NCBI GenBank assembly: GCA_039029535.1 | Contig: JBCCFW010000006.1 | Span: forward strand, 26,429-90,428 | Direction of reading: 5' to 3' | Length of the DNA stretch: 64,000 nt | Source: Acidobacteriota bacterium | Lineage (GTDB): Bacteria > Acidobacteriota > JBCCFW01 | Part shown: in pieces, positions 1-64,000 of the stretch | Layout of the letters: every line of letters starts with the position of its first letter | Position numbering within the stretch: position 1 is the stretch's first letter | Position numbers and translations under genes: made by a program | Notes under the pieces: model-generated | Told to the model about the DNA's origin: nothing | Databases searched by the model: none | The model's input: the letters and a program-made list of their open reading frames with translations, nothing else

Positions 1-1396
1 GGTCACTTCCCGGGCTCACGTCGAAGCTGATGACGTCGCGGAGGTCGAGCGCCGGGTTGCTGACCTCCATCCGGTAGCTGCCCGGAGGCAGGCTCAGACG
101 CACGGGCGTGTTGCTCTCGTCGAGAGCGATCTCGCTGGCCGCACCTTGATCGGTGCGCTGGAGACTGTCGATGTGGGCCCAGGGGGCGATGAGCACGTCG
201 ACCGAGACCGGGTCGGCGTTGACCACCGGCGGTGGGTCGGACCCGCCACCTCCCCCGCCCTTGGGGCCGAGGAAGAACCAGCCGGCCGCGATCAGGCCGA
301 TCGCGGCTGCGACTCCGATGAAGACCGGCAGCTTGCTCTTGGCGGGAGCTGCGGCCGCAGACGCGCCCGCTCCGCCAGCGGGAGCTCCGCCGACCACCGT
401 CCCGGCGGCCGGTGCCGCACCCGCCCGATCGCTCTTCGATTCGCCGACCTGGACGGTGTCGGCTCCCGGCGACGGCATCGGTCCGGCCTGGGTGGCGGCA
501 GCGACGTCGCTGGCGGAGATCTCGGTGGTGGCGTCTTCCTCGCCGACCTCGGCGGCAGCGCTGACCGCGGCGCCGGGCTGGGGCTTGCCCGCCCAGGCGC
601 GCAGGTCGCGGGCCATCTCCGAGATGTCCTGGTAGCGCTGGTCCAGGTCCTTGGCCATCGCCTTGCGGATGATCCGCTCGATCTCGGCCGGGACGTCGAG
701 AGAGAGCGAATCGAAGGACGGCGGCTCCTTGAAGACGACGTTGTAGATCACCGAGGTGATCGAGTCGGCCGTGAACGGCTTGCTGCGGCTGAGCAGCTCG
801 TAGAAGACCACGCCAGCCGCGAAGATGTCGGTGCGTTGGTCGACCGCCTTGCCCTGAATCTGCTCGGGCGACATGTAATCGGGCGTGCCGATGACCATGC
901 CCGTCGCCGTCAGGTTCGTGGACTCCATCTTGGCGACGCCGAAGTCCATGACCTTGACGCGCCCGTCGTCGCAGACGTGGATGTTGGCGGGCTTGATGTC
1001 GCGGTGGACGATCTTCCGGGCGTGGGCATAAGCCAGGCCGTCGCACACCTGGATGAGGATGTCGACGGCCTCGTCGACGGGCAGCCGCTTCTTGCGCTCG
1101 ACGTAGTCCTTGAGGTCTTCGCCGACGAGGAGCTCCATGGCGATGTACGGAACGCCCTGCTCCTCGCCCAGGTCGTAGACCACGACGATGTTGGCGTGGT
1201 CGATGGCGGCGACCGCCCGGGCCTCGTGGATGAAGCGCTGCTTCATCTCCTCGGTGACGTCGCTCCCGGTGATGACCTTGATGGCCACCTGACGCCCGAG
1301 CAGGGGATCCTCGCCGCGATAGACGAGCCCCATCGCACCCTGGCCGAGGGTCCCCAGGATGTTGTACTTGCCGATCTTCTTGACGTCCTTGTCCAT
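1..1396 (-). CDS. Hanks-type Ser/Thr protein kinase with a TM helix and a PEGA-like extracellular domain (3' end runs off the window)
   Basis: My own translation from ATG at 1396 (MDKDVKKIGKYNILGTLGQGAMG) gives VAIK, HRDIKPAN, DFG and GTPDYMSPE motifs, a hydrophobic helix, then TPVRLSLPPGSY. The frame is open to base 2. The ORF track lists only shadow frames here. Confidence 0.93.
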   Translation of the reverse strand, partial: MDKDVKKIGKYNILGTLGQGAMGLVYRGEDPLLGRQVAIKVITGSDVTEEMKQRFIHEARAVAAIDHANIVVVYDLGEEQGVPYIAMELLVGEDLKDYVERKKRLPVDEAVDILIQVCDGLAYAHARKIVHRDIKPANIHVCDDGRVKVMDFGVAKMESTNLTATGMVIGTPDYMSPEQIQGKAVDQRTDIFAAGVVFYELLSRSKPFTADSITSVIYNVVFKEPPSFDSLSLDVPAEIERIIRKAMAKDLDQRYQDISEMARDLRAWAGKPQPGAAVSAAAEVGEEDATTEISASDVAAATQAGPMPSPGADTVQVGESKSDRAGAAPAAGTVVGGAPAGGAGASAAAAPAKSKLPVFIGVAAAIGLIAAGWFFLGPKGGGGGGSDPPPVVNADPVSVDVLIAPWAHIDSLQRTDQGAASEIALDESNTPVRLSLPPGSYRMEVSNPALDLRDVISFDVSPGSD

Positions 1397-1635
1397 GTCG
1401 GCAACGTCTCTTCAGCTCCGGGGGGACCCGGTCTCACCCCACCTGAGGAGACCCTCTCGACGCCCCACGCCCGGCCCGGATCGAGACGGCCATCATGTCA
1501 CCCCCCCACGCCGGCTCCAAGTGCCGAGCCAGCCCCGCCCGGACCGGCAAGCCCCCTAGTTCGTGTAGGATGCCCGCAGCGTCCAGGGGCCAGCAGTCGC
1601 CGGCAACACCGGCCTCCCCCCTCCCGCGGACCGCG

Positions 1636-2148
1636 ATGAACGCAGCCCCCCCTCCAGACGGCATTTGCCTCGTCTTCCGAAGCTCCCCACGCATGCTCTG
1701 CGTGGTCCGAGCGGCGGTGCGACAGTTCTTGGCCCAGGCCTCCTTCGACGAGGGGCTCACCGAGCGCGTGACGCTGGCCATCGACGAGTCGTGCACCAAC
1801 GTCATCCGGCACGGCTACCAGGGCTGCGAGGACGGCCTCATGGAGCTCACGCTCGGGATCGCAGAGCGCTCCGGCAGGAGTCGACAGCTCGAGATCCGCC
1901 TGGCCGACGAGGCCTGCAAGGCCCCCTCGGAGGCCATGAAGGCCCCGGCGCCATCGGCCCCCACGACGCCCGGGGGCCTGGGCCTGCACTTCATCCACGA
2001 GGTCATGGACGAGGTCTGCTTCGACGAGAACGTCGAGCGTGGCAACGTCCTGATCCTGCGGCTCGGCTGCCCCGAGGCGGCCGAGCCCAACGACGGGGCC
2101 CGCGCCAGCTCGGGCTCGGACCAGGGACCAGGAGGCTCCTCATGCTGA
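1636..2148 (+). CDS. RsbW/SpoIIAB-like anti-sigma factor Ser kinase (HATPase_c)
   Basis: LAIDESCTNVIRHGY (N box) and PGGLGLHFIHEVMDEV (G2 box). Start uncertain. Confidence 0.88.
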   Translation: MNAAPPPDGICLVFRSSPRMLCVVRAAVRQFLAQASFDEGLTERVTLAIDESCTNVIRHGYQGCEDGLMELTLGIAERSGRSRQLEIRLADEACKAPSEAMKAPAPSAPTTPGGLGLHFIHEVMDEVCFDENVERGNVLILRLGCPEAAEPNDGARASSGSDQGPGGSSC

Positions 2149-2477
2149 AGGTGGACCGCCGCGAGGTGGACGCGGCCACGGTGATCGCGGTCGAGGGCGA
2201 GGTCGACCTCTACTCCTCCCCGCAGATGCGCGAGGCACTCCTCGCCGCCATCAAGGCCGGCAGCGCCCGGGTCGTCGTGGACCTGACCGGCGTCAGTTAC
2301 ATGGACTCGTCCGGCATCGCGACCCTGGTCGAGGCCCTCGGCGGCCTGCGTGAGAAGGGCCGTGCGCTGGTGCTTGCCGGGCTGCGCCCCCGGGTCCGCG
2401 AGGTCTTCGAGATCGCCAAGCTCCAGACCGTCTTCACCCTGGCCGAGTCGGTCGACGCGGCCCTGGCGGACGGCTGA
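2142..2477 (+). CDS. STAS-domain anti-anti-sigma factor (RsbV/SpoIIAA-like; occupies the MlaB position)
   Basis: GEVDLYSSP...VVVDLTGVSYMDSSGIATL; GGAGG RBS upstream; overlaps the rsbW-like stop. Confidence 0.92.
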   Translation: MLKVDRREVDAATVIAVEGEVDLYSSPQMREALLAAIKAGSARVVVDLTGVSYMDSSGIATLVEALGGLREKGRALVLAGLRPRVREVFEIAKLQTVFTLAESVDAALADG

Positions 2478-2487
2478 GCGAGAGACC

Positions 2488-3285
2488 GTGCTCACCAACG
2501 CCCTGGGAGGCACCGGTCGGACGGTGCTCGGCCTGTTCCGCGGAACGGGCTCGCTGACCCTGTTGGGTCTCCGGATGACGGGCGTGCTGCTGCGCTCGGT
2601 CTTGCCGGGGGCGCCGTTTCGTCGGATCACCATCCTCCAGCAGGCGGCGGCCATGGGCATCGGCGCCCTCCCCATCGTCACGCTCATCTCCTGGATGATG
2701 GGTCTCATCCTGGCGTTCCAAGCGGCCTACCAGCTCGGCCGCCTCGGCATGGAGAGCTACGTGGCCGATCTCGTGGCGGTCTCCATGACCCGCGAGCTCG
2801 GCCCGGTCATCACGGCCATCGTCGTGGCCGGCCGGAGCGGCTCGGCGGTCGCTGCCGAGATCGCGACCATGAAGATCCAGGAAGAGCTCGACGCCCTCCA
2901 GGTCATGGGGGTCTCGATCCAGTCGTTCCTCATCGCGCCGAAGCTAGCCGCGATGGTGCTCTGCCTGCCCTTGCTCACCGCCTGGGCCGACCTCATCTCC
3001 ATCCTCGGCGGCCTGGCCTGTGCAGCCGTGGTCCTCGACATCCCGGCGGTGGCCTACCTCGAGCGGACGCAGGAGTCGCTCTACATGCTCGACTTCCTGT
3101 CCGGGCTCGCGAAGGCCGGTGTCTTCGGCGTGCTCATCGTGACGGTGGGCGTCTGGTGCGGGCTCAACGTCGAAGGCGGCGCCGCCGGCGTGGGCCGCGC
3201 GACGACGCGGGCGGTGGTGCTCGGGATCTTCTGCGTCATCCTTGCCGACCTCGTGGCCACCGGCCTCTTCTACGCCCTGGCATGA
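2488..3285 (+). CDS. mlaE: MlaE-family ABC permease
   Basis: RELGPVITAIVVAGRSGSAVAAEIATMKIQEELDAL; GGAAGVGRATTRAVV. Confidence 0.93.
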   Translation: MLTNALGGTGRTVLGLFRGTGSLTLLGLRMTGVLLRSVLPGAPFRRITILQQAAAMGIGALPIVTLISWMMGLILAFQAAYQLGRLGMESYVADLVAVSMTRELGPVITAIVVAGRSGSAVAAEIATMKIQEELDALQVMGVSIQSFLIAPKLAAMVLCLPLLTAWADLISILGGLACAAVVLDIPAVAYLERTQESLYMLDFLSGLAKAGVFGVLIVTVGVWCGLNVEGGAAGVGRATTRAVVLGIFCVILADLVATGLFYALA

Positions 3286-4085
3286 GCGACGCGACCTCCT
3301 CTCCTCTCGTGGTCGAGAACCTGCGGGTCGCCTACGGCGATCGCGTCATCCTCGACGGGATCGACTTCGCCCTCCGCAAGCACGAGGTGCTGGTCATCCT
3401 CGGCCCGTCGGGCTGTGGCAAATCCACCCTGCTGCGCACGCTCATCGGCCTGGTCGAGCCGGCTCGAGGGCGTGCCCTTCTCCTCGGTCAGGACCTCCGA
3501 GACCTCCCGCGCGACGAGCGTCGGGAGCTCCTGCGCGAGATCGGCGTGGCGTTCCAGGGCTCGGCCTTGCTCGGCTCGCTCACCGTGGGCGAGAACGTCG
3601 CCTTGCCACTGCGTGAGCACACGCAACTCGACCCCAACACCATCGAGATCATGACCCGGCTCAAGCTCGGTCAGGTGGGTCTGCCCAAGGCGGAGAACCT
3701 CTACCCCGACCAACTCTCCGGGGGCATGAAGAAGCGCGCCGGCATCGCCCGCGCGCTGGCCATGGATCCGAAGCTGCTCTTCCTCGACGAGCCGTCGGCG
3801 GGGCTCGATCCGATCACCTCGGCCAGTCTCGACCAGCTCCTCAAGCAGCTCGCGTCCTCGCTCGATCTCACCACCGTGGTGGTCACGCACGAGCTGGAGT
3901 CGGCCTTCGACATCGCCGACCGCATGCTCATGCTCCACGCCGGCAAGGTGCTCGCCCTCGGGACCCCCGACGAGCTCCGACGCAACGAGGACCCTCGGGT
4001 CCGTCAGTTCCTCGATCGCCTCCCCGATCCCGAGCAGGCCCCGTCCGAGGGACTGGTCGAACGTCTCACCCGTGGTTCGCAGTAG
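3282..4085 (+). CDS. mlaF: MlaF-family ABC ATPase
   Basis: GPSGCGKS, LSGGMKKRAGIARA, LFLDEPSAGLDP, VTHE; ATGA overlap with mlaE. Confidence 0.93.
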   Translation: MSDATSSPLVVENLRVAYGDRVILDGIDFALRKHEVLVILGPSGCGKSTLLRTLIGLVEPARGRALLLGQDLRDLPRDERRELLREIGVAFQGSALLGSLTVGENVALPLREHTQLDPNTIEIMTRLKLGQVGLPKAENLYPDQLSGGMKKRAGIARALAMDPKLLFLDEPSAGLDPITSASLDQLLKQLASSLDLTTVVVTHELESAFDIADRMLMLHAGKVLALGTPDELRRNEDPRVRQFLDRLPDPEQAPSEGLVERLTRGSQ

Positions 4086-4112
4086 GATTCCCCTCCTCAT
4101 CGGAGCGAAGTC

Positions 4113-5123
4113 GTGAAGAACTCCAAGCTGGAAATCGCCGTCGGGGCCTTCGTGCTCTTCGGAGTGGCGCTGATCCTCTTCGGCGTCTTCACGATCCGCG
4201 GCATGGGGCTCACGCCGACCGAGACCTATCACGCGGTCTACCGCAACGTGAACACCATCGACGTCGGCGCCGCGGTCAAGTACAACGGCAAGCTGGTCGG
4301 TCGAGTCGAGGCCGTGAACATCGATCCCGATGATGGTCGCTTCATCCGGGTCGAGTTCTCCCTCGCGGCCACCACGCCCATCACCGACGACCTGATCGCC
4401 AAGATCACCAAGGCCGACCTCCTCGGCGACGAGTACGTCGACCTCCGCACGACCGACCAGTCCATCCACCCGTCGGGTCGTCCTCCAGTGCGTCGCGAGC
4501 TCCCGCCGGGCAGTCGCATCGAGGGCGGCGAGCCCTTCGATCTCCAGCGGGCGCTCGAGGGCTTGCAAGACGCCATCGGTCGCGTCGATCAGCTCATCTC
4601 GACGGTGACGGTCGAGCTCGAGGCCGCGCTGAAGAAGGGCAACGACATCCTGGCGCAGGCCGAGGGCCTCGTGTCGGAAGACAACCAGGCGGCGGTGAAG
4701 ACGGCGCTGGCCGATCTCCAGGCGACGACGGGTCGCTTGCGGGAGGTCATCGACCGCGAGTCGCCGAAGATCGGCACCATCCTGGGCAACGTCGAGGAGG
4801 CTTCCTCGAGCGTGAGCTCGGCGGCCGGCAAGATCGAGACGAGCCTCGACGAGACCCTGCGCGACTTCGCGCCGCGCTTCCACCGCTTGCAGGACCAGCT
4901 CGAGAAGTCGCTCACCGAGGTGCAGTCGGCGCTGGAGTCGTTGAGCACGGCGGTGTCCTCGCTCGACCTGGAGCGGGTCGACGACCTCGTGGAGAACCTG
5001 GAGCTGAGCTCGCGTCACCTGGCGGAGTTCACCCGGGAGATCAAGCAGCGTCCGTCGGCGCTCATCCGGAAGCAGCCTCCCCCGCAGCGCGAGTTCCGGG
5101 ACAAGAAGAAGGACCGCAAGTGA
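4113..5123 (+). CDS. mlaD: MCE/MlaD protein with long helical C-terminal region
   Basis: N-terminal TM (VGAFVLFG), GAAVKYNGKLVGRV, LLGDEYVDL, coiled-coil tail ending RPSALIR. Confidence 0.9.
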   Translation: MKNSKLEIAVGAFVLFGVALILFGVFTIRGMGLTPTETYHAVYRNVNTIDVGAAVKYNGKLVGRVEAVNIDPDDGRFIRVEFSLAATTPITDDLIAKITKADLLGDEYVDLRTTDQSIHPSGRPPVRRELPPGSRIEGGEPFDLQRALEGLQDAIGRVDQLISTVTVELEAALKKGNDILAQAEGLVSEDNQAAVKTALADLQATTGRLREVIDRESPKIGTILGNVEEASSSVSSAAGKIETSLDETLRDFAPRFHRLQDQLEKSLTEVQSALESLSTAVSSLDLERVDDLVENLELSSRHLAEFTREIKQRPSALIRKQPPPQREFRDKKKDRK

Positions 5124-5728
5124 ACCGCTGGCGCACGACCTTCCTCCTCCTGCTGGCCGGTCTCGGCCTGGGCTGCTTCGGCAAGACGCCGGTGCATCGG
5201 GTCTGGAGTCTCCAGGCCGAGGACGACGCGGTCGTCACGACGCGCACGGCGCCGTCGCTGGGGCTGGCGCACTTCACGTCCGATGCGCCCTTGCGCACGA
5301 CCAAGCTCACCTGGCGCGAGGGTGACGGCCGCGAGCTCCGTCAGTACGGCTACCACTCCTGGTCGGACTACCCCGACCGCATGCTGGAAGAGCTGACGCG
5401 ACGCTCCTTCGAGGCCAGCGGCGACTTCTCACGCGTGGACGTGTTGCCTCCGGCGCAGGGCCACGACGCGATCTTGCGCTGTCGTCTCGTGCGCTTCCAC
5501 GAGTCCCAGCGCGCTGATGCCCACGAGGTGCAAGTGAGCGTCCGCTGGCGTCTCACCACCCCGGGCGGCACCCCCATCGACTCGGACCGCACCGACGCCA
5601 CCGCCCCGGTGAAGGCCGGCAACGTCGAAGCCGTCATCGACGCCTACGACGAAGCGACCCATGCGCTCGTCACCAAGCTCCGCGAGCAGGTCCTCGCGAG
5701 CCTCGCCAAGGCGAAGAGCGAGAGCTAG
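5120..5728 (+). CDS. PqiC-like ABC-transport auxiliary lipoprotein
   Basis: Lipobox LGLGC; YGYHSWSDYPDRML motif; follows the MCE gene with a GTGA overlap. Confidence 0.8.
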   Translation: MNRWRTTFLLLLAGLGLGCFGKTPVHRVWSLQAEDDAVVTTRTAPSLGLAHFTSDAPLRTTKLTWREGDGRELRQYGYHSWSDYPDRMLEELTRRSFEASGDFSRVDVLPPAQGHDAILRCRLVRFHESQRADAHEVQVSVRWRLTTPGGTPIDSDRTDATAPVKAGNVEAVIDAYDEATHALVTKLREQVLASLAKAKSES

Positions 5729-5763
5729 GAGCTCTTCGGCCTGACGCACGGAGAACGACCGCT

Positions 5764-6092
5764 CGCCACTGAGTAGCGGCGTTCAGGGTGCGTCAGGCGT
5801 GGTCATGAGCCGAGCCAGCGGCGTCCGCCACTGAGTAGCGGCGTTCAGGGTGCGTCAGGCGTGGTCATGAGCCGAGCGAGCGGCGGCGACGCCTACATCA
5901 GTAGGCGAGCGCCGCGAGTCGAAAGTGAAGGGCCGCGAATGGCGTGCCATGGACGCCGCTACGGAGTAGCAGGAGCGCCGGTGCGTCAGATGGGGCGATG
6001 AGCCGAGCGAGCGCGGCGGAGCCTACATGAGTAGGTGAGCACGCGCGAGTCGAGAGCGAAGCGTCCCAGATGACGTGCCGCCGCCCTGCTAC
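5764..6092. repeat. Cluster A of palindromic REPIN/MITE-like elements: one partial copy (62-bp period duplication) and full copies at about 5836-5961 and 5967-6091
   Basis: Terminal inverted ends GTAGCGGCGT...ACGCCGCTAC and GTAGCAGG...CCTGCTAC; shared core ATGAGCCGAGCGAGCG...CCTAC-N4-GTAGG...CGAGTCGA(A/G)AG(T/C)GAAG; lies between convergent genes. Confidence 0.85.
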
Positions 6093-8806
6093 GGGCAGCC
6101 GGCGGGGAAGCGGGTGTTGAAGTCCGTATCGGATCCAAACGTGTCATCCGAGCACGCCATCCCCTCACACCGCGCCAGGTACCAATACCCCTGCGCTCGC
6201 CCACCGCCGGGCAGGGCCTGCTCCGGCGGCGACGCGTCGATCTCGATGCGGAGGTTCACCGGCATCGACACGATGAGGCAGCCGGGATCGGTCATCGTCA
6301 GGTCGCTCGTCGTCCTGAGCAGTCCGAGGTCGCCACGCAGCAGCGTGTAGACGGCGGCGCCGACATCGGTCCAGCTCACCACGTCGTCGGGCTCGTCGCG
6401 ATCGACTTGCAGCCGGAAGGGCGGCGGCGGAGGCGTTCCGACGTTGAGGAAGACCGTCACGTCGTTGGTCGCGCCCGAGAGCAGGGCGACGTCCGGCAGC
6501 AGGTCGCCGTCGAGGTCGGTCGCCACCAGGCCGAGGTTGTCGAGGTTGGTGCCGAGCCGCAGCGGGGCCGCCACCATGCCGTCGCCGAGCGACTCGAGGA
6601 GGGTCAGGCGGTTGGCGTTGGCCACCGCGAGGTCGTCGATGCCGTCGCCCGACAGGTCCGCCACGACGATGTCGCGAGGCCCGGGCGAGACGCCGACGTT
6701 CACCACGGGCATGCCCAGCGAGCCTCCCGACTCGAGGTAGACCAGGAGGCTGCCCGAGCGCTCGAGCACCGCCAGGTCGTCCGCTCGCATGTCGCCGTCA
6801 AAGTCCCCGATGCGGAGCGAGTCGATGGTCACGAAGCTCTCGTTGAAGGGATCGGGGAGCGAGAGCATGTCGGTGAGGGCCCAGCCGCTGCCGTCGTCGG
6901 TGTAGAGGAAGAGCTGGGGTCGACCCGCTCCGGGAGCGGCGCTGTCCTTGCCGGCCACCACCACGGTGCCGGTGCCGAGATCGGGCATCCAGAGATGGTC
7001 CTGCGGCAGGTTGAAGCCGCCGACGATGTCGGCCATCGTGAAGCCGCCCATCCCGTCGCCGTGCCAAATCTCGAGCTCGGGGGTGATGGCGTCGTTCACG
7101 ACCACGAGGTCGAGCGCCCCGGGCGTCGCCGGGAGCCCGGCCGGACGCGAGGTGCCGCTGATGCCCAGCGCCACGCCGGGATCGAAGCCACCGAGACGGC
7201 CCGGATGGAGCGCGTGATCGGACACGGTGCCGACGAGAAGGTCGGGACGGGCGTCGCCGTCGAAGAGGTCGACCAGCAGCTCACGCACGCCCCCAGGGGC
7301 TCCCGGAGCGATGCCACTGGACTGCCCGAAGGAACCGTCGCCGGCTCCGGGCAGGAGGCCGAGCGAGCCATCACCACCACTGCCGATGACCAGGTCGGCA
7401 GCGGCGCTGACCGACTGCCGATTCACGGCCAGGGCCGTCGGTCCCTTGAGACCCGAAGCGAATGAGCGGGGCGCGTCGAAGCGGCCCGTGCCGTCGTTGG
7501 TGAGGAGGGTGAGCGAGTTGCCGTCGGAGGCGGCGACCACCAGGTCGAGAGAGCCGTCGCCAGCGAGGTCGGCGGCAGTGACGCCACCAGGGCGCCGTGG
7601 CGCGAGGTCAGGCTGCGCATGGTGGAACTGCGCGTCGATGTTGAAGTCGAGGGTGGCGCCGGCCCGGCCGGGCACGATCCAGACCCAGTTGTGCCCCTGA
7701 CCGGCCGTGACGACGTCGCCCGCATCGGTCAAGACGAGGTCGTCGACGCCGTCGGGCGCGCTACCGACACCGGTCTCCCCCACCACGTCGGCGAGGATCA
7801 TGGCCGAGAGCCGGGTGTCCTCACGCTCGGTCGCAAGGGGCGCAGCCACGTCGAAGACGATGGGGTCGTCGAAGGCCTCCATCGTCGGGTCACCGTTGCC
7901 CGGGTAGAGGAGCACGAGCCCCTGCTCGGTGGCCACGAGCGCGTCGAGCCGCATGTCGCCGGTGAACTCGCCGGCGATGGCCTCCACCGGTGTCTGCATC
8001 GGGTAGCCGGCGGGGGCCACGGGCTTGGCGACGAGGAGGTCGTTGCTGATGCCGAACAGCGGCTGCCCCGGCCAAACCACGAGCTGCATTCCCGCCGAGT
8101 CGACGGTGAGGAGATCCGGCTGTCCCGCCGTGTCGATGTCGACGAAGTCCCCGACCTCGATGTCGACGAGCAGGCGCACGTTCACGCCGGCGGTGGCCGC
8201 GGGGAAGACCGTTACGAACGCGAAGCTTCCCGGCGCGCCCTGCCCGGCCGTCTTCACCTCCGAGCCGGTGCAGAAGAACAGGTCGACGAGCATGTCTTCG
8301 TTCCAGTCGAAGAGCGCGATGCTCGCGCCGTCACCCTGACCGGCCGAGGGGTCGCTGAAGGTCCAGGCTCCCATGGCGTTGATGTAGGAGAAGAAGCGCG
8401 CGCTGTCCTCGTTGGTGCCGACGAGATCGTCGACGAAGGTGTCGCCGTCGAGGTCGACGGCCCGAATGGCCGTGGGACGATCGCCCACCCGGGACTCGTC
8501 GCGGGGCGCCATGTCGTCGGGCTCGAGCACCACGTGCTCGGTGAAGCTGCCGTCGCCCTGATTCTCGAAGATGATGATGGCCGGGCCGGGCGTGTCGACC
8601 AGCACCGCCAGGTCGAGCACGCCGTCCATGCCGGCCGGCATGCTGTCGGAGTTGACGAAGTCACCCGCCACCACCGCCACCGGGTCGGTGAAGGAACCGA
8701 TCGAGATCTCGTTGCGACCCCGCAGCTCGATCACCGCGGCCGCCGGCAACGCGAACGCGCACAGGATGAGACCGACGAGACAGCTTCGAGAGGTCCTGCG
8801 GCTCAT
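6089..8806 (-). CDS. Secreted FG-GAP/VCBS-repeat beta-propeller protein with a C-terminal Cys-Pro domain
   Basis: Signal peptide (ALPAAA-V); many D(L/F)xGDxxxDL repeats; ends FPAGCP. Confidence 0.85.
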   Translation of the reverse strand: MSRRTSRSCLVGLILCAFALPAAAVIELRGRNEISIGSFTDPVAVVAGDFVNSDSMPAGMDGVLDLAVLVDTPGPAIIIFENQGDGSFTEHVVLEPDDMAPRDESRVGDRPTAIRAVDLDGDTFVDDLVGTNEDSARFFSYINAMGAWTFSDPSAGQGDGASIALFDWNEDMLVDLFFCTGSEVKTAGQGAPGSFAFVTVFPAATAGVNVRLLVDIEVGDFVDIDTAGQPDLLTVDSAGMQLVVWPGQPLFGISNDLLVAKPVAPAGYPMQTPVEAIAGEFTGDMRLDALVATEQGLVLLYPGNGDPTMEAFDDPIVFDVAAPLATEREDTRLSAMILADVVGETGVGSAPDGVDDLVLTDAGDVVTAGQGHNWVWIVPGRAGATLDFNIDAQFHHAQPDLAPRRPGGVTAADLAGDGSLDLVVAASDGNSLTLLTNDGTGRFDAPRSFASGLKGPTALAVNRQSVSAAADLVIGSGGDGSLGLLPGAGDGSFGQSSGIAPGAPGGVRELLVDLFDGDARPDLLVGTVSDHALHPGRLGGFDPGVALGISGTSRPAGLPATPGALDLVVVNDAITPELEIWHGDGMGGFTMADIVGGFNLPQDHLWMPDLGTGTVVVAGKDSAAPGAGRPQLFLYTDDGSGWALTDMLSLPDPFNESFVTIDSLRIGDFDGDMRADDLAVLERSGSLLVYLESGGSLGMPVVNVGVSPGPRDIVVADLSGDGIDDLAVANANRLTLLESLGDGMVAAPLRLGTNLDNLGLVATDLDGDLLPDVALLSGATNDVTVFLNVGTPPPPPFRLQVDRDEPDDVVSWTDVGAAVYTLLRGDLGLLRTTSDLTMTDPGCLIVSMPVNLRIEIDASPPEQALPGGGRAQGYWYLARCEGMACSDDTFGSDTDFNTRFPAGCP

Positions 8807-11508
8807 GGACACGGCCCGCCCGCCATGAAGCGGACGGTCCCCATCGAGTCCATGCCGAAGCCCAGCGTGCAGTCCGGCGACTCACAGCGCAGGAGGTAGT
8901 AGAACGCGGGCGGGTAATCGCCCACGGGCGCCGGCAAGGGATCCTCGTCCTCGTAGGTGAGCACGCCGCCGCTGGAGAGCAGGCAGGTGGGAGAGCTCAT
9001 CGCGAGGTCGCGGTTGGTCAGGAGCTGGCCGAGGTCTCCTCGCAGGAGCGACCAGGTCGCGCCAGGCTGAGGCGCCCAACCCCAGTCGGGGTTCCCATCC
9101 GCATCGGCATCGCCGGAAATGCGGAGCTGCAGCGAGGCGACGCTGGAGTTGCGGAAGACCGTGAGATCGCCGGTGGAGCCGGAGCTCACGACGAGCTCGG
9201 CGAGACCGTTGGCATCGAGATCGACGGCAGCCGCGGCCACCGGATCGATGTTGGCGCTGAAGCGCGTGGGCTCCACCGCGAAGACACCACCGCCGACGGC
9301 TTCGAGCACGGCCACGCCGGTGCGCGCCACCAGGACGATGTCGTCGATGTTGTTGCCGGTGAGGTCGGCGGCGAGCAGCGACTGCGTGCCCGAGGTGCCC
9401 GTGAGCGGCATGGGCATGGCGACCAGACCGGTGCCGTCACCGAGGAACAGGAGGACGAAGGACGCCACCGCCATCGCGACGTCGTCTCGCTGACCGTCTC
9501 CGTCGAAGTCACCGAGCACCGCACCGTCGATGCGGAAGCCCATGTCGAAGGGAGTCGGGAGAAGTTGAGCCTGCTCGAGCACGAGGGTCGCGCCCTCGCT
9601 TCGGTAGACGCTGACCTCGGTCCCCGTGCCACCGGCATTGTCGGCGACCACCACCACCTCGTCGGTGAAGCCGTCGACGATGTCGCCCGTGAGATGCGCC
9701 TGATAGCCCTGGAAGCTGGCGATCATGGTCGGCGCACCGAAGGCACCGGCGCCGTCGCCCTCCCGGAGCTGAAGCTCGAACTGACCGATGCCGCCCGAGG
9801 GGATGACCGTCGCGAGATCGAGGGCCGCGGCGCCGACGAGCTCGCCGCTGCGGCTCTCACCACCGAAGCCGAGGCTCATCGCGGGCAGGAAGTCACCACC
9901 CACGCGGCCACGATGAATGGCGTGCGCATCGGCGGCGGTCACGATCACGTCGGGGAAGGCGTCGGCGTCGAAGTTGCCGACCAGGAGCCCGGTGAAGGGA
10001 CCCAGCCCCGAGTCGCTGGCAGCGAGCGCCGGCTGCTGGAAGCCACCGATGCCGTCGGCCGCCAGGACCGAGAAGTCACGACCGCGAACGAGGGCGACGA
10101 GATCGTCGCTCCCCCCTTGCCGACGCACCGCCAGGTTGGACGGGTTGGTGAGCCCCGCCGCGTAGGACCGCCCGGCATCGAAGGTGCCGGCCGTGTTGCG
10201 GAAGAGCGAGAGCCCGCGCGTCGAGTCGAAGTTGACGAGCGCGATGTCGGGAGCCGGATCGGCGTCGAGGTTGGCGACGGCCAGGGAGCGATGGAGCTGA
10301 GTGCCGAGATCGGCAGCCGCGTAATGCACCTGCCCCACGACGTCGAAGCGCGGCGTCGGGGACATCGTGATGCCGGGGAGGATCCACAACCAGTTGAAGC
10401 CCTCCTCGCTGGTCGGGTCGCCCGCGTCCGAGATGATGAGGTCGTCGACGCCGTCGGGGCCTCCCCCGACACGGTTGACGACGTCGGCCAGGACCATCGA
10501 CGAGAAGCGCGTGGGAAGTCGGTCCGCGCCGGCCGAGAGGAAGCCGATCACGTCGGTCTCGGTCGGGGCGCCGAGGCCCGCTGCGAGATCGCTCGGGTAG
10601 AAGAGGAGGTAACCCTCCTCGGTCAACAGCAGCACGTCGGGTGAGCCGTCGGCGTCGAAGTCACGCGTGACCACCGAGGCCGGCGTCTGCACGGAGCCGC
10701 CCGCCATCACGGGGATGAGCCGCAAGGCGTCGTTGCGCACGCTGAACGGGAAGAGGTCGCCGGGCCAGATGACGAGCTGTCGGTTCTGGTTGTCGACGGT
10801 GAGAATGTCGGGAAGGTCGTCGTCGACACCTGGCGAGAGGGCGATGAAGTCACCGATCGCGATGTCGGTCTGCGCGCCGACGGTGGCGCCGGCCGGCAGG
10901 AAGACGTTCACGTCCGAGAAGGTGCCGGCACCCGATCGACCCGCGGTGCGGACGGCACCGTTGGTCGTGCAGGCGAAGAAGTCCGGCATCATGTCGCCGT
11001 CCCAGTCCTCCAGCGCGATGGCCGAGCCGGAGCCGCTGTTGGCGTCCATGTCGGTGGGCGCCCAGCCGCCCGGCCCGTTGGCGAGCGCGAAGAAGCGAGC
11101 GCTCTCCTGGTTCACCCCGACGAGATCGTCCTGCAGGGTGTCCCCGTCGAGGTCGGCCACCGTGAAGTCGGCGGGGTCGTTGCCCAGGGTGGACTGCGTG
11201 CCCATCTCCTCGGCGGTGATGGTGCAGGTTGGGCAGACGGAGAACCGACCGCTGCCGTCGTTCTGCAGGAGAACGATGGTGTTGCTTCCGGAGATGAGGA
11301 CCGCGAGGTCGAGATCCGGCGTGCCCGGCGGAGTGGACGTGGCGTTGAAGAAGTCCGCGGCCAGAACCGCCGTGGCCCCAGCGCCGACTTCGTCGAGGTC
11401 GGTGCGACCGACCAGAGACACCTCCGCCCAAGAGCTCTCGGCGACGATCGCGACCAGCGCGACCACGAGCACTCCACGGGCCCACACGCTCGATGGCTCA
11501 GCGTGCAT
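8803..11508 (-). CDS. Secreted FG-GAP/VCBS-repeat protein, tandem paralog of 6089-8806
   Basis: Signal peptide (SSWA-E); collinear with its neighbour (DDLVGxNxxSARFF; DGVDDLxxxDAGD; NWxWIxPG); ATGA coupling; ends GGPCP. Confidence 0.85.
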   Translation of the reverse strand: MHAEPSSVWARGVLVVALVAIVAESSWAEVSLVGRTDLDEVGAGATAVLAADFFNATSTPPGTPDLDLAVLISGSNTIVLLQNDGSGRFSVCPTCTITAEEMGTQSTLGNDPADFTVADLDGDTLQDDLVGVNQESARFFALANGPGGWAPTDMDANSGSGSAIALEDWDGDMMPDFFACTTNGAVRTAGRSGAGTFSDVNVFLPAGATVGAQTDIAIGDFIALSPGVDDDLPDILTVDNQNRQLVIWPGDLFPFSVRNDALRLIPVMAGGSVQTPASVVTRDFDADGSPDVLLLTEEGYLLFYPSDLAAGLGAPTETDVIGFLSAGADRLPTRFSSMVLADVVNRVGGGPDGVDDLIISDAGDPTSEEGFNWLWILPGITMSPTPRFDVVGQVHYAAADLGTQLHRSLAVANLDADPAPDIALVNFDSTRGLSLFRNTAGTFDAGRSYAAGLTNPSNLAVRRQGGSDDLVALVRGRDFSVLAADGIGGFQQPALAASDSGLGPFTGLLVGNFDADAFPDVIVTAADAHAIHRGRVGGDFLPAMSLGFGGESRSGELVGAAALDLATVIPSGGIGQFELQLREGDGAGAFGAPTMIASFQGYQAHLTGDIVDGFTDEVVVVADNAGGTGTEVSVYRSEGATLVLEQAQLLPTPFDMGFRIDGAVLGDFDGDGQRDDVAMAVASFVLLFLGDGTGLVAMPMPLTGTSGTQSLLAADLTGNNIDDIVLVARTGVAVLEAVGGGVFAVEPTRFSANIDPVAAAAVDLDANGLAELVVSSGSTGDLTVFRNSSVASLQLRISGDADADGNPDWGWAPQPGATWSLLRGDLGQLLTNRDLAMSSPTCLLSSGGVLTYEDEDPLPAPVGDYPPAFYYLLRCESPDCTLGFGMDSMGTVRFMAGGPCP

Positions 11509-11730
11509 GGCTACCTACCTTCCCGTTCCGGAGGGGCGGGCTCCCCTGGCCACGCCGCATCTCCGAAATTCTTGCCCTGTCCCACGAATCATGTCACTTC
11601 GCCACCCCTCACAGCACCGTCTGGTCGACGGATCACGGGCGGGCGCAGCGACGTCCCGAACGAGAATCTAGGCCGTCTCGCGGCCCCTGACCGTTCTCCT
11701 GACCGAGCAGCGAGGTCCGTTCGAGGTGAC

Positions 11731-13083
11731 TCAGGCCTCTCCAGGAGCCTCGTCGTCGCCGGTGGGCTCAGCTCCAGGCTCAGCCTCGTCCCCGACCTCG
11801 GGCTCGTCCTGGGGCTCTTCGTCCGGCGGGAGCTGGACGGGGAGCTCCGTGAGCTGACGCGAGACCTGCTGCACGGTCGTGACGAGGTCGGTGAGCCGAG
11901 AGCCCAGGGTCTCCCCGTGGGCGACCAGGCGCGACTCCCGCACGCGGAGACGGCTGATCTCGCGCTCGGCGCGCTGCGTCTCCTCGGCGTGCTCCGACTC
12001 CACCTCGGACTGTTGGGAGCGGAGGATCGCGACCTGCTTGATCTGCCGCTGGGCCTCGTGGGAAGCGGTGTCGCGCTCCTCCTCGAGACGGCTCCGGCTC
12101 TCCTCGAGAGCTTCGAGCCGGCGCTCCGCGTCGTCGAGACGACGGGCCAGGTCCTTCTTTTCCCGCTCGTGGCTGGCCGCCGACTGGAGCGCCTCGTCGA
12201 GCTCGGTCGTGAGGGCGGCGTTCTTCTGCTCGTGGAGCTTGGTCTCGCGCTCCAGCGTCTCACTGACGTGCTCGGCGCCGTGCTTGAGCTCGTCGCGTTC
12301 GCCGGTGAGCGCCTCGAGCTGGACCTCGAGCTCACCCCGCCGCTGCAGCAGGTGCTCTTCCCGCGCACGCAGCCGATCGAGCTCTTCCTCCGCGGTGGTG
12401 GCTCGCTCCTTGACGTTGGCGAGCTCCTCCCGGAGCGAGAGCTCCTGATCGCTCAGCTTCTTGTTGAGGTCGGCGACGGTCGCGCTGAGCTGGGAGATGA
12501 GGTCGTTCTTGCGCGAGACCTCGGAGCGCATCGAGGTGAGCTGCTCGTCGAGCGCCTCGGCACGCCCGCGCGACGGGACACCGGCGCCGGTGCGGAGCGC
12601 CGACTTGAGCTCGTTCTCGATCTCGTGCCACTCCTCCAGGAGTCCCTCGCCCGACGGCGTGCCGCCGACGGTCTCGGAGAAGGACTCCATCCGGGAGATG
12701 GCTGCCTGGAGCTGCTCGCCGACGACCTCTTCCCCCTCGGCCTGAAGGGCGCCGAGCAACCCTCCCTCGGGCTCGGACGGCGGTCCGTCCGGCGCGGGAG
12801 GGTTGACGTCGGGGATCGGCAGGGGCGCCGAGACGGTCATCGGGTCGTCGTCGAGAGGCGCTGGCGCCGGCGGGCCGGCCGCCTGCCCTTCGTCGACACC
12901 CTGGGATCCGGCGTCTCGCAGCGACCCGAGCAGGTCGCCTCCCTCGTCGGAGTCCTGACCGGAGAGGTTGGCCACGGCACCTTCGCTGTCGGCGCGCAGC
13001 TCACCGAGGAGGTTGTCGCCCTCGGAGTGCTGGTCGCCTCCGGCGCCCGGCTGCTGGCCCTTCTGCTCGTCCTGAGTCGCCAT
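11731..13083 (-). CDS. Acidic disordered plus long coiled-coil protein of unknown function
   Basis: E/R/L-rich heptad-like region of more than 200 aa flanked by P/E/D-rich ends; start taken at MATQDEQ. Confidence 0.7.
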   Translation of the reverse strand: MATQDEQKGQQPGAGGDQHSEGDNLLGELRADSEGAVANLSGQDSDEGGDLLGSLRDAGSQGVDEGQAAGPPAPAPLDDDPMTVSAPLPIPDVNPPAPDGPPSEPEGGLLGALQAEGEEVVGEQLQAAISRMESFSETVGGTPSGEGLLEEWHEIENELKSALRTGAGVPSRGRAEALDEQLTSMRSEVSRKNDLISQLSATVADLNKKLSDQELSLREELANVKERATTAEEELDRLRAREEHLLQRRGELEVQLEALTGERDELKHGAEHVSETLERETKLHEQKNAALTTELDEALQSAASHEREKKDLARRLDDAERRLEALEESRSRLEEERDTASHEAQRQIKQVAILRSQQSEVESEHAEETQRAEREISRLRVRESRLVAHGETLGSRLTDLVTTVQQVSRQLTELPVQLPPDEEPQDEPEVGDEAEPGAEPTGDDEAPGEA

Positions 13084-13190
13084 CCCGAATCTCGAGCCTC
13101 CAGCCCTCATGTTAGCATTTCGGCCCCGATTCTCCTTCTTTGGAGTCTGCGCCACGGGGTCCGCGCGGATCCTGGAGCCCCCATTTCACC

Positions 13191-13742
13191 GTGAACGCGC
13201 TCGACGTGGCGATCGTCGCCATCGCCTGCATCCCCACGCTGATCGGGCTCGCCAAGGGCCTGGTGAACGTCGGGACGGCCCTGGTCGGCACCTGGGCGGC
13301 CTTCCTGCTCGCCCCCCTCATCGCCTCCCTCCTGCACGGCCCCCTGCGCTCGGCGCTAGGTCACGAGGGGCTGGCGGAGGTTCTCGCCTACGCGGCGGGA
13401 TTCGTCACCGTGCTGCTGGCCGTCGGCGTGGCGGGCTGGCTCCTGACTCGGTCGCTCAAGAAGCTCGACCTCAACTGGGTGAACCGACTCGGCGGCGCCT
13501 TCCTGGGCCTGGCCTGCGGCATCCTGCTCTCGGGCGTGCTCGTCGCGGCGGTGAATTACGTGGGCCCCTCGTCGGCCCTTCGCCAGGGCTCGGTCCTCGC
13601 GGGGCCACTGACCTTCGTCACCGGCTGGCTCGTCCGCTTGCCCGAACGCCAGACCGAGGGCGAGGCGGAACCGTCGGACGGCGGGACCGAGGAGGGCGCG
13701 CCTGCCTCGACCCCGGCCACTGCACCCGCGACGGGCGGTTGA
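13191..13742 (+). CDS. cvpA: CvpA family membrane protein
   Basis: MNALDVAIV...GLAKGLV; LNWVNRLGGAFLGLACG. Confidence 0.88.
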   Translation: MNALDVAIVAIACIPTLIGLAKGLVNVGTALVGTWAAFLLAPLIASLLHGPLRSALGHEGLAEVLAYAAGFVTVLLAVGVAGWLLTRSLKKLDLNWVNRLGGAFLGLACGILLSGVLVAAVNYVGPSSALRQGSVLAGPLTFVTGWLVRLPERQTEGEAEPSDGGTEEGAPASTPATAPATGG

Positions 13743-13851
13743 TCGGCCTCGCCCCCGCCCTGGTTCCCTCGCGAACGGGGCGGCATGATGACGAGGCGGT
13801 TCGGGTCGCCTCCACTTTCCAGCGACGCCCCGTCCGCTCAGGCCGTCGCCC

Positions 13852-14937
13852 GTGACCCAGCGACCGCGAAACCACCTCGTCGTCAAGCTCTTCCCGTCCC
13901 TGCCTCGAGCAGGCTTCGGGGGACGCTGGCTGACCCAGTGGCTGGAGCGGAACTTCTTCTACCGGGAGTACCGCTTCACGCCCTGGAAGTCCGCCCTGGT
14001 CGTCCTTGGGCTGCTGCTGGGCGTGACCTGGTGCGTGGTGTCCCTGCTCTTCAGCTGGCTGGCTCTCGAGCGGGCCGAGGCCCTGCGACTCGACGTGGTC
14101 CAGCGTCAGCAGCAGGCGCGCGACGCCCGCTGGGAGGCAGCCCTCGCCCGACGCGATGCCGCCGTGCTGGAGGCGCGACTGGCCCCCCTCGACGACCGTG
14201 TCCAGCGGCTCTCGCGGCTGGGTCGCGACCTCGCGATCATCACGGGGATGGACGACCTCGCCGCCGAGCTCGACGACGCGATCCACGCGGAGCAGCCCGA
14301 GGATCGCGCCATCGCCGATGCCCAGCTCTCCCTGGAAGAGCTCGAGCAGCGCTACGACCGGCTGTCGGCCCATGCCGACAACCTCGAGTTCGAGCTCGCG
14401 CACACGCCCTCGATCTCGCCGCTGGACCCCGGGTTCGTGCCGACCGACCGCTACGGCTACCGCGTCCTGCGGGGGCTCATGGCAGCGTCGGGTGGGAAGA
14501 GCCGGCAGTTCCACGCGGGCCTGGACCTCGCCGCCCCCACCGGCACGCCGGTCCACGCGACCGCCGACGGCACGGTGCACTACGCCGGCCGGGTGTCCCG
14601 CAAGCAGAACGCCCGGGTCGCCAACTACGGCAACTTCGTCGTCCTCGACCATGGGAACGGAATCCGCACGGTCTACGCCCACTGCGACCGCCTGGCGGCC
14701 GAATCCGGGGCGGAGGTCCGGCGTGGCGACCTCATCGGCTGGGTCGGCTCGACGGGACGCTCGACCGGCCCGCACCTGCACTACGAGGTCATCGTGGACG
14801 GCCGGCCCCAGGACCCCGAGCTCTTCATCCTCGACATCGACATCCCCGGCCGGCGGGTGAAGGTCGAGCGCGATACCAGCCCCTCTCCCATCATGGAGGA
14901 GGTTGATAGACTCTTGCCCCCCGGCGGAGGCAAGTAG
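13852..14937 (+). CDS. M23 family peptidoglycan endopeptidase with TM and coiled coil
   Basis: HAGLD (HxxxD), YAHC, GSTGRSTGPHLHYEV. Confidence 0.93.
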   Translation: MTQRPRNHLVVKLFPSLPRAGFGGRWLTQWLERNFFYREYRFTPWKSALVVLGLLLGVTWCVVSLLFSWLALERAEALRLDVVQRQQQARDARWEAALARRDAAVLEARLAPLDDRVQRLSRLGRDLAIITGMDDLAAELDDAIHAEQPEDRAIADAQLSLEELEQRYDRLSAHADNLEFELAHTPSISPLDPGFVPTDRYGYRVLRGLMAASGGKSRQFHAGLDLAAPTGTPVHATADGTVHYAGRVSRKQNARVANYGNFVVLDHGNGIRTVYAHCDRLAAESGAEVRRGDLIGWVGSTGRSTGPHLHYEVIVDGRPQDPELFILDIDIPGRRVKVERDTSPSPIMEEVDRLLPPGGGK

Positions 14938-14960
14938 CCCGGCTTTCGAGAGGCTCCCCC

Positions 14961-15695
14961 ATGGCAGACGAACGCTCTCAGACCCTGGACATTCCCGAGG
15001 GAACCAGCTTCGAGTTCAAGGACGGCAAGCTGATCTTCGGGCACGAGTCCGACATCTACATCCGGACCAACCTGGGCGGCTACAAGTTCGCCAAGATCTT
15101 CTCGAAGCACGGCTCGGTCCGCGTGCTCCCGCCCCAGGGCGTGGAGTTCGAGGTCGACGAGATCGAGGCCCTCGAGGGCGACGTCCAGGTCGACGGCTTC
15201 GTGCGGGTGCAGACGGCGCGCTCCGCGTCGATCACCTTCCACGAAGGGCGTCTCACCGCCGACCGTCTCGAGGCGACGCAGGGCATCGTCCTCGATGGCG
15301 GCACCGTCTCGGTGCTGCACGCCAAGGCGCCTTCGGTGAACATCGGCGAGAAGACCGAGGGCACCTGCCTGGTGGTCGAGTCCGACAAGCCCATGGGTCC
15401 CGTCCGCGTGCACGGTGGGTTCGGCAGCATCGACGAGGCGAAGAAGCTCTTCGATCGCTTCGCAGGCCTCGGCAGCGCGAGCAGCAGCAGCGGCGGAAGC
15501 GCGAGCAGCAGCAGCGCTCCGGCCACGCCGGCGGCCTCGGCCGAGACGACCTCGGGTCAGTCTGGCAAGCCCCTGGAGAGCACCCAGGAGATCCCGGCCC
15601 AGGCCATCGCCCAGGCCGTCCAGGCCGACAAGCCCGCCGAGCCGACCTCGACTCCGCCGCTCCCGAAGTCCTCGGTGTTCAGGAAGAGAAAGTAA
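14961..15695 (+). CDS. Hypothetical protein, possible bactofilin-like beta-helix with a low-complexity tail
   Basis: Short V/I-x-V/I-x-G strands (GDVQVDGFVRV...ITFHEGRLTA...IVLDGGTVSV...VNIGE); directly downstream of the M23 gene. Confidence 0.5.
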   Translation: MADERSQTLDIPEGTSFEFKDGKLIFGHESDIYIRTNLGGYKFAKIFSKHGSVRVLPPQGVEFEVDEIEALEGDVQVDGFVRVQTARSASITFHEGRLTADRLEATQGIVLDGGTVSVLHAKAPSVNIGEKTEGTCLVVESDKPMGPVRVHGGFGSIDEAKKLFDRFAGLGSASSSSGGSASSSSAPATPAASAETTSGQSGKPLESTQEIPAQAIAQAVQADKPAEPTSTPPLPKSSVFRKRK

Positions 15696-15725
15696 GCGAG
15701 TCGACGCCGACCACTACCCGGAAGC

Positions 15726-16054
15726 TCCTCGCAACGAAATCGCGAGGAGCGCCGGTGCGTCGGATTCGGCCATGAGCCGAGCGAGCGAGCCGAGGTCCCG
15801 TCCGTTTGGATCCGAGGAATGAGGCTACGCCGGTAGTTGAGGGCGAGCGAGTCGAGAGCGAAGGCCCGAGGACGGCGTGCCGCCGCCCTTCGCGCTCACG
15901 TGTAGCTGAGGATCCTCGCAACGGAATCGCGAGGAGCGCCGGTACGTCGGATTCGGCCATGAGCCGAGCGAGCGAGCCGCAGGCTACGCCGGTAGCTGAG
16001 GACGAGCGAGTCGAGAGCGAAGGGCCGAAGACGGCGTGCCGCCGCCCTCGCGAT
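15726..16054. repeat. Cluster B of the same palindromic element family (two tandem copies, about 15726-15894 and 15913-16054)
   Basis: GAGGAGCGCCGGT(G/A)CGTCGGATTCGGCCATGAGCCGAGCGAGCGAGCC...GGCTACGCCGGTAG...CGAGTCGAGAGCGAAGG...GACGGCGTGCCGCCGCCC occurs twice; the first copy carries an insertion of about 28 nt; lies between convergent genes. Confidence 0.87.
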
Positions 16055-19000
16055 CACTTGATGATCTTGGTGACCAGCAATTCGGCCGTCAGATCACCCT
16101 CCAGCTCGGGGTGATCGCTCGACGACAGCACGGTGCCGACGCCGAAGGTGACGAAGGTGCCCCAGGGGCCGGGGACCGTGCCGGAGACGCCGGCGCCGAC
16201 GTGGTCGCTCCACTCGCGGGCGTCCGGTCCGACGCTGGTCACGCCCTGACGGTCCCGCGTCCGCGCCAGGCCGATCTCGCCCGACACGCCGAAGCGGCCG
16301 AAGAGGTCCAGCCCGTACGACAGGTCCACCATGGCCAGGTCGTCGAAGTGCAGGCCCGAGCCGCCGAAGCCCGGGAGGTTGGGCTCACCGAACGAGCGGA
16401 ACTGATGCTGGCTGAAGCGATCGAGCGAGCTGCCGCTGCGCCAGGCGGCTCCTACCGAGAGGCGCTGCGCAGCCGGTAGCAGCCACACGCCCTCGATGGA
16501 TGCGCCGTAGCGCCAGTAGGAGTCCGGGCTCTCGGTGAGACCACTGCCGTCGTCGATGCCCCAGGGCTCCCAGTCGAGACGATGTCCTCGCTCGACGAAG
16601 GTCTTGAGCTCGATCGAGTCTCGACGCCATTCACCGTTGAGCCGCAAGCGAGCGACGAGCCCGTCCTCCGGCAAGACGAAGGCCGGGTCGGTGTCGTCGG
16701 TGTCGCTCCAGTTCTCGTGCTCGAGACGCAGGGCGAGACCGAGACGCCCCCCCTGCCCCATGGCTCGCGACACGCCGACCTCGAGATGCGGCCGCCGCGC
16801 CTTGACCCGCAGCGCGTCGATCGTGCCCTCGCCCTGACGACGCAAGCGATCGCTGCGCGCGATGAAAGGAGCGAAGAGCTCGGCGTTGGCCTCGAAGCGC
16901 GAGTTGCCGATCTGAGGATCGGAGAGCGTGATCGTGTTGATGGCGCCGGCGAGGAAGGCATTGAGCTGCCAGCCCTTCCCACGGAAGTCGTGGTCGAGCC
17001 AGTTCACGCCCGCCAAGGGGAGCACGCCGGAGTAACCGGGGTCGTAGCGAGCCCCCGCGATCGCCAGGATCTTGCGCGTCGACGGATCGGACAGCTCCCG
17101 CTGGCCCTCCTCGTTCTTGCGCAGGTAGCGGAAGCCCTCCTCGGTGTCGCGCAGCACCTGATTGTCGGACGCCATGACCTCCGCGCGAACCCGGGCGAAG
17201 TCCGACGGGTTGAGCCGGTGGTCGCTGTAGTCCTGACGCATGTCGATGACCACCGTCGCACCGATGATGGTCACCGCTCGCTGGATCTCCGAGTGCGTGA
17301 TGACCATGACGTCGTCGCCTTCTGGCGTGGTCATGGTCTCGAAGTAGTCCGTGCGCTGATCGGACAGCAGTGGCGCCTCGAGCCCTTCCTCGACCGACTT
17401 CACGCGGAGACGCTGGAAGGTCACCGCATCGATCCAGATCGTCCCCTGCACGCGACGCGACTGCGTGGCCAGGGGCTCGAAGGACACCTTGAAGGCCGCA
17501 CGATCGGAGACCGTCTCGCGTCCGAGCAAGCGGTACTGGTAGTGCTTGTCGAGGTACACGCCGAGCGGCGCGACGGTCACCTTCTCCGGCTGCAGCAGCG
17601 GAAGCTCGGGGAGCTTGTTCTTGCCCTTGAGAGGTGCGCCGTTGACGAAGTATTGCCGGTTCTCAACCTCGCGGAGCCCGTCCTCTTCGAGGTAGCCACC
17701 GTCGATGCGCACCTCGATGGCCCGACCCGAGCCGCCCAGGCGGTAGCGCATCTGCGTCGAGAGCTCGGCGGTCCAGCGTGAGAGCGCTCGCTGCTCGCGA
17801 GCCTGCACGCGCAGGTAGCGCGACATGACCTCGTCGACCGTCCACTCGCGCTCGGACGCGACGGCGATGTCCTCGTCGAGATCGTCTAAGCGCTCGCGTC
17901 GAGCGAGCTCGAGGACCAGCGGTCGATCGGCCAGCTCGAGTCGCAGTCGCGAGCGGTCCTCGGCGTCGATGCGCAGCAAGCCGGGCAGTCGCCCCGAGCG
18001 CTCCCCGGCCGGATCGTGAAGTCGGGGGTCGTCGAGCGCGGAGGAGGAGAAGTGCAGGACCACCGCGTCCGGTCCGCCAGCGGCTGGCTGGACCACGATG
18101 CGCGAGGAGAGGTCGGGCAGCACCCAGCGCTGCCACGTCACGCCGCCGGCAGGCTCGACGCGGACGAAGGGCTCACCCACCTCGACGGCCGGTCGGGCCT
18201 CCGGCGGCAGGGCGTTGCCCAGCACCGCCAGGCCGGCGAGCTCGTCCTCGCTCAGCGTGCTGGCCGAGAGCACCGCCAGCTCGGGCCCCGTGCCGAGCAG
18301 CTCGAGGGCCGCGCGCCAGGCCTCACCGGCACCGGCGGCAGTCCGCTCGACGTGGGCTGCCGTGCCGTCCTCCCGGGCCAGGAGCGAGCGAATCGACGCC
18401 CGCGAGCCGGCGTCGAGCCCCGCGTGGACGTACCCGGCCAGGAAGGGAGCGACGCCCTGGGCGAGCAGCTCCTGCTGACGGGCCAGGGGATCGCCGGCGA
18501 CTGGGACCGCGCCGGCCCAGGTCGGCAGGCGCGGGTCGCCGGCGGCCACCGCCAGCGAGGTCTTCTTGAGGAGGAAGGCCTGCTCCTTGACGCCGGGGGC
18601 GGTCGCATCGGCGGCCCAGCCAGTGGCCACGATGGCCACGGGGATCTCGAGCTTCGAGCAACGTCCGGCCAGCTCGGTGACGAAGTCGTCCCAGCCTGCC
18701 TGCTCGCCGGCCACCAGCGGGCTGTCGTGGCCCTCGGGCGTGGGCCCCACGACCTCGAAGAGCAGGCCGGAGAGCCCCTCCTCGGCCACCCGCGTGAGTC
18801 GGTCGACGGCGTCCCAGTCGCGGAGCCCGGGCAGTGCTTCGATCTCGTTCCAGGGCACGCGGACCCAGAGGGTCGGCGAGCGCTCCTCACCCGGGCTCAG
18901 GGCCGCCAGGTCGGAGGCGACGGCGACGGCGCGGCCGAGCTCGGTCGAGAGCGCCAGGCCCCGCGGGCCTTCCTTTCGCTCCGCCGAGTCTTGGGCCGTC

Positions 19001-19110
19001 ACGGCCACCGCCGATAGCAGGAAACAGAGCCCTGCCGCCCGGATGGCGCGTCGGCCCGCTGGTGTAGTCTTGGCGGCTCTTTCGATGACCCGCGACTCGC
19101 TCTGGCTCAT
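16054..19110 (-). CDS. Large exported protein: N-terminal glycoside-hydrolase-like region, LolA/RseB-like middle, C-terminal beta-barrel
   Basis: Signal peptide; WVRVPWNEIEALPG..DWDAVD; YQYRLLGRETVSDRAAFKVSFEP..GTIWIDAVTF; alternating strands at the C-terminus. Domain calls by eye. Confidence 0.6.
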   Translation of the reverse strand: MSQSESRVIERAAKTTPAGRRAIRAAGLCFLLSAVAVTAQDSAERKEGPRGLALSTELGRAVAVASDLAALSPGEERSPTLWVRVPWNEIEALPGLRDWDAVDRLTRVAEEGLSGLLFEVVGPTPEGHDSPLVAGEQAGWDDFVTELAGRCSKLEIPVAIVATGWAADATAPGVKEQAFLLKKTSLAVAAGDPRLPTWAGAVPVAGDPLARQQELLAQGVAPFLAGYVHAGLDAGSRASIRSLLAREDGTAAHVERTAAGAGEAWRAALELLGTGPELAVLSASTLSEDELAGLAVLGNALPPEARPAVEVGEPFVRVEPAGGVTWQRWVLPDLSSRIVVQPAAGGPDAVVLHFSSSALDDPRLHDPAGERSGRLPGLLRIDAEDRSRLRLELADRPLVLELARRERLDDLDEDIAVASEREWTVDEVMSRYLRVQAREQRALSRWTAELSTQMRYRLGGSGRAIEVRIDGGYLEEDGLREVENRQYFVNGAPLKGKNKLPELPLLQPEKVTVAPLGVYLDKHYQYRLLGRETVSDRAAFKVSFEPLATQSRRVQGTIWIDAVTFQRLRVKSVEEGLEAPLLSDQRTDYFETMTTPEGDDVMVITHSEIQRAVTIIGATVVIDMRQDYSDHRLNPSDFARVRAEVMASDNQVLRDTEEGFRYLRKNEEGQRELSDPSTRKILAIAGARYDPGYSGVLPLAGVNWLDHDFRGKGWQLNAFLAGAINTITLSDPQIGNSRFEANAELFAPFIARSDRLRRQGEGTIDALRVKARRPHLEVGVSRAMGQGGRLGLALRLEHENWSDTDDTDPAFVLPEDGLVARLRLNGEWRRDSIELKTFVERGHRLDWEPWGIDDGSGLTESPDSYWRYGASIEGVWLLPAAQRLSVGAAWRSGSSLDRFSQHQFRSFGEPNLPGFGGSGLHFDDLAMVDLSYGLDLFGRFGVSGEIGLARTRDRQGVTSVGPDAREWSDHVGAGVSGTVPGPWGTFVTFGVGTVLSSSDHPELEGDLTAELLVTKIIK

Positions 19111-19257
19111 GCATCCCCCGGACGTGGTCGGACCGCCGTTTCGTCACCTCGGCCACCGCGCCGTTCTTCCGTTGCTTGCAGGCCCGAAAGACTAGCTCGA
19201 AACCCGGCCGAAGCAAGGTGACCTTCGGCGCTTGATTCGACCAGGGACCCGCGCGCC

Positions 19258-20076
19258 GTGAGCTCTCGCCGCCGCTTCGGACAACACTTCCTCGTCAACC
19301 GGGGCGTCGTCGATCGGATCGTCGAGGCGGCCGAGCTCTCCGGTGACGACGTGGTGCTCGAGATCGGGCCGGGCAAGGGAGCCCTCACCGAGCCGCTGGT
19401 GGCGTCCGGACAGCGGGTCGTCGCACTCGAGATCGACCGTGACCTCGTCGCCGAGTTCCCCCCGGCGCTGACCGAGGCCGAGAGCTTCACGCTGGTCGAG
19501 GCCGACGCGAACCGCGCCGACTGGCGCTCCGTCCTCCCCTCGCTCGACGGCGCCCGAGTGAAGCTCCTCTCGAACCTGCCCTACGAGAGCTCGAGCCCGC
19601 TCATCGTCCGCTACCTCGAGACCAGCCTGCGCGACGACAGTTTCGATCTCGCCGTGCTCATGATGCAGCTCGAGGTGGCCCAGCGTCTCGCCGCCGAGCC
19701 CGGGAGCAAGAACCACGGCAGCCTCGCCGCGCTCGCTCGCGCGACCCACTCGATCGAGACCGTCGTCGACGTCTCGCCCGGCTCGTTCCGTCCACCTCCG
19801 AAGGTGCAGTCCCGCGTGCTGCGCCTGCGTCCGCTCGAGCGCCCCCTGCTGGCGGCCGACGAGCACGCCGGCTACGCCGCCTTCCTCCGTCTCGCCTTCA
19901 GCCAGCGTCGCAAGCAGCTCGCCGGCTTGCTCCACGGAAACGGCGGGCTCGACCGCGAGGGCTGGAGCGCTCAGCTCCGAAGGCTCGGACATCCGCCCAC
20001 GGTGCGTGCCGAGGCGCTGTCCCCCGAGGAGCTCGTCGCGCTCTTCCGTCAGTCCGTGCTGGAGACCACGTCGTGA
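19258..20076 (+). CDS. rsmA: 16S rRNA dimethyladenosine transferase
   Basis: RRFGQHFL, LEIGPGKGALT, NLPY, FRPPPKVQS, FSQRRKQL. Confidence 0.95.
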   Translation: MSSRRRFGQHFLVNRGVVDRIVEAAELSGDDVVLEIGPGKGALTEPLVASGQRVVALEIDRDLVAEFPPALTEAESFTLVEADANRADWRSVLPSLDGARVKLLSNLPYESSSPLIVRYLETSLRDDSFDLAVLMMQLEVAQRLAAEPGSKNHGSLAALARATHSIETVVDVSPGSFRPPPKVQSRVLRLRPLERPLLAADEHAGYAAFLRLAFSQRRKQLAGLLHGNGGLDREGWSAQLRRLGHPPTVRAEALSPEELVALFRQSVLETTS

Positions 20077-20885
20077 GCTGGCTCGAAGCGATCATCCTCG
20101 CCATCGTCCAGGGGCTCACCGAGTTCCTGCCCGTCTCGTCGTCGGGACATCTCGCCCTGAGCCAGGCGCTCATGAAGATCGAGACGGGCGGGGTCTTCTA
20201 CGACGTGCTCCTCCACGTCGCGACCATGCTGTCGGTCGTCGTCGTCTTCCGGCGCGAGCTCCTCGCGCTGCTCGACGCACGCCTCCCCGGCGAGGACGGC
20301 GCGCAGGCGCGCAAGGTGGTGCTGCTCATCGTGGCGAGCTTCATCCCCACGGGAATCATCGGCCTGTCTCTTCGTGGGCTCGCCACGACCGCCTTCGATC
20401 GACCGGCCTGGGTCGGCGCCGGCCTGCTGTTCACGTCCATCGCCTTGCTCGCGGTCGCCCGCCGCACGGGTGACGAAGCCGCCGACGGCGGCACGGCCCT
20501 CGCGGACCTCGCGACCCTGTCGCCCCTGCAGGCGACCCTCATCGGCGTGGCCCAGGGCTGCGCCGTGTGGCCGGGCATCAGCCGCTCGGGGAGCACCATC
20601 GCCTGCGCGCTCGGGCTGGGAGTCGCTCCGAAGACGGCCGCACGCTTCTCGCTGATGATCTCGCTCCCGGTCATCGCCGCCGGATTCCTGCTCGAGGCCC
20701 TCAAGCTCGAGGGCCTGCCGGCGACCTGGCCCGCCCAAGCTCTCGGAGCGGTGGTCGCCTTCGGCGTCGGGCTGCTCGCGATCCGCTGGTTGCTGGCCGC
20801 CGTCCGGGGGCGTCCGCAGCTCCTGGCCTACGCCGCTTACACGGCCATCCTGGGCAGCCTCGCCATCTTCCTGGGCTCGCGCTGA
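20073..20885 (+). CDS. uppP: Undecaprenyl-diphosphate phosphatase (BacA)
   Basis: VQGLTEFLPVSSSGHL; PGISRSGSTI. Confidence 0.95.
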   Translation: MSWLEAIILAIVQGLTEFLPVSSSGHLALSQALMKIETGGVFYDVLLHVATMLSVVVVFRRELLALLDARLPGEDGAQARKVVLLIVASFIPTGIIGLSLRGLATTAFDRPAWVGAGLLFTSIALLAVARRTGDEAADGGTALADLATLSPLQATLIGVAQGCAVWPGISRSGSTIACALGLGVAPKTAARFSLMISLPVIAAGFLLEALKLEGLPATWPAQALGAVVAFGVGLLAIRWLLAAVRGRPQLLAYAAYTAILGSLAIFLGSR

Positions 20886-20938
20886 GCCTGGGTCGACGAG
20901 GCCCGCTTCGACTCACCGCCACGTGGTCGGCACCGGCG

Positions 20939-20967
20939 TTGACAAGATCGGCCCGAAACCTGAAAAT
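20939..20967 (+). promoter_or_regulatory. Putative sigma70 promoter upstream of ftsK
   Basis: TTGACA-N17-GAAAAT. Confidence 0.5.
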
Positions 20968-21055
20968 TCCGTCCTCTAGTGGGTGAGTGGTTCGGACACC
21001 GGACCGGTCGGCGGGACACCGTCTACCGGGGCCGACGTGTCGAGCCGGAGGCGCC

Positions 21056-23743
21056 GTGCCGCGTCGCAAGCAGCCCACCAAGAAGAAGGACCTGCCCCCC
21101 GTCCGACCCACCGGTCCGGACGCTCCCCGCCGCTCTGCGGGTGTCGAGCTCGCCGCCATCGGTCTCCTCGTGGCCGGGCTCCTGTGCGGGATGGCGCTGT
21201 TCACCCACGACACCAGCGATCCCTCGTGGGGCTCGCTCGGCTCGCACGACGGTGAGGTCGGCAACGCCGTCGGCCCCTTCGGCGCGAACCTCTCCTACGC
21301 CCTGCTCCAGGCCTTCGGCGTCATCGCCTTCGCGCTCCCGCTGGCGCTGGTGGGCTCGGCCATCGCCTGCTTCTTCCGTCACCGCATCGGCCTCGGCTGG
21401 CCCCGTGCGGTGGGTCTCCTTCTTCTCGTGCTGTCGGCAGCCGCCCTCTTCGAGCTGGCGGGCTGGGGCTTCGGCTCGGCGGCTCCCACGCCCGGCGGGC
21501 TCATCGGCCACCTGCTCGGCACCGGTCTCTCCTCGGGCCTCGGTCAAGCCGGCGGCCTGCTCGTGGCGACCGCGCTGACCTGCACGTCGTTGCTCTTGCT
21601 CTCGCAGGTGTCGCTGCAGGACGCCCTGGTCTCCTCGGGCGAAGCCTCGGGGCAGGTCGGCCGCGGGATGATGAGCCTGCTCGGTCGCGCCCGCAGCGCT
21701 GCCGGCGCACGTCTCGAGACGATGGCAGAGGAGCGAGAAGTCCGACGTCAGGAGCGCGAGGCCGAGCACGCTGCCCGTGAGGCCGAGCGCGAAGCCGAGC
21801 GTGAGGAGCGACGTCGCAAGGCGGCGGAGGCTCCCAAGGTGAAGGCTCCCGCCGCGGCACGCGCCGCCAAGGGTGGTGACGAGGCCCAGCGTCCCAAGCG
21901 CAAGCTGTTCAACTGGTCGGTTCGCAAGCTCGAGAGCCCACGCGCCGACGCAGCCGAGGTGGACGAGGCCCCGGCCGCTCCACCGGCACCTCGCAAGGCG
22001 GGTGAGGAGCGTCGTCGTGCCGATCGGCGTCAGGGCGACCGCCGCCAGGCCGATCGTCAGGCCGAGCCCGCCGCGGCCGCGGCACCCATGACCGAGACGC
22101 CGCCAGCTGCTGCTCCGGCCCCGCCACCGGCACCGGTCGAGACCCCGGCCGCCGCGCCGGCCCCCGCCGCGGCCGCTGCAAGCGAGGAAGTCGGAGAGAT
22201 CGCGGTCGGCGTGCAGACCGAGGTCCGTCGTGCGGTCAAGAAGGCCGACCCGACCCGCGCTCGCGACTACCGCCTGCCCCCCATCGAGCTCCTCGACGAG
22301 GCCGACGAGCCGTTCATCTGCAACGAACAGGAGCTGCTCGAGAAGGCCCAGCGCATCGTCGAACGCTGCGCCGAGTTCGGCGTGGGCGGCAAGGTCTTGC
22401 AGGTTCACCCCGGCCCGGTCGTGACGACCTACGAGCTCAAGCCAGATCCGGGCGTGAAGCTCTCCCGCATCGTCGGTCTCGAAGACGACCTCGCCATGGC
22501 CCTCAAGGCCGAGACCATCCGCATCGACCGCATCCCCGGCAAGTCGACTGTCGGCATCGAGGTTCCCAACCGGCATCGCGAGATGATCAGCTTCCGGGAG
22601 CTGGTCGAGTCGGAGGCCTTCGTCAAGGCGGACCACACCCTGCCCATGATCCTCGGCAAGACCATCGACGGCACTCCGCTGGTCGCCGACCTCGCCAAGC
22701 AACCCCACCTGCTCATCGCCGGCTCCACCGGCTCGGGCAAGTCGGTCTGCCTGAACTCGGTCATCACCTCGATCCTCTACATGGCGCCGCCGGATCAGGT
22801 GAAGTTCATCATGGTCGACCCGAAGATGCTCGAGCTGGGCATGTACCGGGAGATCCCCCATCTCCTCTCCCCCGTCGTCACCGAGGCCAGCAAGGCGAGC
22901 AATGCTCTCAAGTGGGGAGTTCGCGAGATGGAGCAGCGCTACGCCCTGCTCGCCGGCGTCGGTGTCCGCAACATCTCCCAGTTCAACGCCTGGATCGAGA
23001 AGGTCACCAAGGAGACCGGCGAGGCGCCGAGCCTCAACGAGATCACCTACGAGAAGCTCCCCTACATCGTCATCGTCATCGACGAGCTCGCCGACCTCAT
23101 GATGGTCGCCGCCAACGACGTCGAGGACAGCATCTGCCGACTCGCGCAGATGGCGCGCGCAGTGGGCATCCACCTCATCCTCGCCACGCAGCGTCCCTCG
23201 GTCGACGTCATCACCGGCGTCATCAAGGCCAACCTCCCCGCCCGCATCGCCATGCGCGTGGCGACCAAGATCGACTCGCGCACCATCCTCGACACCAACG
23301 GCGGCGAACAGCTTCTCGGTCGTGGCGACATGCTCTTCCTTCCCTCAGGCTCGAGCCGGCTGGTCCGGGTCCACGGGCCTTACCTCTCCGAGGTCGAGAC
23401 CGCCTCGGTCTGTGACCACCTCCGGAAGCAGCTCCCGCCCGTCTACGAGGAGGGCATCTGCGACGATCCGGCCGGCGCAACCGGAGGCCCCGAAGGCATC
23501 GAGGATCATCACGACGAGCTCTTCGACCAGGCCGCTCGCATCGTCGTCGAGCGGGGCGAGGCCTCGACCTCTTACCTCCAACGCCGGCTCAAGGTCGGCT
23601 ACACCCGGGCAGCCCGCCTGGTCGACATGCTCGAGGCCGACGGGATCGTCGGGCCGTCGGAGGGCTCGAAGGTCCGCGAAGTTCTCGTCGGAGCCGACTA
23701 CTTCGATGAGATGGAACGGGCGAAGGCCGCCACCGAGGTCTGA
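21056..23743 (+). CDS. ftsK: DNA translocase FtsK
   Basis: N-terminal TMs, PGPVVTTYE, PHLLIAGSTGSGKS, IDELADLMM, gamma domain LQRRLKVGYTRAAR; GGAGG precedes GTG 21056. Confidence 0.96.
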   Translation: MPRRKQPTKKKDLPPVRPTGPDAPRRSAGVELAAIGLLVAGLLCGMALFTHDTSDPSWGSLGSHDGEVGNAVGPFGANLSYALLQAFGVIAFALPLALVGSAIACFFRHRIGLGWPRAVGLLLLVLSAAALFELAGWGFGSAAPTPGGLIGHLLGTGLSSGLGQAGGLLVATALTCTSLLLLSQVSLQDALVSSGEASGQVGRGMMSLLGRARSAAGARLETMAEEREVRRQEREAEHAAREAEREAEREERRRKAAEAPKVKAPAAARAAKGGDEAQRPKRKLFNWSVRKLESPRADAAEVDEAPAAPPAPRKAGEERRRADRRQGDRRQADRQAEPAAAAAPMTETPPAAAPAPPPAPVETPAAAPAPAAAAASEEVGEIAVGVQTEVRRAVKKADPTRARDYRLPPIELLDEADEPFICNEQELLEKAQRIVERCAEFGVGGKVLQVHPGPVVTTYELKPDPGVKLSRIVGLEDDLAMALKAETIRIDRIPGKSTVGIEVPNRHREMISFRELVESEAFVKADHTLPMILGKTIDGTPLVADLAKQPHLLIAGSTGSGKSVCLNSVITSILYMAPPDQVKFIMVDPKMLELGMYREIPHLLSPVVTEASKASNALKWGVREMEQRYALLAGVGVRNISQFNAWIEKVTKETGEAPSLNEITYEKLPYIVIVIDELADLMMVAANDVEDSICRLAQMARAVGIHLILATQRPSVDVITGVIKANLPARIAMRVATKIDSRTILDTNGGEQLLGRGDMLFLPSGSSRLVRVHGPYLSEVETASVCDHLRKQLPPVYEEGICDDPAGATGGPEGIEDHHDELFDQAARIVVERGEASTSYLQRRLKVGYTRAARLVDMLEADGIVGPSEGSKVREVLVGADYFDEMERAKAATEV

Positions 23744-23905
23744 GCCTCCCCGCGCCCCGGCGGCCGACCGCCGGGGCCCCTCCGGGCCTCGTCCGACGTC
23801 ACGCCGTGAACACTAGCCTCCGTCCGCATCATCGAGCAGGATCGGGCTCGGTGACCCGACGACCGCACCACTCCCCGGGCGGTCGTGCCGAGACGGAGCG
23901 CGCGG

Positions 23906-24559
23906 ATGAGCCCCAGCGACGACAGCCACGACGTCGTCGGACGCAAGTCACGACCCGGTTCCGGAAAGGTCGCCTGGGTGGGCGACGAAGCGGCGGGCGC
24001 GACAGGGTCTGCCGACGGCGGCGCTCCGACCGGCTCGGTGCCCCTCCTCCATCCGCGGCGGGCGCGCCCCCAGCGAGTCGAGCGCCCGCGCCGCTCCCCA
24101 CTCTCCGCCTTCGTGCCGCTCCTGCTGCTGGCGGCGCTGGCTGCCCTGGTCGTCCCTCCCCTGCTCGCCCGTCGTGAGGTCGCCACGACTCGGGTGCGGA
24201 CCGCCGCGCTCGTCGAGGAGGTCACCGCCAGCCATCTCGCCCGCCACGCACGGCGGCGCGGTCAGCAGGCCGCCGTCGCGCGCACCCTCGTCGGACTGAG
24301 GCAGCGCCAGCTCGCTGCTCTCGAGAGCTGCGAGGCCCAACGCTTCTGTAACTCGCGACGCGCGGCCCTCGGCCAGTCCTTGCAGCTCGCCAATCGCCTG
24401 CTGACGGACGCCGCCGCCGACGCCACGGGCGTGCCGCCCGACTTCGCACGGGTCGAGATCGAGCACCTGAGAGACCTGGCAGAACGAGCGCCCGCTCTCG
24501 AGATGCAGCGCATCCTCGCGACGGAGATCCTCCTGCTCGAAGAGGTCGGACGACGATGA
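23906..24559 (+). CDS. Hypothetical single-TM protein
   Basis: ORF with hydrophobic helix FVPLLLLAALAALVV; ATGA-coupled to the next gene; start uncertain. Confidence 0.5.
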   Translation: MSPSDDSHDVVGRKSRPGSGKVAWVGDEAAGATGSADGGAPTGSVPLLHPRRARPQRVERPRRSPLSAFVPLLLLAALAALVVPPLLARREVATTRVRTAALVEEVTASHLARHARRRGQQAAVARTLVGLRQRQLAALESCEAQRFCNSRRAALGQSLQLANRLLTDAAADATGVPPDFARVEIEHLRDLAERAPALEMQRILATEILLLEEVGRR

Positions 24560-25182
24560 CCTGCGAGCTGGAGCACGCCTTCTTCGAGACTTGGCGTCAC
24601 GAGCGCGGTCGTCGCGCCAACGCCAAGCGGCGAGTCTTCGCGAGCCTGTGTCGCGAGCACGGCGGCGCCGCCGAGATCCCCACGTCCACCCTGCTGCGTC
24701 AGCTCGAACGCGGGCAGCTCGACGAGACGCTCGGCGAGTGGAAGCCGCTGTTCGCCGAGGTGCTGCGTCAGTGGATGGGCTTCCGGCTCGAGCACGAGGC
24801 CTTGGCCTCGGCTCCGGTCCTGTGCCTCGCCTGGTGGGTGCAGCCCGTCACCTGGCTCCGTCGGCGTGGTCACTTCGGCGGAGCCGCGCGGATGGTGTCG
24901 GCGCTGGGCTGTGCGAGCGTCGTGCTCGTGTTGCTGGCCCTGGTCAGCGTGACGGCCTGGCATCGAGCGCAGCTCCAGCTCGACCGACTGACCGAGAGCG
25001 AGCAGGCACTGAAGGCCGCCGCGCAGGCTGCCGAAGAGGCCGAAGCAGAGGCTGCCCGCGTGCTGCTCGACACCCGAGACGACAGCCTCCGCGATCACCT
25101 CGCTGGTGCCGACGGTCGGACGGCGAGCTACGTCGCGCTCCAGCGCCGCATCGATGAGGCAAGAGGCGCACTGGCGGAGTGA
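24556..25182 (+). CDS. Hypothetical TM plus coiled-coil protein
   Basis: GAGG upstream, ATGA overlap, TM segment followed by an A/E-rich helix. Confidence 0.55.
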   Translation: MTCELEHAFFETWRHERGRRANAKRRVFASLCREHGGAAEIPTSTLLRQLERGQLDETLGEWKPLFAEVLRQWMGFRLEHEALASAPVLCLAWWVQPVTWLRRRGHFGGAARMVSALGCASVVLVLLALVSVTAWHRAQLQLDRLTESEQALKAAAQAAEEAEAEAARVLLDTRDDSLRDHLAGADGRTASYVALQRRIDEARGALAE

Positions 25183-25305
25183 GGGCCCATGGGCTCGGAA
25201 TGCTGAACGCCACGCTAAGTTCTCCCCTCATTGCTCGGCATGGTGAATGCCCTGGCTCTTGACCCCCTCACGGCCCGCAGAGGAAGTTCTCGCCGGAGGT
25301 TCCCC

Positions 25306-27570
25306 ATGCCCCAGCGTGCCGCTCGCTCGTTCCTGGTCCTGCTCCTCTTCGCCTCGACCGCGAATGCCCTCGACTGGACCTACCAGCAGGTCGAGGCCGG
25401 TCGCTCCCTCGACGGCACCGCGGACATCGCCTTCGGGCCCGACGGCCAGCCGGCGATCGCCGCCGGAGGCTCGGTCCTTCGCTACTTCCGCTTCGACGGA
25501 GACCGCTGGCAAGAGGAGCTCGTCCATGGGTCGAGCTGCGGTCACTCCGATCCCGACCTCGTCTTCGATCCCGACGGGGAGCCGGCCATCGCCTGGGAAG
25601 ACCTGGGCGACGGTGTCGTTCGACTGGCGCGACGGACGACCGGAACTTGGACGGTCGTCACCGTCGGCGAAGCCCTCGGCCGAAGCCGACCCAGCTTGAC
25701 CTTCGATGCCGCCGGGGAGCCTGCCATCGGGTTCGCCGTCTTCGATCCGGAGTGCACTCCCCGCGTCGCGCGCCCCGGTGCCAGCGGCTGGACCTCGCGG
25801 GACTTCGAGGCCGAGGGGGGCCAGTGCTGGCCCTCGCTCGCCCGCACGGCGGAAGGGGCCATCGCCGCCAGCTGGTCCTCCTACGCCGTGTGGTGGACAC
25901 CCGACATCGACGCCGCCGAGCTCGAGCGGGAGCCGATCGCGAGTGGCGGTTGGCCGACCGCCACCCGACTCGGTCGGGATCACGACGGCCGGCTCTGGAC
26001 CCTCTTCCAGTCCCGAACGCACTACGGGCAGGTGAGCAGCCTTCACCGTCTTCAGCCCGACGGCTGGGTGCTCGAACAGGAAGTCGCCTACGGTCTCGAG
26101 CGCCCCGAGCTCGTCTTCCTCGCCGATGGCGGCGTCGTCGTCGGTCAGTGGGGTCGCGGGGCGTGGGAGCTCGAGGAGAATGCTCACTTCGACGGGACCA
26201 GGGGGTCGGTCGAGCATGCCGGCGGACGCCTGGTCGCCCTGGCCGCCGATCCCGTCCTGCCGACGGTGCACGGCGTCTTCTTCGACGAGGCCGCCGCGAC
26301 CCTGCACGTGAGGGCGCTCTCCCCCGACGCCGGCTTCGAGCTCGAGCACGACGAGGTCCTGGTCGGAAGCGAGGATCATGGCCACGACGTCGTGCTCGCG
26401 ATGGACTCGAGCGAACGGGTCGCGCTCGCGAGCCAGGGAGGCGCCATCCACCTCAGTCATCTCGACGACGGCGACGGGAGCTGGTCGACCGAGCTCGTTC
26501 CGGACACCGACGACTCGCGTGAGGGGCTCAACTTCGTCCTCACGGCCGATGGCGAGCCGGTTCTGTTCCACGCCGCCCAGGGCCTCGCCCCGGACCAACG
26601 AGACCTGGTCCTGCACCACTCCGTCGACGGCATGCCCCAAGTGCGCCGCTGGCGCACCGCCGGACGCTGGTCGGAGCTGCGTGACGAGCCGGCAACCCCG
26701 GGCCTGGTCCTCGACGGTCTCGGTCATCCGGTGGTCAAGGTCCGCGAGCTCTGGTCGCTGGATCCCGGTGGCACGTGGTGGTCCTCGCAACCGGTGGGAG
26801 CCACTTACTGGAACGCCCACCTCGCGATGGACGACGAGGGCACCCTGGTGGCCTGCCCACAGACCGCAGTCCTCGGCGTCACCTTCGTGCCCAGGCGCGG
26901 GCTCGCCGATGCCGGCTGGAGCTACGGCTGGTCGGTCGGCTTCCATGGCGATCGCACCTGGCTGGCCCGCAGCAACCTCGGCGATGCCGAGGTGCTCGTC
27001 GAGGACGGTCGCAGCTGGCGTTCCCTCCCGATCCCTGCGGCACCACCGTTCGACTACCTCCTCCCTCCCACCCTGGCCCTCGACTCCCACGGTCGGCCGC
27101 TCGTCGCCTTCCGGAGCGACGGGGTCGCTCACGTCGCCCGGTGGACGGTCGGTGGCTGGGTCATTCAGGTCCTCGATGACGCCCCCCGCAGCGGCGTCGA
27201 GTTCGACGACACCCTCGACCTCCTCGTCCGGGATGACGAGGTCTTCGTGGCCTTCCACGGACGAAGTCCCGACTGCCGTCGTGGTCCCACCGTCGGTCGC
27301 GCGACGCTCGATGCCGACGAGCTCTGGTCCCTGCATCGCTGGAGCCGCGACGCGACGCCCCTCCTGTCGTCTCCAACGATCGGCGACGACGACGAGGGAG
27401 CGGACTGGCCCCGCCCGCTCGGCCCCTTCGGCGCGACCCACGAGCTGCTCGACGACGCTCCGCTCCAGCTCTTCACCGTGCTTGGACCGGACGACTCCGA
27501 CGCCCCGGTGCTGCTCCGACTCGGCAAGACGAACGGCACGCTCGAGATCGCGATCGAGCCGGCCGAGTGA
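25306..27570 (+). CDS. Secreted beta-propeller repeat protein, paralog 1
   Basis: GGAGG RBS; signal peptide (STANA-LDW); repeats (L/F)xxDxxGxPxIA(W/Y)...W. Confidence 0.8.
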   Translation: MPQRAARSFLVLLLFASTANALDWTYQQVEAGRSLDGTADIAFGPDGQPAIAAGGSVLRYFRFDGDRWQEELVHGSSCGHSDPDLVFDPDGEPAIAWEDLGDGVVRLARRTTGTWTVVTVGEALGRSRPSLTFDAAGEPAIGFAVFDPECTPRVARPGASGWTSRDFEAEGGQCWPSLARTAEGAIAASWSSYAVWWTPDIDAAELEREPIASGGWPTATRLGRDHDGRLWTLFQSRTHYGQVSSLHRLQPDGWVLEQEVAYGLERPELVFLADGGVVVGQWGRGAWELEENAHFDGTRGSVEHAGGRLVALAADPVLPTVHGVFFDEAAATLHVRALSPDAGFELEHDEVLVGSEDHGHDVVLAMDSSERVALASQGGAIHLSHLDDGDGSWSTELVPDTDDSREGLNFVLTADGEPVLFHAAQGLAPDQRDLVLHHSVDGMPQVRRWRTAGRWSELRDEPATPGLVLDGLGHPVVKVRELWSLDPGGTWWSSQPVGATYWNAHLAMDDEGTLVACPQTAVLGVTFVPRRGLADAGWSYGWSVGFHGDRTWLARSNLGDAEVLVEDGRSWRSLPIPAAPPFDYLLPPTLALDSHGRPLVAFRSDGVAHVARWTVGGWVIQVLDDAPRSGVEFDDTLDLLVRDDEVFVAFHGRSPDCRRGPTVGRATLDADELWSLHRWSRDATPLLSSPTIGDDDEGADWPRPLGPFGATHELLDDAPLQLFTVLGPDDSDAPVLLRLGKTNGTLEIAIEPAE

Positions 27571-27703
27571 TCGCTGCAGAGAGGTGACGACGCTGCCGCC
27601 GTCGGACCGGAGCGTCCTCCCCAACGGGGCGCCCCGACGAGATCAAGCCGCATCCGTCGACTCGAGTGACTGGCTTCAGAGACGTTCTCAGTGGAGGGAT
27701 CCC

Positions 27704-29977
27704 ATGACCGCCAAGCTGACCCTGTCGTTCCTCAGTCTCACCCTGCTCGCGTCCACGGCCTGGTCACTCGACTGGACCGTCCATCAGCTCACCGCCGGGC
27801 ACGCCCTCGACGGGACCGCTGACCTCACGCTCGCTCCCGACGGCCAACCCGCCGTCGTCGTCGGGGGCTCGGTCCTGCGCTACCACCGCTTCGACGGGAC
27901 CGGCTGGCACGAAGAGCTCATCCACGATGCGACCTGCGGACAGGTCGACCCCGTCTTGATCTTCGACGATGCCGGTGAGCCCATCGTCGCCTGGCACGAC
28001 CAGGGTGACGACGTCGTGCGGCTGGCACGCCGAGGTCCGGCCGGCTGGTCCTCCGAGGTCGTCGCCGACGTCGTGGGTCGGGCGCGACCCAGCCTCGAGC
28101 TCGACGCCGCGGGCCAGATCGCCGTGGGTCATGCGACCTTCGAGCCTCAGTGCATCCCGCGAGTGTCGCGGGAGACTCCGGGCGGCTGGACCACCCGCGT
28201 GCTCGACGACGACCTGGAAGCGCAGCTCGTGGAGTGCTGGCCCTCGCTGACCCGCACCACCGCCGGGACCGTCGCCGCTGCCTGGGCAGGACGAACGGTG
28301 CTGCTGATCGAGGACGTCGACACGCCCGAGATCGAGCCCGTGGAGATCGGCGGCTGGTCCGCTCAGACGACGGCCACGCGGCTGACCCGCGATCGTCACG
28401 GAACCCTGCACGTGACCTGGCAGGGCTGGGGTCACACCGGTCGGTGGGGTCGCTTGTTCCGCCAGTTCTCCTCGAACTGGGTCGAGGAGCAGGACCTGCC
28501 ATTCGGCGAGGGCCTGCCCGAGGTCGTCTTCCCCTCTCGTGGTGGCGTGGTCGTCACCGGCGTCTTGGACCGCGAGCAAGGCTCGAGGTTCTTCGAGAGC
28601 CCCTGGGGCTCCTACACCTTCACCGACCGACGTCTCGTCGCGCTCGCCAGCCGCCCGGACATCGAGCGTCACCACGCGGTCTACTTCGACGAGACGACCG
28701 CGACCCTCCAGGTCGAGCAGTTCCTGGTCAGCGCCAGCCTCGGGATCGAGGTGCAGCGTCTGGACGTCCTGGCCAGCAGCGAGGACATCGGAAGCGGCCC
28801 GACCCTGGCGGTCACGCCCGACGGTCGACTGGGGCTGGCCAGCGGCGGCGGCGGACTCGTCCATCTCAGCCGCCTCGAGGACGACACCTGGACGACCGAG
28901 CCTCTGCCCGACACCGGGGACTTCCTCGAGGGGTTGACCCTCGTCTTCGACGCCAGCAGCGAGCCGGTCCTGCTTCACGGGGCACGCTCGGAGACGACGC
29001 CCGCCTACCGCGACCTGGTGTTGCGTCGGATCGTCGACGGTGAGGTCCGTCATCATCGCTGGGAAACCTTCGGCCGCCGCGTCGACCTGCAATGGACCGG
29101 CAACCGACCGGGGCTCACTCTCGACCGAAGCGGTCGACCGGTCGTGAGCGCCGACGCCACCTGGCGTCTCGGAGCCGACGGTGAGTGGTCCGACGGCGCC
29201 CCGTACTCCCAGTACGATGCAGACCTCGCCATCGACGAAGACGGTCGCGTCGTGGCCTGTCCGCTCACTCGCTTCGGCGGCGGCCTTCAGTTCGACCCGC
29301 AACCGACGCACGAACCGCCGGAGATCAGCAGTGGTTGCCGGACTGCGCTCGACGACGGCCGCGTCCTCATCGCAGCCAGGCGAGTCCCGACCGGCCTGGA
29401 CCTGATTCGGGAAGGCCCGGAGGGCTGGGTGAGCGAGACCGTCACCGAGCGCCTCGACCGGGACGCTGCCTTCCGGGTTACCGTCGACGAGCACGGCCGT
29501 CCGCTGGTCGCCTACCGCGTCGACGGTCTCCCGCAGCTCGCACGCTGGACCCTCGACGGCTGGGTGAGCGAGCCCATCGACGGTCCCGCCGGAGACGAGC
29601 TCCTGGACGACGGCCTGGCGCTCGCCGTGGTCGGCGACCAGGTGGCCGTCGCTCTCCACGCGCGGGACGAGGACTGCCGACAGGGACCACGAGTCGTGAT
29701 GGCTGAGCTCGACGACTCCGAGCTGTGGTCACTCCATCGCTGGAGCCTGGTGGAGCCTCGACTCCTCGCCCCTCCCACCCTTCCCGACCAGGACGAGACC
29801 GCAGCGTGGCCGACCGCGCTCGGTCCTCCCGGAGCGAGGGTGCGAGACACGCTCGACGCGACGCCACTGCAGCTCTACACCGTGCGCGAACGCGGCACGC
29901 CCGCAGCCGGAGTCGTGCTCCGTCTCACCAAGCTCGGCGAAGACGAAATCGCGCTCGGCGTGGAGCCGCTCGACTAG
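27704..29977 (+). CDS. Secreted beta-propeller repeat protein, paralog 2
   Basis: GGAGG RBS; signal peptide (STAWS-LDW); collinear with paralog 1 (LDGTAD, GGSVLRY, CWPSL, ELWSLHRWS). Confidence 0.8.
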   Translation: MTAKLTLSFLSLTLLASTAWSLDWTVHQLTAGHALDGTADLTLAPDGQPAVVVGGSVLRYHRFDGTGWHEELIHDATCGQVDPVLIFDDAGEPIVAWHDQGDDVVRLARRGPAGWSSEVVADVVGRARPSLELDAAGQIAVGHATFEPQCIPRVSRETPGGWTTRVLDDDLEAQLVECWPSLTRTTAGTVAAAWAGRTVLLIEDVDTPEIEPVEIGGWSAQTTATRLTRDRHGTLHVTWQGWGHTGRWGRLFRQFSSNWVEEQDLPFGEGLPEVVFPSRGGVVVTGVLDREQGSRFFESPWGSYTFTDRRLVALASRPDIERHHAVYFDETTATLQVEQFLVSASLGIEVQRLDVLASSEDIGSGPTLAVTPDGRLGLASGGGGLVHLSRLEDDTWTTEPLPDTGDFLEGLTLVFDASSEPVLLHGARSETTPAYRDLVLRRIVDGEVRHHRWETFGRRVDLQWTGNRPGLTLDRSGRPVVSADATWRLGADGEWSDGAPYSQYDADLAIDEDGRVVACPLTRFGGGLQFDPQPTHEPPEISSGCRTALDDGRVLIAARRVPTGLDLIREGPEGWVSETVTERLDRDAAFRVTVDEHGRPLVAYRVDGLPQLARWTLDGWVSEPIDGPAGDELLDDGLALAVVGDQVAVALHARDEDCRQGPRVVMAELDDSELWSLHRWSLVEPRLLAPPTLPDQDETAAWPTALGPPGARVRDTLDATPLQLYTVRERGTPAAGVVLRLTKLGEDEIALGVEPLD

Positions 29978-29993
29978 CAGGCCCGGACGCGGC

Positions 29994-32270
29994 CTACTTC
30001 ATGCAGACGGCGCGGATCTGATCGAGCGTCGTCTTGGCGTGCACCGCCTTGAAGATGCCGTCCTGGAGCAGGGTGGTCATCCCCTCCTTCACCGCCTGGT
30101 TGTGGAGGTCGGCCACCGGCTCCTTGTTGGCGATCATCTCGGTCATCCTCTCGCTCGTGACGAGCAGCTCGTGGATGCCCATTCGTCCGCGGAAGCCACC
30201 GCCGGCACAGGAATCACAGCTCCCGGGGCGGCCGAACTGCGTCTCGGGGCCGTACTGGTAGTTCAGCCGCGCGAAGTCTTCGGGACCATAGGTCTCGACC
30301 AGGTCGTTGAACTCCGCCTGGTCGGGCTGGTAGAGCTCGACGCAGTCCTTGCAGACCGTCCGGACGAGACGCTGGGCGAGGATGCCGAGCAGCGCATCAG
30401 CGAAGCTGAACGGATCGCTCTCCATGTCGAGGAGACGGGTGATGGGCTCGGCCGCCGAGTGGGGGTGCAGCGTGGAGAAGACCAAGTGACCGGTGAGCGA
30501 GGCTTCGATGCCCGTCTGGGTGGTCTCCCGGTCACACATCTCGCCGACCATGATGATGTCGGGGTCGGCACGGAGGAAGGCGCGCATGGCTGCGGCGAAG
30601 GTCAGGCCGATCTTCGCGTGCATCTGCACCTGCCGAAGACCCTTCTGCGTGATCTCGACCGGGTCCTCCGCGGTCCAGATCTTGCGGTCGACCTTGTTGA
30701 TGTAGCCCAGGCTCGAGTGGAGCGTGGTCGTCTTGCCCGAACCCGTCGGTCCCACGACCAGGCAGAGCCCGTAGGGCTTGGTGATGCAGTCGTCGACCCA
30801 CTCCTTGTAGTTGCGGTCGTTGAAGCCCATCTTGTCCAGCGGGATCGGCTTCGAGCTCGCCAGGATTCTCATGACGATGTCTTCGTTGCCGCCGGTGGTG
30901 GGGATGGTCGCGACACGCAGCTCCAGGCCGCCCTTCTTGGTGTTGAAGCGGATCTTGCCGTCCTGCGGCTTGCGCTTCTCGGCGATGTCGAGCCGGCTCA
31001 TGATCTTGAAGCGCGACACGAGGGCCTGGCGGAACTCCGCCGGCACCTCCTTGTAGACCGTGCAGGCACCGTCCGTGCGGAACCGGATCATCACCGGATC
31101 CTTGTCGCCGTTGGGCTCGATGTGGATGTCGGACGCGCCCATCTTGTAGGCGTCACGGACGACCTTGTTGGCCAGCTTGACGACCTCGTTGTCGTCCTCG
31201 CCCTTGTCGGGGTCGTCATCGTCTTGATCCTCGACCGGCGTGAGATCGTCGGCGTCGAGATCGAACTCGTCTTCGTCGTCATCATCGATGTCGACGACCT
31301 CGCCGAAGTTCTTGTCGATGAAGCCGATGATGTCCTCGGCCAGGGCGACGAGCATCTCGATCTTCGGCGAGATGTTGGTGGCCTGAATGGCATCGACCTT
31401 GGTGAGGTCGTGGGGGTCGGTGATGGCGATGAGGACGGCCTTGCCGTCACGCCCGACCGGCGCCCAGTTGTTCTTGCGGAGGAACTCGTGGTTGAGCTTG
31501 CCCTTGAGGTCGACCGGGAGCTCTTCCTCGCCGGTGAACTGCCAGGACGGGACCGCATAGAACTTGCTGAGCGACTGGAGGATGTCGCCCTTCTGGACCT
31601 TGCCCTTGTCGAGGAGGATGGCCTCGATGGAGCAGTTCTTCATCCGGGCTTCGCCGGCGGCCTGCTGGATCTCCTGCTCGGAGACCGAGCCCTTGGCGAT
31701 GAGGAGGCCGTACTTGCTCGGCTTGGTCGAGCTGCTCGTCTTGTTCTGGTTGAAGAAGGCGATGCCGATGGTCTTGGCGATCTCCTCCAGGCCGGCGACC
31801 TCTTCCTGACTGAACGCGCCCACCTGCGGCCGGTTGATGAGCTGGATCACTCCGAGGAGGTACTTCTCGAAGTTGATCGGGACCGAGAGCACCTGACGCG
31901 TGCGGAAGTTGGTCTTCTTGTCCCAGCTCGGGTCGAAGGCGAGCTTGGGGTGGAGCCGCTTGAGCTCACCGTCGTCGTAGGCGTCGGTGACGTTGACCGT
32001 CCGACGCGAGAGCCCGCAGAAGCCGGCCAAGGAGGTGAAGGTCTTGGGGACCCGGATCTCCTTGAGCTGCGTGCCCGTGTTCGTGACCGAGTAGAGCTGC
32101 TGGTTCTTGGTGTCCAGCGCGTAGATCGTCAGCCGCTCGGCGGCGAACAGCGCCTGGATGTCGTCCTTGAGGCCGACGATGATGTCCCGCGTGCTGGGAG
32201 CGGCGTGGATCTTGTTGACCACGTCGAGCATCCGCGACTGGAACGGGGTGTTGGCCGGGCTGGTCGCCAT
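29994..32270 (-). CDS. GspE/PilB-family secretion ATPase with N-terminal GAF domain
   Basis: GAF (FDPSWDKKTNFRTRQVLSVP..GVIQLIN), ASDIHIEP, KPQDGKI, GPTGSGKTTT, TAEDPVE, CxxC pairs. Confidence 0.92.
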   Translation of the reverse strand: MATSPANTPFQSRMLDVVNKIHAAPSTRDIIVGLKDDIQALFAAERLTIYALDTKNQQLYSVTNTGTQLKEIRVPKTFTSLAGFCGLSRRTVNVTDAYDDGELKRLHPKLAFDPSWDKKTNFRTRQVLSVPINFEKYLLGVIQLINRPQVGAFSQEEVAGLEEIAKTIGIAFFNQNKTSSSTKPSKYGLLIAKGSVSEQEIQQAAGEARMKNCSIEAILLDKGKVQKGDILQSLSKFYAVPSWQFTGEEELPVDLKGKLNHEFLRKNNWAPVGRDGKAVLIAITDPHDLTKVDAIQATNISPKIEMLVALAEDIIGFIDKNFGEVVDIDDDDEDEFDLDADDLTPVEDQDDDDPDKGEDDNEVVKLANKVVRDAYKMGASDIHIEPNGDKDPVMIRFRTDGACTVYKEVPAEFRQALVSRFKIMSRLDIAEKRKPQDGKIRFNTKKGGLELRVATIPTTGGNEDIVMRILASSKPIPLDKMGFNDRNYKEWVDDCITKPYGLCLVVGPTGSGKTTTLHSSLGYINKVDRKIWTAEDPVEITQKGLRQVQMHAKIGLTFAAAMRAFLRADPDIIMVGEMCDRETTQTGIEASLTGHLVFSTLHPHSAAEPITRLLDMESDPFSFADALLGILAQRLVRTVCKDCVELYQPDQAEFNDLVETYGPEDFARLNYQYGPETQFGRPGSCDSCAGGGFRGRMGIHELLVTSERMTEMIANKEPVADLHNQAVKEGMTTLLQDGIFKAVHAKTTLDQIRAVCMK

Positions 32271-32417
32271 GGGACTTCTCCTGAGCTGTCGACGACGGCT
32301 CCGTCGCCGCAGGCTGCGGGCAGGCCACGAGATTCCGTTCCCCCCGAGGGATCACCGACGGCTGGGCTCGTGGCAGGCGGGCATTCTAGAACACTGACCG
32401 CCCCCAAATCCCCCACC

Positions 32418-33059
32418 TCAGCGTGGCGGCGGCTGGCTTCGGATGCGCAGGAAGGTCCAGGTCCGGACCTCGTCGCCGCCCTCGGCGGGGGTCTCCACCA
32501 TCTCCCCCACCTCGAGACGCCCGTCGGCCAGGACGACCTCGTTGCGCACGAGCGGGGCGAGGCTTCCCGGACAGCCCGCCTTCAGCGAGCGCCCGGACAG
32601 GTGGTCGCCGCGATCCGAGAGCATGACCCCGCAGTCGCGCTCGATGTCGAGGTCGCGGGGCGCCAGCGGCCTGAACGACGCCGGACGCAGCCAGGCCCAG
32701 ACCACCCCCGCGCCGTCCTCGGGCAGGCGATAGACGTCGCGTCGCACGCGGCCATCGCCGGTCTGGGTGAGGCGCCAGACCGCCTGGTAGTCGGGCTGGT
32801 CCAGGGCGTCGACCGGGGCGGACTCGAGATAGAGCCAGGGTCCGTCGACCCGATGTGCCCAGACGTGCAGCACGACCAACCGTCGGGGCGTGTCGTGGTC
32901 GAAGGAGATGAAGGTGCCCGGCATCATCCGACCGGCGCGCTCGAGGAGGAGCCGACCGGGCGACGCGGTGCGGGTCCGTCGGGCCGAGACGTCGGTGGCG
33001 ACGGGCCCGAGGAGGACCAGGGCGAGCGCGAAGAGACCGAGCGACGTGCGGAGACTCAC
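32418..33059 (-). CDS. CpcT/CpeT chromophore-lyase-like protein with signal peptide
   Basis: GPWLYLESA...DQPDYQAVWRL...DCGVML...GCP pattern typical of T-type lyase barrels; GTGA-coupled to uppS. Confidence 0.6.
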   Translation of the reverse strand: MSLRTSLGLFALALVLLGPVATDVSARRTRTASPGRLLLERAGRMMPGTFISFDHDTPRRLVVLHVWAHRVDGPWLYLESAPVDALDQPDYQAVWRLTQTGDGRVRRDVYRLPEDGAGVVWAWLRPASFRPLAPRDLDIERDCGVMLSDRGDHLSGRSLKAGCPGSLAPLVRNEVVLADGRLEVGEMVETPAEGGDEVRTWTFLRIRSQPPPR

Positions 33060-33838
33060 GAGGTCTCTTCGGAGAGCCCCCCGTAGCGGCGATCGCGTCC
33101 CTGGAAGTCGGCGATGGCTGCGAAGAGGTGACGCTTGCGGAAGTCCGGCCAGAGGGTCGGGGTGACGTGCAGCTCGGCGTAGGCCGCCTGCCAGAGCAGG
33201 AAGTTCGACAGCCGGAGCTCGCCGGAGGTGCGGATGACGAGGTCGGGGTCGGGCTGCCCGGCGGTGTAGAGCTCGTCGGCGAAGGAGTCCTCGGTGATCG
33301 GCCCGGAGAGCTCGCCCGCCTCGCGTCGCGCCAGGAGCCGGTTGGCGGCGTCGACGATCTCGGTGCGCGAGCCGTAGGACAAGGCGACGTTGAAGATCAT
33401 CCCCTGGTTGTCGCGGGTCGACGTGGTCGCCCGCTCGAGCTCCTCCTGAACGGGCAGCGGGAGATCGCCGGGACGGCCGATGGCCTGGAAGCGGATGTCG
33501 TTCTCTTCGAGGGTCTTGACCTCGCCGCGGAGGTACTCGACCAGGAGCCCCATGAGGGTCTCGATCTCGCGGGGCGGCCGCTTCCAGTTCTCACGCGAGA
33601 AGGCGTAGAGCGTGAGGACGCCGACCCCCAGCCGAGCCGAGGTCTCGACGACCTCCCGGACGGAGATCAGGCCCTGGCGATGCCCGAAGACCCGAGGCCG
33701 GCGGCGCTGGGCGGCCCAGCGTCCGTTGCCGTCCATGATGACGGCGACGTGGCGGGGCAGCCGGTCCATGTCGAGACGCGCGAGGAGCTCGGCCTCCTCG
33801 CTCCCGGGCTCGACGATGTCACGCAGCTCTGGCTTCAC
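33056..33838 (-). CDS. uppS: Undecaprenyl diphosphate synthase
   Basis: PRHVAVIMDGNGRWA, YAFSRENWKRP, IRTSGELRLSNFLLWQ, RRYGG. Confidence 0.96.
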   Translation of the reverse strand: MKPELRDIVEPGSEEAELLARLDMDRLPRHVAVIMDGNGRWAAQRRRPRVFGHRQGLISVREVVETSARLGVGVLTLYAFSRENWKRPPREIETLMGLLVEYLRGEVKTLEENDIRFQAIGRPGDLPLPVQEELERATTSTRDNQGMIFNVALSYGSRTEIVDAANRLLARREAGELSGPITEDSFADELYTAGQPDPDLVIRTSGELRLSNFLLWQAAYAELHVTPTLWPDFRKRHLFAAIADFQGRDRRYGGLSEETS

Positions 33839-34137
33839 GGGCAGTCATGGGGGGCGTTGGGCTCGAAACGAGGCCCTGATGACCCGATCAGCATGCTAGC
33901 ACGGTCACGAGGCCGGTCGACCCTCCCGGAGATGGCGATTTCGTGACGATCTCGCCGCCTCCAGCAGCCCTGAGAACAGCCGAAAAGGGGCTCCAGGGTG
34001 CATGATGAGCGCCCTTCGGAGGGACACGAGCCGCGGACGAGGTCCGGCGGCGGGCACCCTCCACATCGTTCTCGCTGGATCGACGCGACGTCGTTTCAGT
34101 CCTCCGGCCGCACGTGGCGGCCGTGCCTGGAGCCCCC

Positions 34138-35934
34138 ATGTCCCCGCAGTCTCTTCCGAACGGCTCTCCCCTGATGGGTACCCTGCGAACCGCCTGGTGT
34201 GGCGAGCTGCGCAGCGATCACGTCGACACGACGGTGGCCCTCTGCGGCTGGGTCGATCGACGCCGAGACCTCGGGGGCCTGGTCTTCGTGGACCTGCGGG
34301 ATCGCAGCGGTCTCGCACAGGTGGTGGTCGAGCCCGAGAACGCCGAGGTCATGGAGGCCACGCGCGAGGTCCGGGCCGAGTTCGCCGTCCGCGTGGTCGG
34401 CCGCATCGTCGCGCGCGAGAAGCCCAACGCCGACCTCCCCACCGGTCAGGTCGAGATCCGCGCCGAGTCCTTCGAGGTGCTCTCGTCGAGCAAGGTGCCG
34501 CCCTTCGTGGTGGCCGACGACGCGCCGGCCAGCGAGGAGCTCCGGCTCAAGTACCGCTACCTCGACCTCCGTCGGCCGAGCATGCAAGAGATGCTGACCC
34601 TGCGTTCGCGCGCGGTCATGGCGGGTCGAGTGGCCCTGGCCGACGCCGGCCTGCTCGAGGTCGAGACGCCCATCCTCTTCAAGTCGACCCCCGAGGGCGC
34701 CCGCGACTACCTGGTCCCGAGCCGGGTGAACAACGGCAACTTCTACGCCCTCCCCCAGTCTCCTCAGGTCCTGAAGCAGGTCCTGATGATCTCGGGCTGT
34801 GACGGCTACTTCCAGATCGCGCGCTGCTTCCGCGACGAGGACCTGCGCGCCAACCGTCAGCCCGAGTTCACCCAGATGGACCTGGAGATCTCCTTCTGCA
34901 AGGAAGAAGACGTCTTCCGGGTGGCCGAGCGCTTCGTGCAGGCGGTGTGGGCCGCGGGCGGTCACGAGGTCACGCCCCCCTTCCAGGAGATGACCTGGGA
35001 GGAGGCCATGGAAAAGTACGGCTCGGACAAGCCCGACCTCCGCTTCGGGATGGAGCTCCAGGACCTCACCGAGCAGCTCGCAGGCGTCGGCTTTGGCGTG
35101 CTCGGCGAGGCGAAGTCCCGGGGCGACGTCATCAAGGCGATCCGCGTCGAGGGCGGCGCACGCTTCTCGCGCAAGCAGGTCGACGCCTTCACCGACAAGG
35201 CCAAGGCCGCCGGTGCCGGTGGCCTCTTGTGGATCAAGTGCGCCGAGGACGGCAGCTACAGCGGGCCGCCGGTCAAGCACCTCGAAGAGGATCAGCTCTC
35301 CGGCCTCGCCGAGACCCTGGGCGCCGCCGCCGGCGACCTGCTGCTCATGGTGGTGGGTCCGAAGAAGAAGGCGCGCACGGCCCTCGGCACCCTGCGGGTG
35401 CACCTGGGCGACGAGCTGGACCTGCGTCCGAAGGACCGCTTCGTCTTCACGTGGATCCGGGAGTTCCCCCTCTTCGAGGAGGACGAGAAGACCGGCGCCC
35501 TGGCGGCCGCGCACCACCCCTTCTGCATGCCGCATCCCGACGACGTGGAGCTGATGAAGACCGACCCGGCGAAGGTCCGCGCGCTCAGCTACGACCTGGC
35601 CTGCAACGGCGAGGAGCTGGGCTCGGGCTCCATCCGAATCCACCGGCAGGACATCCAGGCCCAGGTCTTCGACGGACTCGGGCTGACCCGCGAGCAGGCG
35701 CAGCAGAAGTTCGGCTTCTTCCTCGAGGCGCTCGAACACGGGGCACCGCCCCACGCCGGGATCGCGCTGGGGCTGGACCGGCTCATCATGCTCATCGCCG
35801 GCCGCGACAACCTGCGCGACGTCATCGCCTTCCCGAAGACGGCGTCGGCCACCGACCTCATGGCCGAGTGCCCGTCGGAGGTCACCACCGAGCAGCTCGA
35901 CGAGCTGGGGATCGCGGTGAAGAAACAGGGCTGA
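34138..35934 (+). CDS. aspS: Aspartate-tRNA ligase
   Basis: RRDLGGLVFVDLRD, TPEGARDYLVPSR, ALPQSPQ, RCFRDEDLR, PPHAGIALGLDR. Confidence 0.97.
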   Translation: MSPQSLPNGSPLMGTLRTAWCGELRSDHVDTTVALCGWVDRRRDLGGLVFVDLRDRSGLAQVVVEPENAEVMEATREVRAEFAVRVVGRIVAREKPNADLPTGQVEIRAESFEVLSSSKVPPFVVADDAPASEELRLKYRYLDLRRPSMQEMLTLRSRAVMAGRVALADAGLLEVETPILFKSTPEGARDYLVPSRVNNGNFYALPQSPQVLKQVLMISGCDGYFQIARCFRDEDLRANRQPEFTQMDLEISFCKEEDVFRVAERFVQAVWAAGGHEVTPPFQEMTWEEAMEKYGSDKPDLRFGMELQDLTEQLAGVGFGVLGEAKSRGDVIKAIRVEGGARFSRKQVDAFTDKAKAAGAGGLLWIKCAEDGSYSGPPVKHLEEDQLSGLAETLGAAAGDLLLMVVGPKKKARTALGTLRVHLGDELDLRPKDRFVFTWIREFPLFEEDEKTGALAAAHHPFCMPHPDDVELMKTDPAKVRALSYDLACNGEELGSGSIRIHRQDIQAQVFDGLGLTREQAQQKFGFFLEALEHGAPPHAGIALGLDRLIMLIAGRDNLRDVIAFPKTASATDLMAECPSEVTTEQLDELGIAVKKQG

Positions 35935-36260
35935 TGTCCGCTCGGGGGGAGGAGCGAAAGACCTCGACCCGACTCATGCAGGGCCTGCTCTACTGGGTCC
36001 TGGCCGAGCTGGTCGTCCTGGTGGCCCACGTGCTCACCGGAGACGCCCGGCTCGTCTTGCTCACTCCGGCCGCCGCTCTTCCCGGCTTGCTCTGGTGCAT
36101 CGGTGCCTTCATCGAGGAAGACACCGGGCATCGGGTGCCCGAGGAGCTGGGCCAGGCCTGGGCAGCCTCGGGGACCGGACAGCGGCGGCAGTGGGGAGTC
36201 GTCAGCGTCCTGCTCGTGCTGCTCTCGGCGTGGTGCCTCGTGACGTTCTTCGCCGGCTGA
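35934..36260 (+). CDS. Small membrane protein of unknown function
   Basis: TGATG overlap with the aspS stop; three hydrophobic segments. Confidence 0.6.
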   Translation: MSARGEERKTSTRLMQGLLYWVLAELVVLVAHVLTGDARLVLLTPAAALPGLLWCIGAFIEEDTGHRVPEELGQAWAASGTGQRRQWGVVSVLLVLLSAWCLVTFFAG

Positions 36261-36267
36261 GTCGCCC

Positions 36268-39138
36268 TCAGGCCGGCTCGATCGATCCCCGACGCATCAT
36301 GTCCTCGAGCTCGACCTTGACCCTCGCGAACTCCATGTCGAGAGCCTCGATGAGCTCGGGCGCCTTGGTCAACGACTCCGCCCGGGCGAGCACCTCGAGC
36401 TGCTTGCCGAGCTTGCGCAGGTTCTTCGCGCCGAGATAACCACTGCTCCCCGCCAGCGCATGGGCCTCACGCTCGACCAAGGTGGTGTCGGCCTTCTCGG
36501 CCGCCTCCTTGATCTCCATGAGCTTGTTGGGAGTGTCGAGGAGGTAGACCTTGATGACGTCCAGCACCATCTGCGTGCCGTCCTCGTCCGGCCCTCGGAG
36601 CTCGATGAGCGAGTCGACGTCGATGACCGGGTCCGCGTCGTCGGCTGCTTGAGCCGCCACCGGCGGCGGCAGGCCGGCCGAGGGCAGCTCGCCGATGGCG
36701 GTGGTCTTGCCCTGCAGCGGACCGCTGCGTTCGAGCGCCGCCTGCAGCTCCTCGACCCGCACGGGCTTGCCGATGAACTCGTCCATGCCCGCCGCCAGGC
36801 AGGCCTCGCGATCCTCGGTGAGGGCCGACGCGGTGAGCGCGATGATGCGCGGCGGCGTCCCGTCCCCCGACCAGTCCTGCCGGATCCGACGCGTGGCCTC
36901 GAGGCCGTCCATCTCCGGCATCATGACGTCCATGAGGATCACGTCGTAATGCTGACGACGCAGCGCTCGCACCGCCTCGACGCCATCGCTGGCGATGTCC
37001 GCCCGGTAGCCCATGCGCTCGAGGATGCGCAGCGCGACCTTCTGGTTCACCACGTTGTCCTCGGCCAAGAGGATGCGCAGCGGCAAGCGCGTGGCGAGCC
37101 GGTCGTCGAGCTGCTGAGCCTGGACCGGGCTCACCTCCGGCAGCTCGACGAAGACGCCCATGAGCACGTCGTGGAGCTGTGAGGCCTTGATGGGCTTGGT
37201 GAGGAAGGCCGCGAGGTTGAGCTCGTCGAGCCCCTTCCACTGCCAGCCGATCGAGGTCAGGAGGATGAGCGGCAGGTCCGCCACCTCCGGGCGCTTGCGG
37301 ATCTCGCGCGCCAGCATGACCCCGTCCATCTCCGGCATCTGCACGTCGAGGACCGCGACGTCGAACTCCTGCCCCTCCTCGAGCCAGGCGAGCGCCTCCG
37401 GACCGGAGCCCGCCGCCGACGGGACCATGTCCCAGGACTCCGACTGCAAGGTGAGCATGCGTCGGTTGGTCGCGTTGTCGTCGACGATGAGCAGGCGCTT
37501 GCCGTTGAGCGCCTGAGCGTCGATGGGGATCTCCGCCCGGGGCTGATCGGGCGCCTCGGCCGCGAGAATCGTGAAGCGGAAGGTCGTCCCGAGATGCAGC
37601 TCGCTCTCGACCTCCATGTCGCCACCCATGAGCTCGGTGAGCCGCTTGGCGATGGTGAGCCCCAGGCCCGTGCCGTCGTGTCGCCGCGTGGTCGACGAGT
37701 CGACCTGGGTGAACGACTGGAAGAGGTTGCCCAGGGCGTCTTCGGGGATGCCGCAGCCGGTGTCCTTCACCGCGAAGTGCAGCTCGTGCACGGTGTAGGG
37801 AACGCCCGCCGCGTCCACCTCGGGTGCGCCCCGACGCGCCTGGTCCGAGACCCACATCTTGCGGGAGCTGACCGTGATGGTGACCTCGCCCTGCTCGGTG
37901 AACTTCACGCCGTTGCTGAGCAGGTTGACCAGCACCTGCCGGAGACGCGTGACGTCGCCGGTGAGCGTCTGCGGGACGTCGCTCTCGACGACGTAGGCCA
38001 GCTCGAGCTTCTTGTCGGCCGCCGCCGAGGCGACGAGGTCGAGGGCTTCCTCGATGCAGCGACGCAGCTCGAAGGGCTGGGACTCGAGCTCGAGCTTGCC
38101 GGCGTCGATCTTCGAGAAGTCGAGGATCGAGTTGATGATCGACAGCAGCGCATCGCCACTGCCGCGGATGGTGTCGACGAACTCGCGCTGCTCGGGGTTG
38201 AGGTCGGTGTCGAGCAGCAGGCCGGTCATGCCGATGACGGCGTTCATCGGCGTGCGGATCTCGTGGCTCATGTTGGCGAGGAACTCGCTCTTGGCCTGGG
38301 CCGCCGACTCGGCCTCCACCGTGGCCTGGCGCAGGCGGGCCTCGGTCTTCTCACGCTCCCCGATCTCGGCCTCGAGCTCGTGGGTGCGCTCCTCGACTCT
38401 CTGCTCGAGCAGGGCGTGGCTGTCGGCCAGCTCGCGCTCTCGCTCCTGGAGCTCGTCGAGCATCTCGTTGAAGGCGCCGACGAGCTGCCCCACCTCGTCG
38501 CGTCCTCCCTGCTTCGCGCGCACCGAGTAGTCCTTGTCGACCGTGACCCGGCGCGACGCATCCGCGAGCTGGAGGATGGGGTCGGAGATGACGCTCTGGA
38601 GCTGCGACGACAGGAGGTAGGCGACGAAGGCGAGCACGAGCAGGGTGAGGCCGACGATGGTGCCGTACTGCCGAAGCCTCACGTTGACCTGCGCGAGGTC
38701 GAATTCGAGCTCGACCTTACCGACCGTCGCCCCCTCGTGGACGATGACCCGGGACGCGCTGAGCTCGCCGTCCTCGAAGACGTGCTGGGGATCGAGCTGC
38801 GCGGTCGAGACGACCGGGGCCTCGTCCCGCGATCGCAGGTAGCTCGCGACCGTGTGTCCGTTCGCGTCGAGGATGCGCGCGCTCCGGACGTGCTCGTGGA
38901 CCGACAAGGTGTCGAGCGTCTCCTCCACCGCGAGCTGGTTGCCCTTGGCGATGGCACCGGCGCTGTTGTCGCCGATGAGACCGGCGATCATCGAGACCTC
39001 TTCGACGGCGGCCTCGCGGAAGGTGACCAGCTCGTAGATCACGAACGCGGTCGCAGCCAGCCCGAGCGTGATGGCGCTGGTCAGGCTGATGACCAGCGTC
39101 AGCTTCCGCTTGATCGATAGATCTCGAAAGGAGTTCAC
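36268..39138 (-). CDS. Hybrid sensor histidine kinase (periplasmic CHASE8-like sensor, HAMP, HisKA, HATPase, 2 REC, HPt)
   Basis: [30 protein letters not shown], two receivers (LDVQMP, MDVMMP), AHALAGSS HPt. Confidence 0.93.
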
Positions 39139-39459
39139 GCTCGAAACCCGGACTTGGTGGTCGCCGCCCCCGATGGACTCCGTCGAGTCACTGTCTGAGT
39201 CGGACGGCGCGCTCTACCCGTTGCATTCATCGCGACCGTCGGCGCCGGAGTCCCGGAAGGCGGCGGGCTGGGTGCGTGGGCACCCGAGCTCCATCCCACT
39301 GCCCGGCGCGACCTCGTCGTGCAGGTCCCCGGCCCAGGCGCTGTCAGGATTCGCGGGAAGCTTACCGCTCATTTTCTGAAGGAACCAGTCCCGAACGGAA
39401 TTCCCATCGCTTTTTCGTGTCGCCCCTCGGGAGCGCTCACAGCCTACCTGCCGGGGGCT

Positions 39460-40008
39460 TCAGTCGCTCTCGAGCGCGGCGACGGCCAGGATCTGGTCCG
39501 CCTCCGGGGCGTACTCCCCGCCGATCTCGACGATGACGGGCAGGTGCCCCAGGGCCTCCTCGTCGCGCCCCAGGCCGAAGAGGGCCTGGGCCAGGAACCA
39601 GCGCGCGGGGGGAAAGCGAGGGGCCTCCGCGACGACGGCCTCGAGCGGCGCCAGGGCCTCCTGGTGACGCTGCGCCAGGACCAGGCAGACCCCGCGCAGG
39701 AGGTGCGCCTCGGTGAGGTCGGGGATCTCCGTCACGACCTCGTCGAAGGAGGCCGCGGCGGCCAGCAGCTCCTCGTCGGACTCGGCCGAGAGGTAGAGCA
39801 GGTAGGAGTCGAGGAGCGGCGCGAGACGTCCGTCCTCCCCCTGCCCGTCGGCACCCGTGACGGCCGGATAGGGGTACTTGTCGAGCAGCGCACGTGCCCA
39901 GTCCCGGGCCGTCTTGGGCGTGCTCTCCCGACGGCAGGCCGTGGTGGCGACGCCGAGGCAGAGAAGAACGAGGGCCACGAGCCGCAGGCTCCTGGCCCCC
40001 CTCGTCAC
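39460..40008 (-). CDS. TPR-repeat lipoprotein
   Basis: Lipobox-like ATTAC after a hydrophobic stretch; TPR helices (AHLLRGVCL, ARWFLAQAL). Confidence 0.65.
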   Translation of the reverse strand: MTRGARSLRLVALVLLCLGVATTACRRESTPKTARDWARALLDKYPYPAVTGADGQGEDGRLAPLLDSYLLYLSAESDEELLAAAASFDEVVTEIPDLTEAHLLRGVCLVLAQRHQEALAPLEAVVAEAPRFPPARWFLAQALFGLGRDEEALGHLPVIVEIGGEYAPEADQILAVAALESD

Positions 40009-40034
40009 GACGGCTCCGTTCCGGGAGCTAGGGC

Positions 40035-40925
40035 TCACCCGAAGTCCTGCCCGGTGAGCCGGCGGTAGGCCTCGAGGTACTTGAGCCGTGTCTGCTCGAC
40101 GACGTTCTCGGGGAGACCGGGCGCCGGCGGGGTCCGGTCCCAGTCGACCTGCATGAGGTACTGCCGGACGTATTGCTTGTCGAAGGACACCTGCGGACCG
40201 CCCGGACGCCACTGCTCCTTCGGCCAGAAGTGCGACGAGTCGGGCGAGAGCACTTCATCGGCGAGGATGGGGGTCTCCTCCTCGTCGTAAGGCAGGACGC
40301 CGAACTCGAACTTCGCATCGCAGAGCAGGAGGCCGCGCTCCTCGCAGATCTCCATGGCGCGCGCGAAGATCTCGAGGGTGATCGCCCTCAGCTCCTCGGC
40401 GGCCTTCGCCCCGATGATCTCCACCGTCTGGTCGAAGGTGATGTTCTCGTCGTGCCCGTCGTCGACCTTGCGAGCCGGCGTGTAGATGGGCTCGGGGAGA
40501 CGGTCGCCTTCCTTGAGGCCCTCGGGCAGCTCGACACCGCAGATCTTGCCGGTCGTCCGGTACTCCTCCCAGCCGGAGCCAGCGAGGTAACCGCGCGCCA
40601 CGCACTCGACGGGCCACATGTCGAGCCGGTCGACGATCATCGAGCGGTCGACGATCTGCGGGTCGTTGGCGTCGACCATCGGCGGCAGGGTCTGGTCGTC
40701 GGCCAGGTGGTTCGGGACGTCCTGGAAGACGTCCATCCAGAACTTGCTGAGCGCCGTCAGGAGCCGGCCCTTGTCGGGGATCGGCGTGGGCAAGACGACG
40801 TCGAAGGCCGACACGCGGTCGGTGGCGATGATCAGCAGCCGATCGCCGAGGTGGTAGACGTCGCGGACCTTGCCGCTGCGCATCATCGCCAGGGGCAACA
40901 TCGTGTGCATCATCGCTTCGGCCAC
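40035..40925 (-). CDS. purC: SAICAR synthetase
   Basis: SGKVRDVY, TDRVSAFD, ECVARGY, DAKFEFG, DEVLSPDSS, FDKQYVR. Confidence 0.95.
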   Translation of the reverse strand: MAEAMMHTMLPLAMMRSGKVRDVYHLGDRLLIIATDRVSAFDVVLPTPIPDKGRLLTALSKFWMDVFQDVPNHLADDQTLPPMVDANDPQIVDRSMIVDRLDMWPVECVARGYLAGSGWEEYRTTGKICGVELPEGLKEGDRLPEPIYTPARKVDDGHDENITFDQTVEIIGAKAAEELRAITLEIFARAMEICEERGLLLCDAKFEFGVLPYDEEETPILADEVLSPDSSHFWPKEQWRPGGPQVSFDKQYVRQYLMQVDWDRTPPAPGLPENVVEQTRLKYLEAYRRLTGQDFG

Positions 40926-40997
40926 GGGACCTCCTCTGCTTCTCTCTTCGTGCTCGAACTCGACCAAGCCGGGCGGGTCAACAAGGGAACGGCGGGC

Positions 40998-41378
40998 TCA
41001 GTCGTCCAGGAGCTTCTGGTAGTCCGCGGCGCTCATGAGCTCGGACAGCTCGTCGGTCGAGCCGATCTTGACCTTGAGCATCCAGCCCTCGCCGTGCGGA
41101 TCGTCGTTGACGGTCTCGGGCGCGTCGGCCAGCGCCTCGTTGACCTCGAGGACCTCGCCCGACAGCGGGGCGTAGAGCTCGGAGACCGCCTTGACGGACT
41201 CGACCGTGCCGAACTCGGCGCCGCGCTCGAGGTTGGCGCCCGGCTCGGGCAGCTCGACGAAGACCACGTCGCCCAGGGCGTCCTGCGCGTGATGGGTGAT
41301 GCCGACGGTGCCGGTGTCACCCTCGATGCGAACCCACTCGTGGTCCTTGGTGTACTTCAGCTCTTCGGGATGCTGCAC
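40998..41378 (-). CDS. gcvH: Glycine cleavage system H protein
   Basis: YTKDHEW, LGDVVFVELP, ESVKAVSE (lipoyl Lys). Confidence 0.97.
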   Translation of the reverse strand: MQHPEELKYTKDHEWVRIEGDTGTVGITHHAQDALGDVVFVELPEPGANLERGAEFGTVESVKAVSELYAPLSGEVLEVNEALADAPETVNDDPHGEGWMLKVKIGSTDELSELMSAADYQKLLDD

Positions 41379-41402
41379 GGCTGCGTTCTCCAGGACGTCC
41401 GG

Positions 41403-42533
41403 CTACTCGGCCGACGGCCGGCGGTAGAAGGGCAGGTCGACCACGCGGACCGGGAGCTCCCGACCGCGCACCTCGACGACGAGCTCGCGTCCGGTCTCCG
41501 CGACGCCCGCCTCGACCAAGGCCATCGCGATGGCCTTCTCCAACGTGGGTGAGTGGGTTCCCGAGGTCACGAGACCGACCTCGGCTCCACCCGGCTCGGC
41601 ACGCACGACGTGGCCGTTGCGAGCGATGCCTCGTCCGAGCACCTCGAGCCCGATCAGACGACGGCTCGGGCCGGACTCCTTCTCGTTCCGGAGACGCTCC
41701 GAACCGGCGAAGTCGCCCTTGCCCAGCTTGACGGTCCAGTCGAGCCCCGCCTCGATCGGGCTGACGGTGTCGTCGATGTCGTTGCCGTGGAGGCAGAGCC
41801 CCGCTTCGAGCCGGAGCGTGTCGCGAGCGCCGAGACCGATGGGCGCGACCTCCTCCTCCGCGAGCAAGGCCTCGAAGACCGCCTCGGCCTCCGCGTTGGG
41901 CAACATGATCTCGACGCCGTCCTCACCCGTGTAGCCGGTGCGCGAGATCATCGTGAACGGCCGACCGGCAACGGTCCCCTTCCGGAGGAAGCCGAAGCTG
42001 CGCAGCTTCGCAGGACGCTTGCCCCCGTCCTCGGTCTCGAAGAGACGCTCGAGGACGTCGATGGCCTTCGGTCCCTGCAGGGCGAGCAGGGCCTGGTCGG
42101 CGGACTGGTCGTCCAGGGTGACCGAGCCCTCGAAGCCACGCTGGGCGACGAGCTCGAGCAGGCGCTCGCGGTCCCGGTCGATGTTGGCGGCGTTGGGCAC
42201 GACGGCGAAGCGCTGGTCGCCGAGCCGGTAGACCAGTAGATCGTCGATGAGGGTGCCGTCGTCGGAGAGGAGCGAGCTGTAGTGCGCCCGTCCCTTCCGG
42301 AGCTTGCCGACGTCGTTGGGCGTCGCCCACTGGAGGAGCGCCTCGGCCGACTCGCCCTCGAGGAAGAACTGCCCCATGTGGGACACGTCGAACAGGCCGG
42401 CGCTGGTGCGCACCGCTCGGTGCTCGGCCACCACGCCCTCGAACTGCACGGGCAGCTCGTGGCCCGCGAAGGGGACCATCCGCCCCCCGTGCCGCACGTG
42501 TGCTGCGTGCAGTGGCGTCTTCCTCAGCGTCAC
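41403..42533 (-). CDS. gcvT: Glycine cleavage aminomethyltransferase T
   Basis: [33 protein letters not shown]. Confidence 0.96.
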
Positions 42534-42734
42534 GCTCTGGTCACCCCGTTTGACCCGGGGGTGAGGGGGCTGTGCCCGCGGCCCCCGGGAAGCGTCACGA
42601 CGAGCTGGTCGACCACGGTGTCAACCGGCCATCGAAGACGGTCCGCCTCTTGCGAGGAAGAGGCGGAGGATAGCACGGAGACCCCCGTTTCCGAGCCGAG
42701 ATCGGCGTCCGTACCAACCCGAAAGTCGCCGTCT

Positions 42735-43703
42735 TCAGGAGCCGGAGGCCCAGCCCTCCAGGCTCTCGAGGAAGGCCACGAGATCGGCCGGCAAGGGCGC
42801 CTCGAAGCCGACGGGCTCCCCGGTGCTCGGGTGCGGGAAGACCAGCCGGCGAGCGTGCAGCGCCGGACGCTCCCAGCGACGGAGTAGGGCCCGGAGCCGC
42901 GGGTCGCTCACGGCCTTCCAGCGCCCCGGGCCGTAGACCTCGTCGCCCACCAGCGGGTGACCCTGGTGGGCGAGGTGGACCCGGACCTGATGCGTGCGGC
43001 CCGTCTCGAGACCGACCTCGAGCAGGGCCAGGTGACGACCGTAACGCCGCTCCGCGGCCCAGCTGCTCCTGGCCACCCGCCCTTCAGCGCTCACCCGCAT
43101 CCGCGTGCGGTGCTGGGGGTCGCGGGCGATGGGGGCATCGACGCGCCCGGTCGGCGCCGGGTCGCCGTGAGCGAGGGCCAGGTAGCGCTTCTCGACACGA
43201 CGGTCGGCGAAGGCCGCCGACAACTTGGCGTGGGCCGCACGGGTCCGGGCGACGACCATGACCCCGCTGGTCCCTCGGTCGAGCCGGTGCACGAGACCCG
43301 GCCGACCGGCAGCACCGACCTCGCGCAGCCGCTCCCCCTCGTGGTGCAGCAGGGCGTTGACCAGGGTCCCTCCCGGCACGCCCGCGCCGGGATGGACGAC
43401 CCTCCCCGGCTCCTTGTCGATGACGAGGAACTCGTCCTCGGCGTGGAGGACGGTGAGGGGCAGGTCCTCGGGCTCCAGCGCTCCGGGGTCGTCGGGCGGG
43501 GCGTCGAAGCCCTCGGCCAGCTCGAGGACCTCTCCCCCCTTGAGCTTCACGCCGGGCTTGAGCGCCTTGCCGTTGCGGGTGACGAGACCGTCCCGTAGAC
43601 GCTGCGCGAGCAAGCTGCGGCTCAGCTCGAAGCGCTCGATGAGGAAGACGTCGAGGCGTGATCCCCGTGCCTCGATCGGCACGACGAGACGCTCCGAGCT
43701 CAC
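42735..43703 (-). CDS. rluD: RluA-family pseudouridine synthase with S4 domain
   Basis: RLDVFL, HRLDRGTSG, ETGRTHQVRVH, LHA. Confidence 0.92.
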   Translation of the reverse strand: MSSERLVVPIEARGSRLDVFLIERFELSRSLLAQRLRDGLVTRNGKALKPGVKLKGGEVLELAEGFDAPPDDPGALEPEDLPLTVLHAEDEFLVIDKEPGRVVHPGAGVPGGTLVNALLHHEGERLREVGAAGRPGLVHRLDRGTSGVMVVARTRAAHAKLSAAFADRRVEKRYLALAHGDPAPTGRVDAPIARDPQHRTRMRVSAEGRVARSSWAAERRYGRHLALLEVGLETGRTHQVRVHLAHQGHPLVGDEVYGPGRWKAVSDPRLRALLRRWERPALHARRLVFPHPSTGEPVGFEAPLPADLVAFLESLEGWASGS

Positions 43704-44545
43704 GAGACCGGCACCCCCGCCTCGTCGAGCTCGGCCGCGCCGTCCGGCCCGTCGGCACCCGACGACGTGTCGTCATCGAGGGGCGTGGGCGGGTGCCGCT
43801 TCCGGGCGCAGTACACGAGGAAGATCAGGCCGATGACCATCGCGCCGATGCCGACCACCTGCGAGGTCGAGAGCAGGTCGCCGAACCAGCGTCCGCGCGG
43901 GTCGCCGCGGTAGGTCTCGAGCCAGGTGCGGAGCGCACCGTAGGCGACCACGTAGGTCCACCAGGTCTGACCGGCGAAGCGCTGCCGCGAGAACAGCCAG
44001 AGAGCGCCGAGCATGAGCAGCAGCTCACCACCCGCCTCGTAGACCTGCACGGGATGCACGGCGAGCCCGCCGAGCGAGTGATGCGCCACCGCGTGCTCGG
44101 AGTGATAGACCACCGCCCAGGGCAGGTCGCAGGCACGGCCCCAGCAGCAGCCGGCAAGGAAGCAGCCGATGCGACCGAAGGCATGGCCCAGGGCCAGCGC
44201 GGGCGCGCAGACGTCAGCCAGCGCGTGCAGGGGCAGGCCCTTGCGGTGCGCGAGGACGGGCGTGACGACCGCCGCCGCGAGCACGCCACCGTAGAACACG
44301 CCTCCCTGGAGGAGCAGGGCGAGCGGCTCTCGGAAGAAGTCGCTTGGCTGCTCGAACACCAGCAGCAGCTTGGCACCGAGAAGCCCCGCCAGGCAGGACC
44401 AGGCGAGGACGTCCTGCACGGCCTTCGGATCCATCCCGCGACGACGCGCCAGCTTCCCGGTCAGGGTGAGCGCTGCGATGAGCCCCAGCGCCACCATGAG
44501 ACCGTAGGGAGTGGGGACGGGCAAGGGACCGAGACGGGGCCACAC
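43700..44545 (-). CDS. lgt: Prolipoprotein diacylglyceryl transferase
   Basis: YGLMVA, GGVFYGG, FGRIGCFLAGCCWG, HPVQVYE, E..R.D. Confidence 0.94.
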   Translation of the reverse strand: MWPRLGPLPVPTPYGLMVALGLIAALTLTGKLARRRGMDPKAVQDVLAWSCLAGLLGAKLLLVFEQPSDFFREPLALLLQGGVFYGGVLAAAVVTPVLAHRKGLPLHALADVCAPALALGHAFGRIGCFLAGCCWGRACDLPWAVVYHSEHAVAHHSLGGLAVHPVQVYEAGGELLLMLGALWLFSRQRFAGQTWWTYVVAYGALRTWLETYRGDPRGRWFGDLLSTSQVVGIGAMVIGLIFLVYCARKRHPPTPLDDDTSSGADGPDGAAELDEAGVPVS

Positions 44546-44600
44546 GACGAGACATCCTGTCCGAGAGCGGGGGCGCGGCTAGGGGCGACCGCGGAGGAGA

Positions 44601-45296
44601 CTAGTCTGTCGACTCCCCCACCGTCACGCGAGTCCGACGCAAGGCCGTGACCAGCAGCAGCGCACCCCCAGCGAGAGTGGCGAGCACGGCCAGGGCGAGC
44701 CGCGGCCAGGGCGGCGGCGCCGGCAGCAGCACCGCGCCGATGAGCAGGCTGGCGCCCGTGCCGTGCAGGGCCAGCCCCGACACCTTCCCGCCGGCCCAGC
44801 GACCGCCCGCGTCCTCAGTGCCGACGGCGCTCGGATCGGGTGCGACGAGCAGGCAGCAGGCCAGGGTGAGCCCACAGCCCGCGAGCACGGCCAGGGCGGG
44901 CGAGAGGCCGACGCTCCCGGTCAGCAGTCGGAGGCCGACCCAGGCGGCGCACCACGCGGGGAGGCCCACCGCGAGCCCGTCCAGCAGGCGCATGGGCCGT
45001 CGCGCGACGAGGGCTGCCGTCGTGACCACGGGCGTCAGGCCGATCAGCACCTGCGAGAGCGGCCAAGGGCCGGTGAGCACCCGAACCAGGGAGCCGAGCT
45101 CGAAGTCCAGGTGCCCCCGGACAGCGGCGATCACGACCACCGTGAGCAGCACGACGGCCAGGCCGATGAGGTGCAGCCAACGGACTCGCCGAGCGAGCTT
45201 GCGCTCCCCCACGGTCCAGGCGCCGACCTCGCTGGAAAGAAGAAACGCGAGGGCGGGGATGACGCCGGCCGGCGTCGGCGCGAGCTCCAGGCTCAA
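44601..45296 (-). CDS. Multi-TM hypothetical protein, possibly a degenerate Lgt-like protein
   Basis: TTG start overlapping the lspA stop (TTGA); about 6-7 hydrophobic helices; fills the gap between lspA and lgt. Confidence 0.55.
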   Translation of the reverse strand: MSLELAPTPAGVIPALAFLLSSEVGAWTVGERKLARRVRWLHLIGLAVVLLTVVVIAAVRGHLDFELGSLVRVLTGPWPLSQVLIGLTPVVTTAALVARRPMRLLDGLAVGLPAWCAAWVGLRLLTGSVGLSPALAVLAGCGLTLACCLLVAPDPSAVGTEDAGGRWAGGKVSGLALHGTGASLLIGAVLLPAPPPWPRLALAVLATLAGGALLLVTALRRTRVTVGESTD

Positions 45297-45925
45297 GGGG
45301 TCGTCGGGGCCGCCGTCTCGCTCGGCTCGTCCGGCGGGCTGGACGACGGCGGAGGCTCCTCGTCCAACACGGGAGACGCCTCGTCGGCGTCCTCCGTCAG
45401 CAGGAAGCTCGACAGCAGCAGGCCGCCGATGCCCGTGCAGATGCACGAGTCGGCGATGTTGAACGCCGGCCAGGACCAGTCCTGCCGGTAGAACAGCAGG
45501 AAGTCGACCACCTCACCGAGTCGGAACCGGTCGGTGAGGTTGCCCATCGCCCCTCCCACGACCAGGGCCAACGACCACTGACGCAGCCGATCGCGGTACG
45601 GGAGCTGAAGGGCGTGCCACGCCGCGAACAGCGTGACGAGCACCGGGAGCCCGAGGAAGATGACCTGACGCATCGTCTGGGAGAGCCCCTGCCCCAGGCC
45701 CCACACGCCCCCCGTGTTCACGAGGTAGGTGAGGTCGAAGAGACCGGGGATGACCTCGCGCCGCTGGTACAGCGCGAGCTCCGAGACGATCCACGCCTTG
45801 GTGAGCTGATCGAGAGCCAGGACACCGATGACGAGCAGGCCCTGGCGCCAGCGCCGGGCCGCGCGAGCGAGCAGCCCGCCCTCGTCGGTCTGGGTGGTGC
45901 CGCTCGGCGTGTTCTCGGTGCTCAT
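45293..45925 (-). CDS. lspA: Lipoprotein signal peptidase II
   Basis: DQLTK, NTGGVWG, GGAMGNLTDR, VVDF, PAFNIADSCI. Confidence 0.96.
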   Translation of the reverse strand: MSTENTPSGTTQTDEGGLLARAARRWRQGLLVIGVLALDQLTKAWIVSELALYQRREVIPGLFDLTYLVNTGGVWGLGQGLSQTMRQVIFLGLPVLVTLFAAWHALQLPYRDRLRQWSLALVVGGAMGNLTDRFRLGEVVDFLLFYRQDWSWPAFNIADSCICTGIGGLLLSSFLLTEDADEASPVLDEEPPPSSSPPDEPSETAAPTTP

Positions 45926-46066
45926 GGAGGCTCGATTCGGGAGGGACAGACACGACGAGGGCCGCCGAGCATGCTCGACGGCCCCCGAGTCGCCACGGTC
46001 AAGTCAGCTTGCGTGAAGCCTGAGCGACCGGCGGCGTGCTGGACTCAGTCCTGAAGTCGGAAGACT

Positions 46067-46537
46067 TCAGGGGGAGGGGTGCTCCAGGGTCCAGTCGTCG
46101 ACCGAGGTGGTCGTGGTGTTGTCGTTGAGGATGAAGTCCTCGATGTTCGCCACGAACTCACGGCGGAACTTCTTGATGATCGAGCGCGCCTCGAGCTTGG
46201 TGACTTCGCGCTCAGCGTTCTCGGTGAAGATCGCGATGTCGATGAAGCGAAGCATGTGAACCATCGCGCCCTCGGTCAGGGTCGCGTTGGCGTCCCAACC
46301 GTCGAGCGGCTCCATGCCGAGCTGCGAGAGCGCCGCGATGGCGTTCTCGGCGTTCCAAGTCTGGCGGACGTCACGACGCATCTCCTCGACGATGAGGATG
46401 GCGAAGTAACCTTCGGTCGCGTACTCACCCTCGGCAATCGCCCGACCGAAGGTCTGGGCGGAAGCCGGGAGAGCAAGGGCCGACATGAGCGCGGTGACGG
46501 CGAGGCCGAAACCGATCTTCCGAGCTGCCTTCTGCAT
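46067..46537 (-). CDS. Small exported protein with SLH-like repeats
   Basis: Signal peptide (LPASA-Q); three T-E/K-x-x-hydrophobic helix starts; near-consensus promoter upstream. Confidence 0.65.
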   Translation of the reverse strand: MQKAARKIGFGLAVTALMSALALPASAQTFGRAIAEGEYATEGYFAILIVEEMRRDVRQTWNAENAIAALSQLGMEPLDGWDANATLTEGAMVHMLRFIDIAIFTENAEREVTKLEARSIIKKFRREFVANIEDFILNDNTTTTSVDDWTLEHPSP

Positions 46538-46692
46538 CTTTTTCTTCCTTTGCTCGAGCCCTCGAGGGCCCCTTCAAGCACGGCTGAATCATTTCACGCC
46601 GCGCGATACGCCATTCGTCTCGGGGGCCGCAAGAAACGACCTTCCTCGACGCGAGGGCTGACTCGGAGGGCGTGAGCATCCCAGTCGCCGTG

Positions 46693-46722
46693 ATCATAGG
46701 AGACGGCCCGGATGCCTGTCAA
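46693..46722 (-). promoter_or_regulatory. Near-consensus sigma70 promoter for 46067-46537
   Basis: Minus strand TTGACA-N18-TATGAT. Confidence 0.7.
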
Positions 46723-46765
46723 GAGCCCACAAGTGCCCAGATATCAAGCACTTGCGGGCCCGACG

Positions 46766-48634
46766 TCAGGCCGACTGAACGTCGGCCTGGCCGTAACCGC
46801 GCCCGTATTGGAAGCGACCGTAGTAGCGACGGTTGAAGGCCTGCTTCATGTCGACCCCATTCAGGACGGCTCCAGCGACGCGAGCCCCCACTCCCTCGAG
46901 CCGCTTGGAGATGCGCGTGGCGGCGTCCCGATCGGTCTTGTCGTGCCTCAGGACCAGCACGACGTCTTGCACGACGTCGGCCAGGACGAGGGCGTCGGAG
47001 ACCGATCCAGCGGGCGGAGAGTCGACGATGAGCCAGTCGTGCTCGGCGCGCAGGGTGTCGAGGAGAGCGCGGAAACGCGGCATCCCCAGCACCTGCAAGG
47101 GGTTGGGCGGCAGCGGGCCCGTCGGCATCAGCGAAAGCCGCTGACCGAGCTCGACCACGTGGTCGCGCCAGTCGTCGTTCTCGTCGGCGATGAGGTGCCG
47201 GGTGAGGCCGCCCTTGGCCTGACCGGCCATGGCGCCGGTGAGCCCGGGTCGTCGGAGGTCGCCGTCGAGGAGGAGCACGGACGAGCCAGTCGAGGCCAGG
47301 GCCCGGGCGAGCTGGAGCGAGACGCTCGACTTGCCCTCGGCCGGAGCCGTCGACGTGATCAAGGCAGCGCCCTTTTGTCCTCCCGAGGCGAAGACCAGCC
47401 CCGTTCGGAGGGTCTGGTAGGCCTCCCGGCTGACCGCGTCGATCTCCTGCCCGTGCTTGGGGACCACCGCCAGGAGCGGCAGGCCCATCCCCTCCTCCAC
47501 GTGCTCGATCGAGCGCACGGAGGTATCGAGGTGATCCCGGAACAGGAGGATGCCCGAACCGAAGCCGAGCCCCACGATGGCCGCCAGGGCCAGGTTGAGG
47601 CTCAGGCGCGGAGCGAAAGGACGTCGAGGCTCCACCGCAGGATCGAGCACGGCACCCCGCGACTCCGCGAGCTGCGTGATGAGCGTGAGCTCCTGGATGG
47701 CCTCGAGCATGTTCTTCTGGATCTCTTCGTCGACCACGCGCTCGGGCTCGGCGACGAACTGCGAGTCCTCGGTGGCACCACCGATGGCGGCGAGCTCCTT
47801 CTCGAGCCGATCCCTCAGCGCCGCCACGGCCTCGTTGATCTGGCTGCGCACCTCACCGAGCTTGCGGTTGATCGCACGACGCTCGGGATGGTTGGGGCCG
47901 AAGATCGCCTCCTTCTCCCGAAGCTCGGTGCGGACCTCGCGCCACTGGTTCCGCAGGCTGTCGAAGCCGTCGCCCTCGGCCTCCTCGACCACCGTCAAGG
48001 TGAACACCTTGTCGGGATCGGGACGTCCCTCGAGCTCGGCGAGCTGATTGACGAGGAACTGCCGCCGGGCGCCACCGGTCGATCCGGCCGACGCCTTGAG
48101 ACTCTCGACGCGGGCAGAGCCTCGCTCCCGCTGCGACTCGAGCGTGACGTCGCAATAGGTGTCGACGACGGAGTTGGCCAGCAACGCGGCGCCCTCGGCG
48201 GAGAACCACACGGCTCTCACCCGGGCGACGTTGGTCTGCGGCACGCGCTCGACGCTCACCAGTCGACGGATGAGCTCGACTGGATCGCTGCTGTCCTGGA
48301 GATCGGGAAGCGCGTTGAGCAGGTCGTGTCGATCGAGCGCCTGCTGCAGGAGGCCCCGCGCCCGCATGCGGACGAACTCGGTCTTGAAGGCCTGGTCCTT
48401 GTCGAAGTACCCGCGCAGGTTGTCGCTCTCCCGCGCCGAGCCGAGCAGCCGACCACTGGACAGCCGGATCTCGAGCATCGCGGTCGCGCGATAGCGCTTC
48501 TTGACCGTGAAGGTGACGGCCACCGCGATGGCGGACGTCAGCAGCACGCAGAGGAAGAGCACCCAGCGACCACGCCAGAGGATGCCGGCGTAGTCCCAGG
48601 TGGTGGCTTGGCGACCCTGCTCCGGACTGCTCAC
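46766..48634 (-). CDS. wzc: Polysaccharide co-polymerase / BY-kinase (Wzc)
   Basis: Two TMs, EAYQTLRT, TSTAPAEGKS, DGDLRRP, DSPP, C-terminal Tyr cluster RYYGRFQYGRGY. Confidence 0.93.
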   Translation of the reverse strand: MSSPEQGRQATTWDYAGILWRGRWVLFLCVLLTSAIAVAVTFTVKKRYRATAMLEIRLSSGRLLGSARESDNLRGYFDKDQAFKTEFVRMRARGLLQQALDRHDLLNALPDLQDSSDPVELIRRLVSVERVPQTNVARVRAVWFSAEGAALLANSVVDTYCDVTLESQRERGSARVESLKASAGSTGGARRQFLVNQLAELEGRPDPDKVFTLTVVEEAEGDGFDSLRNQWREVRTELREKEAIFGPNHPERRAINRKLGEVRSQINEAVAALRDRLEKELAAIGGATEDSQFVAEPERVVDEEIQKNMLEAIQELTLITQLAESRGAVLDPAVEPRRPFAPRLSLNLALAAIVGLGFGSGILLFRDHLDTSVRSIEHVEEGMGLPLLAVVPKHGQEIDAVSREAYQTLRTGLVFASGGQKGAALITSTAPAEGKSSVSLQLARALASTGSSVLLLDGDLRRPGLTGAMAGQAKGGLTRHLIADENDDWRDHVVELGQRLSLMPTGPLPPNPLQVLGMPRFRALLDTLRAEHDWLIVDSPPAGSVSDALVLADVVQDVVLVLRHDKTDRDAATRISKRLEGVGARVAGAVLNGVDMKQAFNRRYYGRFQYGRGYGQADVQSA

Positions 48635-48637
48635 CGA

Positions 48638-49708
48638 TCAGATCTTTCTCTTGGGCACGAAGATGCGGTCACCCGGCTCGAGCGGGACGTCGGGATTCCC
48701 GCTGCGCACGATGTCTTGAACGTTGATCACCGTGAGCTGGCTGCCGCGAGTCAGGTGCACCTTCTTGAGGTTGCCCGGGAAGATGTCGGTCTCGACACCA
48801 CCGGCGACCATCACGGCATCCGACACGGTCATCCCCTCTTCCCAGTCGTAGCGTCCCGGCGTGGTCACGTGACCACCGACGGTCACCTTGTCACGAATGA
48901 ACGGAGCAACGATGACGTCGCCGGGAAGGATCTCCGGCGGCCAGGCGTCGTTGCTCTCGAGCTCCTTGAGCTGCACCGGGATCCGACGCTGACCCTGGGC
49001 ACGAAGGATGGTCAGCTTGCGCGGGGGCGGGCTGTCCTTGCGGAACCCACCGGCGAGGGCGAGGGCGGTCATGAGATGAGTGCCCTCCTCCAGCGGGTAG
49101 CAGTCGGGCTTGTCGACGCTGCCGCTGATGCAGAAGCGATCCGCGTGCGGCACGTCGATGGTGTCACGTGACTGGATCGAGAGGTCGGCGCGGCGCGCCG
49201 CCTGCGGGTCCGGCCCGAACAGCACGTCGCGACTGATGCTGACGATCTCGCCCGCGTGCCGTCGCACCTGGATGGCGGGGCCGGCCTTCTCGGCATCGAT
49301 GCCACCCGCCAGGGCGAGCATCTCGGTCAGCGTCGTCGGTCCGCTGAGATAGTGGAGCAGCGGCTGAGACACGGCGCCCTGGACCGACACGGGCTGGCTG
49401 CCGTACTCGGAGACGTTCACCGCCACCGTCGGCTTGTTGAAGATGCCTCCCTCGCGCAATCGCCGACGGATCTCGTCGGAGATGCTCGACGTCGGCATGC
49501 CGGCCACCTTGACGCGTCCGACCGAGACGACGTCGATGTGGCCGTCGCTGGGAACCTGGAGGTCTTGGTCGCTACCGACCCCCTCCCCACCACCGCTTGC
49601 GCGGATCGACACGGCGAGGACGTCTCCGGGGCCGACCAGGTAACTGCCCTGGGCGTGGGCCGATGCGGCCAGGGTCAGGCAGAGGAAGGTGAGCAAGCTC
49701 GAACGCAT
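48638..49708 (-). CDS. wza: OPX polysaccharide export protein (Poly_export plus 3 SLBB), lacking a lipobox and C-terminal helix
   Basis: YLVGPGDVL, VPSDGHI..VG.VKVAG, repeated LALAGG SLBB motifs, ends LEPGDRIFVPKRKI. Confidence 0.88.
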   Translation of the reverse strand: MRSSLLTFLCLTLAASAHAQGSYLVGPGDVLAVSIRASGGGEGVGSDQDLQVPSDGHIDVVSVGRVKVAGMPTSSISDEIRRRLREGGIFNKPTVAVNVSEYGSQPVSVQGAVSQPLLHYLSGPTTLTEMLALAGGIDAEKAGPAIQVRRHAGEIVSISRDVLFGPDPQAARRADLSIQSRDTIDVPHADRFCISGSVDKPDCYPLEEGTHLMTALALAGGFRKDSPPPRKLTILRAQGQRRIPVQLKELESNDAWPPEILPGDVIVAPFIRDKVTVGGHVTTPGRYDWEEGMTVSDAVMVAGGVETDIFPGNLKKVHLTRGSQLTVINVQDIVRSGNPDVPLEPGDRIFVPKRKI

Positions 49709-49971
49709 GGCAGGGAGTCCACTGGATGGTGGTTGCGGTGGGAGCGGACGACCGATCATGACAGGCCGGGCGCCTGATGCCATCAGGGCATGTTCAGCGT
49801 ACCTGGCCCCCTCGCCGAGAGGCCAGTCGAGACGGGCGAGCACCCGACCGCGACCTCCCCCATCAACCGGACCGCCGGAGGCTCCAAGTACCTGAGAAGA
49901 CGCCGGAGCCTACATGAAGTCGGGCCACTCGTGGGAGCGGAATCTCGACGAAGAGGCTCCAAGACAGAACA

Positions 49972-50001
49972 AAGGGGGTGATGCCGAAGCATCACCCCCT
50001 T
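49972..50001 (-). terminator. Intrinsic terminator after the beta-barrel gene
   Basis: Perfect 13-bp stem AAGGGGGTGATGC/GCATCACCCCCTT with C(UUCG)G loop, running into a U-rich tract (TTTGTTCT) on the minus strand. Confidence 0.8.
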
Positions 50002-50036
50002 GCGCCGGACCCGAGGGCCCGGAGACCGAAGCCGGA

Positions 50037-51341
50037 CTAGAAGCCGAGCTGGGCCTGGAAGATGATCAGGTTGTCCGTGTAGCCGAAGCCGACCAGGTTG
50101 GACTCACGCTCCTCGTAGCGGTAGTTGAACCGCAGCGAGAGGTGCTCGAGCGGGTGGTAACCGAGCTCGGCGCGGAGCGACGTGATGTCGTCCTCGCGCT
50201 CGGAGAAGCCACCACGGCCGGTCGGAGCGAGCTGGTCGTAGGTGTTGCGCTGGAAGGCGCCCTTGAGCGACCAGAAGACACGACCACCCTGCGGCTGCTG
50301 GGTGAAGGTCACCGCACCACGGTTGGACACGTAGTAGGTGTTCCAGACAGGGCTACCGCCGACATCAGTGGCGAAGCCAGAGAAGTTGACGTTGCGGTTC
50401 GCGCTGAAGGCGAGCTTGGAGTAGCGCGAGAAGGCCTTGGTGATGGCCGCATCGAGCGTGACGCCGTCCCAGTCCGCGTTGTTACCGGCGTTCTGGTCGT
50501 AGTCGAGGCTCGCGAAGCCGATCTTGGCCGAACCGGTCGTCGTGCGACCGAGCTCACCGGCGAAGCCGAAGTGGACACCGAGACGGTTCGAGTTGGGGTC
50601 GACACCGTTCGGGATGCCCGCGGTGGAGCGGAGAGCGCCAGTCGGAGTCTGGCTCGTGTCGGCGAAGCTGATGCCGACGACGAAACGCGACAGCGGCGTG
50701 AACTTGTAGGCGTACTCGGCGCCGAAGGTGGTCTCGTTCAGCTCGAACCAGGACGGAGCCGAGGTGGCCAGGTCATCCCAGTTGGAGTCGAAGCGACCGA
50801 CGCTGATGGTCGCGCCCTGGGTGCTGCCTTCCCAGTTGAAGTCGACGTTGAGGCGGTTGCTCCAGAAACGCGAACCAGCGCGGTTGAGAAGCTCACCACG
50901 GTTCGGGTCGATGGAGTCGACTTCGAGGCTGCCCAGCGCGTACGAGTTGGCGATGTCGACGGAGAACACCGACGAGCCATGCAGGTGCGCCTGGAGATCG
51001 AAGAAGTGAGACGTGCTGTCCTGGAGATCGAAGCTCCCCTGGTTGACGTTCACGTTGCGGTACTGCGGCGAGTACTCCAAGCGGAGGTTGTGCCGAGCAC
51101 CGGGAATCTCGAGAGCAAAGTTGGCGCGCGCCAAGAAGCTGTCGGCGCTGACCTCGTTGAACTCCGAGAGGAAGAAGTTGTCGTCGTGCTGGTAAACCAG
51201 CTCGAGCGACGGGTAGAAGATGGCGTGACTGCTCTGGATGCCTTCCAAGGCCTGAGCCTCGGGGTTGGCAACGAGAACCAGGGCGGCGGTAGCGACACCG
51301 GCGACGACGGCCGACCTCGTCCTAGACCAGCTAGCGAACAT
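50037..51341 (-). CDS. Outer-membrane beta-barrel associated with polysaccharide export (EpsX/Wzp-like)
   Basis: AAGGAGG RBS, signal peptide, YQHDDNFF motif, alternating strands, C-terminal QAQLGF. Confidence 0.85.
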   Translation of the reverse strand: MFASWSRTRSAVVAGVATAALVLVANPEAQALEGIQSSHAIFYPSLELVYQHDDNFFLSEFNEVSADSFLARANFALEIPGARHNLRLEYSPQYRNVNVNQGSFDLQDSTSHFFDLQAHLHGSSVFSVDIANSYALGSLEVDSIDPNRGELLNRAGSRFWSNRLNVDFNWEGSTQGATISVGRFDSNWDDLATSAPSWFELNETTFGAEYAYKFTPLSRFVVGISFADTSQTPTGALRSTAGIPNGVDPNSNRLGVHFGFAGELGRTTTGSAKIGFASLDYDQNAGNNADWDGVTLDAAITKAFSRYSKLAFSANRNVNFSGFATDVGGSPVWNTYYVSNRGAVTFTQQPQGGRVFWSLKGAFQRNTYDQLAPTGRGGFSEREDDITSLRAELGYHPLEHLSLRFNYRYEERESNLVGFGYTDNLIIFQAQLGF

Positions 51342-51448
51342 CAAGTCCTCCTTGCGGACGCGAACACCCCAGGCAGTCAGTGGCCGGGTTTCTCGTAAGC
51401 CTTGACGAATCAGGCAGTTGCGTCTGTCTGGCAAGCGATTCGGTGCCA

Positions 51449-51478
51449 ACTCTATCCGAGGTCTTCGGAGGGTGTCAA
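51449..51478 (-). promoter_or_regulatory. Putative sigma70 promoter for the barrel gene
   Basis: Minus strand TTGACA-N18-TAGAGT in a lower-GC intergenic region. Confidence 0.6.
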
Positions 51479-51610
51479 GGCCGTTCTCGACACTTCCTAG
51501 GACCTTTTTTCGAGCTTTTGGGGATCGACGCAATCACGCTTCTCTCAATGCGTTGCAAGGCCTACTTCGGGAGCCGAAAACCACGCCCCGAAGTGACTCT
51601 CCAAGCTCCG

Positions 51611-52741
51611 TCAACCGATGCGATTCAGGATTTCTTCGTGCTCGGAGGAGTGGAGGCCTAGAAAACGGGGCAAAACGCTCATTCGGCGTTGCCAGGAACG
51701 CAGCATCGAGGGCTCCAGGGCCCCGAGACGAGCCAGACAATCGTCACGACGTCGCAGGTCGAGACGCAGGCCGACGTCCCACTCTTCGAAACGCCGCGCA
51801 TCAGGCGTTCCTTCCTGCAACACGACGGGACGCGCGAAGTGAAGGGCCTCATAGCCGCGTGTCGCACGGGCCCAAAGCGCGTTGCTCTTCCCGTGGAGAT
51901 GTGCGGCCCAGCACAGGTCGATGGGTTCCATCAGCTCGGCGAGGTCCTCCGGGCTGCGGTAAGGCCCCTCCCATCGGAACCCCGGCGTCGTCTCGAGCTC
52001 GGCTTCCGTGATCACCGGTGGGCACGCCACGCCTCGGACGTGCACCTCGAAACGATCCGGCCAGCGCGTCACGAGCTCTCGCAGCAGCTCCAAGCTGCGT
52101 CGACAACGCAGCAGCCCGTGCCAGCCGATGCGCAGGCGCCCCTCCCCCCTCGCCGTGAACGGGGCCGGCGACAGCGGACCGCCGAGCGGCTGCATCAGCT
52201 TGTTCTCAATCACCATCAATTGCGATGGTTGCAAGCCCTGCTGCTCCACGAACCAGCTCTCGGCGAACTCCGGCGACGTCGTCACGACGCAGCGCGCCCG
52301 ACGGAGGACGAAGCGCTCGAGCCAGCGCAGGACCCACCCGGACGGTCCGGAACGGAGCAGCGGCTCGCGCACGTCGGCGACCTCCACCACCAACGGCGGC
52401 GGCGCAGGCAACCCCCTCCCGGCCAACCAAGCTAGGAGACCGAGGTCGGAGCCGAAGGCCATCACCGCTCGGGCGTGGCGCAGCTCGCGACGGATCCGGG
52501 GCAGGGCGCGAAGGTAGGGACCCAGCCTTCGCAGCAGACGCCCTTCCTCCACCAGCCCGAGCCGCTCGACGCGGGGAGGCCAGCCCTCGACCACGCCTGT
52601 CTCTCGTTCGAAGCCCAGGGAGACGGTGCTGGCGCCGGCTCGCTCCAGCAGGGCCCGCCGCTTCATCAGACGCGCGTCGCCGAGCACCGGCAGGAGCAGG
52701 ACGACGGGAAGCGGCGTCGCCCTGGGCCGGCCCTGCGTCAC
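51611..52741 (-). CDS. ExoL-like glycosyltransferase
   Basis: RRALLERAGASTVSLGFER, EVADV, TTSPEF, IENKL, IGWHGLLRCRRS, GPYRSPEDL. Confidence 0.8.
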   Translation of the reverse strand: MTQGRPRATPLPVVLLLPVLGDARLMKRRALLERAGASTVSLGFERETGVVEGWPPRVERLGLVEEGRLLRRLGPYLRALPRIRRELRHARAVMAFGSDLGLLAWLAGRGLPAPPPLVVEVADVREPLLRSGPSGWVLRWLERFVLRRARCVVTTSPEFAESWFVEQQGLQPSQLMVIENKLMQPLGGPLSPAPFTARGEGRLRIGWHGLLRCRRSLELLRELVTRWPDRFEVHVRGVACPPVITEAELETTPGFRWEGPYRSPEDLAELMEPIDLCWAAHLHGKSNALWARATRGYEALHFARPVVLQEGTPDARRFEEWDVGLRLDLRRRDDCLARLGALEPSMLRSWQRRMSVLPRFLGLHSSEHEEILNRIG

Positions 52742-54087
52742 GAAGCGATCTCGACGGCCTCGTGCTGCCGACGTCGGAAGAGCGCGGCCAACCCGAGGCC
52801 CATCCAGGCCATGAGCGGAACGGCGAAGGGCAGGAAGTAACGCGGCTCGGCGTGCAGGGGAAGGTGCGAGACGAGACCGACGAAGGGCACCGACCCGACG
52901 CACCAGGCGGCGACCCGCAGCGAGGCCTCACCCGAACGCAGGCCGACCCAGGCGCCCCAACCGACGAGGCCCCAGAAGAGCGGAGTCCATCCCAGGGTGA
53001 AGAGGAGATGGAACGGACGCTCGCTCAACGCGCGAAACGCCGCTCGGATGGCGCCGGACTGTCGCGGCAGACCCGGGTTCTCGTTGCGAACGCGTTCGAG
53101 CTGCTCACGCAGGCCGACACCGCCCGGCCACAGCGGCCCCGGGTGCAGGGAGAGCAGGACGGGAATGCGCTTGAGACAGCCGAGCCCCCAGGTCACCGGC
53201 TGGGCGCGGATCAGCTCCAGGGCGCGACGTCGTCGCTCCGCGTCGCGCTGACCGGGGTTGGGCCAGTACGTCGCCGAGTGCCCTTCCTGCGCGGAGATGT
53301 TGCGGTCGCCGTAGGGAGCGTCCGGTCCGGACACGGACTCGCCGAAGCCTTGCAGCAAGTTGTTGCCGAGCCCGCAGGTCACGAAGAAGCCGTCGGCCAC
53401 GCGTGCGTTGCGAGCGCCCCAGCTCAACGCCAGCGTGAGGAACACGACCACGAACGGCAGCATCGTGCGCGCGATCTCCTTCGACGGCACGCGCAGCCCG
53501 AGCAGGGCCAGCCAGGTCGCCGGCGCGACGATCATGTTGTCGGGACGCAAGACCGCGGCCAGCACGCCGAGCAACGCGAGCTCGATGCCACGACGCCAGG
53601 TCCGCTCCTCGACGAAGCGGAAGGTGGCCAGGGTGACGAGGACGAGCGCGAGACCGCAGCACCCCGTCTCCAGGAGCTCGCCGTCGCTGCGCCACCACGG
53701 CGGCCACAGCGCGTGAAGCAGCCCCGTCGCCCAGCCGACCCACTCCCCTCCGAGCCGACGGCCCAGGAGGACGAGAAGGACCGAGGTCGCTCCGCCGATG
53801 AGACAGTGCAGCGGACGCAGGGCCACGGTCTCTTCGCCGACCAGCGCGCGGAAGAAGAAGAGCAGCACGGGATAGCCCGGCAAGCGCTCGACGTAGGGGA
53901 TGACTTCACCCGAGCTGCTCACCCACAAGGTGAAGCCGCGTCCCTCGGCGAGGAAGCGAGCGACCAGCAGGTACTTGCTGGTGAGCCCCTGCATGGCCGG
54001 CGTCGGATCGACGACGAACCAGTACAACCAGCGAGCCAACGCCGACAGCAGCCCCAGGCCGAGCAATGAGATCCAGGGGCGCTTCAT
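52738..54087 (-). CDS. GT-C (ArnT/PMT-like) membrane glycosyltransferase
   Basis: Y..VARFLAEGRG, RLPGYP, LLET, LRP, EPRYFLP; multiple TMs. Confidence 0.75.
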   Translation of the reverse strand: MKRPWISLLGLGLLSALARWLYWFVVDPTPAMQGLTSKYLLVARFLAEGRGFTLWVSSSGEVIPYVERLPGYPVLLFFFRALVGEETVALRPLHCLIGGATSVLLVLLGRRLGGEWVGWATGLLHALWPPWWRSDGELLETGCCGLALVLVTLATFRFVEERTWRRGIELALLGVLAAVLRPDNMIVAPATWLALLGLRVPSKEIARTMLPFVVVFLTLALSWGARNARVADGFFVTCGLGNNLLQGFGESVSGPDAPYGDRNISAQEGHSATYWPNPGQRDAERRRRALELIRAQPVTWGLGCLKRIPVLLSLHPGPLWPGGVGLREQLERVRNENPGLPRQSGAIRAAFRALSERPFHLLFTLGWTPLFWGLVGWGAWVGLRSGEASLRVAAWCVGSVPFVGLVSHLPLHAEPRYFLPFAVPLMAWMGLGLAALFRRRQHEAVEIAS

Positions 54088-55199
54088 CGTCGAGCTCGCA
54101 AGAGCGCGAGGGCGTGACGCCCCACGCGTGACGCCGTGCCGCCCAGGCTTCGTTCCGACGACGTCCCCAGGACGCCCCGGACCAGTGCTCGAGCCGAGGT
54201 CAGGGAGCGCTCGTGCCAGAGCGCCGCCGAGAAGCGACGAGTCAGTCGGCGCGGTCGCGGTGTTCCGTCCTCCGCGAGCCCCCGCACGAGCTCACCGTTC
54301 GACAGGCGCAGGGCGAGAGCTCTCCGCCAGGGCGCCGCCCGTGGCGCGACGGCCTTCGGCCAGGCGGGAGCCCCGGCCACGCCGGCCAGTGTCCACGTGG
54401 ATCGCGCCAGCGCGCCGAGCCCGCGTCGATCGGCCTCGTCGCAGAGCTCGGCGACGCCCTCCTCCCCACGCTCGTCGACGAGACGACGGGAGAGCAGGGC
54501 GAGATCGCGCAGCGTCGGCCAGGTCTTGGCGCCGTCCTGCTCGAACAAGATCAGGTGAAAAGATTGCAAGAGAAAAGCATCCACGAGACCGGGAAGCTGA
54601 AGCCCCGGCACGCCCGCCTCGACACCGCGTTCGAAGAAGCGCCCGACCTGCAGGTCGAAGGGATGAGGCGGGGGGAAGAGATCGAGGTGCAGCTCGAGAC
54701 AGAGTCCCTCTCCCCCGTCGACGCCGCCCGTCTCGAGACGCCACACGGTGTGCAAGGCGGTGTCGTGACCGGTACGGCGAAAGCCGGCCGTCGTCAGGGC
54801 CGCCTCGGCCGGTGCCACCTGCTCGGGCAGGACGACCAGGTCGAGATCGGACATGGGTCGGCGACCCAGCTCACCGTGGGTGAGCCGCACCACGGCCTCG
54901 CCCTTGTAGAGCTGAGCGACGACGCCCTCGGCATGCAGCGCCGCACCGACGCGCTCGACCGCCGCACGACGTCTCCGTCCCAACACCTCCACCCGTCCCC
55001 GCTCGATCGCAAGACGCGTCTGCGCCTCCATCGAGAGCGCCTTCCGCGCCGGCAGGGCCGACAGCTCCGGCACGAGACGACGCTCGGTCAGGAACTCGAG
55101 CCAGGCCTCCTCCTCCGACGTGCTGAGCGGCTCGAGCGTCTCGTCGTTCAGGGCCCGACGGGTGAGCTCTCCCAGCGGGCTCAGGCGAGGACTCGTCAC
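54084..55199 (-). CDS. Nucleotidyltransferase family protein (NTP_transf_5-like)
   Basis: YKG...RPMSDLDLVV, LELH, LRDL; GTG start overlapping the upstream stop. Confidence 0.8.
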   Translation of the reverse strand: MTSPRLSPLGELTRRALNDETLEPLSTSEEEAWLEFLTERRLVPELSALPARKALSMEAQTRLAIERGRVEVLGRRRRAAVERVGAALHAEGVVAQLYKGEAVVRLTHGELGRRPMSDLDLVVLPEQVAPAEAALTTAGFRRTGHDTALHTVWRLETGGVDGGEGLCLELHLDLFPPPHPFDLQVGRFFERGVEAGVPGLQLPGLVDAFLLQSFHLILFEQDGAKTWPTLRDLALLSRRLVDERGEEGVAELCDEADRRGLGALARSTWTLAGVAGAPAWPKAVAPRAAPWRRALALRLSNGELVRGLAEDGTPRPRRLTRRFSAALWHERSLTSARALVRGVLGTSSERSLGGTASRVGRHALALLRARR

Positions 55200-56584
55200 G
55201 GAGGGGCGACGCCGGACTTCGGCGTCATGCCGGACAGCCGCACGATGAGCGCCAGCGTCATCCAGAACGGCAGCGACCAGGGGTTGCCCACGGAGAGCAG
55301 CGTGGTCTCGACCGCGCCGTGCAGGGCGGTCCCTGTCGCGCTCGCGGTGAGGGCGAGGGCGAGCAGGCCGTGGGTGCCGTGACGATCGCGCAGGTAGCAG
55401 CGGATTCCGGCGAAGAGGCATGCCGCGATCACGAGCACCATCAGGCTGGTCCCGATGAGGCCGATGTTCATGTAGGCCTCGAGGTAGCTGCTGTGCACGG
55501 CGGGCAACGGCCCCCTCTTCGAGTCGAGACCGTAGAGACCGAACAGGTTGTCCCCCACCCCGAACCCGTGGCCCAGCCAGTGACGGTTCTGTCCTATCGC
55601 GATGGCCACCGCCCAGATCAGCGTGCGGTTCGACAGGGTCCAGAGCGTGTCGAAGCGCACCTGCTTGTCGAGCACGGCGACCATGACGTCCTGGAACTCG
55701 TGGCCCAGGCTCGCGACCACCAACGCCACCGTGGACAGAATGAGCCCACCGACCATCGAGAGCTGGAAGACCCGCATCGGCCAGCGACAGGCCGCGTAGA
55801 GACCGATGCCGATCATCGCCCCGACGAGGGCGCCCCGCGACCCACAGAGCAGGGCGCAGAGCACCGCACAGACCAGCAAGAAGCGGGTGAAGCGACGACG
55901 CATCGGACGCGGCTCGGTCAGCGACAGCGCGAACAGCAGCGGCAGCGCAGCACCGCAGAAGAAGCCCAGCGAGTTGGGGTTGGAGAAGACCCCACGGAAG
56001 CGGCTGAGACCGCCACCCCACGAGGAGCCCAGCGGCGCGACGAGCAGGCTGAGCGGAAACACCGCCCAGAGCCAGTCGACGTGGACGTCGACCAGCGCTC
56101 GCAGCCGTTCGAAGCGTCCGGCATGGGCCCAGGCCCCGATCCACGCCACGCAGATCGCGACGCCGAACACGCCGGCCTTTTGGAAGCTCTGAACCGGTTG
56201 GATCGACCAGTCGATCGACCAGACACAGAGCCCGAGGAAGCTGCCGACGAGGAGGTGGTACCGCCCCGGCCAGGGCTTCTCCGGCAACCAGACGATGACT
56301 GTCATGGCCGACACGCCCGCCATCGCGAAGAGGGCGTGCCACTTCCGGACGTCGGCCTCGTCCACGACGAAGCCGAGACGCCACTGCCCCAGGGCCGAGA
56401 TCGAGATCGCCAGGAGATAGAAGTCCTGGAAGCGCCAGCGTCGGAGCAGGACGTGCAGCGTGAACAGGGCCGTCAGGACCAGCGGCTTGCTCTCACCGGT
56501 GGCCACCGCCCAGCCCATCGCCGCCGAGGTGGCCGCGATGGAGAGTCCGACGAGCAGCTCGAAGCGACGCTCGATGAAGCTCAC
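55196..56584 (-). CDS. O-antigen ligase / Wzy-type polymerase
   Basis: RFRGVFSNPNSLG, GSRGA, LSNRTLIW, WLGHG, HSSYLE, GLIG. Confidence 0.87.
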   Translation of the reverse strand: MSFIERRFELLVGLSIAATSAAMGWAVATGESKPLVLTALFTLHVLLRRWRFQDFYLLAISISALGQWRLGFVVDEADVRKWHALFAMAGVSAMTVIVWLPEKPWPGRYHLLVGSFLGLCVWSIDWSIQPVQSFQKAGVFGVAICVAWIGAWAHAGRFERLRALVDVHVDWLWAVFPLSLLVAPLGSSWGGGLSRFRGVFSNPNSLGFFCGAALPLLFALSLTEPRPMRRRFTRFLLVCAVLCALLCGSRGALVGAMIGIGLYAACRWPMRVFQLSMVGGLILSTVALVVASLGHEFQDVMVAVLDKQVRFDTLWTLSNRTLIWAVAIAIGQNRHWLGHGFGVGDNLFGLYGLDSKRGPLPAVHSSYLEAYMNIGLIGTSLMVLVIAACLFAGIRCYLRDRHGTHGLLALALTASATGTALHGAVETTLLSVGNPWSLPFWMTLALIVRLSGMTPKSGVAPP

Positions 56585-57618
56585 GCAGCGCCTCCGTCGG
56601 CCACTCGCGCCGACGACGTCGTCTCGACCTCCTGCGGACCCGGGGTCGTCCCGTGGACCCGAGCGACGACGTAAGGCGGTGCGCCGCGGGCCTCGTGGTA
56701 GGTCCGGATGCCGATCTCGGCCAGCAAGCCGAGCATGACCACCTGCACCCCGAGCAGGAACAGGAAGACGGCAAGCAGGATGAGCGGGTTGCGGTGCACG
56801 AAGGCGGTGGGGTCGTGCCAGCGCTGGATCAGCGTCACGGCCCCGGCGATGCAACCCATGATGCAGCTCCCGACGCCGACCGCTCCGAACAGGTGGATGG
56901 GTCGGCTGCCGAAGTCGAGAAGGAGCTTGAGCGTCAGCAGGTCGAGGAGCACCTTCCCGGTGCGACCGATGCCGTACTTCGATCGGCCGGCGCGTCGCGG
57001 GTGATGCGCGACCTCGACCTCGACGACCCGACCTCCGGCCCAGGCGCAGTAGGCGGGCACGAAGCGGTGCATCTCGCCGTAGAGCCGGAACGAGTCGAAG
57101 AGATGACGTCGGTAGGCCTTGAGCGAGCAGCCGAAGTCGTGCAGCCCGAGGCCGGTGAGACGCGCGGCCAGGGCGTTGGCCAGCCAGGAGGGGAAGCGGC
57201 GGCTCCAGAAGGCGTCGTGCCGCTCACGCCGCCAGCCCGAGACGACGTCGGCGCCGTCGGCCAGCTCCTCGAGCAGACGCGGGATGTCCTTCGGGTCGTT
57301 TTGAAGGTCGGCGTCCATGGTGACGACGACGTCGTGGCGAGCGTGGTCGATGCCCGCCGAGAGCGCCGCGGTCTGACCGAAGGACCGAGCCAGCCGCACC
57401 ACGCGAGCCCGGGAGTCCCGCTCGGCCAGGGCGACCAACCACTCCGACGATCCGTCGTTGGAGCCGTCGTCGACGTAGATGACCTCGCTCGGACGCTCGA
57501 GCGAGTCGAGGACCGTCACGAGACCGTCATGCAGGGCTTCGAGGTTGTCGCGCTCGTTGAGGACCGGGATGACGACGGACAGTCCTTCGGGAGCGCGCTC
57601 CTCTGGGAGGACCGCCAC
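56581..57618 (-). CDS. GT2 polyprenol-phosphate glycosyltransferase (ArnC/GtrB-like)
   Basis: VDDGSND, FGQTAA, MDADLQNDP, LYGEMHRF, SKYG, two C-terminal TMs. Confidence 0.92.
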   Translation of the reverse strand: MAVLPEERAPEGLSVVIPVLNERDNLEALHDGLVTVLDSLERPSEVIYVDDGSNDGSSEWLVALAERDSRARVVRLARSFGQTAALSAGIDHARHDVVVTMDADLQNDPKDIPRLLEELADGADVVSGWRRERHDAFWSRRFPSWLANALAARLTGLGLHDFGCSLKAYRRHLFDSFRLYGEMHRFVPAYCAWAGGRVVEVEVAHHPRRAGRSKYGIGRTGKVLLDLLTLKLLLDFGSRPIHLFGAVGVGSCIMGCIAGAVTLIQRWHDPTAFVHRNPLILLAVFLFLLGVQVVMLGLLAEIGIRTYHEARGAPPYVVARVHGTTPGPQEVETTSSARVADGGAA

Positions 57619-57695
57619 GAGCCGATCATGTCAATCCGACTCCCCTACGGTCAGCAGGAGCGATCAGCATTCCAGCCTGGCGCCCGAGGCCCCCG

Positions 57696-58796
57696 TCACG
57701 ACTCGGCCAGCAAGTCGGCGACCGCTCCGGCGCAGGCCGCCCACGATCGGGCCGCGGCGATGGCCAATCCCCTGTCCCGCCGGGTCGCTGCGTCCGACTC
57801 GGCCTCGGCCAGGAGCTCACTCACCGCCGCGGCCAGGGCCTCGGCGTCGTTCACCGGCGCCAGGGCAGCCGCCCCGTCGGTGAGCTCTCGCAGGGACGGC
57901 AGCGCAGAGCAGGCCACCGGCGTGCCGCAGGCCAGGGCCTCGAGCACGGGGAGGCCGAACGACTCCACCCTCGAGGGATGAAGCAGGACATCGGCCCGTC
58001 GGAGCAGCCCGGGGAGCTCCTGCCGGGGCGGCCCGCCGAGGGGGGCCATCCGTCGACGCGCCTCGTCCGACCAGCCTCGACCCTGCCCGAGGCGGTCGAG
58101 GTCCTCCTCGGTGAGACCCACCAGCTCCAGGCGGTGCGGGATCGACGAGGCGAGACGGGCGAAGGCATCGCAGGCGACGACCACGTTCTTGTAGGGGCTC
58201 GGGTTGCCGATGACCAGGAGGCTCGGCGTCGGCTCGGGAGGTGCCGGTGCGGCCTCGGGCGAGAACGACGGGTGGACCCCGTGCGAGACCACCCGCAGCC
58301 GACCGCGAGACTCGGGCACGAGCTCCTCGAACTCCTCGGCGAAGGCGTGGCTCGGCGCGATGAGGACGTCGGCTCGCCCCGCCGTGCGTCGGATGGCGTC
58401 GTCGAGCCAGAAGCGCCAGTAGAGCCGCCGCCCCAGCGGCTCTCCCTCGGGCTGGGAGAAGTTGAGATGGTGGTGGAGGGTGATGACCGTCGGCGACCGG
58501 GGTCCGGTCGGCAGGAGCTGACCGTCGGGGACGAGATAGCGATCCGCTCCGAAGTCGGCGAAGACCCGCGGCACGGCGCGGCGGGCGATGAGGAGTCGCG
58601 CGATCCGGCCGTTGGGCGTCGGCTGCCGCACCACGTCGCAGCCGAGCTCGCCGATGCGGTCGGCGAGGAAGGGTGTCGAGAGCACCACGCAGTCCCCGCC
58701 CAGACGCTCGACGAGCGGCGGGAGCAAGCCCTCGACGTAGACGATCGACGAGGTCGACTGCGGCTTGATGCTCAGCAGCGGGATCAACACCTTCAC
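57696..58796 (-). CDS. GT4 glycosyltransferase
   Basis: YKN, PSRVESFGLPVLEALACGTPV. Confidence 0.9.
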   Translation of the reverse strand: MKVLIPLLSIKPQSTSSIVYVEGLLPPLVERLGGDCVVLSTPFLADRIGELGCDVVRQPTPNGRIARLLIARRAVPRVFADFGADRYLVPDGQLLPTGPRSPTVITLHHHLNFSQPEGEPLGRRLYWRFWLDDAIRRTAGRADVLIAPSHAFAEEFEELVPESRGRLRVVSHGVHPSFSPEAAPAPPEPTPSLLVIGNPSPYKNVVVACDAFARLASSIPHRLELVGLTEEDLDRLGQGRGWSDEARRRMAPLGGPPRQELPGLLRRADVLLHPSRVESFGLPVLEALACGTPVACSALPSLRELTDGAAALAPVNDAEALAAAVSELLAEAESDAATRRDRGLAIAAARSWAACAGAVADLLAES

Positions 58797-58957
58797 GCGC
58801 GGAGCCTACCGTGCTTCCGTCCCGACTCGACCCCGTCGCGAGGCCCGCTCGGAGCGGACCGGGCGGCCGGTCGGGCCGAGGCCGGTCGTGCTACTGTCCC
58901 GGCGTCGTCCCGGGTGTCCTGCCCGGCCGTTCCCTCCCCCTCGTCGTCGCGAGCACC

Positions 58958-60133
58958 GTGTCCCCGCAACCCCCTCGTCTCCTGGTCCTCAGCCAGGCCC
59001 ATCCGCACTTCTTCACGCGCTGGCTGGAGCAGCTCTCCCGGTCGCTCGGACCGCTGGAGCTGTGGACGGGGACGGTGCCCTCGCCGCCGCTGCCCGACGT
59101 GGAGGTCGAGCCCCTGACGCCCTACGTCCGGGAGTCGAACCGATCGCGGCTGAGGTGCTGGCTGTCGGCCACCGCGCACGTCGCCCTGAAGCTGCTGACA
59201 CGACGGGAGCGACCGCCGCTGCTGGTCCTCACCAACCCGCCCTTCCTCCCCCTGCTGATCGGCTTGCTCGCTCCCTTCCTCCGCCTCCGCTACGCCTTGC
59301 TCGAATGGGACATCTACCCGGAGGCCGTGAGCGCCATGGGCTTCGCCGGGGAGAAGAACCCGCTGCTGCGCATCTGGCGGAGCCTCCACGGTCGCGCGCT
59401 GCGGGGCGCCGAGCTGGTCATCACTCTCGGTGACGGAATGGCCGACCGACTCCGCGAGGCCGCCGGCGACGACCTGGCAGTCGAGGTCATCCCCGTGGCC
59501 GCCGACCTCGAACGGCTCCGCCCGCTCCCACGGAGCGAGAACACCCTGGCAACGGAGCTCGACCTGGGCGACGAGCTCGTCGTCCTCTACTCCGGCAACC
59601 TCGGCGCCACCCACGACCTCGAAGCCCTGCTCGCCGCCATGCACGAGCTGAAGGACGAGACCGGCATCCGCTTCGTGGTCGCCGGCGAGGGCAGCCAGCG
59701 TCGTCTCTTCGAGGACGCCGTGACGAAGGGGCAGCTCCCCCAGCTCTCGCTCCTCCCCTTCCAGCCGGAAGCCCGACTTCCCGAGCTGCTCGCCTTGGCC
59801 GACGTCGGGGTCGTGACCCTCGCCGCTCGGCTCTCGGGGATCTCTTCACCCAGCAAGATGCCGCCGCTCATCGCGGCGGGCGCAGCGCTGGCGGTCATCG
59901 CGCCGGCGTCCGACGACCTCTCGTCACTGGTGGTCGACGCCGACTGTGGTCGCAGCTTCCGCTCCGACGATGCCGTCGGCCTGGCCGGCTGGCTGCGCGA
60001 GCTGGCCGCCGATCGCGCGAAGCTGCATGCGCTGCGGGAGAACGCTCGTCGGCTCGCCGAAGAACGCTACGACGAGCGGCGCTGTCTCGAGCGGATGGCT
60101 GCCCGCATCGACGAGACCTTGCTGCGTCAGTAG
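58958..60133 (+). CDS. GT4 glycosyltransferase (WbuB/WcaI-like)
   Basis: TNPPFL, DIYPE, LYSGNLG, PFQP, PSK. Confidence 0.9.
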   Translation: MSPQPPRLLVLSQAHPHFFTRWLEQLSRSLGPLELWTGTVPSPPLPDVEVEPLTPYVRESNRSRLRCWLSATAHVALKLLTRRERPPLLVLTNPPFLPLLIGLLAPFLRLRYALLEWDIYPEAVSAMGFAGEKNPLLRIWRSLHGRALRGAELVITLGDGMADRLREAAGDDLAVEVIPVAADLERLRPLPRSENTLATELDLGDELVVLYSGNLGATHDLEALLAAMHELKDETGIRFVVAGEGSQRRLFEDAVTKGQLPQLSLLPFQPEARLPELLALADVGVVTLAARLSGISSPSKMPPLIAAGAALAVIAPASDDLSSLVVDADCGRSFRSDDAVGLAGWLRELAADRAKLHALRENARRLAEERYDERRCLERMAARIDETLLRQ

Positions 60134-60158
60134 CTCGGCTCAGCCGGCACCGTGAGAC

Positions 60159-60893
60159 TCAGCGCCGGTGACGCCGCGCCGGACGTCCGGCTTCGAGAGC
60201 GCGCCGGTCCATCTCCTGTCGGAGACGTCGCCCCCGGGACATCCGCGGACGGTCTTGCACGCGTCGGATGGGACCCGCCTCCACCGTGGTGCCGGCGATG
60301 ACCAACATCCCCGAGCTCGTCGGCGAGTGGAAGACGACCGGCCAGGAGCCGACCGCGTCGTCGCCGCCCCAGGACTCGAGCTCGAGTCGCGTCGGCGCCT
60401 GGTCGGGTCGGGAGGCGGCGGCCAGGTCGAGGAAGAGACTCCAGCCCTCGGTCGAGCGCAGCTCGAGACCCGGCGGGCTCCCATCGCTGGCCACGCGGAG
60501 ACCGAGCGCGTACTCGCCCGCCGGCACGGCCACCGGACCACCGGGGGACGGGCCGAGAAGGATCGGTCCCGGCGCGACGAGGCGTCCGGCCTGCGAGTAG
60601 TCGGCGTGGTCGATGGGTCCCCAGCCGGCCGACAGCCAGCGAGGCTTGCGGAGGTCACCGCGGACCGGGCGGAGCTCGACGAGCACCTGGCCCGGGACGC
60701 TCTCGACCCGCTGGCTGGCCCGCAGCGAGCCGGCGACCGAAGACGCCAGGCCCAGCGAGGGCGACAGGACGAGCAGGACGGCGGGAACGAGCCGCCGGAG
60801 CGAGCTCGTCGAGGACGACGTGAGAGCGAGTCGGAGCAACGTGGCCTCCGGTCTGGGCCCCGCCGCCGGGCGGAGCGTGAGTGCCGTGCTCAA
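60159..60893 (-). CDS. Hypothetical exported protein
   Basis: Possible signal peptide and beta-rich body; no recognisable motif; start uncertain. Confidence 0.4.
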   Translation of the reverse strand: MSTALTLRPAAGPRPEATLLRLALTSSSTSSLRRLVPAVLLVLSPSLGLASSVAGSLRASQRVESVPGQVLVELRPVRGDLRKPRWLSAGWGPIDHADYSQAGRLVAPGPILLGPSPGGPVAVPAGEYALGLRVASDGSPPGLELRSTEGWSLFLDLAAASRPDQAPTRLELESWGGDDAVGSWPVVFHSPTSSGMLVIAGTTVEAGPIRRVQDRPRMSRGRRLRQEMDRRALEAGRPARRHRR

Positions 60894-61001
60894 CCTAGCA
60901 GAAAGGGCAGAAGGGCCGGAGCGCGGCGTCGGAGCTGAGAGGTTCGATCGCGTAGACTGACCGCGTCGGCCTGCTGGTCCCCCGCCACGAAAGACCGCCG
61001 C

Positions 61002-62570
61002 GTGTCATCGGAATCCAAGCCAGCCGCGCTGTCCCAGCGGGCCGCACAGGGCGCCTTCGCTCTCACCGTCTTCAACGGCGCCGCCGCCTTCCTCGTCGTC
61101 GGCCTGACGACCGTCCTGAACCACGTGCTCGCCGATCCCCGGACGGAGATCGGCGTCTGGCAGCTCCTGCTCCTGCTCTTCGGCCTGTCCTCGACCATCT
61201 TCGAGGGCGGGCTGGCCACGGCGCTCAAGCAGGCCAAGGAGCTCACGCCTCCGTTGACCCGCACCCTCGTGCGCATTCAGCTCCTCTTCAACGGCCTGGG
61301 CATCGCCCTGGTCTTCATCTTCGCGCCCTTCCTCACCAGCCTGGTGACCGACGAGCCCCTGACCGAGCTGCTCCGCCTGTCGGCGGTCGGTCTCCTCTTC
61401 GTCGCCTTCGGCCAGCCGCAGAAAGCCCTGCTCGAACGCGACCTGCACTTCCCCACCGTCGCCCGCATCGAGGCGGGCTGCACGACCCTCTTCGTCGTCG
61501 CGGGTCTTCCGCTGGGCATCCTCCACGGGGCCGAAGGCCTGCTCTGGGCGACGCTGCTCCGACATGCCGTCGAGACCGTCTTCTACTGGCGCCTCGGACC
61601 TCTCCGCATGGCCGACCTCGTGGCAACCGGCACCTTCGACGGCGCGGGCACGCCGCTCCGCACGGCGGCTGGGATGTGGGGCCAGGTCGTCGTCTCGCAG
61701 TGGCGACTCGTCGACCGACTGCTCGTCTCCAAGGTCCTCGGCGCCGCGACCCTGGCGTTCTACGGCCTGGTGCAGACCATCCTCGCCCTGCCGCTGGCGC
61801 GCTTGACCATGTACATCATGCGCGTCGCGCTGCCGGCTTTCTCCCGGGTGCAAGACTCGCCGGAGCGACTCAACCGCGGGCTCGAGCAACTGCTCGGGCT
61901 CCTGGCGCTCACGCTGTTCCCGATCATGGCTGGCCTGTGCTCGGTCTCACCCCGGCTCTTCTTCCTGCTCTGGGGACCCGAGTATGACGACGTCCTCGCT
62001 CTCGCCTCTCAGGTCACCGTCGTCCTCTGCGTCGGCGCTGCGGCGATGGTCTTCACCAACCCCCTCGGCATCGCCCTCAACGCCAAGGGCAAGTCGACGC
62101 TGCTGCTGGTCATCCAGACCACGACCGCGGTGGTCATGATCATCTCCTTGCTGCTGTCCGCCGGCCGGGGCGTCCTCATGGTCGCCGGCGTGCGCAGCCT
62201 CGGGCTGTCGCTGATGAGCCTGGTCCTGGTCGTCCTCGCGCGACGACATCTCGGCTTCTCGGTCCGCCGATCCTGGCGGGCGGCCTGGCGCGCGCTCGCG
62301 GTCGCCGTGGCCATGGGCGTGGCGGTGGCCCTCGCCGGTCGCGCCGCCGGCCAAGCCTGGCCGGCCTGCGCGCCGCTGCTGGGACACGACGAGGCGAGGG
62401 CCACGGCGGTGACGCTCGTGCTCGGCGGGCAAGTCCTGCTGGGCGTCGGCCTCTACGCCCTGGGGGTCAAGCTGCTCCGCGTGCCCATCCCGCCGGTGTT
62501 GTTCGACTTGCTCGCGCGACTGCGCGCGCGCCTGACGCGGAGCGACGCGAGGGTAGACTCGGCCACATGA
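61002..62570 (+). CDS. wzx: Wzx-type oligosaccharide flippase
   Basis: LLERDLHFPTVARIE, DRLLVSKVLG..LAFY, VALPAFSRVQD; many TMs. Confidence 0.87.
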   Translation: MSSESKPAALSQRAAQGAFALTVFNGAAAFLVVGLTTVLNHVLADPRTEIGVWQLLLLLFGLSSTIFEGGLATALKQAKELTPPLTRTLVRIQLLFNGLGIALVFIFAPFLTSLVTDEPLTELLRLSAVGLLFVAFGQPQKALLERDLHFPTVARIEAGCTTLFVVAGLPLGILHGAEGLLWATLLRHAVETVFYWRLGPLRMADLVATGTFDGAGTPLRTAAGMWGQVVVSQWRLVDRLLVSKVLGAATLAFYGLVQTILALPLARLTMYIMRVALPAFSRVQDSPERLNRGLEQLLGLLALTLFPIMAGLCSVSPRLFFLLWGPEYDDVLALASQVTVVLCVGAAAMVFTNPLGIALNAKGKSTLLLVIQTTTAVVMIISLLLSAGRGVLMVAGVRSLGLSLMSLVLVVLARRHLGFSVRRSWRAAWRALAVAVAMGVAVALAGRAAGQAWPACAPLLGHDEARATAVTLVLGGQVLLGVGLYALGVKLLRVPIPPVLFDLLARLRARLTRSDARVDSAT

Positions 62571-63511
62571 GCAACGACTGGTCCGGACGTCGGATCCTCG
62601 TCACCGGAGGCGAGGGTTTCCTCGGCTCTCACCTCGTCCCCAAGCTCGCCGAGCGCGGAGCGGAGCCGACGGTGGTGCGCCGGCGTGAGCACGACCTGCG
62701 CCGTGCCGAGGACTGCCGCACGCTCCTGGAGAGCACGCAGCCCGACGTGGTCGTGCACCTCGCCGCGGCGGTGGGCGGCATCGGCGCCAACCGCAAGCAG
62801 CCCGGCACCTTCTTTCGCGACAACGCGCTCATGGGCATCCACCTCATCGAGGCCTGCCGCGAGGCCGAGGTCGCGAAGGTGGTCGTGGTCGGCACGGTCT
62901 GCGCCTACCCATCGCACCCGCCACTCCCCTTCTCCGAGTCCGACCTCTGGAACGGTCATCCCGAGCCGACCAACGCGCCGTACGGGATCGCCAAGCGAGC
63001 CTTGCTGACCATGCTCGCGGCCTACCGCGACGAGTTCGGGCTCGCCTCGGCCTATCTCCTCCCGGCCAACCTCTACGGCCCCCGTGACGACTTCGACCTC
63101 GAGACCTCGCACGTCATCCCCGCGCTCATCCGCAAGATGGTCGAGGCGCGGGAGGCCGGACGAGACGAGGTCGTCCTCTGGGGCGACGGCAGCCCGAGCC
63201 GTGAGTTCCTCCACGTGTCGGACTGCGCGGAAGGCCTGTGCCTGGCCATCGAGAAGCTCGACGAGCCGACCCCGGTGAACCTGGGCACCGGCGTGGAGAT
63301 CACCATCCGCGAGCTGGCCGGGCTCATCGCCGAGCTCACCGGCTACGAGGGCACGATCACCTGGGACATCGACCAGCCCGGCGGTCAGGACCGTCGCTGT
63401 CTCGACGTGAGCCGGGCGCGCGAGCTGCTCGGCTTCGAGTCCCGGGTCACCCTGGCCGACGGGCTGCGCGAGACCATCGCGTGGTTCGAGAAGGAGGGAC
63501 GGACCGGCTGA
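62567..63511 (+). CDS. fcl: GDP-L-fucose synthase
   Basis: VTGGEGFLGS, AAAVGGIGAN, TVCAYP, YGIAK, SHVIPALIRK, WGDGSPSREFLH. Confidence 0.94.
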   Translation: MSNDWSGRRILVTGGEGFLGSHLVPKLAERGAEPTVVRRREHDLRRAEDCRTLLESTQPDVVVHLAAAVGGIGANRKQPGTFFRDNALMGIHLIEACREAEVAKVVVVGTVCAYPSHPPLPFSESDLWNGHPEPTNAPYGIAKRALLTMLAAYRDEFGLASAYLLPANLYGPRDDFDLETSHVIPALIRKMVEAREAGRDEVVLWGDGSPSREFLHVSDCAEGLCLAIEKLDEPTPVNLGTGVEITIRELAGLIAELTGYEGTITWDIDQPGGQDRRCLDVSRARELLGFESRVTLADGLRETIAWFEKEGRTG

Positions 63512-63532
63512 GCGGCCCGCCCCTCCGACGGC

Positions 63533-64000
63533 TCATGGACAGGGAACCGTCGGCCGCAGGCGACCGTCCGAGCCGACACCGTAGGCCGCCATCACCAACC
63601 CGCACTGGGTGCGAGCGGTGACGAGGTAGTAGTAGCCCGCCTCCTTGATGGGGAACGGGTCCGTGTCCTCGAAGCTCGGCTCGCTGGCCACCAGCAGGCA
63701 CTCGTGGTCGTAGGGCTCGGGCCCCCGGACGCCCATCCCTCTCATCGCAGGGATGGTGCCGCGAAGCACGGGATAGTCCATCGCCGCCACGTGACCTTCC
63801 CAGGTGAAGCCGTCCGGGCTTCCCCGCAAGGTGTCGGCAGGGTCGGCCTCCTCGGTGCAGGGCTCGACCACCGTGAAGCTCGTCGTGCTCGACGCGACGC
63901 TCGCGCCGCACTCGACCAGCCAACGACACTCGACCGTGTAATCGGGCCCCTCGACCGGGAAGCCGACGTCGAGAAGGGCGAAGCCGTCGTTGAGCACCTC
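63533..64000 (-). CDS. C-terminal part of a probably secreted protein ending in the Cys-Pro domain (5' end outside the window)
   Basis: Frame open to the window edge; FTW..DYPVLRG..CLL..FEDTDP..YYYLV..CG..YGVGSDGRLRPTVPCP. Confidence 0.75.
   Translation of the reverse strand, partial: EVLNDGFALLDVGFPVEGPDYTVECRWLVECGASVASSTTSFTVVEPCTEEADPADTLRGSPDGFTWEGHVAAMDYPVLRGTIPAMRGMGVRGPEPYDHECLLVASEPSFEDTDPFPIKEAGYYYLVTARTQCGLVMAAYGVGSDGRLRPTVPCP

Follow-up and report, generated by a model that had tools for sequence, protein, structure and literature searches.

Tags that are shared by unrelated exported proteins have been described in several forms. Those of the PEP-CTERM/exosortase, LPXTG/sortase, MYXO-CTERM and GlyGly-CTERM systems are C-terminal and consist of a short motif, a TM helix and a basic tail. 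The T9SS CTD (PF18962/TIGR04183, and the FlgD_ig-type PF13860) is a beta-sandwich-sized domain of ~80-110 aa at the C-terminus of many unrelated Sec-exported hydrolases and adhesins. Dockerins, which are EF-hand-like pairs, and SLH domains, which have the SLH fold, are mostly terminal and occasionally N-terminal or internal, are carried by dozens of secreted enzymes unrelated to each other, and show an all-or-little pattern across taxa. In an Acidobacteriota genome, a large paralogous C-terminal homology domain without a defined role has been called Soli_cterm (Solibacter C-terminal domain), which we take to be model TIGR03437 of the NCBIfam library. In the signature region of thrombospondins, type-3 Ca-binding repeats are followed by a C-terminal beta-sandwich (the lectin-like TSP_C).

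Here, we describe a terminal domain found on three proteins encoded in a 64,000-nucleotide stretch (the window) of an 8-Mb marine Acidobacteriota MAG that is 83% complete (G000). This one unmodelled domain marks approximately 160 exported proteins in this genome, mostly hydrolases and adhesin-like proteins, and at least 144 in the closed genome of Mor1.

Three carriers in the window

The three ORFs, A, B and C, are all on the minus strand and have a common terminal domain of ~90-110 aa. Their features are:

6089-8806/8812, minus: gene for carrier A, a paralogue of B; 907 aa, signal peptide and FG-GAP_3; ends FGSDTDFNTRFPAGCP, then stop
6089..8812, minus: extent of carrier A, with the start at GTG 8812 or ATG 8806
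8735..8806, minus: predicted signal peptide of A (heuristic), translation MSRRTSRSCLVGLILCAFALPAAA
6092..6421, minus: terminal domain of A, last ~110 aa; HMM core 6092-6379; PAGCP, then stop
8803..11508, minus: gene for carrier B; 901 aa, signal peptide, FG-GAP_3 beta-propeller repeats and terminal FN3-like domain; ends FGMDSMGTVRFMAGGPCP, then stop
11425..11508, minus: predicted signal peptide of B (heuristic), translation MHAEPSSVWARGVLVVALVAIVAESSWA
8806..9135, minus: terminal domain of B, last ~110 aa; HMM core 8806-9081; GGPCP, then stop
63533..64000, minus: 3' end of the gene for carrier C, which continues beyond the window end; ends YGVGSDGRLRPTVPCP, then stop
63536..63865, minus: terminal domain of C; HMM core 63536-63805; TVPCP, then stop

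B is the first gene of the B-A pair, and its TGA is overlapped by the ATG of A as ATGA at 8803-8806. Pfam FG-GAP_3 was found in both (E=3.4e-27 in A and E=1.8e-24 in B), the tail of B has no Pfam match, and a homologue of B in the sister genome G001 spans residues 13-899 of 901. The full C ORF is 1041 aa (G000:C6:89964-93086) and matched 0 Pfam families. Beside the carriers, nothing in the 64-kb window resembles machinery.

The common tail of A and B is not independent evidence, since the two are paralogous over their full length (37% identity, E=3e-127). Comparison of A and C using BLASTP returned only E=1.4, over the tail, and this pair taken alone is no better than chance. When an HMM of 147 other C-terminal copies from this MAG, excluding A, B and C, was used to query 85,074 six-frame ORFs, all three were recovered with E values from 1e-4 to 1e-11 (1.1e-4 for A, 4.4e-8 for B and 9.9e-12 for C), each match extending to the last residue. 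At the level of the family, the relatedness of A, B and C is significant, confirming the common C-terminal domain that a first-pass annotation had seen on these proteins. C is the most typical of the three and A the most divergent (i-E 3.4e-8 with the iterated HMM), while the tail of B has four Cys.

A family of terminal domains on diverse cargo

The domain was found on 162 ORFs of the MAG. It lies within 30 aa of the stop in 150 of them, 74 matching exactly to the last residue, and further than 30 aa from the end of the ORF in the remaining 12, about nine of which have it directly behind a signal peptide. These approximately nine proteins consist of signal peptide, domain, TSP3 and enzyme (e.g. 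SASA esterases), a mirror image of the cargo, TSP3, domain order; a TSP3 motif is upstream of between 32 (strict) and 61 (loose) of the 150 copies. The cargo forms 56 unrelated blastp clusters. Pfam matches in 60 representatives include peptidases (M14, M28, M43, M12B, M64 and M23), other enzymes (sulfatase, ASST, GSDH, ThuA, beta-lactamase fold, esterase and MauG) and FG-GAP, PKD, LamG, beta-helix and BNR. A heuristic signal peptide is present in 116/147 carriers versus 1177/2985 other called genes. The first-pass annotation had proposed a modular tag on unrelated signal-peptide cargo, and the number and variety of the carriers bear this out. Its expectation of many copies, always C-terminal, held for the number (162) and failed for the position, given the 12 copies away from the end and internal copies among TSP3 repeats.

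Column frequencies across 150 copies are 0.83 for W, 0.91 for the G of 'RG', 0.80 for L, 0.97 for the central Cys, 0.93 for the L of YYLV, then 0.87 (G), 0.74 (S), 0.77 (G), 0.75 (R) and at least 0.83 for the last Cys, and the motif originally drawn from the three tails is essentially this consensus. With an A-strand (PPxEVSxPG..PLRV) ahead of the HMM core, the domain totals ~110 aa, the length first suggested. The central Cys, present in 97% of copies, is Cys35. An upstream Cys is found in 49/55 copies that have Cys66 and in 52/95 that do not (p=1e-5). The family-specific tail is G-x-D-S-x-G-x-x-R-x4-7-C. Net charge is negative in 99% of copies (median -6), which makes it unlikely that so acidic a domain binds anionic envelope polymers by simple electrostatics, unless Ca2+ bridges the two.

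CP is terminal in 112/162 copies in this genome. In the Mor1 sample, only 2/11 copies have a terminal Pro, and the others end in CQ, CE, CN etc. Typical as it is of this genome, the terminal Pro is not a requirement of the family and is dispensable in Mor1; the idea that Cys-Pro-stop is the signal is not sustained.

Relationship to fibronectin type III

No Pfam-A or NCBIfam model matched the domain (0/62 tails), in agreement with the initial view that it belongs to no named family. No NCBIfam family matched more than 1/62 tails, and the few single matches are noise. PF00041 matched 0/62 tails even at E<=10, and there was no fn3 match on the tail in 60 full carriers. When a profile of the 62 tails was used as the query, PF00041-positive tandem repeats were retrieved (12,988 library matches at E<=1e-3), the top ones containing up to 42 repeats. 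The domain and the FN3 repeats have in common W, GAxSYxVYxG and YYFVVxAxNxxGE, and the repeats score 16-28 bits each. Comparison with fn3 using hhalign gave a probability of 95% (E=3.6e-8) over columns 3-74 of 96, and there was a weak PDB match to the Fn3-like protein 3mpc_A (E=0.024). The domain is a remote fibronectin-III homologue, forming a distinct subfamily that PF00041 does not detect. The first-pass annotation had named ordinary FN3 as the identity that would count against it; the homology is there, and the membership of the ordinary family is not.

Unlike fn3, the domain has an invariant central Cys and a terminal Cys, and its last ~20 residues (G-x-DS-x-G-x-x-R-...-C-P) lie beyond the fn3-aligned columns. 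It is located at the extremity of proteins, whereas fn3 is an internal repeat or linker, and it differs from tandem FN3 in occurring as dozens to >140 single copies per genome. FN3 domains are commonly passive spacers, and this counts against reading the domain as a tethering module.

Distribution

Among 151 genomes of the phylum, 123 have zero copies, 12 have 1-8 and 16 have at least 10; in this survey, the number per genome was capped at 35. There are at least 144 copies in Mor1, at least 149 in Bpl_9, 73 in a MAG labelled Verrucomicrobiia and 31 in a MAG labelled Ca. Binatia; the last two contradict the earlier description of the domain as lineage-specific. It is C-terminal in 30/33 copies sampled from five other positive genomes and in 11/11 copies in an 800-kb sample of Mor1. 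Metagenomic proteins (P0036, P0038, P0041 and P0086) include 2-3 internal copies between TSP3 repeats.

The distribution is patchy and high-copy. A translocon or peptidase partner was found neither by searches for SprA, PorV and exosortase in domain-positive genomes nor in the carrier neighbourhoods, where only XRE-type regulators were enriched and no barrel or peptidase neighbour is conserved.

Possible roles of the domain

We tentatively favour, at a little short of an even chance, the view that the tails are copies of an unmodelled, disulfide-stapled FN3-fold subfamily that acts, at the terminus of Sec-exported proteins, as an 'end module' for anchoring or binding. The carrier would be exported via Sec and undergo oxidative folding in the periplasm, where the invariant central Cys would pair with the last Cys and pin the family-specific tail onto the sandwich. 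About a third of copies may have a second disulfide, with a Cys located just upstream. In the mature protein, the module would then occupy one end, the C-terminus in most cases and the N-terminus in some, often on a Ca-binding TSP3 stalk, and would tether diverse cargo (hydrolases and FG-GAP/PKD adhesin-like proteins) to one common putative partner at or outside the cell envelope, perhaps a scaffold protein or a component of the surface or matrix. A broader proposal, possible though doubtful, is that the end module is the address tag of an undescribed sorting or surface-attachment system with a dedicated partner gene set. Such a system would be common to Acidobacteriota of the sea and of sediments (relatives of subdivision 22/Mor1 and several further families) and would have reached MAGs of other phyla by transfer. 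It would address 1-3% of the proteome, up to ~150 proteins per cell, taking the place of T9SS CTDs, dockerins and PEP-CTERM in these lineages.

The domain could also be a passive cap or spacer, an FN3-type module of the ordinary kind that lacks a specific partner, has spread by duplication and shuffling and stabilises exoproteins. This would agree with the FN3 homology and with internal copies as units of long TSP3 arrays. A disulfide-pinned C-terminus, often Pro, would guard against carboxypeptidases or tail-specific proteases in organisms that secrete many peptidases; C-terminal Pro resists carboxypeptidases A and B, and M14 carboxypeptidases are among the cargo. In this genome, 36/4290 non-domain genes also end in CP, versus 4.6 expected, and 29/36 have a heuristic signal peptide. 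However, there is no such enrichment in Mor1 (0/503, 0.36 expected), where copies mostly lack the Pro. Spacers are normally found between domains, and the domain is at the extremity in 92-100% of cases. The patchy spread (123/151 genomes at zero and 16 at >=10) is unexpected of a generic stabiliser, and conservation of the family-specific G-DS-G-R-C tail hints at a surface under selection. We consider a passive role rather unlikely; were it true, it would still explain a striking genome-wide regularity. It is unlikely that the module targets proteins for secretion. In that case, an undescribed outer-membrane translocon would recognise the folded module in the periplasm, much as PorV/Sov recognise the T9SS CTD, and the module would take its cargo across the outer membrane, whether or not cleavage follows. 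The extreme C-terminal position (150/162 here and 11/11 in the Mor1 sample), cargo numbers of dozens to >140 per genome, comparable with those of T9SS, and the mutual exclusion of the domain and T9SS CTDs on homologous cargo all point towards secretion. Canonical GspD was above the cut-off only in three domain-negative genomes, leaving the positive genomes with no obvious route for so many folded exoproteins. Against this, SprA (TIGR04189) was found in 0/6 positive genomes (the 83% complete G000, G001, G004, G031, G032 and G035), in a search whose control was also silent, and PorV (NF033710) in 0/5 positive genomes, with a weak control, seen only in B. thetaiotaomicron. No Pfam or NCBIfam match linked the domain to the T9SS CTD, TIGR04183 had 0 matches in the genome, and hhalign with nine PF18962-positive tails gave a probability of 0.3%. 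The lack of a conserved neighbour encoding a barrel or peptidase also weighs against a translocon. A signal that needs a free C-terminus would hardly explain the copies behind signal peptides or those lying internally among TSP3 repeats, and these copies, the absence of T9SS components from the searches and the dispensable Pro of Mor1 argue against a strict C-terminal sorting signal.

Targeting to a substrate, as by a CBM, seems quite improbable. The ligand of the domain would be some polymer or particle widespread in marine sediment, such as EPS or cell-wall material of algae or bacteria, and diverse hydrolases would be concentrated there rather than on the producer surface. Degradative enzymes dominate the cargo, CBMs are likewise found at either terminus and in tandem, and the sole run with this DNA is a marine metagenome, a weak pointer as it is possibly the source sample itself. 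Many carriers, including A and B, are nevertheless non-enzymatic (FG-GAP, PKD and beta-helix), no Pfam CBM family is similar to the domain, and a single ligand for peptidases, sulfatases, esterases and cytochrome c peroxidase-like proteins is not obvious. An anchoring or binding module fits better than a sorting signal, and the first-pass interpretation, a tag that routes or attaches large proteins at the cell surface, is partly supported.

Marine sediments harbour these Acidobacteriota in abundance, and PMC8528874, on that lineage, proposes that they degrade proteins and polymers. With a model of the family, thousands of 'hypothetical' proteins would be annotated at once, and the part of the exoproteome associated with the surface or matrix would be defined for these uncultured lineages. 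If there is a dedicated partner, the end module would join the T9SS CTD as a case of protein addressing by fold in diderm bacteria and would offer a handle for enzyme display.

Comparison with known terminal tags

Spondin_N homologues have the domain in 19 cases, a T9SS CTD Pfam in nine and a dockerin in one, never two together. M64 homologues have the domain in 16, PF18962 in three, and a dockerin, an SLH and a MYXO-CTERM name in one each. The domain is C-terminal in 19/19 and 16/16, respectively. In homologues of the same cargo, a T9SS CTD, dockerin or SLH is thus found in the slot of the domain, but as non-anchoring accessory domains (PKD, CarboxypepD_reg, CARDB and Calx-beta) also fill it, this positional equivalence is only suggestive.

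The size, position and range of cargo of the domain are those of the T9SS CTD, and the two share a slot on homologous cargo, where they never co-occur. The domain differs in its N-terminal and internal copies and in its probable disulfides. PEP-CTERM, LPXTG, MYXO-CTERM and GlyGly-CTERM resemble it as common C-terminal tags on unrelated exported cargo, but it does not have their short motif, TM helix and basic tail. The first-pass annotation had noted no TM helix or basic tail in its three proteins; in the family, TM-like hydropathy (15-aa, >=1.6) was found in 2/150 tails, a basic tail in 7/150 and an LPXTG-like motif in 3/150. Exosortase (PF09721) is present in 1/28 domain-positive versus 27/123 domain-negative genomes. 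Hydropathy, basic tails and exosortase speak against a signal of the PEP-CTERM/LPXTG/MYXO-CTERM type.

Soli_cterm is similar in having many paralogous C-terminal copies in an Acidobacteriota genome, but no NCBIfam model matches the 62 tails beyond the single noise matches. In a large subset of carriers, TSP3 (PF02412) followed by a putative Cys-linked terminal beta-sandwich may recall thrombospondin, a likeness of architecture; the terminal domain is FN3-like rather than TSP_C, and only 32-61/150 copies have TSP3 upstream.

PF00404 (dockerin) and PF00395 (SLH) had no match in 60 carriers and 62 tails, no candidate for a cohesin-like partner or scaffold was found, and the FN3-like domain has neither the EF-hand-like pair nor the SLH fold. 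It is like dockerin and SLH in its mostly terminal and occasionally N-terminal or internal position, in its dozens of unrelated secreted enzymes, in its all-or-little phyletic pattern and in its association with Ca-binding D-x-D-x-DG (TSP3) repeats, and both occupy its slot in cargo homologues. By analogy, the module is best read as resembling a dockerin or SLH domain more than a cleavable linear sorting signal.

Three proteins of the window share a terminal domain

The first-pass annotation quoted the C-terminal ends of three proteins, here named carriers A, B and C, and proposed that their shared tail was an undescribed sorting or anchoring signal. Translation of the ORFs recovered all three proteins with exactly these endings, but placed them on the minus strand.

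Features of the window. Long ORF: coding-like GC3 and no Pfam family at E<=1e-5
6089-8806/8812, minus: carrier A, 907 aa, FG-GAP_3 repeats, tail without known family (Pfam)
8803-11508, minus: carrier B, 901 aa, FG-GAP_3 repeats, tail without known family (Pfam)
11734-13185, minus: long ORF
16057-19143, minus: long ORF
25219-27567, plus: long ORF
26312-29974, plus: long ORF
29997-32351, minus: T2SSE-family ATPase with GAF and MshEN N-terminal domains, 785-aa ORF
46769-63511: polysaccharide locus with Wzz/GNVR-type chain-length/kinase, Poly_export/SLBB, BBP2_2 beta-barrel, PMT_2 glycosyltransferase, GT2 and GT4, Polysacc_synt_3 flippase and epimerase
ends at 63533, minus: carrier C, 1041 aa, 5' part outside the window (whole ORF G000:C6:89964-93086, in the window's own genome, G000)

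Carriers A and B are full-length tandem paralogues (37% identity, E=3e-127), and a homologue of B is retained, tail included, in the related genome G001. As the TGA of B overlaps the ATG of A in an ATGA at 8803-8806 (minus strand), the arrangement suggests that the FG-GAP paralogues B and A are co-transcribed and translationally coupled. The cargo of carrier C, i.e. the protein minus the domain, matched no Pfam family. Because a BLASTP comparison of the A and C tails was not significant (E=1.4), the link between them rests on the family profile. When A, B and C were excluded, a profile of 147 other C-terminal copies still recovered all three, C with E=9.9e-12, B with 4.4e-8 and A with 1.1e-4, in each case aligned through the last residue.

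Surrounding the carriers in the window are housekeeping genes, an Mla system, FtsK, the T2SSE/MshEN ATPase and the EPS locus. The polysaccharide locus and carrier C are convergent, with 22 bp between the end of the locus and the stop codon of C. No other recognisable type II or type IV pilus genes adjoin the ATPase within the window. One of the long ORFs, which encodes a Glu/Arg/Leu-rich product of 484 aa, is immediately upstream of carrier B, and two of the long ORFs overlap one another. No RNA run containing the window DNA was listed; the DNA was found in a single metagenome run, of marine origin, which may be its source.

The domain family in G000

G000 is an 8.0 Mb MAG in 340 contigs, with 68.5% GC, 83% completeness and 2.3% contamination. 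An HMM made from the three tails was iterated against the complete set of 85,074 six-frame ORFs and converged at 162 of these without drifting into generic FN3. The C-terminal position held for 150/162 copies, which are within 30 aa of the stop codon (92 within 3 aa and 74 matched exactly to the end), but the remaining 12 are farther from the ORF end. The central Cys is conserved in 97% of these 150 terminal copies, and at least 83% of them have the last Cys. An A-strand-like stretch, PPxEVSxPG..PLRV, precedes the HMM core and brings the total to about 110 aa, the length originally estimated. The reported lack of a TM helix or basic tail also stood, with these found in the last 40 aa of just 2/150 and 7/150 copies, respectively, and LPXTG was found there in only 3/150. 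The domain is acidic (median net charge -6).

The Cys-Pro ending

The shared tail was originally described as ending in Cys-Pro-stop. This ending is found in 112 of the family ORFs, and 110 of the 165 G000 ORFs of at least 200 aa that end in CP are family members. However, enrichment extends outside the family: CP also ends 36/4290 called G000 genes that lack the domain, where 4.6 would be expected (p=2e-20). Two or three of these are missed family members, and the others represent at least 25 unrelated tails. A heuristic signal peptide was found in 29/36. Examples are C69:439-5169, C73:30360-34121, C92:14170-17577, C155:5392-9540 and C224:5812-9495, and five members of the set are large paralogues with the endings ...EPGPDCP, ...ATCP or ...ELCP. 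In an 800-kb sample of the closed genome of 'Acidobacteria bacterium Mor1' there was no CP enrichment (0/503 genes, 0.36 expected), and only 2/11 copies of the domain end in CP. Cys-Pro-stop was consequently rejected as the signal. Given the lack of enrichment and the mostly Pro-less copies in Mor1, the terminal Pro is a habit of the G000 lineage, not the address. It may be protective.

Metagenomic proteins P0036, P0038, P0041 and P0086 each contain three internal copies of the domain inside long TSP3 arrays, and each copy ends in C-P or C-x ahead of the next D-x-D-x-DG repeat. Because internal copies keep this ending, the final Cys(-Pro) is predicted to mark where the domain ends structurally and not to be a signal read at a free terminus.

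Relationship to FN3

The claim that the family is unnamed was borne out. No Pfam-A or NCBIfam model matched it in the three proteins (E<=1), or in 62 tails at E<=10 apart from single noise matches, and no Pfam family was found on the tail of any of 60 representative carriers. The domain is absent from Pfam-A (2025), NCBIfam 20.0 and the papers that the literature searches reached.

A query of 1.84 billion representative proteins with a profile built from the 62 tails yielded 12,988 matches at E<=1e-3, of which 2238 reached 1e-10 and 54 reached 1e-30. The best were giant tandem-repeat proteins that cover only profile positions about 3-73/84. Of six matches scanned with Pfam, four are PF00041 fn3 repeat proteins, and the remaining two (P0036 and P0101) contain TSP_3 and full-length copies of the domain. 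Per-repeat alignments revealed that the domain and the fn3 repeats have the motifs W, GAxSYxVYxG and YYFVVxAxNxxGE in common. A match to ordinary FN3 had been foreseen as grounds for dismissing the proposal. Remote homology was indeed found (hhalign against 34 fn3 repeats, 95%, E=3.6e-8, columns 3-74/96), but the domain forms a distinct subfamily with no Pfam match. Among PDB sequences, a profile search found only Ig-like repeats of GhpA and, at E=0.024, a weak match to the Fn3-like 3mpc_A.

From the profile searches, repeat alignments and hhalign, we infer that the domain is a distinct FN3-derived subfamily with a predicted FN3-type fold. Two features are new relative to FN3: a pair of Cys and a final stretch of ~20 residues, G-x-D-S-x-G-x-x-R-x(4-7)-C(-P). 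In 37% of copies there is a third Cys ('NxCG'), and a Cys within 35 aa upstream accompanies it in 49/55 copies, against 52/95 copies without it (p=1e-5). As the two co-occur, a second disulfide is suggested in a subset of copies, disulfides being predicted from Cys positions throughout. While FN3 is an established fold family, neither this subfamily nor its scale or terminal use is described in those two databases or in the papers reached.

Some very large proteins contain a related internal FN3 variant, YLVRAENDETC(G/S)(G/T)GP.NGG, about 100-170 aa ahead of their ends. This variant aligns with the first two thirds of the profile only, and was found at loci L069, L071, L084, L107, L110, L112, L135, L142, L143 and L164, in Acidobacteriota- and Terriglobia-labelled MAGs.

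Position, cargo and export

About nine of the 12 non-terminal copies in G000 are directly behind a clear signal peptide and precede TSP3 repeats, after which comes an enzyme, in the mirror image of the usual order, cargo-TSP3-domain. Examples include three SASA esterases, GSDH, SGL and a beta-lactamase-fold protein. Eight metagenomic proteins (P0101, P0126, P0134, P0141, P0146, P0118, P0135 and P0107) have one internal and one terminal copy. The domain was terminal in 30/33 copies from other positive genomes (30 loci) and in 11/11 from the 800-kb Mor1 sample, and motif-selected loci yielded 89 terminal versus 55 internal copies. Placement is thus best described as at the 'extremity', not strictly the 'C-terminus'. 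In G000, a TSP3 motif is present within 150 aa upstream of 32/150 terminal copies by a strict definition and 61/150 by a loose one.

With the domain removed, the cargo fell into 56 single-linkage blastp clusters. Pfam scans of 60 representatives identified peptidases (M14, M28, M43, M12B, M64 and M23), other enzymes (sulfatase, arylsulfotransferase, GSDH, ThuA, beta-lactamase fold, PHB-depolymerase-type esterase, PNGase-F-like domain and MauG/CCP), and FG-GAP, PKD, LamG, LTD, beta-helix and BNR, with TSP_3 repeats frequent. A heuristic signal peptide was found in 116/147 carriers versus 1177/2985 other called genes of at least 300 aa, and a looser heuristic gave 149/162 versus 2368/5216. This crude test supports the prediction that the carriers are exported.

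In one subtype the domain is extended by 9 aa and closes with C-x4-(L)LGCP, which adds a small Cys loop. This subtype was seen in a 12-member cargo cluster (G000 contigs C93, C34, C66, C31, C45, C46 and others). As the subtype is limited to one cargo family, part of the expansion was by whole-gene duplication, not domain shuffling.

Distribution

Seven of 31 genomes of the phylum, chosen at roughly one per family, were positive, with at least 150, 73, 47, 21, 51, 44 and 1 copies. In a 151-genome sample (E<=1e-8; a per-genome figure of 35 means at least 35 copies), 123 genomes lacked the domain, 12 had 1-8 copies, nine of them belonging to one family, and 16 had 10 or more. These tallies include the unpublished genomes G023 (negative) and G150 (positive); without both they are 7/30 and 27/150. 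In the genome sample, the window's class consists of G000 and G001 only.

Named genomes were also scanned with a degenerate DNA pattern, a scan that is biased to one motif and GC-rich codons. Among the matches listed, most were in MAGs with the labels Acidobacteriota, Ca. Polarisedimenticolia or Polarisedimenticolaceae, and Thermoanaerobaculia, and Mor1 was matched as well. Whole-genome counts were at least 144 for Mor1, at least 149 for 'bacterium Bpl_9', and 73, 31 and 1 for MAGs labelled Verrucomicrobiia, Ca. Binatia and Actinokineospora, respectively. Genome G094, which is classed in the phylum of the window, gives match coordinates identical to those of Mor1, and this puts the window in Acidobacteriota. 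As phylum markers, rpoB is fragmentary in G000, and AspRS does not discriminate, being 46-50% identical to each of five genomes compared. NCBI places Mor1 in subdivision 22, and PMC8528874 equates the GTDB class Mor1 with Ca. Polarisedimenticolia.

Candidate partners and neighbouring genes

No type-A T9SS CTD was found in G000, and SprA and PorV were found in 0/6 and 0/5 domain-positive genomes, respectively, in searches whose controls were weak. On these searches, T9SS was rejected as a partner. Secretin-like genes were present in 31/31 genomes, and GspD exceeded the cut-off in only three, all domain-negative. There is thus no correlation between secretin and domain, and the classical T2SS secretin was likewise set aside. 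Exosortase, found in 1/28 domain-positive versus 27/123 negative genomes (p=0.03, related genomes not being independent), is nearly, if mildly, complementary to the domain and was also discarded. G000 has the one exosortase (C25:49392-50171), which is absent from the other 27/27 positive genomes.

Among genes no more than three away from G000 carriers, a single family was enriched. It comprises 22 paralogous double-HTH proteins, roughly 690 aa long and with a pair of HTH_3 (XRE-type) domains apiece, and ten of these are within the stated distance (binomial p=1e-4, uncorrected), examples being G000:C27:27286-29349 (locus L198), C19:1003-3066 (L199) and C308:757-2859 (L206). They may be dedicated regulators of the carrier exoprotein genes. 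The neighbours in 137 foreign loci included no candidate, and clustered mostly as overlapping antisense ORFs.

Interpretation and comparison with known tags

The tails fit a terminal, disulfide-stapled FN3-type module common to many putatively exported proteins. We tentatively favour a common anchoring or binding module at the extremity, often on a Ca-binding TSP3 stalk, because this would cover placement at either terminus, copies in tandem or inside proteins, a slot like that of dockerin and SLH, and a distribution that is patchy and high in copy number. As a role for the stapled module, a passive stabilising cap or spacer is less likely. It is rather unlikely that the domain targets proteins to the outer membrane for a hypothetical translocon; the T9SS, secretin, exosortase, window and neighbourhood searches yielded no partner candidate. 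Least probable is a CBM-like module that targets the attached cargo to substrate.

The anchoring or binding reading draws on a slot that can be compared directly with known tags. The T9SS CTDs have no profile likeness to the domain (hhalign against nine CTDs, 0.3%), but are found on relatives of the same cargo. The Mor1 carrier annotated by NCBI as 'hypothetical protein ABI59_12540' consists of a signal peptide, Spondin_N, TSP3 and the domain. Among the 120 homologues listed, 19 have the domain, C-terminal in all 19, whereas nine others have a T9SS-type CTD (PF18962 or PF13860) and one has a dockerin; no two of these were ever found together. Similarly, among the 120 listed homologues of an M64 peptidase carrier from G000, the domain is present in 16, C-terminal in all 16, and others have PF18962 (3), a dockerin (1), SLH (1), a MYXO-CTERM name (1) or RTX repeats (3). 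Still others carry PKD, CarboxypepD_reg, CARDB, Calx-beta or FG-GAP. On these architectures, the domain appears to occupy the slot that is taken elsewhere by addressing modules, though not by these alone.

Follow-up and report, generated by a model that had tools for sequence, protein, structure and literature searches.

Background

Palindromic intergenic repeats are common; to our knowledge, it is not established for most families how they spread or what use the cell makes of them. The heptamer-repeat hairpins of Xanthomonas reportedly lie in intergenic regions at gene ends, with arms made of tandem 7-nt units and their complements. Correia elements (NEMIS) of Neisseria possess conserved 26-bp terminal inverted repeats (TIRs) and a TA duplication. 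The ERIC (IRU) elements of Enterobacteria are 127-bp imperfect palindromes treated as MITEs, and their stems are said to evolve through compensating changes.

ERIC copy numbers of 30 for E. coli K-12, 150 for Salmonella and 711 for Photorhabdus are given in PMC10969869. The same paper describes Correia elements as transcribed intergenic hairpins that shape mRNA processing, with RNase III cleavage, and the pneumococcal BOX, RUP and SPRITE repeats as inserting into one another, SPRITE resembling a Rho-independent terminator. Di Nocera et al. 2013 (PMC3733652) place REPs at <20 bp from convergent ORF 3' ends and describe CGTC-tagged repeats as having no dedicated transposase. In the same paper, REP/REPIN and GTAG/CGTC repeats combine variable stems with short conserved unpaired tags and form clusters or dimers; REPINs are also the subject of Bertels & Rainey 2011 (PMC3116915).

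The genome of an uncultured marine bacterium of the Acidobacteriota (8.0-Mb MAG, 83% complete) possesses a family of rod-shaped hairpin repeats that is so far undescribed; its general kind is already known (REP/REPIN, ERIC, terminator-like pneumococcal repeats), its anatomy is its own. The rods resemble ERIC in size (127-129 nt here), in their tens of copies, in their intergenic position at gene 3' ends and in the single long hairpin that a transcript would form, but they share no sequence similarity with it, lack a consistent target duplication and have conserved purine-rich internal loops as their most constant part. Unlike ERIC, the rods are without conserved TIRs, because their termini differ between copies, and neither the TIRs nor the TA duplication nor the promoters of Correia elements are seen in them. 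They share variable stems, short unpaired tags and clustering with REP/REPIN and GTAG/CGTC repeats; whereas REPs measure 20-40 bp and carry the tag at one end, the rods carry internal tags on both arms that are direct repeats of each other, do not consist of a doublet of two small hairpins as REP doublets do, and no RAYT was found. The mutual insertion of pneumococcal repeats has a counterpart in one nested copy, and SPRITE one in U-tailed relatives from another genome of the phylum (both below), but sequences and host phylum are unrelated and the rods here have no U-tract. Rod arms consist of unique sequence with non-complementary purine blocks, in contrast to the heptamer-repeat hairpins. 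At a probability of roughly 0.55, we read the elements as lineage-specific, non-coding, rod-shaped hairpin repeats of ~130 nt, REP/ERIC-like, transcribed in 3' UTRs and spread through the genome.

Copies in the window

The window, i.e. the whole analysed stretch of 64,000 nt, contains four full copies and a half copy in two spacers between convergent genes, as an earlier note on this DNA had stated from sequence reading; a repeat finder returns them as well. Every copy is on the plus strand. Five helices, P1 to P5, make up the rod-like fold. Copy lengths are counted from P1 to P1, and bit scores refer to the covariance model (CM) R1.

Cluster 1
5120..5728, plus strand: co-oriented upstream gene, ABC-transport auxiliary lipoprotein (Pfam PF03886, E 2e-14)
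5773..5825, plus strand: half copy A', with the P1 5' arm, P2, the P3 5' arm and the 5' purine block only
5835..5962, plus strand: full copy A, 128 nt, P1 GTAGCGGCGT/ACGCCGCTAC, 107.9 bits
5966..6092, plus strand: full copy B, 127 nt, top fit to the family model, 140.7 bits
5966-5973/6085-6092, plus strand: copy B, P1
5975-5977/6082-6084, plus strand: copy B, P2a
5978/6081, plus strand: copy B, C-C mismatch
5979-5988/6071-6080, plus strand: copy B, P2b
5989-5990/6069-6070, plus strand: copy B, GA/GA
5991-5997/6062-6068, plus strand: copy B, P3
5998..6010, plus strand: copy B, 5' conserved block ATGAGCCGAGCGA, including the tag GAGCGA; columns near-invariant
6011-6015/6042-6046, plus strand: copy B, P4
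6021-6026/6031-6036, plus strand: copy B, P5
6047..6061, plus strand: copy B, 3' conserved block GAGTCGAGAGCGAAG, including the tag GAGTCGA
6089..8812, minus strand: opposite-strand gene, FG-GAP repeat protein (Pfam match)

Cluster 2
14961..15695, plus strand: co-oriented upstream ORF, GC3 0.90, no Pfam match
about 15739..15896, plus strand: full copy C, 109.5 bits
15926..16054, plus strand: full copy D, 129 nt, P1 ATCGCGAGG/CCTCGCGAT, 139.8 bits
16054..19110, minus strand: opposite-strand ORF, GC3 0.88, no Pfam match

Half copy A' repeats the first part of copy A in tandem over 62 nt (repeat unit 5764-5823 vs 5826-5885, 98% identity by the repeat finder) and is recovered as a partial nhmmer match at C6:32196-32251. 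The copy number of this duplication comes from this assembly alone, because Logan contigs of the run that is the probable source end within it, at 5793-5848. Copies C and D are 88% identical over aligned columns. Copy C contains an extra arm of ~28 nt (about 15793-15820) between P4 and P5, where a copy on contig C64 also carries an insertion. The stems listed in the earlier note were all recovered, namely CGTGGTC/GGCCGCG, TGGGGCG/CGTCCCA and TTCGGCC/GGCCGAA as P3, CCTAC-N4-GTAGG and GCTAC-N4-GTAGC/T as P5, and the termini as P1. Its two almost invariant purine-rich blocks are both present as well, with the qualification that copy A possesses GAGTCGAAAGTGAAG where GAGTCGAGAGCGAAG is expected.

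The stop of the lipoprotein gene lies 44 nt upstream of A', and that of the ORF 14961..15695 about 44 nt upstream of copy C. At the other end, the stop codon 6089-6091 of the FG-GAP gene falls within the P1 3' arm of copy B (distance -4), and the last P1 base of copy D, 16054, is part of the stop codon 16054-16056 of the opposite ORF (distance 0).

Genome-wide family and sister family

A genome-wide model search yields 16 full copies on 13 contigs, besides fragments. The nhmmer search returns 25-26 matches and CM R1 27 at E<=0.01, of which 16 score 94.7-140.7 bits and the next best 51.3. The whole window has no match in Rfam 15 at gathering thresholds (cluster 1 gives one chance match, E=2.2), nor do related loci of other genomes return anything relevant there.

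Rods are 127-135 nt long, with minimum free energies of -73.6 to -101.8 kcal/mol in the 16 full copies (12-nt flanks included). Pairwise identity is 50-88% (median 70%), and P1 occurs in at least 10 different sequences among the 16 copies. No two dispersed copies are close, which gives no sign of recent movement. Apart from direct tandems, copies are scattered over the 13 contigs, and no cassette separates them; deletion derivatives and tandem half copies also occur. A sister family (family 2) comprises at least 21 copies and has the apical domain in common with family 1. One of its elements (C148:11148-11281, plus strand, E 3.9e-16) is nested in the P5 apical loop of a family-1 copy (C148:11060-11379, minus strand).

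Fold, covariation and strand asymmetry

Among the 16 genomic copies, 28 of 44 pairs show compensatory change with both sides altered, which extends to the whole family what the earlier note had seen in the window. Standard pairs fill 91.5% of pair cells, against 78.1% (sd 0.8) in shuffled alignments and 32-40% with partners slid, and none of 500 shuffles attains the observed value on any of five measures. G-U or U-G occupies 90 of 704 cells and A-C or C-A just 13, so one strand is the strand kept foldable. In 15 of 16 family-1 and 20 of 21 family-2 copies, folding is energetically more favourable for the sense strand than for its reverse complement. Together, the G-U excess and the stability of the sense fold point to selection on the single-stranded fold of one strand, in line with the earlier proposal of a selected RNA or ssDNA fold. 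A tandem U-G/G-U in P2b is invariant (16/16 and 15/16 copies).

Even without selection, templated mutation can restore the complementarity of stems in DNA palindromes. Neutral palindromes in which templated "quasipalindrome" correction copies changes from arm to arm, with no selected fold, would agree with the elements being long DNA palindromes, with the tandem slippage products and with two copies (C108, C106) that have symmetric internal deletions and keep the hairpin base. Correction gives Watson-Crick arms, however, and leaves both the G-U excess and the invariant P2b tandem unexplained; it would also erase near-invariant unpaired purine blocks on both arms. We regard this explanation as highly improbable.

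The purine blocks are the most constant part of the rod, while the stems vary yet stay paired. Opposed block positions 48-127 hold GA in 16 of 16 copies and 49-126 AG in 15 of 16, columns 29-148 are G-A in seven copies and A-G in seven, and in the C142 copy the AUGA/GAAG "loop" is swapped for four Watson-Crick pairs. Each rod has four to five G-A steps, spaced 2-7 bp. These patterns fit a reading of the conserved "loops" as stacked tandem G-A/A-G pairs with single-nucleotide bulges. Kink-turns and other tandem G-A motifs likewise have opposed GA dinucleotides, and an exchange of G-A for A-G marks sheared tandem G-A pairs, but the three-nucleotide bulge next to the G-A pairs that defines the kink-turn is absent: the predicted bulges beside the GA/GA steps of the consensus are 0-1 nt. 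The label "kink-turn-like" in the earlier note is therefore probably not appropriate.

Placement beside genes

The 3' end of the element is flush with an opposite-strand stop codon (-7 to +10 nt) in 10 of 13 loci, and its 3' flank consists of the end of the opposite gene's coding sequence. In eight loci, besides cluster 1 and C233, the stop of a co-oriented gene is 28-82 nt away from the 5' end of the element, on its upstream side, and 8/13 loci combine a co-oriented gene upstream with an opposite-strand gene downstream. Like REPs, the elements are extragenic, near ORF 3' ends and enriched between convergent genes. The neighbour genes are unrelated and of housekeeping type (SmpB, GDH, MetAP, Cdc48-like, NadE and others). 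Two loci (C1, C142) have no co-oriented gene within 200 nt upstream, so a 3' UTR position fails there. GC skew of the sense strand is negative in eight loci and positive in five, and one contig of constant skew contains two loci pointing opposite ways. Orientation is tied to genes, not replication, because 10 of 13 loci are flush with a stop and skew divides 8 to 5. No Rho-independent terminator was called on any window copy and the rods of this genome lack a downstream U-tract, which agrees with the earlier view of an element more elaborate than a plain terminator.

This gene-bound orientation is also what would be expected of a host-serving RNA module, in which 3'-UTR rods end or insulate convergent transcription and stabilise mRNA 3' ends, an RNA-binding protein reads the G-A stack and multiplication serves deployment without being the reason for the rods' existence. 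All copies are foldable despite their divergence, which likewise suits such a module. The rods, however, lack a U-tract, and the nesting, the deletion derivatives and the half copies in tandem are features usually seen in spreading repeats.

Relatives and phylum-wide tags

At the SmpB site, the only one available for a syntenic "empty" site comparison, the nearest relative, of the same family (G001), has the same two convergent genes 34 nt apart and without an element between them; here the spacer is occupied by the element, and the rod stands in place of a small hairpin spacer. This replacement favours a host-serving module. The rod model finds no match in 40 relatives and four weak matches in 150 genomes of the phylum, and the only genome of the same family is without it; such patchiness counts against a host function.

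Four other genomes of the phylum possess hairpin repeats with the loop tags GAGCGA/GAGTCGA, the tag pair exceeding its control in each (G074 34 vs 1, G247 20 vs 0, G238 16 vs 0, G197 9 vs 0); its distribution across the phylum is patchy. The helix adjoining the tags covaries in G074 (GCGC/GCGC 10, GCCC/GGGC 6, GTCC/GGAC 2). In the same genome, 24 of 29 copies are preceded within 360 nt by a co-oriented gene, and 15/29 are followed by CTYGGTTTT-like tails, and a sense-strand RNA is therefore favoured. From the 6-7-nt tags, the common architecture and three weak CM matches (E 1e-4 to 7e-4), the tagged hairpins may be homologous to the rods. The retention of the loop motif across families of the phylum and the placement and U-rich tails in G074 are again as a host-serving module would have them. 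Weighing both sides, we consider the host-serving module possible but doubtful.

A wider reading, which we think rather unlikely, takes the GAGCGA/GAGUCGA double tandem-G-A loop with one bulged C as a phylum-wide RNA recognition module of Acidobacteriota, situated on transcribed gene-end hairpins and read by a conserved protein. The 130-nt rods would be a more elaborate version of it that stacks four to five G-A steps. Between convergent genes they would signal a 3' end or act as an insulator, in one orientation and independently of a U-tract. If true, the rods would represent protein-dependent terminators or stabilisers of a new class, beyond another selfish repeat.

Mobiliser, target sites and known families

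Profile searches for Y1_Tnp (PF01797) give no match in this genome, while control genomes are positive, and IS110 and TnpB are equally without match; absence of Y1 is unproven, because the assembly is 83% complete. The RAYT/IS200 partner suggested in the earlier note thus did not appear. All five tag-rich genomes tested possess Y1 transposase genes (3-12 matches each), and the tags occur within 1.5 kb of Y1 at none of six loci examined out of 39 matches. Target-site duplications are not consistent: the longest flanking direct repeat is 4-9 nt, with p<=0.07 in four of 16 copies, one of them accounted for by tandem arrangement, and chance level in the others.

The rods also depart from several known classes. 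As REP/REPIN-RAYT the rod does not have 20-40 bp, GTAG opens P1 in only 3/16 copies (A and B of the window and C44), and the invariant parts are internal. MITEs share with the rods a size under about 400 bp, a non-coding and multicopy nature and a stable hairpin, but no TIRs are conserved between copies, no pair of element halves encloses an ORF, and the sole split copy encloses another small repeat. Integron attC sites are distinguished by R''/R' cores (RYYYAAC ... GTTRRRY), which the outer stems do not contain, and one-gene cassette arrays are absent.

A folded ssDNA substrate for an HUH endonuclease or tyrosine recombinase, comparable to IS200/IS605 ends, REPs and attC, with RNA having no part, would accommodate the strand asymmetry, as G-T is the best-tolerated mismatch in DNA hairpins too. 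It would also suit the missing target duplication, a nested insertion that entered a hairpin loop, and the Y1 genes of the tag-rich genomes. We nevertheless consider it improbable, given the lack of Y1_Tnp matches in this genome, the six Y1 loci without tags, the absence of a replication-strand rule and the missing attC cores in the outer stems.

On the preferred reading, a REP/ERIC-like repeat transcribed in 3' UTRs, the rods would spread, or have spread once, through a mechanism that needs a folded single strand and leaves no target duplication. Transcripts of the co-oriented upstream gene would include their G-U strand as a 3' UTR, and each copy would be kept foldable by selection. A protein acting in trans, be it the enzyme that mobilises the element or a factor that binds RNA, may recognise the G-A stack with its tags GAGCGA/GAGUCGA. 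The rod might also, incidentally or in a co-opted role, keep convergent transcription units apart and protect mRNA 3' ends. The nested sister element, the absence at the SmpB site and the patchy loop tags strengthen the option of a non-autonomous mobile element that had been raised earlier.

The family offers several handles, i.e. strong covariation, a clear functional strand, a fixed rule of stop-codon placement and a short conserved G-A-rich loop shared by otherwise unrelated hairpins of remote genomes in the phylum; this loop is a concrete bait for its putative reader protein. If rods do end or insulate convergent transcription without U-tracts, they bear on termination in GC-rich bacteria. 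In acidobacterial MAGs, a simple search for the tag pair can help to annotate such elements and to keep spurious ORFs from being called across them. The block ATGAGCCGAGCGA has 17 exact matches in the host genome, divided 10 and 7 by strand.

Copies in the window and in the genome

The rods (family 1, self-folding repeats of ~130 nt with helices P1 to P5) share one fold, a strand asymmetry and a rule of placement beside genes, with one nested insertion and one empty syntenic site. They are best read as structured palindromic repeats of the REP/ERIC/SPRITE kind that make up one lineage-specific family, and they differ from others of that kind by an anatomy of their own, with variable termini and a conserved internal G-A stack. 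The elements of the window were recovered as previously described by direct sequence reading and a repeat finder, and the ORF positions place both clusters between convergent ORFs, as the earlier note had stated.

Rods and flanking genes in the window
5120-5728, plus strand: ABC-transport auxiliary lipoprotein gene (Pfam), left flank of cluster 1
5773-5825, plus strand: half copy A' (5' half), cluster 1
5835-5962, plus strand: full copy A, cluster 1
5966-6092, plus strand: full copy B, cluster 1
6089-8812, minus strand: FG-GAP repeat protein gene (Pfam), right flank of cluster 1
14961-15695, plus strand: long ORF, no Pfam match, left flank of cluster 2
~15739-15896, plus strand: copy C with an extra arm of ~28 nt, cluster 2
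15926-16054, plus strand: copy D, cluster 2
16054-19110, minus strand: long ORF, no Pfam match, right flank of cluster 2

Every window copy thus lies on the plus strand. The two ORFs flanking cluster 2 have a GC3 of 0.88-0.90. Half copy A' is included in a 62-nt tandem duplication (98% identity of 5764-5823 to 5826-5885), which is a break point of Logan contigs (runs X1-X3) with no variant form among them. The sole sequencing run containing window DNA, its probable source, is labelled marine metagenome, and the listing of runs for the window includes none from RNA.

The window (C6:26429-90428) belongs to an 8.0-Mb assembly of 340 contigs with 68.5% G+C and 83% completeness. The genome-wide count of copies that had been proposed was made with an HMM trained on the four copies of the window; it returned 25 places, and a second round 26, 16 of them full length. 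The covariance model of family 1 finds 27 matches at E<=0.01, with 16 matches on 13 contigs at 94.7-140.7 bits and the next at 51.3. Pairwise identity among the 16 copies is 50-88% (median 70%). Full copies at three loci are preceded by tandem 5' half copies. Two short hairpins, C108:15810-15900 and C106:13620-13676, consist of P1-P2(-P3) of the rod only, as if full copies had lost a symmetric internal segment.

Fold and strand

Structure of the rod, from base to tip
P1: 6-10 bp, sequence different in nearly every copy
Bulged A: between P1 and P2a
P2a: GCG/CGC
C-C mismatch: between P2a and P2b, in 15 of 16 copies
P2b: CGGUGCGUCA/UGACGUGCCG, with tandem U-G/G-U in 16 and 15 of 16 copies
2x2 purine step: between P2b and P3
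P3: 7 bp, variable
AUGA opposite GAAG: tipward of P3
GCC/GGC, then GA opposite CGAR, then GC/GU
GA opposite GA, then P4
P5: CCUAC-N4-GUAGG and variants, at the tip

Standard pairs occupy 91.5% of 692 cells, against 78.1% (sd 0.8) in shuffles, and fall to 32-40% with partners shifted by 1-3 columns. The compensatory stem change on which the earlier note had built its case is present, both sides having changed in 28 of 44 pairs. None of 500 shuffles reaches the observed level of any of five measures, a test to be read with the relatedness of the sequences in mind. A structure-free explanation is unlikely in view of the shifted controls and the number of doubly changed pairs. Selection probably acts on the fold of each copy.

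Over 704 cells in the given orientation, G-U/U-G combinations number 90 and A-C/C-A combinations 13, and in 15 of the 16 copies the RNA fold of the given strand exceeds that of its complement in stability. Both the G-U excess and the fold stability imply that one particular strand must fold. Templated palindrome correction, as a source of the stem covariation, can account for neither the G-U excess nor the conserved non-pairing blocks.

These blocks oppose purines at fixed positions. Columns 28-149 are G-A in all 16 copies and columns 29-148 G-A in seven and A-G in seven; further in, columns 48-127 are G-A in 16 copies and columns 49-126 A-G in 15. Copy C142 has four Watson-Crick pairs instead of AUGA/GAAG, so that the block positions must be opposed within a continuous helix. 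From their sequence, the purine blocks are read as four to five tandem G-A steps with single-base bulges. The loops had been called kink-turn-like, a class to which we do not assign them since the defining three-base bulge is missing. A putative protein might read the G-A stack.

A REPIN-like doublet was rejected, the palindrome GCTCGG(C)...(G)CCGAGC arising only where P3 happens to match the conserved block. The extra arm of 28-36 nt is shared, at an identical position between P4 and P5, by copy C of the window (15793-15820) and locus L011 (C64:28767-28936), two otherwise differing copies; it reads GAGGTC.CGTCCG...GGAATGAG and could represent an optional side branch or a small insertion of older date. 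Copies C and D are preceded (15713-15747, 15900-15934) by CCTCGCAACGRA, which repeats the 3' arm of P1 (CCTCGC), a feature confined to the C/D subfamily; an alternative small hairpin could form by its pairing with the P1 5' arm.

Placement beside genes

The 16 copies form 13 loci. At 10 of these, the last copy has its 3' end at -7 to +10 nt relative to the stop codon of an opposite-strand gene, and at several stop-flush loci the stop codon is within P1. In the window, the stop codon of the minus-strand gene (6089-6091) falls within the 3' P1 arm of copy B, and the last P1 base of copy D (16054) also belongs to that of the minus-strand ORF. A co-oriented gene ends 28-82 nt upstream at eight loci, and likewise precedes cluster 1 and the C233 locus; loci C1 and C142 have the flush opposite-strand gene only. 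The neighbours are unrelated housekeeping genes (SmpB, glutamate dehydrogenase, methionine aminopeptidase, a Cdc48-like ATPase, NAD synthase, a PduO-type adenosyltransferase and others), with no transposase among them.

REPs are described in a published account (PMC3733652) as palindromic repeats close to the 3' ends of convergent ORFs. The rods are alike in their closeness to 3' ends and show a consistent 5'/3' asymmetry; it is mainly this stop-codon-flush, strand-specific placement, together with the conserved loop module, that gives the elements a moderate interest. The main rival explanation, less likely but plausible, that the rods would be kept for host benefit as 3'-end or insulator modules, takes up the same placement and differs from a repeat family of the REP kind mostly in who benefits.

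GC skew puts the sense strand on the negative (C-rich) side at eight loci and on the positive (G-rich) side at five, and one contig of constant skew carries two loci in opposite orientations; a replication-strand rule was rejected on the 8 versus 5 count. A 5' leader motif YNGA(R) directly before P1 (10/16 copies by the strict pattern, 13/16 by eye) was discarded as holding too little information. Scans for promoter and terminator consensus sequences yielded nothing on the elements.

Sister family and signs of spread

A second rod repeat of the genome (family 2; 21 matches at >=60 bits, 42 at E<=1e-3) has the apical domain of family 1, GAGCGA-P4-P5-P4'-GAGTCGA, and different outer helices. The latter are TTTCGTGTCCTGGC/GCCAGGGCGCGAAA in 21 strong and ~20 weaker copies, all outside the window.

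Examples of family 2
C256:4025-4271
C18:5040-5169
C136:10249-10384
C5:9640-9775

In 20 of 21 copies the sense fold has the greater stability, and 11 of 21 have their 3' end at -30 to +6 nt relative to an opposite-strand stop codon, the negative distances being inflated by generous hairpin limits. Family 2 follows the same strand and stop-codon rules as family 1.

A minus-strand family-1 copy on contig C148 (11060-11379) is split into a 5' part (11306-11379) and a 3' part (11060-11128), its P5 loop holding a complete family-2 element (11148-11281, plus strand, E 3.9e-16) in opposite orientation to the host copy. The inserted element has its own terminal stem of 16 bp. The proposed comparison of empty and filled sites succeeded next to SmpB: there G001, which is the sole genome from the same family, keeps the convergent gene pair (SmpB 54% identical) with a 34-nt spacer bearing a small hairpin and no element, while in the window's genome the rod occupies the whole spacer, stop to stop. 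Elsewhere in G001, the glutamate dehydrogenase and PnbB-like neighbours are not syntenic, and the dTDP-sugar epimerase was not found with the query used. Internally deleted derivatives retaining the rod base (C108, C106) and the tandem 5' half copies are further signs of spread. The absence, among the 16 copies, of near-identical dispersed copies and of a consistent target-site duplication counts against recent movement. Spread of such a repeat family would require the folded strand and leave no duplication.

The RAYT/IS200-type Y1 partner suggested in the earlier note did not appear: Y1_Tnp has 0 matches in the assembly, as do IS110 and TnpB. This too counts against recent movement, in an assembly that is incomplete and with insertion sequences often left unbinned. 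A reading in which the elements act as ssDNA only would draw on the folding of one particular strand; it becomes less likely with no replication-strand rule and with no Y1 gene in an assembly 83% complete.

Distribution beyond this genome

Comparison with Rfam 15, also proposed earlier, gives no match, and a full-text literature search, most subscription journals being outside its reach, found no published description of the elements or of their purine-block tags (GAGCGA and GAGTCGA). The rod model has 0 matches at E<=1e-4 in 40 relatives, its best in G001 being only 19.7 bits (E 0.48), and among 150 further genomes of the phylum only 4 give matches, all weak. A scan with a 30-nt pattern reaching from P2b into the 5' block yields 5 sites in genome_contigs and another 3 in metagenome_contigs, collections that may omit the window's own genome; these are attributed to chance because the covariance model is silent at all eight sites, the only match at E<=1 lying elsewhere in locus L042 (12.5 bits).

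From the weak matches of the rod model a broader pattern emerged: the pair of tags GAGCGAG...(C)GAGTCGA, spaced 23-53 nt, is in strong excess in some genomes belonging to other families. The tally covers 401 genomes, including G151 and G023 (flagged unpublished), on which no claim rests.

Tag pairs in genomes of other families, with reversed controls
G074 (family f27): 34 tag pairs, reversed control 1
G247 (family f50): 20 tag pairs, reversed control 0
G238 (family f27): 16 tag pairs, reversed control 0
G197 (family f69): 9 tag pairs, reversed control 0

In these four genomes the tags flank hairpins whose stems vary between copies yet remain complementary, and which have no match in Rfam. A link with the rods is probable, based on the architecture they have in common, the pair of short tags and three weak covariance-model matches. 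Excesses in other genomes, e.g. G304, G227 and G173, resemble coding matches on inspection and are not counted as families; a loose tag pattern across the window's own genome was swamped by coding matches and its count left unused. Y1 transposase genes occur in all five tag-rich genomes tested (39 matches), with tags near none of the six loci examined.

All four tag-adjacent pairs are formed in 21 of 31 instances in G074 (GCGC/GCGC 10, GCCC/GGGC 6, GTCC/GGAC 2), and overall 88.7% of cells are paired (shuffles 75.0%, maximum 81.5%). A co-oriented gene lies <=360 nt upstream of 24 of 29 copies, and a CTYGGTTTT-like tail follows 15 of 29; to judge from the sequence, the tailed hairpins look like intrinsic terminators in sense orientation. 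These U-tailed relatives and the gene-relative orientation of the rods suggest that the sense strand of the rods would be transcribed within 3' UTRs.

The G074 genome (3.4 Mb) has at least 34 such short hairpins (L054-L056, L058, L063, L068-L087), which read (ATTGTC)ATCCC-GAGCGA-helix-GAGTCGA-GGGAT(CTTGGTTTT). Another subtype carries GGAATCCCTA on its flanks, and hairpin pairs in opposite orientation are present at L074, L083 and L087.
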